A stretch of 64,000 bases of DNA, taken from assembly GCA_973895155.1 (NCBI GenBank), contig OZ316899.1, positions 15,651,974 through 15,715,973 on the forward strand, in the 5' to 3' direction. Source of the stretch: Marsupella aquatica. Its lineage: Eukaryota > Plantae > Marchantiophyta. A model generated the notes under the pieces. The model searched no databases. It was not told the origin of the DNA and saw nothing but the letters and a program-made list of their open reading frames with translations. The translations under genes and the position numbers were made by a program. This document shows positions 1 through 64,000 of the stretch, one piece after another (positions within the stretch are counted from its first letter, which is position 1; each line of letters opens with the position of its first letter).

Positions 1-1575
1 TTTGATCGCCGCTCGGCACCAGAATTTCATCATTGACAGCATTGGGGTGACAAATGTGGATTCCTTCCATGCATAACCACTGGAGAGCGCGCACGCTTTG
101 AGCGAGGACAGGATCAAAAACTGCAAAAAACAATTGTCCATCAATTTCCGGGCTACCACCTTCGTCGGATGTGGGGGATCCACAAACCGAGCAACAGGTT
201 GTGTAGGATAGTGTAGTCAAAGTGGTCCGGGTCTATGGGACCCTCTGGAAGGGACTCCAACTGGATCTTTAGGGCTTGGAGAAGGACCTTCAAGCGGTTG
301 GGAGCCTTCACAACAAGGACCACATGGGAGCTTGGAGGATCACATGCAGAGAGAATTAAAGCGAACAGGAAATTTGTCATGACCGAGCAATACTTCTCTA
401 TCATGGACTCCTTGAGGAACTCGGTGAATCCCTGTGGGGAGTCAGGGCTCACAACCAATGTCCTCACTCTAAAATCCGCCTCGACCAAGACTTTTTGCAC
501 CAGCGTGGCATACAAGAGCACAACATCCGGGACCCGTGCATATCGGGAACCTTCCCGGTGAGCCAAACGCATCAGACCACTGATATCGTTGTATGTTGAA
601 TTCTCTGGTATGAGTCCTGCCGCAACATTCACCCATCCAGTGGCTCACAGCCACGCGGATAGCTCTCGAGGGGGAGGATCGTTCTGTGCAGGGAGCATCA
701 GCTCCATCTCAAGAATTGCCTTGGACAGCGTGGACTTCAGGCTTTGCTTGCTACCTCAGGCTCGGTCGGCTGGACATCGGACTGCAAAGTACTTCTTCCC
801 GACACCTTGAACAAGACATTGAACACTACTACTATGACACATGGTCATGTCGGTAGCTTTGGGATGCACTCGTATCGGGTGATTACGCATAGTCTTCTTA
901 CTTGCGCTGTGGTAGGTAGTGCAAAAGGGGCACGAGTAGCCTCTGCGGACAACGATATGGGAGACTAGGGAGACTAATCCTCGAATGCAATGATCCCATA
1001 TTGCATTGGGGGGTTAATTGCATCCTTGCGATGGCCTGTGACAGCTGTTGCTCATCTTGTTGGCCCCATAAGCTTCATCCCCCATTTCTACGGAGGGGCG
1101 CAAAATCCTTCCAGACATGCTTGCGAACCGTCCTCACGCTAGAACCGTCCAAGATCACATTGCAGGTAACGCACAAGAGCAATGCCATGCCCTTGTACTT
1201 CACCATAGACAAATCTGCTCGACTTAACACCTCTGGGGTGTCCACAAATTCCGAGATTGTCGCCACCCGGGGACTTTCATTACTGGGAACCGAATCACCC
1301 GAATTGCCTACTGGGACCAATGCACGACTATGGGTTGTACCTTGGATGTGTTCTCTGGCATAATGGTTCCGCAAGCGGTCCGGTCGATGGAAGCGAGACA
1401 AGCAAGAATGGTGAGGGCACGGCCAGTCACGAGCTACGGATATGCGGACTGAAGATCTCGTGCCATCGGCCTTGACGACACTGCAAATTGGCTGATGAAC
1501 TACTCTCCTATGAGCAGCTCTTTGAGAAATAGTAACAAACTCAAACCCAGGACACCCATCGCACAGGAAAGTCAT
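1..1575 (-). pseudogene. Degraded C2H2 zinc-finger / OrsD(DUF3505)-like protein, resembling the N-terminal half of fungal telomere-linked helicase-type mobile genes; runs off the left edge
   Basis: ORF 1075-1575 has CDGC..H....H, CPHHSC..F...LRNHYAREH and LLCVTCNVIL...VRKH. Manual translation of ~760-1000 (-) gives CIRGL...RGYSCPFCTTYHSASKKTMRNH...VQCLVQGVGKKYFAV, the PIxGL..GxxCxxC..MxxH..Q..YFxV pattern. Near base 1: FLILSSLK...TPMLSMMKFWCR. Broken by stops and frameshifts. Confidence 0.55.
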
Positions 1576-1699
1576 CGTAATGTCTGCGAGAGAATGAACG
1601 GGCTAGGTATAGGGTGGCCAAAAATATCAATCAGCTCCAATTGAGCATGATAATGTCGCACCCATGACCACTTTTTCTTGGATGAGACTGAGGAGGGCG

Positions 1700-1855
1700 C
1701 CAACTTGTCATCTGAGAGCAATGGCAGACACAACCATTCCCTTTACACCCCGACTAGCTTGTCATCCGAGAGCTATGGCAGACCAACCATAATTCCCTTC
1801 ATACCTCCGACTAGCTTGTCATTCGGGAGCTATGGCAGACTCAACCATTCCCTCA
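1700..1855. repeat. Three imperfect ~50-55 bp tandem repeats
   Basis: cttgtcat(c/t)(c/t)g(a/g)gagc(t/a)atggcagac...a(t/a)ttccct seen three times. Confidence 0.8.
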
Positions 1856-4800
1856 GTCTATACCAAACCCTTATTTTGTTGGTCATCTCTGCTCCCCCCC
1901 CAAATCCTCTACATCCTTTCACTTATACCCTCACGGTGTACAGGCTTTACTAACTGAATACAATAGGCCCGCCAGGTACAGTAGCTTTTGATCGGCCCTC
2001 ATTGGTTTATTTTAGTTACATGTCCTCGCCCATGGTTGATGGGGGGCGGGGTCGGTCTGTCTCGTGCCAAGATTTCACCACAAAATACAATAATATGGAG
2101 CCTGATGAGACCCTGCCAGGCCAAGTGAGACTCCCCAATCCCCACAACCGCGCCACGGACCTGGTAATGGGAAATGCAGCTTGAGCCAGACATTACATAA
2201 CTGTGCCTGTCAGCTGGCGGCTTAGGACTAATCAATGCAACCTAGCATTAATTACCCTTCTCAGATTCATTCGCTTGCCCTTATTTGGAAAGACGGTCCA
2301 TCGCCCCTATTCAATGGGCCGACCAAAAGGATAAAGGAGTGTCATTATTATAATTAATAATAATAAGGACCCTAAACCGGCCCCCACCCAGCCAACCTTG
2401 TTAGTGGATCATGATACAACATTATTGTATCGCTACCGTAGGGCAATATTGTGAACAACAACATTGTTGTTGCAAGAATTTCCTTTGCAAACCTCTCAAA
2501 TACCAGGCCCGTGACCGAAGCGGTCGGTCACAAAGGCTGAACCATTTTACACGGCCTCTACAGTAGTAGATGTGTTAAAGTAAACTGTTGAAATATTCTA
2601 CGCTCGATTTCGCGGATGAAAGTCATCTTTCAGATATGGCTGATGACATTTTTCAAGTATTCATGAAAAACCAGGAGTTTATAGGATCTCATCACGGATA
2701 ACATTCTCGAAGGTATTATGTACTCAAACTACCGTTGCCTCTGCAAAAACTAAACCTGGTTGGGGGGACAGAGTATAGGGTATTTTTGTGAGGAAAGTAT
2801 GCGGAGAAAAGAGCTTGGAATCATTTTTGGGCCATTCGTCTGTCAGAATGCCTGCCTTGCATCTGCCCAAAATTCTGGACATTTTGGGAAAATCTGAATA
2901 TCTAAATTATCATTCAAATATACATGTTAAGAGTCGCCTGCAAATAAATTAAAAATAAAAATAAAAACACCCTCGTATTGCGCGACCATACATGGACCAC
3001 CGTTGTGCGTGCCCATGCACAAACCTTTTCCCTCCCCAATAGCAACACTTTCACAATAATAACCTCGGAGGCCTCACGCCAAGGGGGTCTCATATCACAA
3101 AGTTTTTGGGGAATAACACATTAGACATGAGTAAAAGTTTTAATCACTGATTTTTTAAACACAAATTCTTTTGACTGTTTAGAATCTTCTTATAATTTGC
3201 AAAAATTGATTAAAACAGCCCTAATGTTCTTCCACAAAAATGTATTAGTCTTTCACAAAATCCAATACAAAAAACCTGCATTATGGGTCGGAAGCAAATA
3301 AGTGAGGACCAGCGGACAACAACAACGATGACCAAACTGATAAACACAATTTTACAGCACTAGCAACCCAACCAAAATGAGGAGAGATTTGCAACCATGA
3401 AGAATGACAAACAATCCGACCCGTGCATTTTAATGTAGTGCACTCTCATGGTTGTTTTCCAAAAAATTTGTGCCAACAAAAGACTGTGAAGCAAAACATG
3501 GAAGGGGTCAAAGAGACTGGAAAAAAAAGAGGGGCGATGATCAAGGAGAAAGTGGGAGGCACATGGATGGGAAGACACGGCCTTCGAAGCTCTATGGATG
3601 AGAAAAGGGGATGACAACTTTTGAATTCAGAACTTAGAGCACGGTCAAGCATTTTTTACTTTCATTCGTACTTTATTCAAAAGTTGAAATTTGAAAGTCT
3701 TAGAGCTCATAGAATAAACATGGTGACCATATACTGTGGCAAAATCTTAGTACCAATGGAGCATGGGGTCAAGAATAAAAAAATAGGCAAAGATAGCCAA
3801 CATTTGATTCAAATCAATGTGGCATGGAAGAACTAGAAAAAAAGCTAACCCTAATAACTCTTTCCATGATATGTGAAGGGTTGTGAAATGAATGTCGTTT
3901 TGCATACAAATGGACTTCCTTATTGCTAGTTGTATTGAGATACATGTGTTGAGGAACCAGGGTACAACGCACAATCTATCTTGACTTGAAAGATGTTTGG
4001 TTCACCCAGTTCAGGGTGCGTCCTTGACCAAAATGCTAGGGAAAATTGACTATACATAATTATGAACACCATACATTGGCCATAGCTTGGCAAATCACAT
4101 GCTGGGTCCATGACACTATACTCTTCTCTCACTCCACTCTCCAACGCTTGAACATTGATATCTAGTGTCAGCACAATGAAGTGTTCCTCCTAGGTATAGG
4201 CCCTCTCCACTATTCTAACCTCAGCAGCACTAATTCATGGTAAAGTACGTTGTGTTTGGAGGGCTTAACCTAGTTAACCACTTGCTTGTCTTCAGTTAAG
4301 TATCAACAAGTTGTTAACCCTTGCTACTCTCAACAATGTTGTTATGGATGGGGCACTTGTAAGGGAAACCTACATCCTCATTCTCCCTCCCCCATCATCC
4401 CTTACCACATGAAATTAGTTTGTGGACTCCTTGGCTACATTTTTTAGGGCTTGTTTGAGTAAAAATAATCTATGTAATGCTAGCTTTAACTCAAGTTGCG
4501 AGAGCCTATTATGGTCCAAAATGTTATGGTATCACAGATTATTATGATGAGATAGTTTTACAAATCTTAATGAAAGTATAGGAGAAATTACCTCATGCAT
4601 ACAAATCTGATTTTATAATGTTCTTCATAATGACCAGGAAAATAAGGGCCTTTAGCTTGGGTTTTGAGAGGCTAATATGGTCCATAATGTTCTGCTAGCT
4701 AGCAGACATTAAAACACTTCAGCTCTATGAGATATTTTCACTATTATTACATTAAAACACTTAAGAGATATTTTCACTAAGTTTAGAACATTAATTCATG

Positions 4801-6836
4801 AACCCAAGGCACAGTTTTGTTTATGTTAGTTGATTTTGGCATTGGATGGCACTATATTCAACCAATAAATTGCCCTGGGCACTCAATTTGAGTTGAGAAG
4901 ACACAATTGAGAAATCTGCTTTTCTCAACAAGGAACCCTAAGCTTTCTAGTAGCTGAGTCCTCTTTGTAGAATATTTGTCACCTGATTTGTCAATGTACT
5001 TTCAAATAACTGGAAATTCTAGAGATGTCACTGAAGTCTGACTTTGGCAAGTTTTGAATTAATAAGAGGTTAATAGCCTCATGACCTTGACGCAACTATT
5101 CACCAAATGGAGAAGGGTAGCGCTTAAGCTTTCAGAAGAGAGAGATAGAAGTCTGATTAGGAAGGGATGTTGGTAGTCATGTTGTGTTCGACAAATATGA
5201 TTGATAGATTTTCACAGCTTGCATTGTTTAGATTAGATTTTCTCAAGAAATCATTGTGGACCCATTCAGCCATGGCCTGAGCAGTTTGACATTTTTTCAA
5301 CTGTCACAAGAATGCTTTGCTTTCCAGGCCAAAGTCGACAACATGGTTATCACAAGCAGATGTCAAAATCAGACTTTTTTGCTACATGCAACCAACCAAA
5401 TTCTCAAGCTAAGAGAGTTAATAGTCAAACCTCGGCAAATACATTTGAAACCAGTTCAATGTCTGATCAAATGAATTGTATCAATTCACCGAGTTCAAGT
5501 TCCGACCATAGTTTGCCTAAATTGCAAAAGGTTGAAAATCTTACTCCATGTGCCAATTACCCTTTAACAAGGGAGTTATCAAGTTAGTTATTAGTCATTG
5601 TTTATTACATGATTTAATTTTTAAAATTGGATATGTAACTAAAATGGTTACATAGTGACAGTTTTACCCGTCTTGCTTTTGCATTTATAAATTTTTACAT
5701 CCCTTTTTTACTCTAAAATTTCTAAACCCTAAACCCCAAACCCCAAAATTCACAGCCAAGTTGATGCAAACATGAATGAAAACTGCAAATTTGATTCACA
5801 AAATGGACAAGTCTTGTTTGTTGTAATTGTTGTTGACGTGGCACGCTCTGGTGCCAGCAATTTTGGAAGGGACCTCTAATGGGGTCCGTAACAACTTTCC
5901 TTTTTGGAAGAGTCCAAATTGACAAAAAAATGATTGGAAATTTAAAGCTCAATAATGTTACTAACAACTCACAACTAGACCCACATACTGGTTTAATTTA
6001 TTAACAATTATTCTTCCACTACTTTTGTATTCCTCCCCTCTTTTTAGCCCCTTCAAAAGAGTCGTCCCTCTTCCAGGTGACCCATTTCACCCAAAGGAAA
6101 AAGAAATAAAAAAGAATTAAATTAAAATAACTGATAAAACAAAGACATGGAACGCTCCCACACAAAAAAGGTCCCTTAAAAAGAGTCACCCCTCTTATGA
6201 AGCCCCTTGGAAACAGTGTCACAGGTGACCCATTTCACCCATGGGAAAAAAGAAAAGAAAAAAAGAGAAAGAAGAAAGAAGGAAAAACAAACACATTGAA
6301 AGTAAGTTGGAGAGAATAAAGATAGAGGGAGCCATTGATGATAGTATACTGTGTAGTTCTATGCCTAACAAGAACTAACGAGTGTTTGTAGATGGTACCT
6401 TGTATTTTTCAAGTAGTATACGCAGAATAGTGTGCGAGGAACGTATACGCAGACAAAAAGAAGAAGTTTAGAGTCCTTTTTCGGCCCCCACCACAAAGCT
6501 GAACTTAAAGTTCTACAGGAGTTCAGCCAACGGTCAATAATCACTCCTCCACTTACAAATATTCTCCTCCGGCCCCAACTCTGGGATCCCTCGCGATTCA
6601 ATGGGCTGGCGCCTGTACTGCATAGGGTTCATAAACAATGTACTGCGCTAGTCGGCACCCACAGACTCACCATAACCAGTGGAATAGTAGATGCATGATT
6701 CGGTGATTGTACACCTACCGTCGAGGAGAACAACAACTTATTGTGAACCTTTCAAGACCCACTCTGAAATATATGAATAGATGAATGTACAACACAATAA
6801 TCCCGTAATTTTCTCTCTACAGGACTAGAATTATTG

Positions 6837-8207
6837 GAGGTATATGCTCAATCAATTCCCTTTGGACTGTTTCCTGCTTAATTGACCCCCTATGTTCAAA
6901 CCTGCCCCAATCAACCCCCTTTGATATGTTTATGGTTCATGACATGCCGTGTGTTGCAATTGCAGTCTACCTGAACCTGTCCGTGGGTGCAAGCGACTTG
7001 ACCAAACCGTCAAATGCTTCATTTAGGGTCGGTCGTGCCTTGACGGTGACGATCAAGGATTTCAGAAATGATGTGAAGACAATACATGTTATGTCTTCAG
7101 GTGTTTCATTATTGAATTAGCCTCATATAACTTGGTCCAAATGTTCATTGTTTCAAATTCTGTCATGATGACTTATGTTGGTCATGAGGTTTGGGGGAAT
7201 CTATTGTATTGAGGGTTATTGGGAAGCTCAGTCTCTTTTTGTTAGAGTTTGAATGCAATCTAGATGACATTGTAGTGGTGTGAGGTACACTTAGGACTAT
7301 CAATGTTGGAGATTTTGATGTCATTGTGCATCTCTGGCATAGAGGGGATCTATTTGAAGTGGATATTTTTTAATGTGACATTTTATCACTACAAGATAGA
7401 GCGTGCCCAAAAGCAAGACTCAATTGCACGTGGGTTTAGGATAACTGATGGGAAAGCCTATAAGAAAGTTTGTAAGAATTTGATGTTGTCATCAATTGTT
7501 GTTGATATGTTTATTCTAGTGAATACAATACACTTTGTTGAGAGCACATAATGCATAGTGTCTTAGTTCAATTGCTCGTAATGGAAGCAAAAGGCAACTC
7601 AAATTCAAACACTAAACCCTAAACACTTCGAGGATTTTGGAGAATTTTATAGGTGTTTGGATTCTTGGCTATCAAAATGGTCTTGCGGCATAAAGATTGG
7701 AAACATTTTGAAATAATTTCTGAATGCAAGTGTGCCGATTTAGAAAATTAATCGGTGTCAAAGAGATCCAACAGGGCATTTTCTGTGAGTGAGATCCAAA
7801 CTTAGATTTGTCTCTAGTGGAATGCACTCATAAAGATTCTCAACAAAGCAACTATATAGGAACATTATGGAGATAGCAGCCCAGTTTTATTACCTCTAAA
7901 CTTCAAACAAATGGAGACCCCTAAATGTTTGAAGACCATACTAGTTTTGTCTTCAAACACAAAAGTATCCACGACTGCGTCCGGTATCATTCGATCTTAT
8001 CATGCGTGGATTGTGTGGGCCCACTCCTATCTCGACATAATTGCAGCATACCACGGACAAGACCACGGGCTCATATAATACAAAATTAGAGTTTACCGTG
8101 ATAAAGTCTCCCTATACTGCTCTTCCCAAGAATTATATGTAAGAAATTGTCAGAGGGGGTCGATTGGGGCAGATCTGAACATAGGGGGTTGATTAAGCAT
8201 ATACCTC
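6837..8207. mobile_element. Non-autonomous Mutator(MULE)-like TIR element, ~1.37 kb
   Basis: The left end GAGGTATATGCT...CCCCCTATGTTCAAACCTGCCCCAATCAACCCCCT is the inverse of the right end AGGGGGTCGATTGGGGCAGATCTGAACATAGGGGGTTGATTAAGCATATACCTC. Flanks gaattattg / aaattattg form a 9-bp TSD with 1 mismatch. No long ORF inside. Confidence 0.8.
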
Positions 8208-10979
8208 AAATTATTGATGTTAGGTTTGTCACATATCCACTAAATTTTGAATGACAAGAATCTTACCCAGGGAGGATTCATGATGATGGATCGATATTGT
8301 CAATCGTGGTAAATAGAAAAACCTTCATGGCGGCCGCCGCCGCCACTGAGGATGTATTCACTTTCTAGTCACTTGTAGTGTGAGTCATCAAATGACCGCA
8401 CTCCTCCGGCCCCACTCCTACACAATAATACATACTCCCAAAGTTTGACAGAACTACGAGGAATATATTTTGAGAGTACACTTTTGTGAATTATGAACTG
8501 CCGTTTCCCGCCCTAAACCATAAACTCGCATCCAAGCCGCCCAAAAATTATCCCGACTCCATGCGCCAGTTCGAGTCTGCCTGTCCTGCAAAATCGAAGA
8601 CTGAGGATTCTCATCCTTCAAACGAACCGATCAAGCCCCCGTGCGTGACTTTTGCAATCCCTCCATTTTCTCAGGCAGGGAGGACCAAACCCAATCACAA
8701 CCGAAGCGAGGATTGTCAGCAAGTCTTTCCGTGATCCCTGCCTTGCTAGCTGATCGTCTTAGTGTTCCTTAGTACTCATAGTGTTCCTTAGTACTCTTAG
8801 TGTTCCTTGACACTCTGGTCACTTGATAGGCAGGATATGGTTCTCAAGAAGGTGACCTTCGGAAAACAGCATGAGATGTCTCAAAAATTGAAGGTGGGGG
8901 GGAGGGGGCCATCCTTCAATTGGGACTTACAGGATTGGGTGCACAAGATCCGCGAGCCGCAACACGCGGAATATCTCCAACAGACCGGACTTGCCGACTT
9001 TGTGGTGGAGGTTTGCTGGGATATGAAAAGTTATCCAGACTCGGATATGATACAATTCATACAGAACTATGACCACAAAAAATCAAAGACCTCTGTCAGA
9101 GGTCACCCAATCGATTTGAGCATGGAAAATATTCGGAAGACTTTCCGACTGGAGGGGGGGCCGCCGTTAGACGCTAAAGTGACTAATTACACTCCCACGA
9201 CGTTCAAGGCTAGAAGGGCCACAAATGGTTCTTACAAGTTGACAAATTGCGAGCACACTGTCGTCCGAGAAAGGTTGGCATTCCAATTCACAGCTATTCA
9301 TATTCGGCCAGCAAAGGGCGAGGCGTATTCTTGCCACATAAAGCAGGTGGAACAGTTGGCCAGACATGATTGGGGCGAAAATTTTGGCGGCAAGCTCTGT
9401 GAATCACTTGGCTTAGCTCATAAGAAATTTGTGGACGATAAGATGTTGTCCTACACTTGCCATTTCTCGCTGCATCTTCAAGTCATGCTAAGTGGGCACA
9501 CCCCTTGCGTCATGTCTTTGTCATCCCCGGCTCGAGATGCTTCATGTGATGATGAAAGGGTACAGATCACCCTAAACCCCGATAGATCCGGCTGTGAAGG
9601 AGTTGGAGCAAGACATAACGGAAGAGGCGGCCACTGTGAATGATGCAGGTCTGGACTGGGAGCTGGGTGTTGTGCAAGGTGGGGATGCAGGTGAACGGTG
9701 CCAGTCTCCATAGTACTTGATTGGTTTTTTGGTGGTGACCCCGCACGCAATCCGGAGTCAAACACCGCCAGACGCTGGCAGCGACGGTGGTGGAGTGGAA
9801 GATGATGTGAACAATGCGATCCTCCCCCGGATTTCCACACCTGTTGTTGCTTTACCCAGAGCGGACACATGTTGTCCATGCTCACTCCTCGTAGGAGCCT
9901 TGGAAAAAGAGAACCTGCTACGGGCGGACGAGAATAATAGGATGGCAATGAGTTTCAACCACAAGTTTGATCTCCTTGAGAGCCAACTCCATCAAGTCAA
10001 ACTTCTTCTAGAGGTAAAGTAACAATAGGATCTTACTAGCCATATCATTATTTCCTGTTCATCTGTCCGGACCATCGAGTACGCGTTAGTACGTACTATC
10101 CAAAATGGTCAATTAACTCCTAGTACTTAAACTACTACAAAATCACCAGTGAAAGGACCCTAAATGTTTCCCTTGTCGTACACTCTATTTTTCATTCTTC
10201 AATTCACAATCGCCCTAGCCAGAATGATGAAATATATTGGTTGGCATAGGTGTGTGGTGACGGGAGACAAGTGTTCCATTCTGTACTAGAACCAAATTGT
10301 TTCAATTGTGACATGCAGGCCAGAACTCCTCCCACCACCTCGCACAACAGCGGAGGTGAAGAAGACATGAAACCTGATGTGCGCATCATGTCCGCCCTAA
10401 ATTTGCAGAGAAAATGGATTTTTGATGCATCCGCCCCGAGCAGTCCACCTCCAGCTTCCACACAGGACACCCAAAAACACAAGTCCGTTCGACTTGCCAA
10501 ACCTGAAACAGCCACAATGCAGCCAGCCCAATTTGTTGACCTAGCCGGCAAATCAAACTGCAACACGACGAAACATGAACGCAGACAAAATAGAAGGTGG
10601 ACCGAGGAAGAGGAACAATGCCTCAGAAGTGGACTAAACAGGTGAGTATGGAGACATCCTGCACCGATGCTCCGCGTTCCACTCATATTGTTTGTGCTTT
10701 TCATCACACAATGAGTGACAAATTATTCGTGTATTCTTGCGGCCAAGATGTACGACCTACTATGGGCTAATCATGTGTTTGTCAAGGAACATTCATTCTC
10801 ATTGAATTTCTAACAACAGGTTTGGGAAAGGCAAGTGGAATATCATCAGTAAAGCAAGCTTGGATATTTTGAAAGGTCGAACAGAGGTAAGCTTTGGTCA
10901 TATTAATTTGCAATACCACGTTTCAATCCACGGAATGCAACGACGACCCATCAATTTACTCTTGTATCAGCCTATTCAT

Positions 10980-11310
10980 TAAAAGTGTATTATTATTTGA
11001 TTTATGTACATTTGGGCAATGAAAAGTGTACATTTGACCAATGAAAAGTGTACATTTGGGGATAAAAAAGTGTACAATTGGTCTAAAGAGTGTATATTTG
11101 GGCAATGAAAAGTGTACATTTGAGCATCAAAATATGTACATTTGGCTTAAAAAGTGTACATTTTAGTACATTTGGCCTAGAAAGTGTACATTTGAGTGAA
11201 AAAAGGATACATTTGGCTTAAAAAGTGTACATTTCAGTGCATTTAGTCTAGAAAGTGTAGCTTTGAGTGCAACAAAGAGTACATTTGGCCTAAAAAGTGT
11301 ACATTTTCCT
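10980..11310. repeat. Left subterminal repeat array (AAAAGTGTACATTT, about a dozen copies)
   Basis: Repeated aaaagtgtacattt at ~20-40 bp spacing, directly inside the TIR. Confidence 0.85.
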
Positions 11311-11527
11311 GAAAACTTTTATTGTAATCATTTAAAATAAAGAAATTAATAAAAAATATTTTTAATTATGCACAAAAAATAAACATTCATATTCATAATA
11401 ATCAAAAGTTTAGAAAATGAGTAGATAGTCTACTAAGTAACTAAACACTCAATGGCATGGTCTCACAATATATATAACTCTTACATAAAAACTAGTAACT
11501 ATCTAATTATATCTTAGCTAGTGACAA

Positions 11528-14500
11528 CTAAGTGTACTTGTCCATCCTTTGGAGATAACTTTGGACAGTTTGTAGAACATTTCGAGGAATCTTCAAACCT
11601 CTGCCAACCATGTTTTCTTCCTTCATTCCAGATTTAAAACCATACATTGCAGAATTTGCATACTGCCAATGTTGAGTGTTCTCACCAAATCCTGGATCTC
11701 GTTCCCATGTCTTGGTGGACATGAAACAATTGAGATACCTAGCACTCTCACTCACATCAAGTTTAGAGTGTTTAGGCCTCCACCATTCCACGGGGAACAT
11801 TGGAGCATATTTTTGAGTCAAAGGAGGGTCTCTTGAAGATGCAATTGGGACTTCATGCTTAGGGTCCACCTGACCCAAAGCTCTCACCAACCAGAAATGA
11901 CCTCCACCATTTTTCTTCTCCCAATCATCCTCGGGTCGAAGAAACACAAAGTTTCCTTCACAAATATCCTGGAGGGGAATCCACCGTCCTTGTTCTCTCT
12001 CAGCTCAAGATCCAACAAATGGTGCTGCTTGATCTTCCATCTCTTCCAAGACTTCATTTTGAAGAGCTGTCATCTCTGCATTCTCCTCATCTTCACTTAG
12101 AGGACCACTCTGTTCGCATGCCGATTGGTTGACCTTGTAACCAGTGCTGTGGTTAGTCTTAGGCCAAAATCCATTTTTCAATGGAAATTGATTATTTCCC
12201 TCCCCTTCCATTGCAAGCCCATTTGACAACAGCTCCACAATTCTTTCCCAATATTTAACAAGAGGAAATCTTTCCTTGTATGCTATTGACGTCTCATCAA
12301 TGCAACTCCTTCTCAAAAAATCAAGGTACTTGTTAAGGAATGGGATTATCTCTTCTGATTTTTTGTGTATCTCTCCTATGGATTTAGCTAAGGGTTGTCC
12401 ACTGGGTAAAAGAAGAGAATTTGTTATTGGATCAGTTGCCCAAATGCACCTTCCGCCAACGGGAGCCCAAGCTTGCTTAACATGGGACTTATACTGAAAT
12501 ATTGGTACATTATCTCTCATAGAGAAAAGAAATGATACCGGTTTTGAGTGACCTTGAATATCTTTGACCTTAAAACTTTGAAGATATTCTTTGTAAGATG
12601 CAACTTCTTGTATCAATCTTGGAACTGGATGAATGCTCTCACATTCCCAAACCTCTGCCATTAGTGCAAGAAGGGTTGCAACTTCCTTGTGCTGAACTTG
12701 ATATGATACCTTGGAAAATAGTGCATCAACATCTTCGTGCGTATGACCAACCATTAGAAAGGACATTTGAACAGTTTCAAATATTCCTCTACTCACAAGC
12801 TCCGAGCAAAATGCCATGACCATTTGGTTTTTGTTGTCCTTTGCTGAATTATCCATTTGCAATGTTAGGTGCCTTGGCAAGGGCATGAACAAAGGACTGC
12901 CCTTCTCACCACCCACGTCCCCTCCATCATCCTCATCCTGTCGGGTTGGGATGGTCTCAATCTGACTGTCAGCAGCTCCATCTTCAGAACCAATATACCT
13001 ATTTACTTGAATATTCTTTGGTTCCAAATATCCCGACAAAAATGCATCAAAGTCAAGTAGGGCTTGAAAGAAAGGTCTGTGAGGTTCCCAATGCAAGCCA
13101 TCAAGCATGTCACCTGTCTTGTCTCCATTGTACTCTTCAAGATCTCGAAGACACTTAGCCAAGGATGTCACTGTGAAATCTGCATCTCCTGGCCAAAGGC
13201 CAGTGACACTAAAGTGTGCATATACTCCTGGATCTCTCCCGTGGGTCAACATCCCTGTGAGAGCGATAGGTAGCGGCATTCCATGACCCGAAAGTGATTT
13301 AGGAGTACTAACCATTTTTGGAATCCATGTCTTTGCTTGATCCATCTTGTCGTGAATAATGCAAAGATATTCTCTTGGATGTTGCTTGGCCATCACTCGA
13401 TGAGCGTAGTAAACATATCTACGTGACATTTGCTCACGAAGATGTTGAGCTCTTTTTTCTTCAATTTCAGCACGTTCTTTTTTCCTTCTCTCTCGCATCA
13501 AATTGTCTTTGTATTCACAACAAAGCGTACACTTGGCAAATGCGCCATCCTTGTGAAAACTGAAGTTTGCAAATGATGTGCTCCATATCTTGTAGAGAGT
13601 GTTATCCGTAACAGGAGGAAGCCCTTCTTCCTTCATCTTTGTTCTCACATCTTCCAAAATCTCTAACTTTTTGTAACACGCTGGAAGTCGATACTCAATG
13701 CTGTCTGTCCCATGAGCCCCTCCATAAGGCATATGAGGCATTGGCTCTGCATTTTGAGTCAAAAATGCCTCTAGAAGAGCTCGTGCATGCAAGGTATTTG
13801 ACCTTGTTTTCTTCAAGCCTGTGTTCCCATGGAACCCAATTTTGCAACCCTCCATGTATCTTCTCTTGTAATCATAATACTTGGTGTGACTAAAACCATG
13901 GATGGTTGCAAATGCATCTTTACAGATGACCATACCTTTGAGAACATGGTGTCCCTTATCACGAACATCATCCTCTCTGTAGTGGAAGAGGTTGAAAATG
14001 TGTGATGTTTTGGACTCGCTAGACATCCCGTGAAATTCCATCCTAACATCTTCTATATCTTCCCTTGGCATAATGAGACAACATTTATGCTTGCAGCAAT
14101 TTACTCTTTTGATCTTATCAATTGCGGCTTCTGTTGTTTTTGAAACTGCCTTGGTTTGCAAGAGCCTCCTTTTCTTCTCAACAGGATCAACTTGATTCCT
14201 CTTGTTGAAGTTATATGGCCTTTGACGACATCCGGATGCGGATCCAACCACATGATCCGGATTCAGATCATCCCTATCCATTGACTCCATATTCTCTGTA
14301 CCTTCTACCAGAATGTCTGACAAAAATTTTCCAGTTGCTACTAGTTTTGTGTGATCAATTTGCCATCGAACCAAACTAATTACTCCCTTGTGAATGCTTG
14401 GAAAGTATTGCGATTCCATGACATCTTTCACAGCAACCCCTACATAGTCTTCTCCCAGGATTTCATCATCAACAGCCGCCGTTGCTTGAGGCACAGTGAT

Positions 14501-15343
14501 AGTCCCAATGGCAACCTTACTCGATCGTCCTGAACCAATGTATAATTTGACCAACTCTGACATCCAATTGGACCGTTGGTAATAATCATAATGAGTTTTG
14601 GTCAATTTTGTTGATGGAGAATGTGAGACAAAACTCTCCTCAATTAAAACATCGCCATCACCTTGCTTCTTAGAGGAAGACTTTCTACCTTCATCAACAT
14701 TCCAACCTTTTTTATGAACATCGACCAAGTCCCAGAGAACCCATGAGTCTTTTGCCTCTTCAATTGTTTCAGCCCCATTGTGTATGTAAGGTAAAGCCTT
14801 ACTACCATGAATAACATCAGTGATTTTCACACTGATCCGAGACTCACCAAGTAATATGTTGTGACATCGGTCCTTTGGATTTACCTTGAAAATAACTCCA
14901 AGGGCTACACAACACCCATCAATGAGCATTTCAACCTCGTCCCCTTGCCTTAGAGTGTTTGATGCATCCTCCATAACAATTGTAGGAGATTTATCCAAGT
15001 TATTATCTGGTCGAGTTGAACAACTACCAGTACTGATGCATTTTTGGGAATCTAGAGTTATAGAGAGATACGTGCACGAGATCTCCCAAATAACACATGA
15101 GTCAATGGCATCAAAAAGATTTTCTACCCTTGGTAGTGGAAATGGTAGTTTTCGAGTTGGCTCAAAAACCTTCTCCACGAGCACACCAATTCGATTATCC
15201 CCCAACAATATGTTGTGCACCCTATCCTGGGGGTTAATTTTCTGAACTGTCCCACAACTGACATCATATCCATCAATTGTCAAGGTCACATCATCACCTC
15301 TTGAAAACCTTCCAGTCATTCTTGGATTTAGTAACCTGCACAA
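11528..15343 (-). pseudogene. Sola-like (DUF7869-type) DDD/E transposase with N-terminal Transposase_23/DUF8039-like repeats; one premature TGA at 12005-12007
   Basis: Motifs CIIHDKMDQ, LTLQMDNSAKDNKN and FLMVGHTHEDVDALFS, plus Cys-rich CCKHKC and CTLC. ORF 11528-11947 is in the same frame as 12005-15343, separated only by a TGA (likely CGA>TGA). Confidence 0.8.
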
Positions 15344-15439
15344 TTTTCAGAAAAACCATCACAAATCCGAATGACAAGAATTTGAAGAGACTCACAATTA
15401 TCCATACGGTCATTTGATTGCCATTCCGAGAATCCAAAC

Positions 15440-16860
15440 ATTGGCTCAACTATCACGCTTGGATTGGGGTGGTCCAAATCAAAACCATGAAGATTGTATT
15501 CCGAAGGTCAAATTTAAGCATCTCACTTGAATTGGGATCGTCCAAATCCAAACCAACCTCTATCCAACACACCCTCTTGGATTTGGATGGTCCGAATCCA
15601 AACCCAGATGGGATCCCAAAGGTCCCAATTCAACAAACGCGCTTGGATTGGGATGGTCCGAATCCAAACCCAGATTTTATTTCAAAGGTCCCAATTTGAG
15701 CACCGGGCTTGGATTCGGATGGTCCGAATCCAAAACCAGATTGTATTTCAAAGGTCCGAATCCAACCCACCATCTTGGATTCGGATGGTCTGAATCCAAA
15801 CACAGATTCTATCCCGAAGGTCCCAATTCAACAAACCGGCTTGGATTGGGATGGTGCGCGAATCCAAACCCAGATTGTATTTCAAAGGTCCCAATTTAAG
15901 CATCGGACTTGGATTCGGATGGTCCGAATCCAAAACCAGACTGTATTTCAAACGCCCAAATTCAACCATCTCGCTTGGATTGGGATGGTCCGAATCCAAA
16001 CCGAGATTGGATCCCAAAGGTCACAATTTAAGCATTGCACGCTTGGATTCGAATGGTCCGAATCCAACACACCCTCTTGGATTCGGACCATCCGAATCCA
16101 AAACCAGACTGTATTTAAAACGCCCAAATTCAACCATCTTTCTTGGATTGGGATGGTCCGAATCCAAACCGAGATTGGATCCCAAAGGCCACAATTTAAG
16201 CATTGCACGCTTGGATTCGGATGGTCCGAATCCAACACACCCTCTTGGATTCGGACCATCCGAATCCAACACACCCTCTTGGATTTGGACCATCCAAATC
16301 AAAAACCAGACTGTATTTCAAACGCCCAAATGCAACCATCTTGCTTGGATTGGGATGGTCCGAATCCAAACCGAGATTGGATCCCAAAGGTCACAATTTA
16401 AGCATTGCACGGTTGGATTCGGATGGTCCGAATCCAACACACCTCTTGGATTCGGACCATCCGAATCCAGCACACCCTCTTGGATTCGGACCATCCGAAT
16501 CCAAAACCAAACTGTATTTAAAACGCCCAAATTCAACCATCTCGCTTGGATTGGGATGGTCCGAATCCAAACCGAGATTGGATCCCAAAGGCCACAATTT
16601 AAGCATTGCACGCTTGGATTCGGATGGTCCGAATCCAACACACCCTCTTGGATTTGGACCATCCAAATCAAAAACCAGACTGTATTTCAAACGCCCAAAT
16701 TCAACCATCTCGCTTGGATTGGGATGGTCCGAATCCAAACCGAGATTGGATCCCAAAGGTCACAATTTAAGCATTGCACGGTTGGATTCGGATGGTCCCA
16801 ATCCTAGAAATGGATTGGATTCGGATCATCCGAATCCAAACAACAATCTAGGATTAGGAC
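15440..16860. repeat. Array of palindromes TTGGATT(C/G)GGA-NNN-TCCGAATCCAA in higher-order units
   Basis: Dozens of 25-bp palindromes with 11-bp arms, separated by recurring spacers (aaccagactgtatttcaaacgcccaaattcaacc; accgagattggatcccaaaggtcacaatttaagc). Confidence 0.95.
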
Positions 16861-17609
16861 CATTATAATCCACACATCAAGTCTGGATTCAAATGGTCTA
16901 ACTCCACAATGAAGATTATGTTGAGATGGATATATTGAGATTGAGATCTCTTCCTAATCAAATTTAGACATTCCGGGTTTTTCGGAACATTGGGTAATTC
17001 GTGAAATAATAATTGGGAAGTCACTAGAATGCAGAACAAAGTGAAAGGGTTCGTCTCTCTTCCCTAAGAACTCAAAATAAGCAAAGCGACTAAGACCATA
17101 ACTCACCTCAGCAGTCTTGTTTTTCCAGTATGTCTCCAAGGTTGGCTCTGCTACCTCTAAATTGATGAATAAGTTCATATCAAACTGACTAAGAAAGCTA
17201 TCAAAGCCACTTCAAGTCTAAACTCCATCAGAGAGAAGAGCTGAGGAGGAGTTGCGCAGACCTGGATGCCCAAGTGAAGATATGAAACTAAAACAACAAT
17301 GATGTCCGTAGAGTACCTCTTATACTCATGGGTTGGTATGTTTGGCCCTGAATGTGCGATCCAATAAGGTTGAGGCAACACTGAGTATCGCGGTTAGAAC
17401 AATCATCCAATCCTTTTTCAATCCATTGTGTCAGACAATACAGCTAGCGTCCCACCCAAACTGATAGGACCAGATCCCTTCTTGGTCTCTATCCGTACAG
17501 AGATGATCCGTACAGAGATGATCCGTGCAGCGATCATCCGTACGCAAACAAGCCTTTCAGGAGGGGGTAAAGGGAGTACGAGGTCTTCCACAGACCTCAT
17601 TGTTGTTTT

Positions 17610-17715
17610 GCTCTCTGTCGCTCCTCACTCTCGCTCCTCCCTCTCGCTCCTCACTCTCGCTCCTCCCTCTCGCTCCTCGCTCTAGCTCCTCATTCTCGCT
17701 CCTCGCTCTCGCTCT
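17610..17715. repeat. CTCG/CTC pyrimidine microsatellite between the divergent genes
   Basis: ctcgctcctc-type low-complexity run upstream of ATG 17844. Confidence 0.7.
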
Positions 17716-17843
17716 TGGCTGGCTGCCGCCGCTATCCCTTGCCCTTGCCCTAATTGCCTTCTTGCCCTAATCTGCTGCAACGCCCTAGATCTTGCCCATC
17801 TTGACGTGTCCTCAATATATCCTGCCACGTGTCACTCCTAAAA

Positions 17844-20800
17844 ATGGAAGTTGCCAAGAAAACCGTCATCGTCCTGCTCGCCGAAGAATCTGATGACTTG
17901 GATCTCTCCTCTGTCGGTGATCTTGTGGCCCTAGCGCTTAGGGATTCCCAAGAATTTCAATCTCAAGTCCAAAGTAAGTTTCCGGAGGTTTATTCATGCA
18001 TCTTAAGTTGTTGGATTCGGATGGTCCGAATCCAAGAGCGTTGTTTGGATTCGGACCATCCGAATCCAAGTGGGTTGTTTGGATTTGGATGGTCTAAATC
18101 TAAGAGGGTTGTTTAAATTTGGACCATCCAAATCCAAGAGGGTTGTTTGGATTCGGACCATCCGAATCCAAGTGGGTTGTTTGGATTCGGATGGTCCGAA
18201 TCCAAGTGGCTTGATTGGATTCGGATGGTCTGAATCCAAGAGGGTTGTTTGGATTCGGACCATCCGAATCCAAGTGGGTTGTTTGGATTTGGATGGTCCG
18301 AATCCAAGTGGCTTGATTGGATTCAGATGGTCCGAATCTAAGAGGGTTGTTTGGATTCGGACCATCCGAATCCAAGTGGGCTTCTTGTATTGGATTCGGA
18401 TGGTCCGAATCCAAGAGCCCTCAATCTCACTTTGACAGTGATTTCTTAAAACAAATTTCATGGATTTCAAGTCTAATATGAATTTTCACTCTCCAATGCA
18501 GAGAGTGATCTGGTGAATACAACTCTCGCCATTTCAGAGGCAGACTGCGACGATGGGCTCATTTTGGAGGACCGCGATCCAGGATTTCGGTGGGGACTTG
18601 AGTTCTCGCGAGTTAACTTCCGCCTGAATTCATTTAACATTCAGGATCCAGTGTTATGTGTCAAGATCAGGACAGGCAACAACCAAACATTGGTCATCGG
18701 ACCCGTGGTCTCTGTGGGAATGATAGGAAGAGGAATGAATACTATCATTGTAGAGGTGTCGGACACGATGAGGTGGGCAAAGTTGCAGCTCCCCACAAAG
18801 GCTTTCTCGGCCGAGTTCAATGTGGAATGGTATGCAAGTGGGGAATTAAGTGTGTTGTCGATGGGATTCTTTCCAAAATCCTACACAAAGGAGAAGATTA
18901 TTGGAGGACTGAAGGGAATGCTTCCTTTGGACATTTTTTATGGGTTTCTTTATTTGAAACTCAAAATTGTAAACAACCCATCAAAGTTCTCTCTTCCATC
19001 CACATGGACTCTTAACAATTTGCTTGAGAAAGCAGGTCTGGTGTCACCAGACTCAAATGTTTGGATCGCCAAGGCACTAGCCTTTGCACACACGCTTGAC
19101 CTGGAAAAAGCAAATCTATGGGTAGAGTCTTTGGTGAAGTTGAGAAAAAGTACACAACCACAGAAAATAATTGAGTCTACGCCAGCCAAAGGAACTCCAG
19201 CAACTACGACGGAGACAGCACAAACTACTGCAGCAACAACCATGGATAGAGCGGCAGGCAAGCGAAAGCAGAGGGAGAAGAAGCTTCTGGTTGAGAAACC
19301 TACTTCAGTTGAGAAGAAGATCACGGCTCCAACCGAGAAGAAGAAGCTTCCAGCCGAGAAGAAGAAGCTTCCAGCCGAGAAGAAGTCGAGGGAGAAGAAG
19401 AAACAAAAACCCGACACCGGAGTTGTGAATTCAACTCCTATAGAATTTTCATTACATGCTGAAGATGAGGGTGATAGGCCACATGCTCCAGAGGAGAAAG
19501 ACGTCTTAGAAGGGAATGAAGTTCTTCAACAAATGGAGCAGTACTATACTTTTGGGATAAACGAAATTTTTCTGATCCCAGTTGAAAGTATTTTTGCCGC
19601 ACCAGCGAGACTATGCTATCGGATGATGAATTTTGATCATGTGCAAGACATTGCTGATTCCATGATCAAAACACCTGGGCATGAGCCACATGTCGCTGAT
19701 TTGATTCCTTTTAACGTCGAGCGAAGAAAGGTACTCCACTTTGAGAATACGGAGTCAGACCGGAAGGATTTTTTGGCCGGAGTGAAAAAGGGCGAGGTCC
19801 AATTTCTAGCCGTTAGTGGTCAGCACTCTGCGAGAGCTGCGAGATGGATTCGTGATTGGGCAACGAAGGATGCCAAGCTCACCCAGTTGGCCAAGAAGTT
19901 AGAATTTAGGAAATCCAGAATATTGTCTGATCGCACACCGTCTTCAATTCTTGTTGAGCACTCCATGAGATCGAACGCCATCAATAGCACGATGGTGTTT
20001 CAGTCTTGCTTTAAAGATATAGTTGTCCATGCGAGGCGGCAGTTTGTTGAATGTGGAAATCCAGACAAACCAAAACATGGCGACAACAAAACAAATGCTC
20101 AAGACAACCAAAAATTTCAGGTAAGAAATGTGATTACTTTGTATGCATTTCTCTACCATAGAGAGTAATTCTATTTTGGATTCGGATGGTCTCAGTCCGA
20201 CACGATTTATCAAAGAGTATTGGAACTTTTGGAATGTTTAGTACGAGTTTTGTTTTTGATTGAGACCATCCGAATCCAAAACTATTATCGCACATTAGAA
20301 TCCTTTTTTTCCAACCCTTGCGTTGGGGATAACTGACTAGCTTTCCTTTTGGATTGTAGGATTGGTTGGCTCTGGCAAGAATGACTATGGGCAGGAAGGA
20401 CTTGCAAAATGTATACTGGCTACTTTTTGCGGACAACGATCTTTTTGAGTTGTGGCGGTTAGTCTGTGAGATGTGGTTGCATGGGAAACTTCCTGATGGA
20501 GCTGGGATGGAAGGAAATAACAAGTCCGAAAAAGCAATTACCGTTGCCATGTTTTGTCCCTTTGATGGTGAGTTGATCTCACAGAAAGACATCACAAAAA
20601 TCCTGACACAAGTGAAGTCAGGAAAGGCATTGCTGAAGAAAGATGCCACAAATAAATCTGACATACCCTCAATAGAGGAGCTTGCGAAGGATGTGAAAAA
20701 AGTGAGGAAGCTCAAGTCTCTCATTGAGGAGTACTACTTCGGCAAGGATCCAAGGAATTTCCCTTCGGATACCGACTGGAAGAAAGTTGTAGAGGTTCTG

Positions 20801-22735
20801 CCATTGTTGAGTGTTGACGCAGAATTCAGTAGATGCAGAAGAGCAGCTGGTGAAGTTTTTCTGTCAAATCTGTTGAAGCCAAATCATACCAGGGAGAGTG
20901 CAATCTTGCCAATAGCTCTGGTGATGCGCCTTGATGACATTTATTGCCAGAAGTTTGGCGGAGGGACACATTCTCGGAGCCAACCGTGGGTCACGTTCTT
21001 TAGTGACAATCTAATGAAAACAGTTGATCCACCAGCAATAGAAGAATCATCTCCAACGTGCTCACTTGCCATTGTTGACTTCAGTCGAGATCACCAAAAG
21101 CTGTGGACGGAAGCAGAAGTTTTGGTCTTTCTGCAATACATTGTGGAGCTACCACGAAATCTTACAATCGTTGTAGCCATAACTGTTCATCCGGGGCCTC
21201 TTGCAATGAATGTCCTAAGCTCACTTCAAAAATTGGGACAAGAGAAATCTCTCACCATTCACATTGAGTATGGGAGTTATTCTCGAGAGGATCAACCGCA
21301 CCCGCTTGATTCGTGTTGGGGAGGCGGAATTGAAGAAGTTATATTCGCAGGAATTTCTCGAGATGAAAATGTGAATTGGAATGATGTTTTCAAACCCAAT
21401 CACCCAAAGCCAAAATTCTTTTTTGGTTCAAAAGATACTGATTTTGAGGTCACCAAGATTGACACTGGGAAGGCAAAGGTTGACACAGACGACGTGTCAA
21501 AACCCGAAGATCTAAAAATGATGCTGACCCCAGAAGAGGCGACCAAGGTTTTGCACATGGCCCCTCGATTTGAGATAGTTGGTGCTCGTGGTGGTTGGGT
21601 GAATCCACATGCCAAACCCACGCGGATGATACAGAGGATTATTGAATCCTTGTCAGAAGCTGGAGACTTGATTCTTGATTTTTTCTCGGGTGGTCAAGTG
21701 ATGAAGACAACATTCTTGGTGCAACGCAAATGCTTTGTTTATTGTGACTCTCAAGATGAGAGACACTTTGTGGAAGCGTATGCTTCATTCCTTTGCGAGA
21801 GGGTCCCCTCAATCAATGAAAATTGGGATCCTCGTGGTGGGAGTTCTAGGCATTGGAAACCCACTATTGCGGATGTTTCTGCCGAACATGAATCAGCTGA
21901 TAATTCTGAAGAAGTGGGCGCTAAGTCAGTCAAAGATGATGGGGCATCAGAGGTGGCGTATGCAAAGAATTTGGATGACCGTGTAGGTCAAAGTGAAAGC
22001 ATAGAACCCTACGATGTTGATGATAATGTTGGTCTTGCACCACGCCCTTCATCACGTGCAGATGACGTCCCTTTGGAACCCTATGAAGTTGAGGTTGATG
22101 ACAACTTGGACAAGGATGGTCTCAATCCAAATGTGGTGCAACGAGAAACGGACAAAATTGGTGATCCGATTGACATTGATACATTTGAAAATCGTTCGTC
22201 AACCAATTTGGTCGCGGACGGTGGAGACAGACAGGTCAATTCGAATGAAGCTGACACCCAAAATTTGATTCCCGGGATGGCTGTCGAAGTGCGTGAGATT
22301 CCCATGACCCCAGAAGCCCGTGCATCAGCGACTGTTGACAACCAGGCAAGTGCTTCAATTTGTCCTGACACACTCTTTTCAGCTTCTGATGACAAATTGG
22401 TTTTTGTTCCTTCACACTCGGGAAGTCCAGTTGTCCTTCCTCTCTCAAAGAAAAAAGGGAATAGAGTTGGACCAACCGGATGGAGGTCACTTGAACGTGA
22501 TGCACGATGTTATGTGTGGAAAAGTGGGCCAAATAGAGGCCAAGAAGTTTCATTGGATGCTGCTCCATCGATTCTTAACAGGAAGGAGTATAAGAGAGGA
22601 GAATTGGGATTGATAACTCCTGTTTGGACGTCACCTTATTGGGTAGAACAAAGTACTTCAGATGTCAATTTTGAAATCCAAGAGGAGCTGGGTGTTGATA
22701 TTATTGATGAATACGGATCTCTTTTTTCAGACTGA
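17844..22735 (+). CDS. Intact 3-exon, 1374-aa ParB/Srx-like domain + N4/N6 (beta-class) DNA methyltransferase-like protein
   Basis: Exons 17844-17973, 18502-20120 and 20360-22735 join in frame at GT-AG (4125 nt). ParB-like: IPVESI...YRMMNFDHVQDIADSM...FLAVSGQHSARAA. MTase C-terminal motifs: NPHAKPTRMIQRIIESLSEAGDLILDFFSGG...QRKCFVYCD. The expected DPPY position reads AIVDFSR (degenerate). Confidence 0.75.
18011..18414. repeat. Intronic array of 12 palindromes with ~34-bp period
   Basis: 25-bp TTGGATTCGGA(TGG/CCA)TCCGAATCCAA plus a 9-bp spacer, lying wholly inside intron 17974-18501. Confidence 0.95.
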
Positions 22736-22796
22736 GATCAAACCGTCTGACTTTCCATTTTTTCATACCAATCTAAAATACTTCTCGGTCTCACAG

Positions 22797-24008
22797 AATG
22801 CGGTCAGCAATTAGAGCCTCGATATCCACCTACGCTCTTTGGGGCTTCTAAAAATGGTATGTAGGTTTTCTTTGTTGTTAGTCATTGTCTTGTATTTTTG
22901 GACTGAGACAGTCTCAGTCCAAAGTTCAAATTTGGTTTTCTTTCTAAGAGTTGTATTTGTTGCACTTGCAGAATCGAGACCTTGTCCCATCAAGCGGAAG
23001 TTGCTGATTTTGGATCTTAACAAAATACTTTGGGATTCACTTGAATTCCAAAGCAAGGGCAAATCCAGAAACATTGTGACCCCAAATGGAGTGCATTGGG
23101 ATAGATCAAATGGAACTAGTCGCATGTATACACAGAGGCCAGGGTTCCATGAGTTTCTAAAGTTGGTTTTTGACCGGTTTGACGTTGCAATTTGGACATG
23201 TGCTGGGATACCACGGACAGTGAAAATGTTGAACATGATGTTCACTGTTGAGGAGCGGTTGAAACTGAAGTTTGTATTCACACAGGTGGAAGCCTTTGAC
23301 ACAGGCATTCAAAGGCGTGACATTACAAATGGAAAGGCAAATGTGCTATTGAAGGATTTTCGGGTGGTATGGAGTGCATTTGGAAATCTATATGATGAAA
23401 CCAACACACTCCTTGTGGATGACTCCCCCTTGAAGGCATTTGCCAACCCAGACATGACCGGACTATTTCCAGTGCCCTACACGCATGCCAATCGTGGAGA
23501 CAATTTTCTTCTAACAATTCTTTGGCCATGTCTTGAGAAACTGTCACATGCAAGTGACATTCGTTGTTATCTTCTCCTAAACTCTCCAAAGTGGTCTCTA
23601 TTGCACATTAAGAGAGACAAGGCAAAAAATGAGATTACTTATGATCAACTTAGTAAGAGATGTGCAGCAAAAATTTGGAAGTCACAGTATAGGCATAGTG
23701 TGCTGGACCTCAATAGCAATGAGATTCCTTGGGCTGTGAAGCACCGTATATGTAGCTTACGTCCTGAGGTGGAACTTGACGATGCACTTGTCACCTCACT
23801 TGCTAGATCATTTGTAGGATGGGAATATTCAGGTCTGTATAGAGAAAATCCCAGACACTTTTTGCGGGAGATTATAGCAGTTAGGAACAACACCACCAAA
23901 TTTCATCTCCCTGAAGATAAAGGGAGTTGCAACCGTGACATTAGGGTAGATAGTAAAGGAGACAAGGGCACGTGCTCAAATAAATATTGTAAGGAGCACT
24001 TTGTTTAG
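22797..24008 (+). CDS. FCP1/NIF-like HAD phosphatase domain protein (DxD motif reads DLN); possibly spliced to the upstream gene
   Basis: KLLILDLNKIL, QRPGFHEFLKLVFDRFDVAIWT, LLKDF, TLLVDDSPLKAFANP. An in-frame 60-nt mini-exon (22797-22856) splices to 22972. Confidence 0.8.
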
Positions 24009-24265
24009 AGATCTGACTCATGTTAAGCCCATTAGATAGTAAAAATGGGTGCCAGCCCTGGATATTCATTGTAAGTTTGGACACAATTGTATATAATTAT
24101 TTCACACATTATCAATCAATGGTCCTTGCCTAGGCTTCTTTGTGCGTAAATGTTTTTACAAGTATGATCTCTATCCCATGGTTCTTTGTGAACTAATAAG
24201 TAATATAATACTATTATAATTAATATAATATAATATATTAATATAATACTAATAAGATTTGGCCT

Positions 24266-24326
24266 ATAAAGTGTACATTTAGATATCAAAAAGTGTACAT
24301 TTGGGGACATAAAAGTGTACATTTCA
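24266..24326. repeat. Right subterminal repeats (3 x AAAGTGTACATTT)
   Basis: Same motif and same strand orientation as the left array. Confidence 0.85.
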
Positions 24327-25464
24327 GGACTGATTTGTGAACAAAAGAAAATACACTTTTAATGAATAGGCTGATTTGTGGCTTGTGGCACAGGTCGATC
24401 TCAAAGACAAGTGGCGGAATTTGGAGAAGTCCTCTCACGACGATTGACTAGCTATGGCCATACTGGACAGGGGATATATGGCTTGTACATGATTTCAGAG
24501 CTGCTTTGTTGCCATCAATTACACACATAATATATATAATTAATATATATACACACACAAGAAGTGAGCTCCGATTGCACGAGTGATGCATCGTTTGCCT
24601 CTATATATCTCCGAGGCGGTGAGGTAGAGCACACAGGTTCGTGTCTGGAATGCTCCATAAAACAACCTTTGCAGCATCACAATATAGGATGTTTGTTAGG
24701 ATTGGATTGGGCTTTGGCCGGTCGTGTGCACCAACTCAATCTGGTCGGGAGAGTGGTCAGGAGAGATCACTCGAGCAGGCAAGTGTGGGTTTCTAGGTAG
24801 GTGGCATGGCACTATCTTCCCTTACCAGGAGTTCGCCTATCGGCTTAGTTATGCAATATAACAATTGAATTGCAATCTACCTATATATACATTTCTTTTT
24901 GTTTTTTGTTTAATTCAAGCGCGCCTTCTCGTCTCCTTCCAGGCTGCCCTTTCGGTATTTGGTTTCACAATATTCAGTTTGACAATGTCAAGTTAATTCA
25001 TCCATTTTGAACAATAATGCTGGGCCTGGATGGGATGAGCCAATTTATCAGCCTAAAAAGCTTGACACCACCCCCATCCTATCAACGTCGCATCTGAACC
25101 GCAAAATCCAACATCCTTCAACTCTTTTCCTCAAACGTCAACCCATGGTCATAATCTGCATCCAGAGAGGTACTTGCGCATGACGACAGAAGGTACAAGG
25201 CCAAACGCACTTGTGCTTCATTCGCTCACCCCAAAACCCTGAATACATGCTCTCATCCGCCCTAACCAAAGCCTGGCCGATTTCATTTGATGTCCCAATT
25301 CATTGACCTACCACAGGCTAGTAACTCAATTCCGATGATGATATTGTACTACATAATCATGCTGCCTACAAAACAAAAATTCTGCACGACTGTCGGGTAG
25401 AGCCCTAGCTGATCAAAATACCTCCCCAACAACACATATCCTTGCTTAACAGATGTTGTTGTAG

Positions 25465-25710
25465 GCTCTACGTGATAGTCGTGCAACGGCGAGGTTGAAG
25501 GCAGGGTGGCGGAGTTGATGTGAGGGGGGTTAGGGAAGAAGGCCCCAGTGCTATCCGGGCTCGTGATGCCGTCACGTTTCAAGAATGGCTGAGATCAATT
25601 TACGTACCTTTTAATGTGGTTCATTTGTATTTTCATGGTGGGAGAGTCTTTTTCGGTCACTGGTGGCAAAACGACCACAAAGATCGGGCATTCCGGTTTT
25701 GGGGTGTGTG
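25465..25710. repeat. Dispersed, diverged partial monomer of the 50.6-56.1 kb satellite
   Basis: gggaagaaggccccagtgctatccgggctc...tttgtattttcatgg...gtctttttcgg matches the satellite units. Confidence 0.75.
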
Positions 25711-25822
25711 AATCACATCAGTTCTATTCCGTTCCGGAAAGTAAAAACCATGGTGGGATTCATCCCGAAGTGCAGCCACTCACACAACAGTATTGTAGAG
25801 CAAACCGGATGTCCTTGACTGA

Positions 25823-25890
25823 AGGACAAAACATCAATAACAGGACAAAACATCAATAACAGGACAAAACATCAATAACAGGACAAAACA
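25823..25890. repeat. 19-bp tandem repeat, ~3.5 copies
   Basis: aggacaaaacatcaataac repeated. Confidence 0.85.
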
Positions 25891-28473
25891 ACAACCTACG
25901 CTTCCCACTAGTTGAATTTCCTGTCACAATAAAGCCACAGTTGTGCGTCACACTTTCCGACATGGTGCCTTCTAACATCACGGGAGGATATACATTTGGA
26001 TCCATGCGTTCTAAAAATTGGATACCAATGTGATAGTCCAGATGACAAAGCTTAGTTTCTTTGGGGTACATTGCATTGGTGGTGATGTGATGAACTTTGT
26101 TCATGATTTATGTCATCATTTGGGCTATTTGTTTTGTCAAATCCTAAACCCTAAACACCTAAACTCCCAAGACGAAACTCCCGAGCCCATTGTGCATGCC
26201 ATAAACCCAAGGATAAGCATTCAACCGGCCCATAACCTGTGATTGTGTGCCGTTACAAAGAGATGGAATGAAATGATTGCTCATTGCTTTCATTCAGTGT
26301 AGGCCGTGTGAATCACATTGGGTCCGTCCGAAAAGTAAAAAATGCGCCAGGAAAAACCCCGGTGGATACACGCCCAAAGCCAGCCACTCACACGACAGTA
26401 GTGTAGAGCAAACCGGACAGAACATGAAAATGACAACATGTGCTTCTATGAGACGATTGAACCAAGTACACTGCTAAGCCTCATGACTGGCGTCTTGGAG
26501 ACACCTACTCCAACGTCTAAAGTTTGCCTATCCTAAACCTACCCTAAACCCTAAACATAAACCCATAATCTTGCGTTTGATCGTCGGATGGCTTGCTGTC
26601 GGACTTGAACAGATTCCTCTCAGCGGTCCGGATCCCATAATTTCCTTCAGCCTGGCAATAAACCGGGATGATAGCCGGACAGCCACCAAACTTGACGCCA
26701 TCGAATGATGGCTAGGAAATGCTACTGCCTTCTGCTTCCGGCTCTTCCCCCATGATGCCGTCACAGGCTCGGAGGTTACAAACTCCACCTCAGCAGGCTG
26801 GGCCATCGATGGTCCCACCGAGTGGGTACGGCCATCTCTTGTAGGTCGAGGACGGTAGTGGTGGGTGTAGCCATCACTGGGCGAGATGGGAAATTGGTCC
26901 CATATGAAGTCGTCGGGTCCCCCGGGGGCTCGAGTCTTCCATGTCCGAGCTCACCTCAATTGTGTTCACCTCCGTAACCACACGGCACTGAGGTGCGGAT
27001 GCAACATAAGTGCACTGTGCTCATAAACCCTAAACACTAAACCCTCAACCCTCAACCCTCAACGAACCGGTACATTAAGAGGTTGAGTCCAACCCCAATC
27101 CGGTCTTCTATTCCTTTGCTGGAAACAGTTGATCCTGTAAATATTACTGTGAGTTTCAAAGATGGATCAAACATTGTGTAGTTGAGGCAACTGAGAAATG
27201 CCCTAGACTGAGACATACCTCTAGAAGAATCTTACTAGTGTAATGCCCAATGAAGAAATACCTACAGAAGAAGACTTGTGCTCATCTACTCTAATTCTCC
27301 TATTTACTATCTAGGTAAGTTCCCACAAACCTCCAAGTACCACTCCTCAAACTGAACTCGCTTGTGGCCTCCATAGGTACCTCCTCCTACCTTCAATTGT
27401 TACCCCTAGTAGCTCCTTCCCGGTCTCTAGTAACTCTCTAATTCTTGACCCTAAATCCTGGGCACTCATCTAATCCTCAAATCTCTCTCTCTTGGATTCC
27501 CACTCCGATCTTTCCATACTCAACCCTGGGGTGTCTACTTGACCTGGTATCACTCCTTGGATCCTTGAGCAGCACCCATAAGCCACAAGCAATGCAAACA
27601 AATTTTCCCTCGAATCTCAATGCAGGTTCCAATGGAAATGGGCTGCGAATCATGACGATAATGATGATGCGCGCAGAAATTTGTTTGGATTATTGTACAA
27701 AATTGGATTGATCTTCTTCACGCAAATGATACCAAGTTATTTAAAAGGTCCAAAATCTGATAGCTCCTGTGTTGTACAATACGATGAAAAATGTTTGGCT
27801 TCAATTTAACCTGATTAAAAAAAAACAGAAACTGAAGACAACAATTCTTTCAGGTTGCTTCATATATAGTCCGGCTGAAGAGAGCCCCAACTCCTTTTTG
27901 ATCATTTACTTGGAATCTCCAAAAGACTCACGTCATGCTTTCCATGCTGAACAAGAGTGCAACACTGCAACATGTTCTTCTAAGCTTATTATACTTTAGG
28001 GTAGTTGCCAATCGATTCCCTGCCAGTTTTTGCCAAAATCAACATCAACTGGCCAGGCTGCACCAGACGTTTCTCGCATATGGGACCCCTCACCTCAATC
28101 CCAAAGCTGGCGATTGAAGGCACCAATGGCGATGGAACATGTCCAGCTGTGCTGCTCTACCTTCCAGCATCAGCCTCGCCCCAGCATGATTCTAACAAAA
28201 ACATGGCAAAATGGAATGCAAAGAATTTTACAACCCAAAACTCTCTCCACAACGCTGAATCACAAATTCGTCGGAATCAAACACAAATTACCGTCCAGGT
28301 CGTCTCCTTGGAAGATGGCCTCTTGGTGAATGACATATTTGTCTTTCACAGGATTACAAAATCACAGGGTAGTGTCGGGAATCATGAGAGTACTACTAAC
28401 TTGAGCCACAGTTCCGCCCATCAACACTGCAATTAATTCAGCCTAATCCAATTCAGAACTCGTCAACAAAAAC

Positions 28474-31460
28474 TGTCACGTCGTCGGCTGCGGCCTTAAC
28501 TCAGACTTCAGCTTAGACGGGCACATCCCTCGTAAATCTGAGGGTTCGGGCAGGAAGGGAAGCACGTAATGCACCTTATTCTCGTAAACTAGCGCTAAGT
28601 GCGCATACTGCTAAATACGGACACCTCCTAGGTATGGTTTGTGTTTCGCCGTCGGAACGTACCTTAGTCGATAGCAGGATCGACCCCGGCTTAAGGGCTT
28701 CTAAGCCTTCGTGCTGTCCGCCTTTGATCCGGATTCGATGATACAGGTCCTCAACCCGTGCTTGCAACCACTTACCCGCAGGCTGCACCCTGTGCACGTC
28801 TCGGGTAGTGCGTTCGGCCTGGCGCTGCCACCCATATACGAGAAACCCACACACATACACGCGCACATGCATACAATCTCGATTTACACGAAGGAAAATG
28901 ATGGGAAAGGATTTTACTACAAAGGGAACATATGCGTACACTTAGTTGACCCGACAGCCCCGGAATGAACAGGTTCAAGGCCGAGGGTGCACACTACAAC
29001 GGAGCCCGGCTCCACACTCGCCCGGCGAGCTTAGTCCTACCCCCTCCCCTTGGTACTCTTTCATTCCCAGAGGTCGGGACTCCCCGCACATACCGCGGAC
29101 GTCCAACTCTACAACTAAAAACCCCCCTGCCTCTACCGAGGGGTGCACTAAATACTAAGGGACGAGGGATGGGGTGTCCTCTCGCCGAAGATTCGCTGAC
29201 TAAGGTCCTAACTAAGCTGACAGTCAGGCCGGAAAACGGCTGTGTCTTATTAGAAGATCCTAATCTACGCAGGTTGGACAGCATGGCAGCGCTGCTGTAC
29301 CTAAGGCAGGTGCCTGTCCCAAGAGCCTGACTAAGCCAGTCCTAATCCTAATCTATTCCTACTCCGCTGCTAATGCCTGGCACGCTTGCCAGAGCCGCCC
29401 GAATGGGAGCGGCCATCCCGCTGCCTTCGAAGCCTATCATTGTCCGCCTTGAGGAGCTGGACCTGGTCCAGCAGAGATTCGTTCTCTCGCCTCGCCGCGT
29501 CCGTCTCCTCTGCTGCCTCCTGACATGCCTCCTCCAGCTGTTGGGCGTCGCTCGTCAGTTTACCCGCCAGCTGGTCCTGCTTCTCGGCCTCGGTTTGGAG
29601 CCGCGCCACCTCGGCCTGCAGCGTGGCTATCTCCGCCGTGTACCGCTGGGCCCATTCCTCGGCCTCCTCCAGGTCTTTCTGCCAGGTGACGGTTTGATTC
29701 TTCAAACTGTCAATCTGGTTCCGGAGTCGTGTAATCTCGGCCTCGTTCCCAGCTTTGGCCTGTTTGGCTAGGGCGGTAAGAGCGTGCGCCTTTGCTAACA
29801 ACTCATCGGCGGCTGCAACCTTGGGTCGTAGTTGCAGAAGCTCAGCCTCTTGAGCCGCAACTTCGTTCTTTAGGTACACGGACTCCACCCGGTACCGCTC
29901 TATCCTCTGAAGGGCCTCTGACTGGGCCTGACCTGCCTTTACTGCGGCAACCAACTCCTGATTGAAGAAACAGGCTACCTTCCGGGCCATGAACTCCCCG
30001 GTATCCCGGGCAATTTGATGAGAGAAATCTCCCAGAAGCCCGTTCAGAAATGTACCCGATACGAAGAGTTCCGGGTGGTCCAGGTTGTGCCTGTCCGGAG
30101 TTGGGCACGGGCAGACGTCAACACACGCGGGGGGCGGGGCAGTGACGTCCAGCCCTGGGGATGTAACGTTGGAAGGGGCTGGAGTGTCCTCCTGCAGCAA
30201 TGTCCGGTTCTCCAGAATAGCCACCGGTGGGTCTTTGGGAGACCCGGGCTCGGGTAAGACCTCCGTCGTACCGACTTCTATACTTAGCTTGGCTTGTTGG
30301 GTTGCATCAACGGTTGCGACAACCGACCCATCCGGTACCTCCTCGGTTACGACTACAGCTACTTGTGGAGGTGGGGTGGGTGAAGCTGGCGTGTCCGCTG
30401 GACTTCGGGCCTCGGGTTGGGGCCATCTCTCCAAGGCCGGGAAAACCCACCTAGTTGGGACCAGCTTTGTAACGTTGACACGGGGAAGGGTTCGTCGATT
30501 AAACCGGGCGTACCACTCAAGAATGATCTCGATGTGGCTAGCGAAATATGCCTTCCCGCCAATGTACAGCGTCTTCCTTCGCCGCTCCATCTCTTCATGG
30601 AATTTCTTAGCGAAGTACGACGCCCACTTCCTAGGTCAATAGTTCTCGACCTGGATAACTTGGGCGGTGGAGATCTCCCCCCGGGGTTCCATCATGTGGA
30701 GGGCGTACCTCTGGAACTCCAGTCGCTCAGCTATCTCGGGGATGAGGCAGGTCTTCATCATGAACCCGTTGTCCACTGCTCCCTCTGAGGGAAACTTGAA
30801 GATTGGTACTTGGCTCCCTTGCCCCCGGGAGCCCGTGATTCGACTCGATGGTCACCTTCGGGTAACCCAAAGATCATCCTGAGCCGTTCTTCCGTGAGGG
30901 ACATACTCCTTCCCCGCAGCCGAGTATGTTGACGCACGTCGTCATAATTCCTGACGAACTCCGTCATGTCCTCCCCGTAGTACCTGCAAGTGTTCCAGGG
31001 GAGGGAGGCGAGGTGCTCGAATCCCTGAGTCTTCAGGTACACCGCATGCTTGGGATGGAGGATGTTTTTGTGAACGTTTTCCCCCATGCGGTGCATCGTC
31101 ACCTTGGCTATGGCTACCGTGGCCAACGGTAACCCGGATGCAGTGGTGGATTCCTTCCTCTTCTTCCCCCGTGACTGGCTCGGGGAAGGTGACACTTCCC
31201 CATCCTCCCGATCGGGCCTGGGTAGTGCCACTGCCGTTAGTAATGGGCCCGGGGCGGCCATGGTCACATGTTGTCTGCCGGGGCCGCTCCTGGGGTCAGA
31301 GCAGGGGGTGGGGACGATATAGTGTCGGCCCCCTGAGCGCTTGTTCCTCTGGGCCGCCTGGTCAAGGGTGGGGTAGCCTCGTCGTCATCGCTAAGATCCA
31401 CGACGTTGATGACGGAGCGTACTTGTGCTGGCTGGGCGATCGGTGGTGGGGTTTGGCTAG
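28474..31460 (-). repeat. 3' LTR-like copy (no match to 45253-45775)
   Basis: Near-identical to 42416-45252. The right copy lacks ~155 bp corresponding to ~29346-29502. Confidence 0.85.
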
Positions 31461-31554
31461 GCTGCGGCTGAAGCTGAAGCTGAGCCTGAGGTTGCATGGG
31501 TATGGGTACGGGTTCGACTGAGTTGGTCATGTTGGTTGATGGTCGAGTTCCCAT
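29370..31554 (-). pseudogene. LTR-embedded accessory ORF A (PMD/Transposase_32-like + coiled coil), ~730 aa reconstructed
   Basis: ORFs 31264-31554, 30758-31267 and 29370-30590 join across frameshifts and a TGA that are absent in the right-hand copy. Motif HAVYLKTQGF...EFVRNYD...LRGRSMSLTEERLRMIFGLPEG. Confidence 0.7.
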
Positions 31555-31824
31555 GAAGCTCTATAGGTGCTGGTAGAAGTTCTCTGAAGCGAGTGCAGAC
31601 GACCTTGTCGAACGGGTAGTGTTGGACTCGCTGTTGATGATAGCCCGAACCTGAGCAGGGATGTGGTCGAAGTGATGTCATTGCAAGTCGATCGTACCCG
31701 GGATATTGAAGACCTCGTCCGGAAGCTGAAGCAATGCTTCCCAGAAACCGATATATTTGTCTCCGTTGAAGAAGTACCCAGATACTTCTGCTGGTCAGTA
31801 AAGCTTGCTCTGAGAGAAACCTCC

Positions 31825-34800
31825 ATGGCAACAGAGATGAAGAGGAAGGGAGCCGTCAACGATGAAGCCACCCCGGCAAAAAGAACAAGGTCGGCGGCAC
31901 CAAAGAAGCCAGCCGAGCAGCAGAGCAGGAGGCAGGGAGAAGCCGAAGAGGAGGAGGTCGATCCCATCAAGGCCATTCCAACCAGGGATGACACCTGGAA
32001 GGGCTGGGCGGCAACCCTACCGGTGGAGGTGCAACTACATTTTGCACGGGAGGAGGATGCATGCTTTACGGCCATGCAGACCAAGAAGTACCGAGGCTTC
32101 ATGGCCGGATCCGGCTTAGAGGCCTTTGTAAGATTACCATGGCTGAAGCCGGAGGTACCGGAGTCAGACCTATTAGAATTCGTGGGGTCATGGGAACCCG
32201 AGACCAATTGCACGAGGATATATGGGAAGGATTTCTATCTTACTCCCAAGGTAATTGCCAAAGTGTTTGGCTTGCCGATAGGCAATAAGACCAAAGTTGA
32301 TACCAGGAAGACCTTGCGTGACAAGGAGTTCCGGTCGTTCCCCGGGCCATCAACGAAGAATGGCTTCTTCCGGAACACCTGCACCAACCCGCACATAGGA
32401 GAGATGATCGACTTCTTGCGGGTGACCATGCATTGTAACTTGCCGAGGGCAGAGATCGGCAAAGCACAGGTCTATCTGGCAGAAAGGCCAGACCCAAGCC
32501 GGGACTACAACGGGTACCTCCTCAACCAATTGAAGAAGATCTTAAAGGAGGAGCAGCAGGTAATCGGCATGGGGAGCGTATTGCGGCTTGGCTATCACAT
32601 GCCGCTGTTGTGCCGGTATGCTAGAGGTCAGACTTTTGCCCCAGTACTTCCCCTGCAGGTAAGGGCACCCGAGGAAGCTCCAATGCCGAGGCCGTTGGCT
32701 GAGAAGCCTCAACCACCTGTTAGCCCTACGATCGAGTAGGTGTTTAGGCCCAGGAAGGAGGACTTGCCGATGCAGCAACTAGGCATGCAGAGTCTGCTGA
32801 AACTACTGGAGAAAGAAAAGAAATCGGCATCGGCAACAACAACGGCAATGGCAACAATGCAGGACACTACTACAGAGGTAGGCCTACACCGGCTCACAAG
32901 AGAAAACCCCTTTGCTGGAGACAAGGAGAGAATCAGGCCGGAATCCAAGCCAGGTGTTCGAATGTATGTGGGAATCTCAAGCTCCGAATCTGAGGCAGAA
33001 TTGCCTGAAGCTCCTACCGACGAAGAGGAGAGGGAGAAGCCGGACGTCCAAGAAGTAGAGGAGGTAGTGGAGGACTGCAGCCATGATAATTCCGGCTATG
33101 GGTCGGACCATCACGTTCCAGGAGTAAGGACCTGTGGCCGGTTTGTCCCCACACTTCCAAGGGTAGTGCGAGGGGACCCCAACCAGCAGAGTAGCCCTGA
33201 GTCTCCCCCACCAGATGTTGCTCCCCCGAGCTTTGACGGCATAAAATAGACGGTGCAAGAATTTCAGGAGCAAATCAGGCAGGAAGAGGAGGCAGCCCTG
33301 GCTAGGGAAAAGGATTTACCAGGAGGAGATTGGCCGGAGGACATCAGGCGGCTAGCCAAAAAAGGAAGCAAACCTCTAGCCACGATTGAAGAGATCCGCA
33401 GGACGGCTTGGGAGCAGAGGCCGCGATGGGCGATGCCGATCACTTCTACTTACTCCACCTACGCTAAGAATAGAGCCATGGAGTATGGTGAGATGTGTGG
33501 GGAACTTGCGCTCGGCATCTTTGGAGAGGAGTTGGAGGTAGGACCCTTTTTCCATAGGGAGCAGTTGGAGAAGCACCAATTAGAAGAAGCGGTGGCTTTA
33601 GAGAGAAGCAAGAAGGACGAGGTCATTCGGCGGCTTAGGAGGATGGAAGCCGAGATTGAAGATCTAAAGGCGGCCAAGAAAGCCCAAGATGAACTGCGGA
33701 TTAAACGGCATGAGCTGAACATCATGCAGGGGCAGTTGGACACCGCGCAGGCTGATAATCAGAATATCAAGGAAAAACTGACTCAGACGCAGGGAGAGTT
33801 GGCCGACACGATCAAAGAGAGGGAGAAGTGGAAGCAAGAGCTGAAGAATACAGAGGAGGCCCACATAACGCCAACAGCCGGGCCATGGCGGAGACCCAAA
33901 GAAAGGAATGGGCGTTGAAGGGGGAGCTCGAGAAAATCCGCGGAGCCCTTGAGCAGAAGGAGGCCGAGTTAGGGAAATCCTATCAAGGGATTATGGCGCT
34001 GCAGCAGGAGCTTGCGTCCCTGACGGCCAGCTTCAAGGCCGACCTAAGGGAGAAGGACAAGATGCTCGAACAGACTTACGCCAAGATGAACCAGATGGAG
34101 TCTGTCATCATTGCAGAGCTCGACAAGGAGCTAAGAGCAACCCGGGAGGAGAGGACTACCTTGAAACAAGAACGGGAGGAAGCCCAGAAGGAACTAGAGG
34201 AGGCATGCAAGGACCTGGATGAGACCCAGGAGGAGTTGGAGGAAATCACGAGGAAGATGGAGAACCTCCAGCGGCGGGCCGACAACCAAACGGAGCGGCT
34301 GAAGAAACAAGCCGCAGTATTTAAGTGCTTGTCTTCATCAGGCCCAACTCCAATTGGGGCAACCAAGTTACCAGGAGTGGTACTGGCCGAAGAAAAAGCC
34401 GCGCCACCTGCACCAGTGCCGGAAGTAAGTGGGAAGGGGAAGGGACTAGCTGCCAAACCAGAAAAGAAGAAAAAGCGGAAACCTTCAGGGTCAAGGAGTA
34501 ATCCGACTCCACAAGCCGTGGTGACCAAGGAGGTAGAACCAGCACCATCCTCCGGCATGAATACGGCAATAGATCCCGCTATCATCACAGGTGGGGGTGG
34601 TGCGGCCCAAGCCGAACTACTCAGTAATGAGGCCGGTATTCCAGATCCGCCTCTTGAGCAGGCCGGGGAGACCGTAGCCGAGGCTGAGGCAGTAACCGAT
34701 TCCCGAGCCGATGCCGACGCCGATGGTGGACCCAGTCAGGCCGATGGAGAGTTGACTCAGTCAAGGGCAGGTAATCTGTCAGAAAATGAACCTACGGCAG

Positions 34801-34856
34801 TGGCTGAGGAGGAAGCGTTGGGGGCGTCCATTAAGGATCCACCACCGGTGTCGTGA
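31825..34856 (+). pseudogene. Accessory ORF B (PMD/Transposase_32-like + long coiled coil), ~1000 aa reconstructed
   Basis: Collinear ORFs broken by TAG at 32737 and 33247 and a frameshift near 33870. Motif FMAGSGL...LPW...DLLEFVGSW...IYGKDFYLTPKVIAKVFGLP. Confidence 0.7.
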
Positions 34857-35719
34857 CGGTGCAAGGGCGTCGTTCCTTTTAGGGAGGGCGGACGTGGAGG
34901 GAGGAGGCGTGAGTGGGCAGGGCGGGCGCTGATCTCCAAGTTTAAGATTAGGATCAGGACCAGGAGCGGCCCCGACACTTAGCTTAGTGGGATTGCGGTC
35001 CCACTGGTAGGAGCAACACTTGTGCTCCTGCCTTGCTGTACATAGGTAGATTCGGGCAAGTAGATTACTGTTAAGTAGATTAGGCTTACGATGCAAAGAA
35101 TGGCGGATCCACTACCAGGATAAGTACCTGGGCAGCGGGGAGCTTAGGGCCTCTTCTTTAGCAAGTTTTTAGTTTGCACCAGCCGGGCTGGGATCAAGTA
35201 GTACGAGAAGCTCTCGGTTAGTCATACAGTGACCCTTGTGTATATTCATGTTTCCTCATGCCTAAGAGCTGAATAGAGTTGGCCTCACGGCTTAGTTCGC
35301 AGAGCTTGTGTATGAGATGTACTGTTTGTATGGCAAGTGCATGGTATGACTCAGTCAGAATGAGTCATTTTGCTATTTGTGTGTCGCATTAACTTGTGTG
35401 AAGAGTGCCCACATCAACCAAAAGGAAGGAAAGTAAGTAGGGGAGTGAGAGTTGGATGTGTCGAGCTGAGATTTAGGTCTTAGCGGCTTAACCAAGCCTA
35501 TTGGGGATCATTCCGGCGGCGGAATCCAAACATACCTAACAAGACGGAGGGGAAGACAGGGGAAGGCCTAGATTAGGCCGGCTACGTATCTCATGACCCG
35601 ATGAAGGATCTGTCCAATATATGTGTGTAAAATGTTAATAGTAGTAGTAGAAGGTTAGCAGCGTCCCATGCCGCTAAGCCGCGGAAACGGCCTCGCCAAG
35701 CGCGAATCATGGTCTCCCC

Positions 35720-37674
35720 GGCCTCAGCCTCGGCTATGGTCTCCCCGGCCTGCTCAAGAGGCGGATCTGGGATACCGGCCTCATTACTGAGTAGTTCGAC
35801 TTGGGCCGCACCATCCCCACCTTTGATGATAGCGGGATCTATTGCCGTGTTCATGCCGGAGGTTGGTGCTGGGTCTACCTCCTTGGTCACGGCCTGTGGA
35901 GTCGGATTACTCCTTGACCCTGAAGGTTTCCGCTTCTTCTTCTTTTCTGGTTCGGCAGCTGGTCCCTTCCCCTTCCCACTTACTTCCGGCACTGGTGCAG
36001 GTGGCGCGGCTTGTTCTTCGGCCAGTACCACTCCTGGTAACTTGGTTGCCCCAATTGGAGTTGGGCCTGATGAAGACAAGCACTTAAATATTGCGGCTTG
36101 TTTCTTCAGCCGCTCTGTTTGGTTGTCGGCCCGCCGCTGGAGGTTCTCCATCTTCCTCGTGATTTCCTCCAACTCCTCCTGGGTCTCATCCAGGTCCTTG
36201 CGCGCCTCCTTTAGTTCCTTCTGGGCTTCCTCCCGTTCCCTGTGGGCTTCCTCCAGTTCTTTCTTCAAGGTAGCCCTCTCCTCCCGGGTTGCTCTTATCT
36301 CCTTGTCGAGCTCTGCAATGATGACAGACTCCATCTGGTTCATCTTGGCGTAAGTCTGATCGAGCATCTCGTCCTTCTCCCGTAGGTCGGCCTTGAAGCT
36401 GGCCGTCAGGGACGCAAGCTCCTGCTGCAGCGCCATAATCCCTTGATAGGATTTCCCTAACTCGGCCTCCTTCTGCTCAAGGGCTCCGCGAATTTTCTTG
36501 AGCTCCCCCTTCAACGCCCATTCCTTTCTTTGGGTCTCCGCCATGGCCCGGTTGTTGGATGTTATGTGGGCCTCCTCTGCATTCCTCAGCTCCTTCTTCC
36601 ATTTCTCCCTGTCCTTGATTGCGTCGGCCAATTCTCCTTGGGTCCGCGTCAGTAGATTCTCGATCATCCGATTATCAGATTGTGCGGTATCCAACTGGCC
36701 CTGCATGATATTTAGCTCATGTCGCTTAATCCGCAGCTCATCTTGGGCTTTCTTGGCCACCCTCAGGTCCTTGATTTCGGCTTCCCTTTCCCTAAGCCGA
36801 CGGATGACCTCGTCCTTCTTGCTTCTTTCCAAGGCCACCGCTTCTTCTAATTGGCGCTTCTCCAACATCTCCCTCTGGAAAAAGGGTCCCTGCTCCAACT
36901 CCTCCCCAAATATGCTGAGCGCCAGTTCTCCACACATCTCCCCGTACTCCATGGCTCTGTCTTTAGCATAGTTGGAGGAAGTAGAAGTCATCGGCATCAT
37001 CCACCGCGGCCTCTGCTCCCAAGCCGTCTTGCGGATCTCTTCAATCGTGGCTAGAGGGTTTGCTTCCTTTTTTGGCTAGCCGCTTGATGTCCTCCGGCCA
37101 ATCTCCTCCTGGCAAATCCTTTTCTCTAGCCAGGGCTGCCTCCTCTTCCTGCCTGATTCGCTCCTGAAATTCCTGCGCCGTCTGTTTTATGCCGTCAAAG
37201 CTCGGGGGAGCAACATCTGGTGGGGGAGACTCAGGGCTACTCTGCTGGTTGGGGTCCCCTCGTACTACCCTTGGAAGTGTGGGGATAAACCGGCCACAGG
37301 TCCTTACTCCTGGAACGTGATGGTCCGACCCATAGCCGGAGTTATCATGGCTGCAATCCTCCACTGCCTCCTCTACTTCTTGGACTTCCGGCTTCTCCCT
37401 CTCCTCTTTGGCCGTAGGAGCTTCAGGCAATTCTGCCTCAGATTCAGAGCTTGAGACTCCCACGTACATTCGAACACCCGGCTTGGATTCTGGCCTGATT
37501 CTCTCCTTGTCTCCAGTAAAGGGGTTTTCCCTTGTAAGCCGGTGTAGGCCTACCTCTGGAGCAGTGTCCTGCATTGTTGCCGTTGCCATTGTCGTTGCTG
37601 ATGCCAATCTCTTTTCTTTCTCCAGTAGTTTCAGCAGATTCTGCATGCCTGGTTGCTGCATTGGCAAGTCCTCC
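35720..37674 (-). pseudogene. Inverted second copy of the middle/C-terminal part of ORF B
   Basis: Reverse complement of ~32757-34690. Shares QQLG/PGMQ...EDCSHDNSGYGSDHHVPG...KEWALKGELEKI. Confidence 0.85.
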
Positions 37675-40600
37675 GTCAATTGGCTGATCGACTGGTACGC
37701 CGTCCAGCCGTGAAAAGAAGTCAGCATTGAGGTGTGCCTTTCCTGGCCGAACCCGAACTTCGTAGTTAAATTCCTGGAGAAGTAGCACCCAACGGGCTAT
37801 CCGTCCCGTTACGTCTGCTTTGTTGACCATGTACTTCAGGCTGTCGTGATCCGTGTGGAAGATGACCTTGTAGCCGAGCAGATAGTGCCGGAACTTCTTA
37901 CATGAGTAGATTATGCCCAGTGCCTCTCGATCCGTGGGGAATAATTTTTTTTGGCTGTGAATAATTGACGGCTAGCGAAGTAGATGGGGTGGTCACGTCC
38001 GTCCGTATCAAGCTGACTAAGCACAGACCCGATACAGAACCCTGACACGTCGACATACACGTGGAACTCCTTGTTCCAGTCTGGAGTGACAATGATAGGT
38101 GCGGTGGTGAGTCTTTTATGGAGTTCTTCGAAAGTAACCCGTCTCCTTGGGGTCTCCTCGATCACCGCGTCCTTTTTCATCATCTCTGTTAAGGGCAAAG
38201 CTATTTTAGCAAAATCTTAATGAACCGACGGTAATACCCTACGCAGCCCAAGAAGGATCGTACTGCTTTTTGATCCACGGGGAACACCACTGCCATCCAG
38301 GCCGCAACTTTCTCTTGGTCCACCTCAATGCCCCGTTTGGACACACGATGCCCGAGTAACACCCCCTCCTCTACCCCAAAGAAGCATTTGGCGGGATGTA
38401 GTTTGAGGTTAACATCCCGGCATCGTTGCAACGTTCATCGTAGGTGTTCGGGGTGCATGGCAACGGTTCCGAAGATGGCAAAGTCATCAATAAATATCTC
38501 CATAAATTCCCGTAGGAAATCGTGGAAGATATTCATCATAAGGCGCTGAAACATGGCCGGGGCGTTACACAGACCGAAAGGCATCCTCTGAAATGCAAAA
38601 GTCCCCCACTCCGTAGTGAAAGTTGTTTTGAGCTGATCCGCGAGGCGAATCCAGATTTGGTTATAACCTGAATACCCGTCAAGAAATGTATAGATTTCAT
38701 TTTGGGCTACCATATCTAGAACCATATCCGTGAATGGTAATGGGTAATGGTCTTTTCGGGTTGCGTCGTTCAGCTTACGGTAGTCCTGACAAATACGAAT
38801 CTTAGGTTTTCCATCCGTACCTCCCTTCTTTGGTACAATGACAATGGGAGAGACCCAGTTGCTGGCCATTACCGGGTAGATGATATCGGCGGCGAGGAGA
38901 TGATCAATTTCCTCCTTCACTAAGATGGAGTACCTCGGGTTCATGCGACGTTGTCGCTGCCGTACCGCATGGGCTCCTAGGTTCAGATCGATCGTGTGTT
39001 CTCCCAACTCGGGGGAGACGCCTGTTAAATCATGATGACTCCATGCAAACACATCTTCATATTCCTTGAGCAAAGCTTGGATGGATTTTTTAGCCTCCCC
39101 TGTCAGAGCGTGGCCCAGGTTAAAAGATTTGTCCATCCCAATGGTGTACTTCCGGTAGTGCTCCTTCCTGATGACTTCAACCTGGTTTCGCAGGCTCGGG
39201 TCCAGGCTCGCATCAAGCTCAGCTAACCGAACTCCTCCGTACATGGGTGGAACCGGGATTGGTCTTGGGGTTGGAGTTACTTCCTCCAATTGCGGAATGG
39301 ACGGATCCCATGAGACTTGTTTCTTATGTCTCGGTCTCGAGTTTTCGGCCTCGGGCGGTTGTTGGACTGGTTCGTGGTCACGAGGCTCTGCAACGGTAGA
39401 AGCAGCCTCGGCTCCCTGCTTAGCTGGAGCCGTGTCCTCCGTCTCGACGAGTTGTTCATGCGTTTCCTCATCCCCGGCAGTAGATGTGCTTGGGGTGGAC
39501 TCAATGGCAGCCCTCGGGTAATTTAGGAGATGTGATTCGCGGGTTGCTTCAACTCCGAAGACATCTTCCTCGGACAGGGACGAGATGAGTTCAATCATAT
39601 TGAGTTCCTCTTCCTCCGAGGTCTCCAAATCATATTCCTCGGGTCCTTGTGGGGTTTCTCCCTGATAATCGTCCATTGCCCATGATACCCGTACGGTGGG
39701 TTCCCCGAACCGTAGCTCCTTCTTTCCCCAATCCGTGACTACGCGGCCACCGTATAGCCACGGCCTGCCCAGAAGAACTGGGTAAGAGGAGGGACGAACC
39801 GGCCTCATAACTAGGAAGTTGAGATAGAACTCCACCCCTCCCACCAGAGTGAGCACTCGTGTGAGCGTGCCTAATGGGAGGACCCTTGCCCCGTTTGCTA
39901 ATCTGATAGCTCGGGCTGTGGGTTGATACGTGAGGTATCCTAACTTGACTGACGTTTCTTCAGTCATGATGTTGACTCCCGCTCCTCCGTCTACAAGAAC
40001 CATCTTGATGGTACAATTATTAATTTCGATCGAGATGTCTGGCGCTCCAAGGTCCTCGCATATCATGTTGTAGTCCGCGATCCCAACTCGGGGTAGTCTC
40101 CTCCTTCGGCGACCCATGAGCAACTCCCTTAGTTGCCGTCTGTACTGTGGGTTGTTCTGCAGCAGTTGCCCCACCGTCGCTGTAACCAGGCAACTCTTCA
40201 CGTCCTCCTTAATATCATAGTCCTCCTTCGTTTCTTCCTTCGGCTGCTGCTTGGCTTCCTCTTGTTTATCTTGCTTTTCTTGCTCCTGTCGCCGGGCTGT
40301 CTCGGCTGCTTTGCTGTCCTTATCGATTGCCTTCTGGTATTCCCGAGCTTCGTAAGCCTCCAGCTGTTTCTTTACCAATTCTTTGATGCGGGGGAAAAAT
40401 AGCTTCGGGTCGTCCCGTCGGTAGTCATCATCCTTCTCCGTGGGTATATCTATCGCTGGCTGCACCGGAGTAGTATCTTTCTTTTTCCTGCGTTTCTCCT
40501 CCTGCTTCTCTTCCTTCCGTTCAGCTCTTGTTGACACACGATAGCACTCAGCCTCATCAGATGGATTAGGGTGTTCCGCCACGTCCACCAGATTCACCCA

Positions 40601-42292
40601 CTCGGTGTTGTCATCTTGCCATTCTACAGCAATCATTTGGACGACTGCATCGCTCGTGGCCGGTCCAGCCTGGGCCGGTCTAGCTGCGCTCGTTCGAGCA
40701 GCGATTACCAACGGACAGTTGGCCGTGGAATGAGCCTCCGTTTTGCAGACTTGACATAGTGGGGTGCCTCGGCCATCTCCCTGACGTCTTGGTTCGGTGC
40801 ATTCCCTCGCAAAGTGTCCTGGCTTTTCACAGTTATAACAAACCGGGGATCGCCAAATCCCTGGCTTAGGAGGGATGCTCGGGTTACTGATAACCTGGAA
40901 ACTCCGGCCATTGTTTGGGTAGGGGTATGCAGTTCTACCCGCTAAAGTACGTGGACCTATCATTGAAATCTGGTACACGGAATGAGGAGGGTCCTCAAAG
41001 AAATACTCCGTGGACTCCGATTCGGGACCCGGGTTGTCAACATCATCCAGCTCTACTTGGTGAACTCGGTTCTTCCACCTTGGGCATTCCTGCACCACAT
41101 GGCCGGATTGGAAGCACTTTGAACACCACGCATGGGCTCGAATCTCAGATGGCTTCTTCTTCTCCACCGGATTTTCTGCAAGATGTACTGACAGTGCTTT
41201 GAGTCGATCCGTGATTTCGTTCAGCTTGTCTGCTTCGGCAGCCTTTGGATCTGGTATCATTCTTCGCGCCCGGGGTTTGATCTTCCCCTCCTTCTTCACT
41301 CGTCTCTTCTTCTTTTTGCTCCGGCTTCCGCCCTCCGAGTCACTTCCTGATGAACTGGAGGTAGAGGATCCGGTGCTTGAAGCTGAATCCGAACTGGATT
41401 CCATCTCCGAGCTGGACGAGGTCGAACGATGTTTCTTCTTCTTCTTGCGTTTCTTCTCCCTCTCGTCGTCCGATTCGGAGTCACTGTCACTGAAGGTCTC
41501 GTACTTACCCTTCTTGCGGCGTGCTCGCTGGCTTCGCCGGGAGTTATAGGTGGACTCCCGGTAAGTTTCGGCGCACGCTATGGCCGCCTGCATTGAAATT
41601 GGATTATTCTGGCGTACCCAAAATTGCATATTCGTGGGCAAACCATGAAGGAACCATGTAAGCTGGAGCGCGTCTCCCGGCCTGGGCCGGATCTTGGCCG
41701 CAAGTTTCTGAAACTTCTGAATGAACTTCCGCAGGGACTCCTTCTTTCCCATGCGAAGCTGGCCAATCTTTAATAGAGAACGCTGTTCTGATCCAATGGC
41801 ACGAAACTCCTGCAGCAATGCAGCTTGGAATTGTGCCCATGTAGTCCCGGGTGGCAATGAGTTGTACCATGGATGAGCTTCTCCCCGCATCACCCCCGAG
41901 AGGATGGTTAGCTTGATGGCGTCTTCCCCATTAGCTTTAGCAGTGGCTTCAAACTCATCCAACCATTCATCCGGATCGTCCCCATGACGCCCCTTGAAAG
42001 GTCGATAATGAAATCGCGATCGTTGCGATATTTGTGGAGGAGCTTGAGCAGCACGGGCCATCGGTGGAGCGGCTGCCATAGGTGGTGGTGGAGGTGGCGG
42101 TGGTGGTGGTGGTGGCGGAGGAACCACAGCAGGACCGGTCGAACCGGACTCCGAAGGTCCCGGGGGTATGTTCATACGTTGGGGCGATTGCGAGTCCTCC
42201 GAGCCTGAAGAATTGGAACTTGTCGTGGTTGCACTTTCTTGTTCGCTGGTCAATCTCCTCAAGTAAGCTGCTTGAGAACGAGTGACGGGCAT
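37675..42292 (-). pseudogene. gag-pol polyprotein (Gag, 3 CCHC knuckles, protease, RT, RNase H); integrase absent
   Basis: CSKC..GH....C, CYNC..GH....C, CQVC...H....C; VLVDGGAGVNIM; FLDGYSGYNQI; MPFGLCNAP; FIDDF; HVYVDVS; ARWVLLLQEF; NADFFSR. TGA at 38435 and frameshifts near 38200 and 37940. Confidence 0.92.
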
Positions 42293-42384
42293 TTACTCAT
42301 ATAAATGCGATGGTTAGTACTACATCGTGATGTATCCTGCCTAGGTGAATACGCACATGTCTCCCCTCTACGATATGTAGAGTG

Positions 42385-42403
42385 CCCCCTCCATCTAGCG
42401 CCA
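42385..42403 (-). other. Putative primer-binding site TGGCGCTAGATGGAGGGGG
   Basis: Starts with TGG, 12 nt inside the LTR end (...TGACA on the minus strand) and upstream of the gag ATG. Confidence 0.6.
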
Positions 42404-42415
42404 AAACAAAGGCTA

Positions 42416-45400
42416 TGTCACGTCGTCGGCTGCGGCCTTAACTCAGACTTCAGCTTAGACGGGCACATCCCTCGTAAATCTGAGGGTTCGGGCAGGAAGG
42501 GAAGCATGTAATGCACCTTATTCTCGTAAACTAGCGCTAAGTGCGCATACTGCTAAATACGGACACCTCCTAGGTATGGTTTGTATTCCGCCGTCGGAAC
42601 GTACCTTAGTCGATAGCAGGATCGACCCCGGCTTAAGGGCTTCTAAGCCTTCGTGCTGTCCGCCTTCGATCCGGATTCGATGATACAGGTCCTCAACCCG
42701 TGCTTGCAACCACTTACCCGCAGGCTGCACCCTGTGCACGTCTTGAGTAGTGCGTTTGGCCTGGCGCTGTCACCCATATACGAGAAACCCACACACATAC
42801 ACGCGCACATGCATACAATCTCGATTTACACGAAGGAAAATGATGGGAAAGGATTTTACTACAAAGGGAACATATGCGTACACTTAGTTGACCCGACAGC
42901 CCCGGAATGAATAGGTTCAAGGCCGAGGGTGCACACTACAACGGAGCCCGGCTCTGCACTCGCCCGGCGAGCTTAGTCCTACCCCCTCCCCTTGGTACTC
43001 TTTCATTCCCAGAGGTCGGGACTCCCCGCACATACCGCGGACGTCCAACTCTACAACTAAAAACCCCCCCTGCCTCTACCGAGGGGTGCACTAAATACTA
43101 AGGGACGAGGGACGGGGTGTCCTCTCGCCGAAGATTCGCTGACTAAGGTCCTAACTAAGCTGACAGTCAGGCCGGAAAACGGTTGTGTCTTATTAGAAGA
43201 TCCTAATCTACGCAGGTTGGACAGCATGGCAGCGCTGCTGTACCTAAGGCAGGTGCCTGTCCCAAGAGCCTGACTAAGCCAGTCCTAAGCTGTCTCCTCT
43301 GCTGCCTCCTGACATGCCTCCTCCAGCTGTTGGGCGTCGCTCGTCAGTTTACCCGCCAGCTGGTCCTGCTTCTCGGCCTCGGTTTGGAGCCGCGCCACCT
43401 CGGCCTGCAGCGTGGCTATCTCCGCCGTGTCCCGCTGGGCCCGTTCCTCGGCCTCCTCCAGGTCTTTCTGCCAGGTGACGGTTTGATTCTTCAAACTGTC
43501 AATCTGGTTCCGGAGTCGTGTAATCTCGGCCTCGTTCCCAGCTTTGGCCTGTTCGGCTAGGGCGGTAAGAGCGTGCGCCTTTGCTAACAACTCATCGGCG
43601 GCTGCAACCTTGGGTCGTAGTTGCAGAAGCTCAGCCTCTTGAGCCGCAACTTTGTTCTTTAGGTACACGGACTCCACCCGGTACCGCTCTATCCTCTGAA
43701 GGGCCTCTGACTGGGCCTGACCTACCTTTACTGCGGCAACCAACTCCTGATTGAAGAAACAGGCTACCTTCCGGGCCATGAACTCCCCGGTATCCCGGGC
43801 AATTTGATGAGAGAAATCTCCCAGAAGCCCGTTCAGAAATGTACCCGGTACGAAGAGTTCCGGGTGGTCCAGGTTGTGCCTGTCCGGAGTTGGGCACGGG
43901 CAGACGTCAACACGCGCGGGGGGCGGGGCAGTGACGTCCAGCCCTGGGGACGTAACGTTGGAAGGGGCTGGAGTGTCCTCCTGCAGCAATGTCCGGTTCT
44001 CCAGAATAGCCACCGGTGGGTCTTTGGGAGACCCGGGCTCGGGTAAGACCTCCGCCGTACTGACTTCTATACTTAGCTCGGCTTGTTGGGTTGCATCAAC
44101 GGTTGCGACAACCGACCCATCCGGTACCTCCTCGGTTACGACTACAGCTACTTGTGGAGGTGGGGTGGGTGAAGCTGGCGTGTCCGCTGGACTTCGGGCC
44201 TCGGGTTGGGGCCGTCTCTCCAAGGCCGGGAAAACCCACCTAGCTGGGACCAGCTTTGTAACGTTGACACGGGGAAGGGTTCGTCAATCAAACCGGGCGT
44301 ACCACTCAAGAATGATCTCGATGTGGCTAGCGAAATATGCCTTCCCGCCAATGTACAGCGTCTTTCTTCGCCGCTCCATCTCTTCATGGAATTTCTTAGC
44401 AAAGTACGACGCCCACTTCCTAGGTCGATAGTTCTCGACCTGGATAACTTGGGCGGCGGAGATCTCCCCCTGGGGTTCCATCATGTGGAGGGCGTACCTC
44501 TGGAACTCCAGTCGCTCAGCTATCTCGGGGATGAGGCAGGTCTTCATCACGAACCCGTTGTCCACTGCTCCCTCTGAGGGAAAACTTGAAGATTGGTACT
44601 TGGCTCCCTTGCCCCCGGGAGCCCGTGATTCGACTCGATGGTCACCTTCGGGTAACCCAAAGATCATCCTGAGCCGTTCTTCCGTGAGGGACATACTCCT
44701 TCCCCGCAGCCGAGTATGTTGACGCACGTCGTCATAATTCCTAACGAACTCCGTCATGTCCTCCCCGTAGTACTTGCAAGTGTTCCAGGGGAGGGAGGCG
44801 AGGTGCTCGAATCCCTGAGTCTTCAGGTACACCGCATGCTTGGGATGGAGGATGTTTTTGTGAACGTTTTCCCCCATGCGGTGCATCGTCACCTTGGCTA
44901 CGGCTACCGTGGCCAACGGTAATCCGGATGCAGTGGTGGATTCCTTCCTCTTCTTCCCCCGTGACTGGCTCGGGGAAGGTGACACTTCCCCATCCTCCCG
45001 ATCGGGCCTGGGTAGTGCCACTGCCATTAGTAACGGGCCCGGGGCGGCCATGGTCACCATGTTGTCTGCCGGGGCCGCTCCTGGGGTCAGAGCAGGGGGT
45101 GGGGACGATATAGTGTCGGCCCCCTGAGCGCTTGTTCCTCTGGGCCGCCTGGTCAAGGGTGGGGTAGCCTCGTCGTCATCGCTAAGATCCACGGCGTTGA
45201 TGACGGAGCGTACTTGTGCTGGCTGGGCGATTGGTGGTGGGGTTTGGCTAGGTAGATAGGAACTGCGTCCAGAATCGAATGGCCGAGCTGGAGAGGATCG
45301 TGTGCGACATTCAAAGGAGATAGTAGTGGCGACTTAGAGCGAACGAGAGAGCTGGGGTCGAAGCTGGCACGTGGACTGATGGACTGGTGCACTACAAAGG

Positions 45401-45775
45401 GTTGGCTCCCCTTTTATACCTTGAGGGCTTGTCGATCCCCCGACGTCTCCTCGACGCCCATAGGCTGAACCGCTCACGCTTGTGGTGTACCGGCCACTCC
45501 GCCGGTCTGAGTCAGCGTGTGTCAATGGACGCTTCTTAAGTACGTTATATGGACCCGAGGGAGGGGCCCCTCCACGCTCGTAACCCGGGTGTGCGAATAG
45601 CAACCCGCCGCCAGTCCGAACCTGAATTCCCCCTTATTGCCTAATAATGTCCTACCCATAATGATTACCTAAATACTGTCGTTATGCTAATAATAGCGGC
45701 CTAAGACACTCCTAAGCACGTGCTAAGCGCAGTTAGACCGAATCACTCATTAACCGCCGTACTGGTGGCGTCACA
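42416..45775 (-). repeat. 5' LTR (3.36 kb) containing a second copy of ORF A (43285-45250, disrupted)
   Basis: Direct repeat of 28474-31460, plus a unique 520-bp outer segment ending at the TSD. Confidence 0.85.
45412..45418 (-). promoter_or_regulatory. Candidate LTR TATA box (TATAAAA)
   Basis: GGTATAAAAGGGG on the minus strand, ~360 bp from the LTR outer end, followed by a pyrimidine-rich leader. Confidence 0.55.
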
Positions 45776-47392
45776 AAAACTACTACTTCTTCTATGTCTT
45801 CTGCACCTGTTGTTGTTGTACCGTGATCCAAAGCAGGATCTGGGCAGCCACTGAGTCCTCCCGAAGCCTCTCACCGTGATCCAATCCACCCTCCACTTTC
45901 AACCCGAGCTAGGTAAAAGGATCAACAAAACAATGCCAATACCCGATTCAAGGTCAGACCTTTTATCACACATGCAAACACCAAAAAACCCAGCTGAACT
46001 GGAAAAAAAAATCCCGGGGTCCTCACTTCTTTTCTTCCGACCCATCACGCGCGAATATGTATAGGGTTTTTTATTGGGTTTAGTGAAATACTTTTAAATT
46101 TTTGTTGAAGAACATTAGGGTTATTTAAATCCAATTTTGAGAATTATAAAAATCATAGGGTTTTTTAAAATCAAATATGGGAATATTCTTGGAATATTCC
46201 ATTAAGTTAGGGGTAAAAATATTCATTAAAAAAACTTTCTTGACTTAACTTTTAGGGTGTTTATTCCCCCAAATTTTTGAGCGTGATATGGGACACCCCT
46301 TGGATTGAGGCCCCTGAGAAAAAAATGAGGAAACGGCACTGGTCAAACTTCTCACAGAGCACTGGCTTTGGCCTCTGATGGAGACCACCACATGGGTTAC
46401 AGCCGCCTGCCCTACCCTGCCCCGCCCCGCTGTTGTTGCTTGGATCATTTTCTTGCTACCGCTGTATCCTAAACATGAGCTCCAATAGGCACACTTTGCC
46501 AGTTTCCATCCGTGCAGCTAAGAGCTGAAAAGAGAGAACGGGCATTCGAGTAGATCCACGTTCAAGCTTGTCGAAGGAGGAGTGCAAGGAGCAAAGAGAG
46601 GCTCGGATTTGAGATGATAGGGCTCCCGGACAGGCTAAAATATTTGACTATAGAAAACCAATTGAATCTATCAAAGCTCCTAGTGAATCAATTGAATTTC
46701 CTCCTGTCCACATTGACAAATAACGGAAATAAGTGCCTCATTTCATTGCAATGTCCCACTAAATTTGACAGCATAACCGCATCAGCAGGAGGTGGAGAGT
46801 AGATTGGCAGGGCTGAATCAAGAATGAACTCCAAACTTAAATAGCTAAGTTCAGTTCGAGCAATTGAGATCTACCGAAAAGAGATCTTTGTAGTACTACA
46901 TGTGTCTCTGGTGGACGCGATTGAAAACATTGTTGTATGAATTGGAAAGCTCATCACCATGGCCACAAAGGTACACAACTTCATCAGTTATCAGTCACTG
47001 ATATCAGTCTGTGCCCGAAACTCAGTGACGCCGCCGACATGGACTTAATTCACACCCACAGTCAAACCCTATGTCGTCGTCCACTCCGACATTGTTTTGG
47101 TTCGGACAATTAGTAATGTCGGCTGCCTCTTTGACCATCTTGGTGCCCTTTCTAACCATCTTGGCGCCCTCTCTAAGATATCCTTGGAGTGTTGTTCCAT
47201 CTCGGCTGAGCTTGCCAAGATGAAAACATACCCAGCAACATGTACAACATAGCATATCAAATAGGAGCCACATTAAGAACGTTTGGATGACACACTTTTT
47301 ATTAAGCTTTGTACCAAACTTTACAACGATGTTGTCTATCTCAATTTTCTGAACTAAATTCCACTAGGCTGTGTCTCCATCTTCCATCCTCT

Positions 47393-48194
47393 CTACAGGG
47401 TAATTGTTTGGCAGACAAGGTCCACAACAATCTTTTGCCACATGATGTCTATAAGTGCAGGGTCAAAGTTCAGTACGCCGCCTCCAGAAATACGCTCCAT
47501 GTAGATAATGATATATACACCACAATTGTAATCATCCCCTTGACCTGGAATGTTATCTCGGTAAATGCGTGGCCATTCTAATGGACATAACAAGGTACGA
47601 CCCCGCAAGATGGAGAGGTCCGAAAGAAACTGAGCTACTTTGAACACTTCTGTGCCATCCTGTGCTTCGGGCACAAGCGGATCAAGTAAATGCAGTTGCC
47701 GCAAGGCAGTATCAACCACAACTAGTACCCAGTGTTTTGGCCGGTAGACGGGGATTAAAATGTACTCGTGCTCCCACATTTGAATGGCCCGCCAATATGC
47801 CAACGCTGCGTTGAAGTTATATTCTGGAGTTGTCATCACTTGGTAAAAATGTGTTGGCAAAACATGGCCTTGGGTTTATGAAGGGTTTGTGCTCTTCGTT
47901 CCAATAAAGCAATGTAAGCATTGATGACGTCGCAAGTGATCCATTTTTTTGGCCTCAAGCATTTTAATGTGCCCTCGTCAAGTGCACGTCCTCGATTGTC
48001 ACTATGACCTCTTTTTGGTCCGCCTTGGGGTCCAATGCCTTCTTCACTATCGCCAAAAATTTGGATGGTTGCTGTTGTGCGGGCACTCCTTTGTTTGCAA
48101 GCCCCACCTCTTTCACTCTTGCCCGGGGAGTCAGCCCCTCATTCACTAGTTGCTCAGGTCTCTCCTGAGCTACAATGAAGGTAAATTCATTCAA
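47393..48194 (-). pseudogene. Ulp1-like (C48) SUMO protease, transposon-type, frameshifted
   Basis: WITCDVINAY (manual translation), ILIPVYRPKHWVLVVVD, LLDPL and QGDDYNCGVY give the H-D-Q-C catalytic set. Frameshifts near 47865 and 47960. Confidence 0.85.
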
Positions 48195-48607
48195 ACATTA
48201 CTCTTTGGAACTGGAGCTTGATAATCTTATACTTACATGGTGAGTTTGGAGACTGTCACTTCCTACCGAGCTACTCTCATCCGATTGACCTTCTTTTGCC
48301 CTATCATCGACAAATTTGAGAGTTTTCCTTTTTCTCTCTTTTACACAGCGAGGCACTATTTCTTCATGATGGGTATCAGCAGCGTAGCATGGAAGGGTTA
48401 ACTTCTCCGGCGAGAAATATGCCGAAGCTTCCTCCCACGCGAGCTTGACAAGCCGTCTGTCCTAGCTGTCCCATTCCGCTATAGCTGACTCGGTAGTCCT
48501 GTCGGGAACTGCTACTAAGTTATACTTAAATCCAATCAAATAATGTATTGCGCCCAAAATAGACGTAAACAAGAAGGCATCTGTCGGGGAAGGTAGTCGA
48601 CATGGAT

Positions 48608-49412
48608 CGACGGATCTCGGAGAGGCCAGCCGAGATCACTCTTCCTGAGACGGATCTCGGAGAGGCCAGCCAAGATGACTATTCCTGAGACGGATCTCAG
48701 AGAGGCCAGCCGAGATTGACTATTCCTGAGACAGATCTTGGAGACGCCAGCCGAGATGACTTCCTAAGATGGATCTCGGAGAGGCTAGCCAAGATGACTG
48801 TTCCTGAGACGGATCTCAAAGAGGCCAGCCGAGATTGACTCATCCTGAGACGGATCTCGGAGAGGCCAGCCGAGATCACTCTGCCTGAGACGGATCTCAA
48901 AGAGGCCAGCCGAGATTGACTCTTCCTGAGATGGATCTCAGAGAGGCCAGCCGAGATTGACTCTTCCTAAGACGGATCTTGGAGAGGCCAGCCAAGATCA
49001 CTCTTCCTGAGACGGATCTCGGAGAGGCCAGCCAAGATGACTATTCCTGAGACGGATCTCAGAGAGGCCAGCCGAGATTGACTCTTCTTGAGACGGATCT
49101 TGGATAGGCCAGCCAAGATCACTCTTCCTGAGACGGATCTTGGAGAGGCCAACCGAGATGACTATTCCTGAGATGGATCTCAAAGAGGCCAGCCAAGATT
49201 GACTCTTCCTGAGACGGATCTTGGATAGGCCAGCCAAGATCACTCTTCTTGAGACGGATCTCGGAGAGGCCAGCCGAGATGACTATTCCTGAGACGGATC
49301 TCAGAGAGGCCAGCCGAGATTAACTCTTCCTGAGACGGATCTTGGAGAGGCCAGCCGAGATCACTCTTCCTCAGACGGATCTTGGAGAGGCCCGCCAAGA
49401 TCACTCTTCCTG
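48608..49412. repeat. ~39-43-bp tandem array (~19 copies) with internal inverted repeat ATCTCGG-N9-CCGAGAT
   Basis: gagacggatctcggagaggccagccgagat(c/tg)actcttcct repeated. Confidence 0.95.
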
Positions 49413-49613
49413 AGTTGCATGTAGAGGAATGAATCTTGGTGAGGCCCGCCAACATGCATCTCAAGTTAGGACTTGCCCTCGCTTGTAGAGGAGGCCAGAC
49501 ACTATGAATGTCAACGAGGTCAGCCGACATGCATACATATCGGCGAGGCCGCTGACTTGTATCCCTCTATTGTCAACCATTGCGACGAGCAAGCAAATAT
49601 GAAATGAACAACG

Positions 49614-50520
49614 TCAAACGCCAGAAAACTTACATGTTGTTGGGAGTACTGCTGGCTTTTTCTTCTTGCACTTTTCTAGATTGGCTTTTGAACGGACCAC
49701 CTCTTCCTCCTCCGGGGAGATCACTCCAACCAGTTGTGCCAGTTGGTCTTGCGCACAAGTTCCGAAGTGAGGATAGGATTCAGTCCCAAACACCATCCGC
49801 CCGCAATTTTCACCCGCCTTGAATATTGCCCCAAACTGTGCGTTGAAAGTGAGGATAGTTGCCCCATGGTGTGTTGTATATTTGATGATACATTGGAGCG
49901 TTGCTGGTGACAATGTGCCCGCAAAAGGATCGTTAACCTGATTCTTCTTGGAGATGTATAGTTCGTTAGCCCATTCCTACTCTTCATATCGAGCTCTGCA
50001 CTAATTGGTGCCACATCGTCCTTTGGGCATATCTCCACAGCAGATTGAAACCCCCACAGGTCTAGCTTGAGATATTTGCTCTGGATCGGCCAAACATATT
50101 CAGAGGTCAGACTTCCTCAGTTTAGGATAGTAAGTATTGGAATAAAAAATAAATGAAGAAGTAGTAATTGATGGGACTTACTCGCTTCCCAGTCCTACCA
50201 TCGTAGGTGGGTGTGTCATTCCAGATAAAGAACCTTTCTTTCAACCCCCAGTTGGTATTCTCGTAAACTAATGCATCATAAATGCAAGTTGAGTGCCAAA
50301 GCAAACCACTGTGCATGATGGCAAACAGTCCTTCGGAATCAAGGACATCTCGAGCAAACTCCTGAACCTGGTTCAAGTCGTCCTCCCGGAACGAATTCCA
50401 CAACGGGGTGGACTTACCCTCGACCATACGCGTGTCCGTTCCCATATGTATCAGAATTAAATCTGCACCAGTCTTGACTTGCTTCCCCCTTTTCTCTAGG
50501 CATTTTGACGCAAACCTTCT
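49614..50520 (-). pseudogene. Degenerate N4/N6 DNA-methyltransferase-like domain
   Basis: GADLILIHMG...PLWN...FARDVLDSEGLFAIMHSG and SPATLQCIIKYTTHHGATILTFNAQFGAIFKAGENCGRMVFGTE are collinear with the MTase-like segments at 58558-59612. Confidence 0.55.
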
Positions 50521-50574
50521 CGCAATAGCTTGTATTAATGAGTGTGTGTATTGTCAAACTGAATATTGACACAC

Positions 50575-51910
50575 AATGAGCCACGAGGAACAATGCAAGG
50601 GTAAGGGGACCCTATAATAAACCCTAAACGACGGGGAGGGAGGGATGCGAGGGGAGTACGGGAAGAAGGCCTAAGTGCTATCCGGGCTCCCAAAGCAGTG
50701 ACGTTTGAAGAATGGTGCGGGGATTGATTTACTTTGTATTTTCATGGCACGACTGTCTTTTTTGGGCATCCGGGGCGAGAAAAACACAAAACTAGGGTAA
50801 ACCCTAAACCGTAAATGGTAAACCCTGAACCATAAACGGTAAACCCCAAATCGTAAACCTGAGTTGGCATTTGGAGGATGACAGGATTGTAGTTGATCCC
50901 TTGGTGTATAGGGGGTCGTGGGAGGGAGCCACAAGGAACAACACAAGGGTAAGGGAACCCTATAATAAACCCTAAATGATGGGGAGGGAGGGATGCGAGG
51001 GGAGTACGGGAAGAAGGCCTAAGTGCTATCCGGGCTCCCAAAGCAGTGACGTTTGAAGAATGGTGCGGGGATTGATTTACTTTGTATTTCATGGCACGAC
51101 TGTCTTTTTTGGGCATCCGGGGCGAGAAAAACACAAAACTAGGGTAAACCCTAAACCGTAAATGGTAAACCCTGAACCGTAAACGGTAAACCCCAAACCG
51201 TAAATGGTAAACCCCAAACCGTAAACGTGAGTTGGCATTTGGAGGATGACAGGATTGTAGTTGATCCCTTGGTGTATAGGGGGTCGTGGGAGGGAGCCAC
51301 AAGGAACAACACAAGGGTAAGGGAACCCTATAATAAACCCTAAACGACGGGGAGGGAGGGATCCGAGGGGAGTACGGGAAGAAGGCCTTAGTGCTATCCG
51401 GGCTCCCTAAGCAGTGACGTTTGAAGAATGGTGCGGGGATTGATTTACTTTGTATTTTCATGGCACGACTGTCTTTTTCGGGCGTTCGGGGCGAGAAAAA
51501 CACAAAACTAGGGTAAACCCTAAACCGTAAATGGTAAACCCTGAACCATAAACGGTAAACCCCAAATCGTAAACGTGAGTTGGCATTTGGAGGATGACAG
51601 GATTGTAGTTGATCCCTTGGTGTATAGGGGGCCGTGGGAGGGAGCCACGAGGAACAACGCAAGGGTAAGGGAACCCTAAAATATACCTAAATGACGGGGA
51701 GGGAGGATGGACAGAGTTGATGCGAGGGGAGTATTGGAAGAAGGCCGCAGTGCTATCCGGGCACTCAAAGCAGTGACTTTTGAAGAATGGCGCGGGGATC
51801 GACTTGCTTTGTAATGTTGGTTCCTTTGTATTTTCATGGCAAGACGGTCTTTTTCGGGCATTCGTGGGAAAAAGACCACGAAAAAGACCGCAAAGACCGG
51901 GCATTGCGAT
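50575..51910. repeat. ~350-370-bp satellite, block 1 (~3.7 units), containing degenerate CCCTAAA heptamer runs
   Basis: Repeating unit gaagaaggcc..gtgctatccgggctc...aaaccctaaaccgtaaatggtaaaccctgaacc... Confidence 0.92.
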
Positions 51911-53379
51911 TGCTGGGCTGCACGAAAATGTATATAGTCATAAGTTTCTCCCATGCACATGATGGCCATAGAGTTACGGTCTAGAGGCTTCATTCTAGAC
52001 CTAGGCTCTTAAAAGTAGACCTCAGTTGGTGCTTTTATAAAAATATTTCTATTTATATTAAAAATTGATCTCAATGGCCCCACCATATTATATGTGCATA
52101 AGTAGGATGTGGGATAGAAAAACTGAAAGCGGGATGTGCATAGAAAACAGTATTATGGTATGTTATGTATGATTATTAAAATGATGATATGCATGATAAT
52201 TTTTTATCATTTCATTAACCTTCAAAACATGTGAATAAGGAATATGTTTTGGTGACATTTTTATTGTCCTCCCCGCTATTCACGTTCAAAGAATGGGTAG
52301 TTGGGGCTAGTAATAATAATCAGCCGCTTCAAAACACAATATGTTTTTTTCTCCACAGAAATTTGAGACGGGAGGTACTGTAGCGGCCACCACATCTTAG
52401 AGTCCAAAAATTCTATTTTAGTTATATTAGTTAAATGACAAACTTTATTCCCAATTTCTCAATTTAGTTGTAAAATGAATATAATTATTTTGATCTTGGA
52501 CCGATGCAATCAGGATAGAGGGCAGCTTGGGCAGACATTTATTTCTGATGGTATTTATGGGTATGACTGTGTTAAAAACACCAACCGTAAATTTGAAACT
52601 AGCTTATTTTTTTATCAATTAGTAAAGGGACATTCTAGGGAATATAGGTATTTTGATTCTGGAATGCATCTTTCTTATAAAGCGCCAACTACAAGCTACA
52701 GTTGGGGCCAAGAGTGAAGCCTCTAGACAGCAACTCCATAGTCATCATGTGGACCGGAAAACTCAAGACCATGATGTATGTCAAATGATAAGCATGTATG
52801 CTTTTTGTCATGATTTATATTTACATTAAAAAATGGGCTTTATGGCCACCATAACATATGTGCACTTAGGAAGAGGGATGTGCATAGAAAAGAGTATGGT
52901 ATCAATGTTATATATGATTATTAAAAGTAGACCAATTACCCGTTCAAGCTTGAACGTAAACAGATTTAAAGAAGTAAATGTTGCACAATAATGTTTCTAG
53001 GCTATTTCCGCCAATTTTGGTCACGTACTTGTTTTTTCCCCCCATTTCAGTTTTATCTTTATTTGGAGTAATATCATTTTTGTTTGTACTGGGGTCACGG
53101 GCCTACGCTATTCACGTTCAAAGAACGGGCACTGTAGTTGGGGCTAGTGATAGTATGTTGTGCATCATTTGGCAGCTCCCTTTTCTTGTTTGGAAAATAA
53201 TGTCACTATTTTGTTCACACTAAATGTAAGTGTGTTTTCTGGTTTATCCCTTCTGTTAGTTCCATCCAAAGACGACAACTGCAAAATGGTATTATACTTC
53301 TTGATAGTTATTGTTTGATTGATTGATTTACGGCAACAACATTTGCAGGGCCCCGGGAGAGATGGAGCCACGGTGAACT

Positions 53380-54220
53380 AGGGTTGATTTGGGAGGCAGA
53401 GGACGGATACTAGCAGGGTGAATGGTGCACAGGTTTGATGCCATCAGGGCTCGCGGTGGGATTGCCACACTATGTGGGGTGTCGTGATCATGAGTTCACA
53501 TTTTGAGAATGGCAGGATCAGAGTTCATCCCTTTGTGTTTTGCATGGCCGTGGCAGGGAGCCACAACGAAGAAGGGAAGGGTTTAGGGAAAACCCCTTAA
53601 CCTGTAAACACAAAACCCTAACTGCCAGGAGGGAAGGCTGAGTGGTGCCTTGGTTTGATACCAGATGAGATTGCTGCACTATGCGGAGTTCTGATCATGA
53701 GTTGACATTTCGAGAATGGCAGGATTGGAGTTATCCCTTTGTGTGTGCGAGGCCGGGGCAAGGAGCCATGACGAAGAAGGTAAGGGTTTAGGGAAAACCC
53801 CTAAACACGTAAACACAGAACCCTAACCGCCGGGAAGGCTGAGGGGTGCCCTGGTTTTCTGCCATGAATGGAGTTTGAGGTAATTCCAGGTTCGGGCAAC
53901 CCTAATAAACCCTAAACTCCGGGCGTGTGTGTGCTGGCCAGCCGCACAGGGAGAGGCTCTACGTGATCGATAGTCGTGCAGCGGGGAGTGGAAGAAGGCA
54001 AGGGTTTAAGGAAAACCCCTAAACATGTAAACACAAAACCCTAACCGCTGGGAGGGAAGGCTGAGGGGTGCCCTGGTTTTCTGCCATGAATGGAGTTTGA
54101 GGTAATTCCAGGTTCGGGCAACCCTAATAAACCCTAAACTTTGGGCGGGTGTGCCCTGGCCAGCCACACAGGGAGAGGCTCTACGTCACAGTCGTGCAGC
54201 GGGGAGGTGGAAGAAGGCAA
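53380..54220. repeat. Imperfect ~200-bp repeats with GGGTTTAGGG-AAAA-CCCCTAAAC hairpins
   Basis: Motif seen near 53578, 53783 and 54001. Confidence 0.75.
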
Positions 54221-54494
54221 AGATGGGACTAGTACAATAGTGGTTCTAGTATAGTTTTGTGGAGGGTGTTCGTGTTCTCTAAGGCAAGTGTTGTGCCCAT
54301 GGAGTGAACGTGGGTTGAGGGTCTACGGTCACGCATCCTGGTTGCTGTAAAGCCAGGAATTAGGTATCGCAAAATTAGATGGTAGGGAAATGATTGAGTG
54401 TTATGGAATTGCCCAGAAAGAGGTGAATCCCATGAGTGAAGTTCCAGGAGAGGCAGAGGTGAGGCAGTCCATAGTGGCCGCAGCGTATGGAGAG

Positions 54495-56130
54495 GCTCTA
54501 CGCGATAGATGGCAGGGTAGGCAGAGTTGGTGCGAGGGAGTACGGGAAGATGGCCGTAGTGCTATCCTGGCTCCCGAAGCAGTGACGTTTGAAGAATGGT
54601 GCAGGGATTGATTTACTTTGTATTTTCATGGCACGACTGTCTTTTTTGGGCATTCGGGGCAAGAAGAACACGAAACTAGGGTAAACCCTAAACCGTAAAC
54701 GGTAAACCCTGAACCAGAAACGGTCAACCCCAAACCGTAAATGTGAGTTGGCATTTGGAGGATGATAGGATTGTAGTTGATCCCTTGGTGTATTGGGGGC
54801 CGTGGGAGGGAGCCACGAGGAACAACACAAGGGTAAGGGAACCCTAAAATAAACCCTAAATGATGGGGAGGGAGGGTGGGCAGAGTTGATGCGAGGGGAG
54901 TATGGGAAGAAGGCCGCAGTGCTATCCGGGCTCCTGAAGTAGTGACGTTTGAAGAATAGTGCGGGGATTGATTTACTTTGTATTTTCATGGCACGACTGT
55001 CTTTTTCGGGCGTTCGGGGCAAGAAGAACACGAAACTAGGGTAAACCCTAAACCATAAACCCTAAACCAAAAACGGTCAACCCCGAACCATAAACGTGAG
55101 TTGGCATTTGGAGGATGATAGGATTGTAGTTGATCCCTTGGTGTATTGGGGGCCATGGGAGGGAGCCACGAGGAACAACACAAGGGTAAGGGAACCCTAA
55201 AATAAACCCTAAATGACGGGGAGGGAGGGTGGGCAGAGTTGATGCAAGGGGAGTATGGGAAGAAGGCCGCAGTGCTATCCGGGCTCCCGAAGCAGTGACG
55301 TTTGAAGAATGGTGCGGGGATTGATTTACTATGTATTTTCATGGCATGACTCTCTTTTTTGGGCGTTCGGGGCAAGAAGAACACGAAACTAGGGTAAACC
55401 CTAAACCGTAAACCCTAAACCAGAAACGGTCAACCCCGAACCGTAAACGTGAGTTGGCATTTGGAGGATGATAGGATTGTAGTTGATCCCTTGGTGTATT
55501 GGGGGCTGTGGAAGGGAGCCACAAGGAACAACACAAGGGTAAGGGAACCCTAAAATAAACCCTAAATGACGGGGAGGGAGGGTGGGCAGAGTTGATGCGA
55601 GGGGAGTATGGGAAGAAGGCCATAGTGCTATCCGGGCTCCCGAAGTAGTGACGTTTGAAGAATGGTGCGGGGATTGATTTACTTTGTATTTTCATGGCAC
55701 GACTGTCTTTTTCGGGCGTTCGGGGCAAGAAGAACACGAAACTAGGGTAAACCCTAAACCGTAAACGGTAAACCCTGAACCGTAAACGTGCGTTGGCATT
55801 TGGAGGATGACAGGATTGTAGTTGATCCCTTGGTGTATAGGGGGCCGTGGGAGGGAGCCACGAGGAACAGCGCAAGGGTAAGGGAACCCTAAAATAAACC
55901 CTAAATGACGGGGAGGGAGGGTGGGTAAAGTTGATGCGAGGGGAGTATGGGAAGAAGGCCGCAGTGCTATCCGGGCTTCCAAAGCAGTGAGTTTTGAAGA
56001 ATGTCGCGGGGATCGACTTGCTTTGTAATGTTGGTTCCTTTGTATTTTCATGGCGGGACGGTCTTTTTCGGGCACTCGTGGCAAAAAGACCAATGAAAAA
56101 GACCGCAAAGACCGGGCATTGCGATCGTTG
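54495..56130. repeat. ~340-360-bp satellite, block 2 (~4.5 units)
   Basis: Same unit as block 1, ending in the same terminal variant (gatcgacttgctttgtaatgttggttcc...gaccgggcattgcgat). Confidence 0.92.
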
Positions 56131-57086
56131 GCCTGCACAAAAATGTATATAGGGGTATTTTGGCTTTGATGATTGGGGTATTTTGATGTTGAGATTTGCC
56201 GCAGCCAGGAGTCGATACCGGTGGTATTTTTGCTTGGATGTTTGGGGTACCGTGAGGCGATCAATTCACCACCCTGTGCAGATGATGAACGCTGTGGACC
56301 GAGGAGGGGCATGTCGAGGGACCATCAACGTTGTCATGCAAGGAGTCGACCATCATCATGGAGGGATGACTACCTCGGGGGAATTTACAAACGACAGCAA
56401 ACAGATAACAGTAACAGGAAACAGATTCTGGTACCAGTTAAAAGGAGCTGTTACCAGTGAACAGTGTTTGGATGGTCGTGAACAGTGATCTTAAAAAAAG
56501 GTCTCAAAATCTCCATTTGAAAGTACAAGAATAGAAAACAAAACCACCAAACCCTCGTGATAAATAAAAGAACAACACGGGAACAATTTTTTGAAACATA
56601 AAAGACGGTTGCCAATTGAGATACACAAAATCCAAGACAAATACAAGTAGAAAAGAAAGGCCGGAAAAAACATTCGCATATATTATCGCAAAATAGAAAA
56701 CGCGCTCGGCTTAAGTGATACAAAATGCAGTTATCAACATCAACAATCTGGCCTAAAAATCCCATCCATGAAGTCACGGTCGACACCGTCGAAGGTTTTC
56801 GACTAATACATGAACAGCGCTCGGCGCTAGCCAAAAACTAACTAGAAAACTAGTCGTTTCTTGGAGACAAGATGCGTCCAAACCCAGACAACATAGTCAA
56901 GATCCATTCCCTCCCACAAAATCCGTTGTCGTTTCAATAGCGCCCGGCGCTAGCCAAAACCTAAATAGTAGAAAACCGGGAAAACCCTAACACCAGAGCT
57001 GAGGTCGACTTCAATGCCACAAAATCCAGAAAACTTTAGCAGCGCCCGGCGCTAGCTTAAAGCGATCAGCAAAACAAAATTTCCAT

Positions 57087-57548
57087 CTAGCTTTCTGAGT
57101 TGCAATCATCATCCACTCTTGCTGCTTCTCTCCGCCGATCTTTCTTGAAGCCGAGACCACGCAAACGAACGTATCCCTCTGAAGGTCCTCGACGAACAGC
57201 CCTCGTAAAATGTTCATTAGGAATATTACTATCCTTAAAATCAACTCGCCCAAACATTTCTTGTACTCTTCGATCGATTGGGAGTACCCCATCAACAAGA
57301 ACTCCCGAGTGAGACGAAAACCGACTAGAGAACAGAGGCATAGGGGAATCGACAATCCAAGCGATGTTCTTCTCTCCAGGACTAATAGCCTCATCATACG
57401 GGAGAGCATGACGGTTCCAAAAAGTGGAAGTTTCAGTTTCTTCAGTCTCCATCCGCGATTCAAAAGAGCTGAAATGGCTCTCTTCCGGACGCACACGAGA
57501 AGGACGAAAAGCTGCCTCCCAATCCATTGGCTCATACTGACTCGCCAT
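57087..57548 (-). CDS. Hypothetical 153-aa protein
   Basis: ATG-initiated ORF bracketed by palindromes; no recognisable motif. Confidence 0.3.
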   Translation of the reverse strand: MASQYEPMDWEAAFRPSRVRPEESHFSSFESRMETEETETSTFWNRHALPYDEAISPGEKNIAWIVDSPMPLFSSRFSSHSGVLVDGVLPIDRRVQEMFGRVDFKDSNIPNEHFTRAVRRGPSEGYVRLRGLGFKKDRRREAARVDDDCNSES

Positions 57549-58143
57549 GTTCCAAAGATCCCGATCTAATATGTAACCTCTCCTCCCGTAAGAACGTCAT
57601 CCGCGAGTGCTATAGCCGACAAAGGTCAAAGAAAGGTCCGCGAAGACTAAGACGCCAGATAAAGGTCCGCGTACACTACCATTCCGAAATGACCATCAAA
57701 CTATCATCGTCCCGTTCTATTGCCTCCCAAAACTATCTTCGCCTTGGTAACAGGTATCGTCCCGTTCTCTCGCCCTGCTCTAACGTCCCGTTCTATCATC
57801 TTCCCGAAACTATCGTCGTCCTCAACTATCGACGTCCCCAACTCTTGTCGTCCCGAACAAACCTAAACGGAAACTATAGTCGTCCCTTCCGCCCGGTCCC
57901 TAAACTATGGTCCCCAACGGTTTTCCGACGACTGACTAAAGAACACAATCTGACGACTGACTAAACGGCCATTTAGAGATTCCATTTGGCGAGCGCCAGG
58001 CGCTTGTAAAGAACAGAAGTCAAAAGTAATCAACAAGTAGAGAGAATCAACAATTTCAAAGGACCCTCAACAGAGGGAAATAATACACTTGTTACAAGCG
58101 CCGAGCGCTGCTAAAAGATTTAGCCTCAACTACCCACTACTTC

Positions 58144-61100
58144 TCACGGTTCCCAAGATTCTGAGTGGGAACCAGAATCTGTACTCTGGGATCTGTCTGT
58201 GGACACAGCCTCATCATCTACGTACTGGCTGCGGGAGAAGTCATCAACATAAGGATGTTTAATGAACTTTCGGTCAACACCCCTTCGTAACCGAAGACCT
58301 TTGTTTTCCCAGCAAAGTGTCCTTGCACTTTCTGCTTTCCTTGCGGCTTTCTCTGCATAGGAGGGAAGAACAAACGGTTTTTCCGGTGTTTCTACGTTGT
58401 GTCTCGCGATCTTCCTCCGCAGTTTGAATCGTCTCCTTGCATTCCACTCTGACCTGATATAACAAAGTCCATTTTGTAAGGCACCTTTCCCCAAAACAAC
58501 AAAAGAAATGTTATGAATTGACGGGAATGGAGAAAGAAGCTTACGAGTTTATGAACATTACTCGAAAGAGTCATCACTATCGGTTTCATCTGCAGCTGCA
58601 CGACGCTCTCCCTTTTCCTCCTCAGAGTTTCTTGTACCTTGTTCCTCTCCACCTTCACTCGATTCATCATCAGAATCAAAATTGAGAACCGACCGAAGCT
58701 TATCTTTTTTTTTTCTGTCAGCAGTAGGAACAGGTGGAGGTAACACTGCAATCTCTTTGGGAGACAACAAATCCATGAAAACCTTTGAAGCGGTTTCAAT
58801 AAATTCTTTCCGGTGTTCTATCCCGAGTACAAATCGTCCAGAGAAGTCGCCAGCAATGTAAGAGCCTCCAGCCCCAGCAGTCCAATCCATAAAAAAATCA
58901 CGAGGCCGTGTGACAAGCTCTATAACAGATTGCATAAAACCCACAGACAGACGAGCATTTCCAGCAAACTCCATTTGCGGGAATGGATCTGATTTGAGCG
59001 AAGAGAGTCCGATCAAATTGGTAACCGAAGGGTCCTCACTGATGGACAGCGGCCGAAATTTGGGGTCTTTGGGAATTTTACATTTCCCATAATTCGGCCA
59101 AATATGTCGAGCCTGAGGGTAAACATCTCTCGGTCTGTCTTTGCCGCATACATCGGGTCAGACATCACAACATTATGCGAGCATATACACTGAAATTTCC
59201 TTGACTCCTGACAGGCAGCAATGACTTGCGACATGGGATCGTACTCCCCATTGTGTAGAATTACAAGGAACCCATCATCTGATAAAAATGGATCCATGGA
59301 TTTGAAAAAAGATCTCGCCATTGAGTGATCTGGAATGTTCCATTTAGGAACCTTCTTATCAATGATAGATGGTTTGAACCCGGTCGGTAGGTAAATGAAG
59401 CCGGCATCCACTCCAAACGATCTTACTTTTCCCCCCCGAACAACTCCCTTCTCTTTAAATCCCAACTTAACGAGGTCTTTTCCCCATTTCTCCACATCAC
59501 TAACCCACTCGGGCTTCTCCTCCTTGTTGAACGTCGAGTCAAAAAAATTCAGAAAGGCTTGTCTCAACCATGCAATGGCGAGACACAGTTGTTTTGAAGT
59601 TTCCAACTTCACGTTGGAAACCAGAAGCTATAACACTCTCCCTTAAAGATTGCCCACCTGCGACAGCTCTCTTTTGTTTCTTCCTGGTACTCATGGCGTC
59701 GATAGGAACTATAACCTTCCCTTTGTCGACTGGAGTAATGGGGTCCGATCGAGCTCCCGTGTTTGCCTCGGAAACTTCAGGTGTAGCATCCTTTTTAGTA
59801 TCTCCCATTCCCACCGTATTAGACTTCCTCCCTCCTAAAATATAACCAGGTCGTAGTTAGAATAAGTACTTTTAAAGTATTGAAAGAAGCTAGCGCCTGG
59901 CGCTAACCAAATGCAATTCACTTAAGTCGCAACCGAAGCCTAATAACCAAGAAAGAGAATACCCTCAACAGAATATTTTTTGCCAGCGCCTGGCGCTGGC
60001 AAAATCATGGATAGCAATACTTACTCTTCTTTCCAGATTTAGTAGACCCGCTTGGTGCTGCTAGCTCCGCTTTGGCTTTCGCGCGAGGTTTGCGACTCCG
60101 GTCCACATGCACAACAGTTGTTTCACAGATAGTTTGCAAGTTTGTGGCAGACTTGTCTACATCGTCAAGTAGACCCTGCTTCATGTAGGACACAAGTTTT
60201 GCTGGTATCTGAGACTTTGAAAGCTTATGGAAGGCATCTTTTTCCCTTTGATCAAAAGGAGAATCCCATCTATCTGTATCTAGATACCAGGGGCAGTGAG
60301 TTCTCTCCCATTCTGTCATTGGTCTCGGAGGAAATATGCCCTCCGTGGGGTACATAGAGTACAAATCAGCCAAGGCATCATCTTCACTTATTGAAATCCA
60401 CTTCATAAAAGCTGCAGGATATGCCCAGAAGTAATCAGGTTTGGTTACCTCCATGTGCATGTAGAACCTATACACAAACCTCTTCGCTCGCTTCTGGTTT
60501 CTCTGGGTGTAATCTTCTTTGTCAGGGTACTTTGAAGGCCACATAGTGTGAAAGAACTTATTCTTCACGGAATCACCAAATCTCTTGAATTCATTTGTAA
60601 CAAACTGAACTAGATCATCAAACGAACTACAATTCCACTCTTCCAATCTATTTGCGGGCATGGTTTGCTCAACTTCACGTAGACATGAATGTAACATGCC
60701 AGCAACAATTCCCTCCACACTATTCCAAGTGATCCAAGTGTGGCACCACTGTTTGACTGGATCATCGTTAACACTTGCTGGGTGAAAAAACTGTCTCCGC
60801 AGCTCAGGATTGCAATGTGCCACAAGTAAAGTGCTTCGTAACTTTGGGTCTAGAGCAGAAACAGCGGTGAACAATCGTGTGCGGTCCATCGTACATACAA
60901 CGGTGTCAGGCTTCTTCTCTCTCTTGTTTCTCTCTGTGACAGCATACATTTCTGCACATGTACTGAGGAAATCTTCAAATTCAGGACTTAATAAGGGCGT
61001 AATTTTTGAAGACTTCACTGCCCAATCTTTGGTTGCATCTTTCATCATGGCCGCATGCCGTTTTGAAATCTCGTCCGCCGACCATGGACTCCCTTGAGCC

Positions 61101-62236
61101 TCCGCTGCCTCCATGTCGAGTTTGAATTGATGCGAGTACGACTTTATCTTATTCTCACAAAGAATGTAAACAAGTGCTTCTTGTGGCATCTTCTTCGTAT
61201 ACCATGACCCCTTCCGAGTTTTCAGCCGAATGCTTTCAAACTTCTTGAAATTACCCGGGTCAATCAGTTTACTGTAATACTCAAGGTCATCCGCCAGAAT
61301 TCATTTGATTTTGTCCGCATCCAGGATCCAGGAAGGCTCTACAACTGCTTGGCCAAGCCTACACGAACAAACGTTGAGAGTAAGAGTCAATGAAAAACAA
61401 TTCATGTATAAGCAGCGCCAAGCGCTAGTAAATACAGCACTCGCAAGATTTAAAGAAAGAACTGGAAATCATGAGAACTTACTGATTCACGGTGTGCATA
61501 GCTGCCTCAATTTCAATGAGAGATCCCTTGTCTCCTTTAAATAAATTGTACAGAGCACACGAGGATGATATTTTGGATTGTCCGGGTTCTCCTCTGTTAC
61601 AAGCGTCCAGGAGTACAGCCTGTGATTTCCATCGAATACAGAGAACATCTTATCCTTCAAGACAAGAAAATCCGGGTCAGCCTCGCATTCAGCCTCAAAC
61701 TTCTCGTTCTCCAATTGCCATATTGGATCCCATGAATCACGAATGTCCTGGGTACAGGTCAGAACAATTCCGTTCTCATCCGTTGGCTGCACATAGAAAC
61801 GCATCCCTATCGAAGAGTTGTAACCCATACTACGAAAAGAGTCTTTCAGCTTCTCGATGGAAGAGCTGTCTTTCTGCAGAGTACGAACCACCTCCATGTG
61901 AACCAATCGACACAGAGGGATTCGAGGCGGCTCCTTGTCAAATCCATGAGAATCCTTTCCAAAAGACATGACATGCTTCGAAATGAGATCAGTCTCAGCA
62001 AGCGCGCAATCCGCAACATCCTGGATCGCAATTATGTCTACGTTGTCCATCTTTCTTCGCAAAGGATTTGGACCCAAAACACCACTGACAGAAGTGAGCA
62101 GCAACAACTTTGAGGAACGAGTTACACGACGTGTATAGACTGAACTAGTAAACGAAGACTGCAAAGATTCAGAATAAGCTCGCTCCTGGTCAGGAACCAC
62201 ACTATACCCTCTGGAAGAAGAGGGGAATACCTCCAT
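58144..62236 (-). pseudogene. Multi-exon ParB-like + N4/N6 MTase-like gene, disrupted
   Basis: ParB-like: IPLCRLVHMEVVR...IEKLKDSFRSMGY...FSVFDGNHRLYSW. MTase-like: VDAGFIYLPTG...PKWN...FLSDDGFLVILH and LSVGFMQSVIELVTRPRDFFMDWTAGAGGSYIAGDFSGRFVLGIE. GT-AG introns at ~61359-61482 and ~59836-60023. Several frameshifts and a TGA near 61302. Confidence 0.7.
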
Positions 62237-63214
62237 CGTCTTCCTTCTAGAAGCGTACGAACTATCGTACAATGAAATTATGGAACTATAATCATCTCTG
62301 AACGTGTAATATATTCTAGCGGGAGGATGACATAACCTAGAGGAAAGCCATTAGCTCTGATGTTTGGCGGTTTCCAACGTCTGTATACGGAAGGTTTAAT
62401 TACCAAAATCAAACGGTAGAAGATGCGTAACACACACGGAAGTCATAAGTTACCGTTGAATGTTACCGTTAAAGACATTTCCTAACATCATATCAATACT
62501 AGCGCCGGGCGCTAGCATTAATGATGACCATCAAGGTGAACAATTTAGAGTATGCTTATAATAGCGCCCGACGCTAGTATAAACTGGAAGAAATTTAGAG
62601 GTCTTTTTTGAAGGAGCTATGACATAAATTTCGGCCTTTCCACCCCCATATTTTATTAAAGTATCCTTCAGTACATTGTTTACGGAGAAATATTTCTCAA
62701 ATGTAATACTAGCGCCCGGCGCTAGTATAAATGTTCATTTATCATCCATAATCAATCAAAACCATCCTTTGAAGGCACCATTTATTCCCAATTACCACCT
62801 GGTATGTGGTCATAATGTTCATTTTAAGGGAATTTATTCTATACTAGCGCCGGGCGCTAGTTTGGAATGTCGAGATTTCAGTTTGGAATGTCGAGACACA
62901 TTTTTAGTGGCGTATTTTAGTTAGCGCCAGGCGCTACTAAAATTTGACAATACCTTGTCATATCTTATGGTCTGTTTAAGTAAGGTTGGTGATCTTTTTA
63001 GCAATATGTTCGTGTCTGACATCCGGACTTCTCGGGGAAAAAATGACAAAAATCATTTATGGTGCCAACGGATCCTCCATCGTCTATGTTTTATGTCGTA
63101 TACAAACGGATCGGTTAACGTCAAATTCCCAGGTTCGACAGATATAAGCTGAACAATACCATGAACTTTTCTTCTTTCAAACGCTATAGCCCTCGGTTTT
63201 TGTTTTTGTTCACC

Positions 63215-64000
63215 ATGTCTCGGTCTATCATTCTTTCTCGATTCGGTTCTGAAGATATTGTGACTATCCCCGTCCCCATGGAAGATACGTACAAGCAAGT
63301 CCGGGAGAGGTATCTCTGCGGGAGATTTGATTTGAAGATGAATGACATTGAGGCCATTGTTCGAGAGCTCGAATCCATTGATGATATCGAGGATGCTGCA
63401 ACGTTCAATGTCGATGATGGTGAACGGTTTTGGCATCTCTACGCAGGGATCTCGTACTCGGTTCGTTTAAGACAGCATGCAGGACTGTCCAGTTTCCCGC
63501 CGGTTCCATGTGATGTGGTTGAGATTTCTTCAAGTGAGGATGGAGATCGTACTCTAAGTCCACCGTCGAAGAAGAAAAGCCCGCTCCCTGCTGTCGTGAA
63601 AGCTGAGACTCCGGGAAGCTCTAAGCAGTTGGAGGTCGTGTACCGGCGCAGTGCGATGGATACGTTACTCAAATCAACTGGTCATAGTGAGTTGTCACGG
63701 TTCATATCAGCGGGTCATTTCAAGCATGAACAAGTGTCCTGTCTGCCAACTAAGTACAATGGTAACGTCGTCGCCCATTGATAAGATGCTCTCTAAAGGC
63801 TCTAGGCTTAGGGACATGGATCGTGCCAAAGATTGTTACATTTGGACACGCATATTTCCAACAATTGCAACTGTTCATCCTAAAAACCTTTGGCAGTTTG
63901 GGAAGGTTACCTGTACGGGATTCATTGAATGCAGGAACAAGTCCTGCGACTATTTCCAAAGGAAGAAGAAGGCAAATGCTAAGGCATGGCAGGGTACTCC
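63215..64000 (+). pseudogene. Probable transposase N-terminus (GCM/WRKY-like Zn domain, MULE-type?), frameshifted, continues off the window
   Basis: VSCLPTKYNGNVV, then after a shift near 63775: MDRAKDCYIW...VTCTGFIECRNKSCDYF...NAKAWQG. Divergent from the ParB-MTase gene. Confidence 0.45.

Follow-up and report, generated by a model that had tools for sequence, protein, structure and literature searches.

The window analysed here, 64 kb of liverwort DNA, holds three loci at which a methylase-like gene lies beside a repeated palindrome. A transposon of 13.4 kb, intact and of recent insertion, makes up locus 1 (10966-24375). It has perfect 26-bp TIRs and a TTGT target duplication; these ends, together with its intact ORFs, mark it as a young element (Table 1). 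DUF7869 is the sole Pfam match of its transposase, and no mention of this domain was found in the literature searched. Sola transposons make 4-bp target-site duplications (TSDs); the 4-bp TSD and the TIRs of that superfamily are both present at locus 1, and the DUF7869 transposase probably belongs to it. The subterminal AAAGTGTACATTTGG repeats are likely transposase-binding sites; a similar motif is found at both ends of a related element from Calypogeia, L001, whose ORFs are 66% identical to the window transposase in the C-terminal part and 47% in the N-terminal part. Gene 1 lies within this cut-and-paste transposon, divergent from the transposase gene; the transposon is matched in content by L001 and by a further Calypogeia element, L005. 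A NIF-type phosphatase gene follows the ParB-methylase-like gene here and in L001, L003, L004, L005 and L006.

Table 1. Features of the three loci (positions in the window; a dot marks features given without strand)
Feature	Position	Strand	Evidence or remark
Left target-site duplication, TTGT	10962..10965	.	same TTGT at 24376-24379
Left TIR, 26 bp, ATCAGCCTATTCATTAAAAGTGTATT	10966..10991	+	reverse complement of 24350-24375
Subterminal AAAGTGTACATTTGG repeats	11005..11307	.	TRF periods 22/30/71
Transposase ORF, 1112 aa, DUF7869	12005..15343	-	Pfam PF25273, E 1.2e-43
P1 intergenic higher-order array, 23 sites	15450..16840	.	directly upstream of transposase gene
Gene 1 putative exon 1, ATG to GT donor	17845..17974	+	sequence reading
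P1 array in gene 1 intron 1, 12 x 34 bp	18011..18414	.	TGG/CCA centre alternating
Gene 1 exon 2 (ORF 18513-20168); ParB/Srx-like N-domain 19506-20165, motif SGQHS	18503..20168	+	AF2, Foldseek, VIA
Single degenerate P1 site, gene 1 intron 2	20255..20279	.	
Gene 1 exon 3; amino-methyltransferase-like domain ~20948-21865	20366..22735	+	Pfam, profile, Foldseek, VIA
NIF/FCP1-like phosphatase gene, third gene, conserved across the element family	22839..24008	+	Pfam PF03031, 6.7e-15
Right TIR	24350..24375	-	pairs with left TIR
Ulp1/C48 protease ORF, downstream of gene 2	47393..47860	-	Pfam PF02902, 2.6e-11
P2 tandem array, 40-bp x 20	48609..49414	.	extra P2 site 47199-47221
Gene 2, 5'-truncated methylase-like remnant; N-half 50122-50553, C-half 49617-49976	49617..50553	-	L008 homology
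P3 x12: 56815, 56938, 57040, 57991, 59891, 59984, 61413, 62500, 62562, 62710, 62845, 62922	56815..62936	.	all outside ORFs
Gene 3, whole	58144-62272	-	exons below
Gene 3 methylase-like exons	58558..59612	-	59013-59612 motif IV position; 58558-59016 motifs I-III
Gene 3 middle exon, 394 aa, no known domain	60005..61189	-	homologous to L008 ORF 1085-2884
Gene 3 N-terminal exon, DGNHR motif, candidate ParB/Srx-like domain	61487..62272	-	homologues P0123-P0129

Gene 1 would encode an accessory protein of roughly 1370 aa, according to an exon model read from the sequence. Its N-domain (AF2 model, pLDDT 87.6) finds its best Foldseek matches in Noc, PadC, ParB and Srx; VIA superimposes it on ParB 7bnk with Z 9.3 and rmsd 2.3 over 95 aa, the best 13 rows being ParB, Noc, PadC and KorB (Z 7.4-9.3), with Srx and SbnI lower. 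The modelled structure confirms a ParB/sulfiredoxin alpha/beta fold. At the sequence level, ParB models do not match the domain. ParB clamps (ParB, Noc, KorB) have a conserved arginine box for CTP binding, GERRxR; the aligned motif in gene 1 reads SGQHSAR, which is not a CTP-clamp box. All of 26 relatives share the G, Q and H of this motif, which is similar to the DGQHR/DndB branch; one relative matches DndB (E 0.04). Alignments of the model to ParB end with the N-domain (residues 20-163), those to KorB and pNOB8 ParB alone reaching ~186, and the helices that follow are modelled with low confidence (pLDDT 54-77). Neither an HTH or other DNA-reading domain nor a ParB C-terminal dimerisation domain was recognised in the gene 1 protein, in which the N-domain is the only recognised ParB part. 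The analogy with ParB and parS made in the initial annotation has its basis in the Srx-like N-domain only; the GERRxR arginines do not share in it.

Exon 3 of gene 1 matches Pfam N6_N4_Mtase (1.3e-5); its methylase profile finds M.RsrI in the PDB (2.8e-7), Foldseek finds CcrM (9.5e-7), and VIA aligns it to CcrM over 211 aa with Z 15.5, the best 20 rows all being beta-class enzymes. A Rossmann-type beta-class amino-methyltransferase fold, with the beta-class motif order, is confirmed in the model. In active enzymes of this kind, motif IV, (D/N/S)PP(Y/F/W), holds the target amino group; gene 1 has DFSR at this position and its relatives have DF[SG]R, DLAR, DLTS or DLIA, so that the catalytic motif is missing in all relatives sampled. 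The SAM-binding motif I (FxGxG), by contrast, reads DFFSGG and is conserved in 13 relatives, which argues for a conserved pseudo-enzyme rather than decay. The NPxxKP motif is conserved as well. Fold, motif order and the NPxxKP and FxGxG motifs are those of CcrM, M.RsrI, M.MboIIA, M.PvuII and bdelloid N4CMT, and beta-class methyltransferases are dimeric enzymes that act on short, often palindromic sites. The gene 1 domain differs from them in lacking motif IV, in having a low-confidence, acidic, low-complexity stretch in place of the TRD and in being embedded in so large a protein.

Loci 2 and 3 represent a second and very divergent family of this type, locus 2 as a remnant and locus 3 as a copy that may be broken. 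Gene 2 has no Pfam match of its own; it is 40% identical to an L008 ORF (E 3e-22) and homologous to the gene-3-type family. Its C-half aligns with gene 3, and the joint profile matches M1.HpyAVI (7.5e-5) and CcrM (1e-4). The methylase C-terminal half of gene 3 reaches Pfam E 0.025; its motifs I-III read DWTAGAGGS ... GRFVLGIE and its motif IV position reads DKKV. The reading frame shifts at ~59013-59016, at an intron or a frameshift. These similarities support a methylase fold shared by the predicted products of genes 2 and 3, in the C-terminal half only. The DGNHR exon of gene 3 has no Pfam or PDB match; hhalign aligns its motif with that of the gene 1 domain (E 1e-3, at a probability of only 22%), ParB_N appears no higher than rank 13 in the ESM Atlas (score 0.92), and the domain is weakly linked to ParB. 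Sequence profiles do not connect the gene 1 and gene 3 families. Three genes with methyltransferase folds and two ParB/Srx fusions had been proposed for the window: the first proposal stands for the whole domain of gene 1, and for genes 2 and 3 in the C-terminal half; the second stands for gene 1, while in gene 3 the fusion is a candidate.

Each locus has its own palindrome. P1, TTGGATTCGGA-N3-TCCGAATCCAA (11-N3-11), occurs at 34 sites with <=3 mismatches (0 expected), at 15527-16839, at 18011-18414 and at a single site, 20255. P2, ATCTCGG-N9-CCGAGAT, has 20 sites (0.2 expected), all but one of them, at 47199, inside its tandem array. P3, TAGCGCC-N-GGCGCTA, has 12 dispersed sites (0.04 expected); their AT-rich flanks are unrelated to one another, so that it is the motif itself that recurs and not a duplicated block. 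A blind scan of all 64 kb for recurrent palindromes returned these three families and nothing else; within the window, none was found outside its own neighbourhood, and every site lies in non-coding DNA, clear of ORFs and exons. The initial observation of three private, non-coding palindromes is upheld in full.

Related elements come from Calypogeia (L001, L005), Riccia (L003, L004, L007) and metagenomes. They keep the layout and the positions of the arrays, including a 33-35-bp repeat array in intron 1 (in L001, 35-bp x 12.8 at 8019-8478), while the half-site changes; the intron equivalent to gene 1 intron 2 likewise bears element-specific palindromes in L001 and in L006. Most bear palindromes unlike those of the window, with the N3 geometry conserved: where the window has TTGGATTCGGA-N3, the Calypogeia elements have TCGCCTCGAGA-N3 and L006 has TTTCACGCGC-N3; L002 has the Calypogeia core in the same register. 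The Riccia palindromes are GGGACGCGTCCC (L007) and TTAACCGGCGCCGGTTAA (L004). P2 recurs in introns of L008 (6 sites) and L102 (2 sites), beside the nearest relatives of gene 2. Palindromes are thus present at all three window loci and in L001, L002, L004, L005, L006, L007, L008 and L102; at the homologous Riccia locus L003 there are direct repeats and no palindrome, and L009 is too short for a call. The proposal of a recurrent transposon-borne module, a ParB/methylase-like gene with element-specific palindromes, is borne out by this retention of layout with exchange of palindrome. The proposed co-divergence of protein and motif is not strict: the accessory proteins of L001 and L005, 70% identical, go with one common palindrome, and the relatives of gene 2 carry P2; but the L002 protein, 34% identical to that of Calypogeia, goes with the Calypogeia half-site, whereas the window protein, at 39-41%, does not, and L003 has no palindrome at all. 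Between the window and Calypogeia, subterminal repeats and transposase (47-66% identical) are better conserved than the palindromes and the accessory protein (about 39%).

What the analysis demonstrates is the folds and the absence of motif IV, the boundaries of the element, that the palindromes are enriched and confined, and that relatives repeat this design with other palindromes. One way to understand all this is to suppose that the window contains three DNA-transposon loci, distinct but alike in functional type, in which an accessory protein reads the palindromes of its own element. We lean towards this reading, with somewhat better than even confidence. In each element a short palindrome peculiar to it has been multiplied, in the promoter region, the introns and the 3' flank. 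The accessory protein would bind DNA as a dimer, sequence-specifically and without catalysis; its targets would be the palindromes of its own element family, and through them it would regulate or protect the transcription and chromatin of the element. The transposase would use the subterminal GTACATTT repeats. Retention of the 11-N3-11 geometry while the half-site changes points to a conserved dimeric reader.

A second perspective supposes that the palindromes are read by the transposase or by a host factor, or are structural (hairpin-prone and expanded by slippage), and that the accessory protein has an unrelated job, for instance acting on chromatin in general, countering silencing or taking part in the transposition complex. 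The accessory protein offers no identified domain for reading DNA; P1 and P2 lie mostly in tandem arrays, which could grow by slippage; L003 has the gene without the palindromes, and motif tracks protein identity imperfectly elsewhere; the transposase has a repeated N-terminal domain of its own, with a weak TNP1/En-Spm match in L005. Against this, the P3 sites are dispersed in unrelated flanks, and a spacing that stays constant while the half-site changes points to a conserved dimeric reader; the subterminal repeats, conserved while the palindromes change, are the better candidates for transposase sites; and in red algae, too, inverted-repeat arrays accompany a ParB-domain gene, there with another, unrelated transposase superfamily (10.1101/2025.02.11.637652). 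We regard this perspective as rather unlikely.

A third has the accessory protein as an active methyltransferase, directed to the palindromes by its ParB-like part and depositing 6mA or 4mC on the element that encodes it, a role also suggested for the algal proteins. The full beta-class fold and the conservation of NPxxKP and of a glycine-rich motif I (DFFSGG / DWTAGAGG) are what such an enzyme would have. GANTC, the target of CcrM, is contained in the P1 half-sites; it is missing from the other family palindromes. As motif IV is replaced in every member examined, DKKV of gene 3 included, self-marking by methylation is unlikely, and we hold an active enzyme to be quite improbable. Least probable of all is that the genes are functionless passengers or pseudogenes, decayed after horizontal acquisition from bacteria or phages, among neutral satellite DNA: gene 2 is incomplete, gene 3 shows a frame break, a stop codon lies in frame in the L001 copy and no RNA evidence for the genes was found, but some 1370 codons stand open in the young element, the family is conserved in no fewer than two classes of liverworts, its motifs invariant and its intron positions retained, and the design recurs in independent families.

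For an accessory protein that reads its own element's palindromes, the closest functional analogues would be KorB, a plasmid regulator of the ParB family, acting at its operators, and VANC of Arabidopsis, acting at its motifs. Besides the fold of the N-domain, the bacterial pairs ParB-parS, Noc-NBS and KorB-OB resemble the present loci in that one replicon or element bears several palindromic sites, clustered at promoters in the case of KorB as here. Apart from the sequence-level differences and the unrecognised domains already described, the liverwort genes stand in a eukaryotic setting, with introns, and fuse the domain to a pseudo-methylase. In the VANC anti-silencing system of Arabidopsis VANDAL elements, and in maize En/Spm with TnpA, an accessory protein is paired with a motif multiplied in the non-coding DNA of its own element. 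The resemblance lies in a short multiplied non-coding motif that differs between related families. The protein folds are unrelated, and the motifs here are true palindromes of fixed spacing; given the ParB and methylase folds and the DUF7869 transposase, the likeness to VANC is claimed as functional analogy only.

The nearest counterparts in architecture are algal, and the module looks like a transposon self-recognition system of the kind proposed in 2025 for algal transposons. In Ectocarpus, Sola1-1_Ec32 carries a ParB-like plus N4/N6 methyltransferase accessory gene opposite the transposase, and the protein was proposed to bind or modify its own element (Dinatale et al., PMC12477816). Common to that element and locus 1 are a large cut-and-paste transposon, an accessory gene on the strand opposite the transposase and a product of >1000 aa with ParB-like and DNA amino-methyltransferase domains. 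Locus 1 also has the 4-bp TSD expected of Sola. The host here, however, is a land plant; motif IV is missing throughout the family; and the Ectocarpus element is not described as having palindrome arrays or a NIF phosphatase partner. Among the 118 clusters of the family search there was no algal match, all named matches being from liverworts. In Plavaka (EnSpm-type) elements of the red alga Bostrychia moritziana, PAG3 has an N-terminal ParB-homologous domain, inverted-repeat tandem arrays adjoin the gene across families, and the protein is proposed to bind its own element (Petroll et al. 2025, 10.1101/2025.02.11.637652). A ParB-domain accessory gene in a transposon, with adjacent inverted-repeat arrays, is thus common to both; in Plavaka the effector of PAG3 is a 2OG oxygenase, the methylase, fused to SET, is encoded by a gene of its own, PAG2, and the transposase superfamily is unlike that of locus 1. 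The label of a candidate new system must therefore be withdrawn: ParB-methylase accessory genes, inverted-repeat arrays beside ParB-domain genes and the same self-binding hypothesis were all in print in 2025 (PMC12477816; 10.1101/2025.02.11.637652). Beyond the Plavaka reports, the liverwort elements add the conserved N3 geometry, the placement of the sites in introns and promoters and a half-site that differs from one related element to another.

The 53 kb singled out in the initial annotation are not a single object; they comprise three separate transposon-derived loci, with accessory genes 1, 2 and 3 and the palindromes P1, P2 and P3 respectively. The DNA between them is unrelated: an LTR-retrotransposon, coiled-coil ORFs and a 353-bp satellite. 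The retrotransposon ORF (gag-protease-RT, 1285 aa) is unrelated to the finding and is flanked by GC-rich coiled-coil ORFs; the satellite, with at least 4.3 copies in one stretch and related units from about 50.7 kb, holds runs of the plant telomere-like heptamer GTAAACC/TAAACCC and adjoins the 5' truncation of gene 2. Interstitial plant-type TAAACCC repeats, the gag-pol and introns mark the window as eukaryotic, and its nearest protein relatives belong to two liverworts, Calypogeia fissa and Riccia sorocarpa. CpG observed/expected ratios by region were uninformative.

Locus 1 is an intact, young cut-and-paste element of 13.4 kb: an identical 26-bp inverted repeat forms both ends, TTGT flanks each side, and subterminal AAAGTGTACATTTGG repeats are present. 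Target duplications of 4 bp are typical of the Sola superfamily, with which that of locus 1 is compatible. The transposase ORF (1112 aa) matches Pfam DUF7869 at 1e-43; divergent from it lies gene 1, with a short putative exon 1, an intron that contains a P1 array of 12 x 34 bp, and two long ORFs (exons of spliced gene models were searched singly); next after gene 1 comes an ORF for a NIF/FCP1-type phosphatase. A large intergenic P1 array stands immediately 5' of the transposase, in the opposite orientation to the array of the intron; the two therefore bracket a bidirectional promoter region. The four best holders in sequencing runs are DNA-type contigs of high depth without splice joints, which points to a multicopy family in two related organisms. 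Two further repeats, one of 13 bp x 7.5 (TCGCTCCTCACTC) and one of 15 bp, stand just 5' of the ATG of gene 1, in a stretch that is putatively its promoter or 5' UTR. The N-terminal 350 aa of the transposase contain three copies of a roughly 70-aa repeat, which in L005 (a Calypogeia copy of the element) hits Pfam Transposase_23 (TNP1/En-Spm) with E 1e-6; the subterminal GTACATTT repeats are candidate sites for it. The N-terminus of gene 1 shows no similarity to these transposase repeats.

Features of the three window loci and of related elements (matches against the number expected by chance)
Feature	Source	Position	Strand	Detail
Locus 1 element	window	10966-24375
Transposase ORF (repeats in its N-terminal 350 aa)	window	12005-15343
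P1	window	15527-16839; 18011-18414; 20255 (one)		TTGGATTCGGA-N3-TCCGAATCCAA; 34 vs 0
15-bp repeat	window	17491-17543
13-bp repeat	window	17618-17714
Gene 1	window	17845-17974, 18503-20168, 20366-22735	+	putative exons
NIF gene	window	22839-24008
Coiled-coil ORFs	window	29-37 kb; 43-45 kb
LTR-retrotransposon gag-pol	window	38435-42292	-
P2	window	47199 (one); 48609-49414		ATCTCGG-N9-CCGAGAT; 20 vs 0.2; 19 in a 40-bp x 20 array
Gene 2	window	49617-50553	-
353-bp satellite	window	about 50.6-56.4 kb (50600-56400)		at least 4.3 copies at 54514-56027
P3	window	56815-62936		TAGCGCC-N-GGCGCTA; 12 vs 0.04; dispersed
Gene 3	window	58144-62272	-	frame change at about 59013
Palindrome	L001, Calypogeia fissa			TCGCCTCGAGA-N3-TCTCGAGGCGA
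NIF gene	L001	13735-14610
Extra inverted repeats	L001	19087-22436
Palindrome	L005, Calypogeia fissa, second copy			identical to that of L001
Extra inverted repeats	L005	4735-5425
NIF gene	L005	13037-13747
Transposase repeat	L005	16974-18956
Palindrome	L002, metagenome			Calypogeia GCCTCGAG core, same register, centre non-palindromic
Palindrome	L006, metagenome			TTTCACGCGC-N3-GCGCGTGAAA
TTTCACG half-site	L006	12-130; 1642-1760
NIF gene	L006	4927-5640
Palindrome	L007, Riccia sorocarpa			GGGACGCGTCCC, about 20 copies
Palindrome	L004, Riccia sorocarpa			TTAACCGGCGCCGGTTAA half-sites
NIF gene	L004	16846-17892
Palindrome	L003, Riccia sorocarpa			absent; direct repeats only
NIF gene	L003	17306-18127
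P2	L008, metagenome, gene 2/3 family			6 sites, in introns adjoining the ParB-like exon
P2	L102, metagenome, gene 2/3 family			2 sites, in introns adjoining the ParB-like exon

Each palindrome is enriched far beyond chance near its own gene and is private to it, as first proposed. When the entire window was scanned blind for short inverted repeats that recur, only the P1, P2 and P3 families emerged, so the remainder serves as an internal negative control; placement is non-coding throughout, with no site of any family in an ORF. Copies of P1 and P2 are mostly in tandem arrays, and their numbers thus exceed the count of independent events. Metagenome scans gave no match to exact P1; for exact P2, 120 contigs were fetched, nearly all with single matches and no related gene, and the ParB-like exon was found in L102 only; these results bear on metagenomes and not on the host genome. 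One might suppose that the palindromes are read by some other protein, or are purely structural repeats; we consider this unlikely, and it is the best placed of the alternatives. For P3 the AT-rich flanks are mutually unrelated, so that the recurring unit is the motif itself and not a duplicated block; all 12 sites are non-coding in a locus about 45% non-coding (p about 7e-5, simple binomial). The P1 half-sites contain GATTC/GAATC (= GANTC), the target of CcrM, and the L006 half-site TTTCACG overlaps GTTTCAC, a half-site of bacterial parS; these resemblances are probably coincidence, since the other palindromes of the family share neither.

The ParB-like nature of the gene 1 N-terminal domain is seen by structure comparison only. 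Sequence-level tests for ParB, with single sequences and 3- and 26-sequence profiles against PDB and with Pfam on 26 and 8 members, were negative. A search of 1.84 billion representatives gave 118 clusters with the domain, and the structure model built on 26 of these is confident (pLDDT 87.6). Its best structural matches are all ParB, Noc, PadC and KorB, then sulfiredoxin and SbnI (Foldseek E about 1e-3, probability 0.99-1.0; Myxococcus ParB, VIA Z 9.3, rmsd 2.3 over 95 residues), and the match to ParB is confined to the N-terminal nucleotide-binding domain. At the position of the ParB arginine box gene 1 has SGQHSAR, with G-Q-H invariant, nearer to the DGQHR/DndB branch than to the ParB box; a CTP-clamp mechanism is thus not supported, and the suggested ParB/parS analogy lies in the fold of this N-terminal domain.

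The methylase-like domain matches Pfam N6_N4_Mtase at 1.3e-5, just under the threshold of that family, and a 15-sequence profile reaches M.RsrI at 2.8e-7. A moderate model (pLDDT 60.7, core 73-89) matches CcrM, RsrI, MboIIA, BceJIV, PvuII and the bdelloid N4CMT (Foldseek E down to 9.5e-7; VIA Z 15.5 over 211 residues); structure search thus bears out both folds annotated for gene 1. The SAM-binding motif I (DFFSGG) and NPxxKP are conserved in the family; the position of the catalytic motif IV, (D/N/S)PP(Y/F/W) in beta-class amino-methyltransferases, reads DFSR in gene 1 and DF[SG]R, DLAR, DLTS or DLIA in every relative. Judged from its sequence, this part of gene 1 is a conserved pseudo-enzyme and not a decay product. 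An active methylase would have to work despite the motif IV missing throughout the family, motif I being retained, and is improbable. Beta-class methylases and ParBs are dimers; for this reason dimeric binding is proposed, and we lean towards a ParB/pseudo-methylase protein that binds the palindromes as a dimer and thereby controls or protects the promoter region of its own element.

Genes 2 and 3 form one family: gene 2, a remnant truncated at its 5' end, with the P2 array and a Ulp1 protease ORF downstream, shares 40% identity (E 3e-22) with an ORF of the metagenome contig L008, of which the first exon is homologous to that of gene 3. Gene 3 consists of four ORF pieces, the frame change being a small intron or a frameshift. 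In Pfam the last of these pieces corresponds to the final part of N6_N4_Mtase (E 0.025); a profile of this piece, the gene 2 equivalent and a homologue reaches M1.HpyAVI at 7.5e-5 and CcrM at 1e-4, and the motif IV position is DKKV. The first exon (DGNHR) has seven homologues and no match in Pfam or PDB; the ESM Atlas gives weak leads, with ParB_N at rank 13 only, and alignment with the gene 1 domain is motif-on-motif and weak (E 1e-3, probability 22%). Of the two ParB-type domains originally annotated, that of gene 1 stands, and that of gene 3 is a candidate. Gene 1 family profiles did not detect gene 2 or 3 in a six-frame translation of the window; phmmer searches of the full set of fetched proteins and loci with pieces of genes 2 and 3 gave links within their own family only; BLASTP gave no match between genes 1 and 3. 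One gene 3 homologue, P0129 from a Logan contig, is a 156-aa product in which the first part of the ParB-like exon runs straight on into the methylase motif-I region; either internal deletion or alternative splicing in the gene 3 family would account for it.

The pairing of palindrome and gene was examined in DNA fetched around homologues, and the design recurs among related elements: L001, L002, L004-L008 and L102 have it, and L003 does not. All named matches are liverworts; no algal or other non-liverwort name occurs among them. L001 agrees with locus 1 in size and order (transposase, ParB-methylase-like gene, NIF gene, similar subterminal repeats) and has a 35-bp x 12.8 array at the place equivalent to the intron-1 array; in L006 a NIF gene accompanies the ParB exon and the methylase. 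That the genes are functionless passengers is the least plausible alternative, set beside this recurrence. Within the gene-1 branch the half-site changes from element to element, and what is conserved is the 11-N3-11 geometry and the placing of the arrays; close relatives have a common motif: the L005 and L001 proteins are 70% identical and their palindrome is the same. The claimed co-divergence of motif and protein is not strict, as L002 (34% identical to the Calypogeia protein) has the Calypogeia core and the window (39-41%) does not. Between window and L001, identity is 47-66% for the transposase, 54% for NIF and about 39% for the accessory protein; the subterminal repeats are similar and the palindromes unrelated. 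These comparisons fit a division of labour in which the ends would serve the transposase and the palindromes a faster-evolving reader.

As a new system, the arrangement was pre-empted by two 2025 papers on algal transposons. Dinatale et al. (PMC12477816) describe a 21.5-kb Ectocarpus Sola1 element with a 1104-aa ParB-like plus N4/N6-methyltransferase gene opposite the transposase, regard such proteins as a possible accessory class binding and modifying their own transposon, and point to examples from green and red algae; Petroll et al. (bioRxiv 10.1101/2025.02.11.637652) draw the same inference for Plavaka PAG3 in a red alga. The ParB-HTH-methylase fusions that Iyer et al. (PMC4738411) list are from chlorophytes and chytrids, and their list has no land plant; a literature search found no papers on such proteins beyond these three. 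The present loci extend the algal reports to land plants, and add to the liverwort occurrence itself the placement in intron and promoter and three testable features: family-wide loss of the catalytic motif IV; sites of fixed geometry whose half-sites change; and a NIF phosphatase as a conserved partner.

A wider perspective, possible and rather doubtful, supposes that liverwort cut-and-paste transposons carry a eukaryotic counterpart of ParB/parS. That is, each element lineage would re-invent its own 11-N3-11 palindrome, to be read by its dimeric ParB-domain pseudo-methylase; the reader would sit on the arrays around the bidirectional promoter and in the introns, perhaps acting jointly with the co-inherited RNA-polymerase-II-CTD-type (NIF) phosphatase; the element's own copies would stay transcribed or shielded from silencing; and the self-recognition code, being re-targetable, would evolve in an arms race with the host. 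The self-recognition interpretation of the initial annotation is partly supported. If the protein does read its own element's palindromes, it would be a second plant solution to transposon self-recognition after VANC, structurally unrelated to it, in which parts of bacterial or phage origin, ParB and a methylase, would have been converted to reading DNA without catalysis. Close relatives with different 11-N3-11 targets would then form a natural series for how specificity is re-coded, and the proteins could serve as programmable DNA binders.

Every gene-1-type element examined has a NIF/FCP1-like gene, of the RNA polymerase II CTD phosphatase type, next after its ParB-methylase-like gene; absent from the original finding, this gene looks like a conserved third component. 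Just outside the element, L001 and L005 hold more recurrent inverted repeats, about 10 copies of AATGACA-N7-TGTCATT and 5 of CTGCGAG-N6-CTCGCAG, the latter spaced by about 130 bp, possibly from neighbouring elements with palindromes of their own.

Follow-up and report, generated by a model that had tools for sequence, protein, structure and literature searches.

Results

A transposon of the liverwort Marsupella aquatica encodes a protein of 1374 residues that joins a ParB/Srx-fold domain to a beta-class amino-methyltransferase fold, and the methylase part carries a conserved D-F-S-R at the position of the catalytic tetrapeptide DPPY. On balance, we favor a role for it as a non-catalytic accessory protein that recognizes its own element, and it probably reads the palindrome arrays of that element instead of methylating DNA. 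All positions below refer to the window, the whole 64,000-nucleotide stretch of contig OZ316899.1 that was analyzed.

The host element and its gene order

That the ParB-methylase-like gene might be mobile had been suggested as one possibility, and it does lie within a transposable element. This 13.4-kb transposon (10966-24375) ends in 26-bp terminal inverted repeats that match perfectly, and a TTGT target-site duplication flanks it. It is complete, of the cut-and-paste type and apparently young, recent insertion being indicated by the perfect repeats. Its ends and other genes are:

10966-10991, no strand: left terminal inverted repeat, 26/26 complementary to 24350-24375 (E 2e-10), with TTGT at 10962-10965
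12005-15343, minus strand: transposase open reading frame (DUF7869; Pfam PF25273, E 1.2e-43), divergent from the ParB-methylase-like gene
22839-24008, plus strand: NIF/FCP1-type phosphatase, the third gene (Pfam PF03031, E 6.7e-15)
24268-24324, no strand: 22-bp subterminal repeats beside the right end
24350-24375, no strand: right terminal inverted repeat, with TTGT at 24376-24379

The stop that the original prediction placed in the neighboring transposase was not found: the frame is open for all 1112 codons. The transposase is 58% identical to that of a locus from C. fissa (Calypogeia), L001, where the NIF phosphatase occupies the equivalent position (53% identity) and the subterminal repeats match those of the window at 17/22 positions. 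The gene order, with the transposase head to head with the ParB-methylase-like gene and the phosphatase following, is repeated in L001, in the Riccia locus L004 and in L005. Architecture and order are kept between elements of two liverwort classes whose proteins are only about 38-58% identical. In Riccia gene models the phosphatase is fused to the methylase-like part.

Two further loci in the window had been taken for copies of the same gene. Neither was detected by the family profile, and the motif-I piece of the second is closer to bacterial-type methylases; by these sequence comparisons the window holds three distinct lineages at these loci rather than one gene in three copies.

Gene model

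The gene is read on the plus strand as three exons:

17844-17973, plus strand: proposed exon 1, 43 codons and 1 base, with ATG at 17844, an open frame and a GTAAGT donor
18502-20120, plus strand: exon 2, an open frame in which a lysine-rich linker separates a conserved N-terminal region from the ParB/Srx-fold domain
20121-20359, plus strand: intron 2, GTAAGA...TAG, with degenerate palindrome halves inside
20360-22735, plus strand: exon 3, a 791-codon open frame with a helical domain, the methylase fold, an acidic linker, a conserved C-terminal domain and the stop

As predicted, these join in frame with no stop inside, 130+1619+2376 = 4125 nt giving 1374 codons and a stop; intron 1 reads GTAAGT...CAG. 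The two proposed junctions fared differently. That between exons 2 and 3 (20120/20360, KFQ|DW) corresponds to RFQDW in the C. fissa gene model P0001, and a metagenome contig (L002) carries an intronless ParB-to-methylase frame of 1009 residues that is continuous across the join, which is thus backed by both sequences. For exon 1 and the junction 17973/18502, homology searches found no counterpart in L001 or L003. The Riccia model P0134 also has both the ParB and methylase domains in one protein.

The exons were each searched and folded separately, not as one joined protein. Exon 2 is 40% identical overall to its homologs P0005 and P0006, rising to 58-61% in the last 200 residues, and exon 3 has 199 relatives at E<=1e-3. 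All of the named matches in the family search are liverwort proteins.

Domain architecture and uneven conservation

The domains and motifs of the protein are:

19470-20120, plus strand: ParB/Srx-fold domain at the end of exon 2 (AF2, VIA-align, Foldseek)
19815-19829, plus strand: GxxR box of that domain, reading S-G-Q-H-S
20366-20974, plus strand: all-helical domain, exon-3 residues 1-203, AF2 pLDDT mostly above 90
20975-21829, plus strand: beta-class amino-methyltransferase fold, exon-3 residues 204-488 (VIA-align and Foldseek)
21077-21088, plus strand: D-F-S-R at the motif-IV (DPPY) position, exon-3 residues 238-241, directly after strand beta-4 (LAIV)
21602-21694, plus strand: motif X (NPHAKP) to motif I (LDFFSGG), with Pfam PF01555, RsrI and PHROG matches
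22361-22732, plus strand: conserved C-terminal domain, exon-3 residues 666-789, with an acidic linker of low conservation upstream

The original ParB label holds at the level of fold only, with a moderate Z of 7.6, and finds no match in the sequence libraries: searches of Pfam, PHROGs, NCBIfam and, with the family profile, PDB sequences returned no ParBc-type hit. In VIA-align the AF2 model of the domain (pLDDT 83.8) matched PadC (Z 7.6), KorB (7.3), SerK (7.1), the N-terminal domain of pNOB8 ParB (6.5) and Srx (5.9); the top eight of 48,161 chains were all of the ParB/Srx fold (Z 7.6 to 4.7), with unrelated folds beginning at about 3. Foldseek likewise placed Noc, ParB, PadC and Srx on top, at E 4e-3 and weaker. 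The arginine of the GxxR box, which contacts the nucleotide phosphate, is absent from S-G-Q-H-S and a serine is found instead; among 16 sequences S116, G117 and H119 never vary, while at least 90% keep Q118 and S120.

The all-helical domain has no family match in Pfam, PHROGs or NCBIfam and is 44% identical to P0001. The C-terminal domain, which is covered by many fragment matches, shows 45% identity to the same model, against 16% for the acidic linker.

This pattern bears on whether the gene is merely a captured bacterial or phage gene in decay, functionless and open solely because its insertion is young. The perfect terminal repeats do mark a recent insertion, and in L001, the C. fissa copy, two stops interrupt the ParB exon. 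However, domain order, motifs and open frame are kept at 35-45% protein identity across Jungermanniopsida and Marchantiopsida, and conservation is strongly uneven along the protein, at 45-60% in the domains versus 16% in the linker. We consider decay highly improbable.

A methylase fold with a conserved, noncanonical motif IV

The predicted methylase fold is present. The AF2 model (pLDDT 84.7) aligns best to CcrM, with Z 17.4 and an rmsd of 3.9 over 218 residues, followed by RsrI (Z 15.9), MboIIA (15.8) and PvuII (15.2), and Foldseek also returns CcrM (2e-8). The METTL3-METTL14 and MTA1c structures match as well, with Z of about 11-12. The proposed kinship to the 4mC enzyme of bdelloid rotifers did not emerge as anything special, N4CMT scoring Z 15.1, below the adenine methylases. 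The motifs follow a permuted order: beta-4 and motif IV, the variable region, motif X and motif I.

Both of the stretches singled out in the original prediction, HAKP...GDLILDFFSGG and VDFSR, were located, at exon-3 residues 415-443 and 237-241. The former, spanning motifs X and I, is the sole part that sequence libraries recognize as a DNA methylase. It matches the Pfam profile PF01555 (N6_N4_Mtase), aligning to positions 163-192 of 221, but its 25.8 bits fall below the 26.7 cut-off; relatives score 17.5-26.7 bits. The family profile also matches RsrI (E 1e-4), and PHROG DNA methyltransferase families match the same stretch. Motif X, N-P-x-x-K-P, is nearly invariant (K in 63/64) and DFFSGG of motif I is found in at least 56/64 relatives. 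The strict conservation of these two motifs suggests that the SAM pocket has been kept, which would be unusual in a purely structural pseudo-enzyme.

At motif IV, the (D/N/S)PP(Y/F/W) tetrapeptide is missing, as had been noted, and D-F-S-R is modeled with high confidence (pLDDT 95); by structural alignment, the DPPY motifs of CcrM, RsrI and MboIIA fall within about 3-6 residues of it. A column census of 45 relatives gives a family consensus of D-[FL]-[STGA]-[RKH], with D in 42/45, F or L in 41/45, S/T/G/A in 40/45 and R/K/H in 38/45. None of the 45 has the proline and aromatic residue, and [DNS]PP[YFWH] occurs nowhere in about 169 eukaryotic relatives; the sole relative that contains it is the bacterial-type P0144. 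Nor does a canonical motif align elsewhere in the fold: we rejected DPPA at residues 221-224 as a catalytic motif, as it sits in a non-conserved loop with a pLDDT of 64. The description of the motif as degenerate is misleading. Because the replacement is conserved in about 45 relatives and motifs X and I are nearly invariant, we regard D-F-S-R, on sequence grounds, as a selected variant and not a product of decay.

The possibility must be weighed that the protein is catalytically active and SAM-dependent, with D-F-S-R as an unorthodox catalytic loop, and that it methylates the palindrome DNA or another substrate and so marks its own element. The whole fold is preserved, as are motifs X and I and the motif-IV aspartate, and conservation extends to the replacement residues, the fourth of which is basic. 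To our knowledge, however, every characterized amino-methyltransferase has a motif IV with proline and an aromatic residue (DPPY, NPPF, SPPY or NIPY), the combination that is found in none of the 45 relatives. In motif I, which here is F-S-G-G-Q, Q or V takes the place of the final FxGxG glycine, the ribose-binding acidic residue after beta-2 is variable (D in 23/60), and the Pfam match, under its cut-off, covers only 30 residues. We think such an enzyme unlikely, though activity is assumed in the algal literature (PMC12477816).

Among the folded parts of the protein, the TRD-like segment evolves fastest, at 18-28% identity versus 45% for the methylase core, which fits the recognition role favored here. 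It is, however, short, charged and modeled with low confidence (pLDDT 51-73), and so may not read DNA but form a mere loop.

Element-specific palindrome arrays

Two arrays of a 12-3-12 palindrome, CTTGGATTCGGA-NNN-TCCGAATCCAAG, account for its matches in the element:

15459-16840, no strand: intergenic array between the two divergent genes, found by TRF, with 20 of the 30 matches
18007-18417, no strand: intron-1 array, found by TRF, 12 copies of a 34-bp unit that carries CTTGGATTCGGA-NNN-TCCGAATCCAAG

All 30 matches (0 expected by chance) are non-coding and lie within the element. The ten of intron 1 fall at 18013-18412, where the 3-nt spacer alternates between TGG and CCA. L001 has a different 12-3-12 palindrome at places that correspond to those in the window: it forms a 35-bp array (12.8 copies) immediately upstream of the ParB exon and recurs in the intron preceding the methylase exon and before the NIF gene. 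L005 has a third variant; each has its own sequence, in a 12-3-12 or 9-3-9 design. The short contigs examined for L002 and L003 have few or no such arrays. The motifs are thus family-specific, concentrated in non-coding DNA with none in exons, and change with the protein, whereas the subterminal repeats are conserved between the window and L001.

Discussion

The original prediction suggested a role as a DNA reader or shield, and the element-specific arrays make such a role more plausible. The protein would not methylate base amino groups but would bind DNA sequence-specifically, probably as a dimer, at the 12-3-12 palindromes. These predicted targets crowd the introns and the promoter region that the divergent genes share, and they differ between related elements. 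Binding could shield both divergent genes from silencing by the host, the role of VANC in Arabidopsis, or alternatively could assemble a transposition complex, the role of TNPA in En/Spm. A more specific form of this proposal, which we put forward tentatively as a real possibility short of a probable one, is a lock-and-key module: a non-methylating ParB/Srx and methylase-fold protein with a SAM-type pocket would read the 12-3-12 arrays of its own family, protein and palindrome coevolving. If true, each family would protect or mobilize solely its own copies.

The proposed tie between palindrome and protein comes from position, in three or four elements, and the arrays could have another binder, either the transposase or a host factor. 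We find it rather doubtful, if somewhat easier to entertain than catalysis, that the protein is a conserved accessory factor for which the palindromes are not the target, and which works alongside the NIF phosphatase on chromatin or the transposase. In that case the arrays would serve the transposase or a host factor as binding sites, or would be sources of hairpins or small RNAs. The NIF gene is an invariable neighbor, fused to the methylase-like part in Riccia gene models, the conserved C-terminal domain and long acidic linker are in keeping with such a factor, and clear arrays are absent from some related contigs. Against it, the subterminal repeats, where the transposase likely acts, stay conserved from one element to the next, unlike the palindromes; DNA binding is known both for ParB proteins and for beta-class methylases, with ParB and CcrM binding palindromic sites as dimers; and arrays lie in and beside the ParB-methylase-like gene in each element examined.

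This liverwort family shows that selection can maintain the methylase part after loss of its catalytic tetrapeptide, which makes reading or occupying DNA a likelier role than writing a mark. The element in the window is complete, with perfect ends, a target-site duplication, three open genes and GT...AG borders on both model introns, and is therefore a good starting point for work on binding, methylation and anti-silencing, in a plant lineage that includes a transformable model (Marchantia).

Comparison with known systems

The ParB-methylase design has so far been reported only in transposons of algae, and is now seen in a liverwort-type element. A ParB-like and DNA methyltransferase accessory gene is present in the brown-algal transposon Sola1-1_Ec32 of Ectocarpus (PMC12477816), with related reports from green algae by Iyer et al. 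(PMC4738411) and, for Plavaka PAG2/PAG3, from red algae, where tandem inverted-repeat arrays adjoin the ParB gene (bioRxiv 10.1101/2025.02.11.637652). These proteins were recently flagged as a possible new accessory class, putatively binding and marking their own element, and the algal authors propose that the protein binds and acts on the element's DNA, with marking as the proposed outcome (PMC12477816). By description the liverwort protein is alike: large (about 1100-1400 residues), with a ParB-like domain and then an N4/N6-type methylase domain, and encoded on the strand opposite the transposase in a large cut-and-paste element. It differs in its liverwort-type genome, in the NIF phosphatase as a third gene, in the serine replacing the ParB arginine and in the conserved D-F-S-R; the algal papers do not state whether DPPY is kept.

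With the beta-class methylases (CcrM, M.RsrI, M.MboIIA, M.PvuII and rotifer N4CMT) it has in common the fold, the permuted motif order and a motif X/I stretch recognizable by sequence. Unlike them, it lacks the PP-aromatic motif IV, has F-S-G-G-Q at motif I, scores below the curated cut-off, has a short and poorly ordered variable region, and embeds the domain in a 1374-residue multidomain eukaryotic transposon protein with introns.

METTL14 and Tetrahymena MTA9 are likewise methylase folds under selection without a working motif IV. Both are partners of an active paralog and have lost SAM binding, whereas the liverwort element encodes no active partner and the SAM-pocket motifs look conserved.

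For VANC of the Arabidopsis VANDAL transposons, both binding and loss of DNA methylation have been demonstrated (PMC5735166, PMC10398659). Here too a transposon-encoded accessory protein is accompanied by family-specific short motifs, tandemly repeated in non-coding regions, and protein and motif change together between families. The liverwort motifs differ in being 27-bp palindromes, and the likeness, from which a comparable function may be inferred, is one of organization.

A ParB-methylase-like gene carried by a transposon

The intact ParB-methylase-like gene is a conserved multidomain accessory gene of a transposon. It combines a ParB/Srx fold with a methylase fold from which the catalytic motif of amino-methyltransferases is missing. 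The surrounding element measures 13,410 bp; its 26-bp terminal inverted repeats are perfect, its target-site duplication is TTGT, and a 9-mer of the terminal repeat is found again seven times at 11022-11301. The 4-bp duplication hints that the element may belong to the Sola superfamily, for which Bao et al. (2009) reportedly described a duplication of this length.

Table. Features of the element (window positions unless stated)
10966-10991 and 24350-24375: terminal inverted repeats
Gene 1, minus strand: DUF7869 transposase, open for 1112 codons
Gene 2, plus strand, exons 17844-17973, 18502-20120 and 20360-22735 (130, 1619 and 2376 nt): ParB-methylase-like gene
17974-18501: intron 1 of gene 2, GTAAGT...CAG
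20121-20359: intron 2 of gene 2, GTAAGA...TAG
Gene 3, 22839-24008, plus strand: NIF/FCP1-type phosphatase
24268-24324: 22-bp subterminal repeats (in the Calypogeia fissa locus L001, 1345-1428 and 15016-15065)

The three proposed exons join in frame as originally predicted, summing to 4125 nt (1374 codons plus stop) without an internal stop codon; the stop that had been reported in the neighbouring transposase was not found in its reading frame. At the exon 2-3 join, KFQ|DW corresponds to RFQDW of the C. fissa gene model P0001, and the same join is internal to a continuous, intronless 1009-aa ORF on a metagenome contig (P0159, on L002), which runs from the ParB-like into the methylase-like part. 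The related proteins P0005 and P0006 stop exactly at the end of exon 2, reading into GT, so the position of intron 2 is common to relatives. Ahead of the conserved start of exon 2, an ATG occurs only in the putative exon 1; a search of the sequence 5' of the ParB exon in L001 and in the related short contig L003 found no homologue of this exon. Just 5' of the proposed exon 1, at 17491-17714 and presumably in the promoter region, lie short tandem repeats of 15 bp (3.5 copies) and 13 bp (7.5 copies).

The C. fissa element has the same gene order and is 58% identical to the window element in the transposase, 53% in NIF and 38% in the ParB and methylase exons. This order recurs in Riccia sorocarpa and in one metagenome contig (L005), and all named relatives come from C. 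fissa or R. sorocarpa. NIF recurs as the third gene throughout these elements. In several R. sorocarpa gene models (P0070, P0125, P0132) it is fused to the methylase-like part, which makes a spliced NIF-methylase-like fusion transcript possible. The nearest DNA for comparison is about 38% identical at the protein level, and synonymous sites are therefore saturated. The C. fissa copy is partly decayed, as its ParB exon (L001 8576-10129) holds two stop codons, and the annotated P0001 begins no earlier than the end of this exon.

A ParB/Srx fold without the signature arginine

Each search and each fold took a single exon, or a segment of one, as input. Conservation in the protein is highest over the final 217 residues of exon 2 (58-61% identity to relatives vs about 40% for the whole exon). 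By sequence, ParB was not matched in Pfam, PHROGs or NCBIfam, nor among the PDB sequences when these were searched with the family profile. The predicted fold of this part (pLDDT 83.8) was compared in an all-against-all structural search, where the best 8 of 48,161 chains all have the ParB/Srx fold and unrelated chains appear from about Z 3; Foldseek agrees, weakly.

Table. Structural matches of the two modelled parts
Exon 2, last 217 residues: PadC, Z 7.6; KorB, Z 7.3; serine kinase SerK, Z 7.1; pNOB8 ParB-N, Z 6.5; SbnI, Z 6.0; sulfiredoxin, Z 5.9; Atu1540, Z 5.7; human sulfiredoxin, Z 4.7
Exon 3, methylase fold: CcrM, Z 17.4 (218 residues, rmsd 3.9, Foldseek E 2e-8); M.RsrI, Z 15.9; M.MboIIA, Z 15.8; M.PvuII, Z 15.2; rotifer N4CMT, Z 15.1; METTL3 / MTA1, Z about 11.5

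Where ParB has a GxxR box, sulfiredoxin GCHR and DndB-type proteins DGQHR, this protein reads S-G-Q-H-S. S116, G117 and H119 are invariant among 16 sequences, at least 90% of which also share Q118 and S120. The ParB label given in the original prediction is therefore correct for the modelled fold, with the signature arginine absent.

A methylase fold with a replaced catalytic motif

We modelled exon-3 residues 1-520 with AlphaFold2 (115 relatives in the alignment, mean pLDDT 84.7), and a structural search with this model superposed residues 204-488 on beta-class amino-methyltransferases. In the putative SAM-binding half, which had been claimed as recognisable, motifs X (K in 63/64) and I (D-F-F-S-G-G in at least 56/64) are nearly invariant. 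The only Pfam N6_N4_Mtase match by sequence, at residues 414-443, stays under the cut-off (25.8 vs 26.7 bits). Further sequence matches, to CcrM, RsrI, MboIIA and phage methylase families, are weak, and tblastn against phages gave weak matches only (E 0.02), in the motif X/I stretch. The ribose-binding-acid column holds D in just 23/60. The target-recognition-like segment, which is short and poorly modelled, is the most variable part of the fold (18-28% identical vs 45% for the core).

The beta-4 strand LAIV (234-237, pLDDT 95) is followed directly by D238-F-S-R, which agrees with the VDFSR read earlier at the DPPY/SPPY position. Upstream of LAIV, the TFFSDNL strand mirrors the "GDC-L" start usual in beta-class amino-methyltransferases. 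From the aligned ranges and the known motif numbering of these enzymes, DPPY of CcrM, RsrI and MboIIA falls on model residues 232-235. Comparison of the profile with P0144, a canonical triple methylase, aligned only motifs X and I, so the residue-level placement of motif IV rests on structural offsets.

A profile search over 1.84 billion representatives returned 199 relatives, 45 of which cover the motif-IV column. Position 1 is D in 42/45, position 2 F or L in 41/45, position 3 S, T, G or A in 40/45, and position 4 R, K or H in 38/45. No [DNS]PP[YFWH] was found anywhere in the eukaryotic relatives; the sole relative with one is P0144, which is bacterial-type with three full N6_N4_Mtase domains. 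Elsewhere in the exon-encoded protein, the only candidate for a canonical motif was DPPA (residues 221-224; 21026-21037), which precedes the structural motif-IV position by 14 residues. We rejected it: it lacks an aromatic residue, sits in a loop with a pLDDT of 64 and is not conserved, its counterpart in relatives being VQPD, VDPE or ITPD. The canonical tetrapeptide has thus not simply degenerated; the conserved D-[FL]-[STGA]-[RKH] columns show that another conserved motif took its place. Decay of this gene is unlikely. Conservation of motifs X and I speaks for an enzyme that is still active through an unusual catalytic loop, a reading that we judge quite improbable.

Palindromes within the elements

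The palindrome GGATTCGGA-N3-TCCGAATCC has 30 matches in the window (at most 2 mismatches) vs 0 expected, and every one falls either in the stretch that separates the divergent genes (15579-16837) or in intron 1 (18013-18412). In full, the repeat unit is a 12-3-12 palindrome that recurs every 34 bp. The C. fissa element carries a different 12-3-12 palindrome, GTCGCCTCGAGA-CGA-TCTCGAGGCGAC (also given as GCCTCGAGA-N3-TCTCGAGGC), of which 12.8 copies form a 35-bp array immediately 5' of the ParB exon; more copies occur in the intergenic region, ahead of NIF and in the intron that precedes the methylase exon. The palindrome of L005 is GGATCGAGA-N3-TCTCGATCC. Between the window and C. fissa elements, the 22-bp subterminal repeats (AAAGTGTACATTTAGAGACATA in the window) agree at 17/22 positions while the palindromes differ, so likely transposase sites are conserved while the internal palindromes change.

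We infer that the protein binds the palindromes of its own element and does not methylate bases. Bound there, it could counter silencing, as do the VANC anti-silencing proteins of Arabidopsis VANDAL transposons (PMC5735166), or alternatively assemble the transposition complex. An accessory role unconnected to these palindromes is rather doubtful.

Other loci in the window

The two other loci thought to be copies of the gene are both missed by the family profile and belong to separate lineages.

Table. Other loci
56815-62937, minus strand: second ParB-methylase-like locus, of a different lineage
47393-50520, minus strand: third locus; Ulp1 protease domain at 47396-47860 (PF02902, E 2.6e-11)

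The second locus has a canonical D-G-N-H-R ParB box, with a weak match to TIGR03187 (DGQHR, E 0.015), and reads IYLPTGF at the motif-IV position. The motif-I piece of this locus (58561-59016) is nearer to bacterial-type methylases, with matches to Pfam N6_N4_Mtase (E 0.025) and to P0144 (1.6e-14, in a small database). In the third locus, a 40-bp unit repeated 20 times in tandem (48609-49414) lies upstream of the Ulp1 domain, and the ORFs claimed as methylase-like (49721-50445) have no family match.

Plant-type telomere-like repeats (CCCTAAA variants with 7, 14 and 21-bp periods) occur at 50796-51575 and 54514-56027, inside a satellite whose 353-bp unit is present in about 4.3 copies. The block at 28000-46000 is GC-rich (0.51-0.57 vs about 0.42 around) and contains several long ORFs, e.g. 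38435-42292 (minus strand, 1285 aa).

Comparison with known systems

In the literature searched, no paper connected ParB with transposons of liverworts. The Ectocarpus Sola1 element has a 1104-aa ParB-like and methylase gene opposite its transposase (PMC12477816), a ParB-2OG-oxygenase gene adjoins inverted-repeat arrays in red-algal Plavaka elements (bioRxiv 10.1101/2025.02.11.637652), and ParB-HTH-Dam fusions of chlorophytes were catalogued earlier (PMC4738411). Transposon ParB-methylase genes as a kind are already known from the algal reports; what is new here is the land-plant family, with its conserved non-canonical motif IV and absent ParB arginine.
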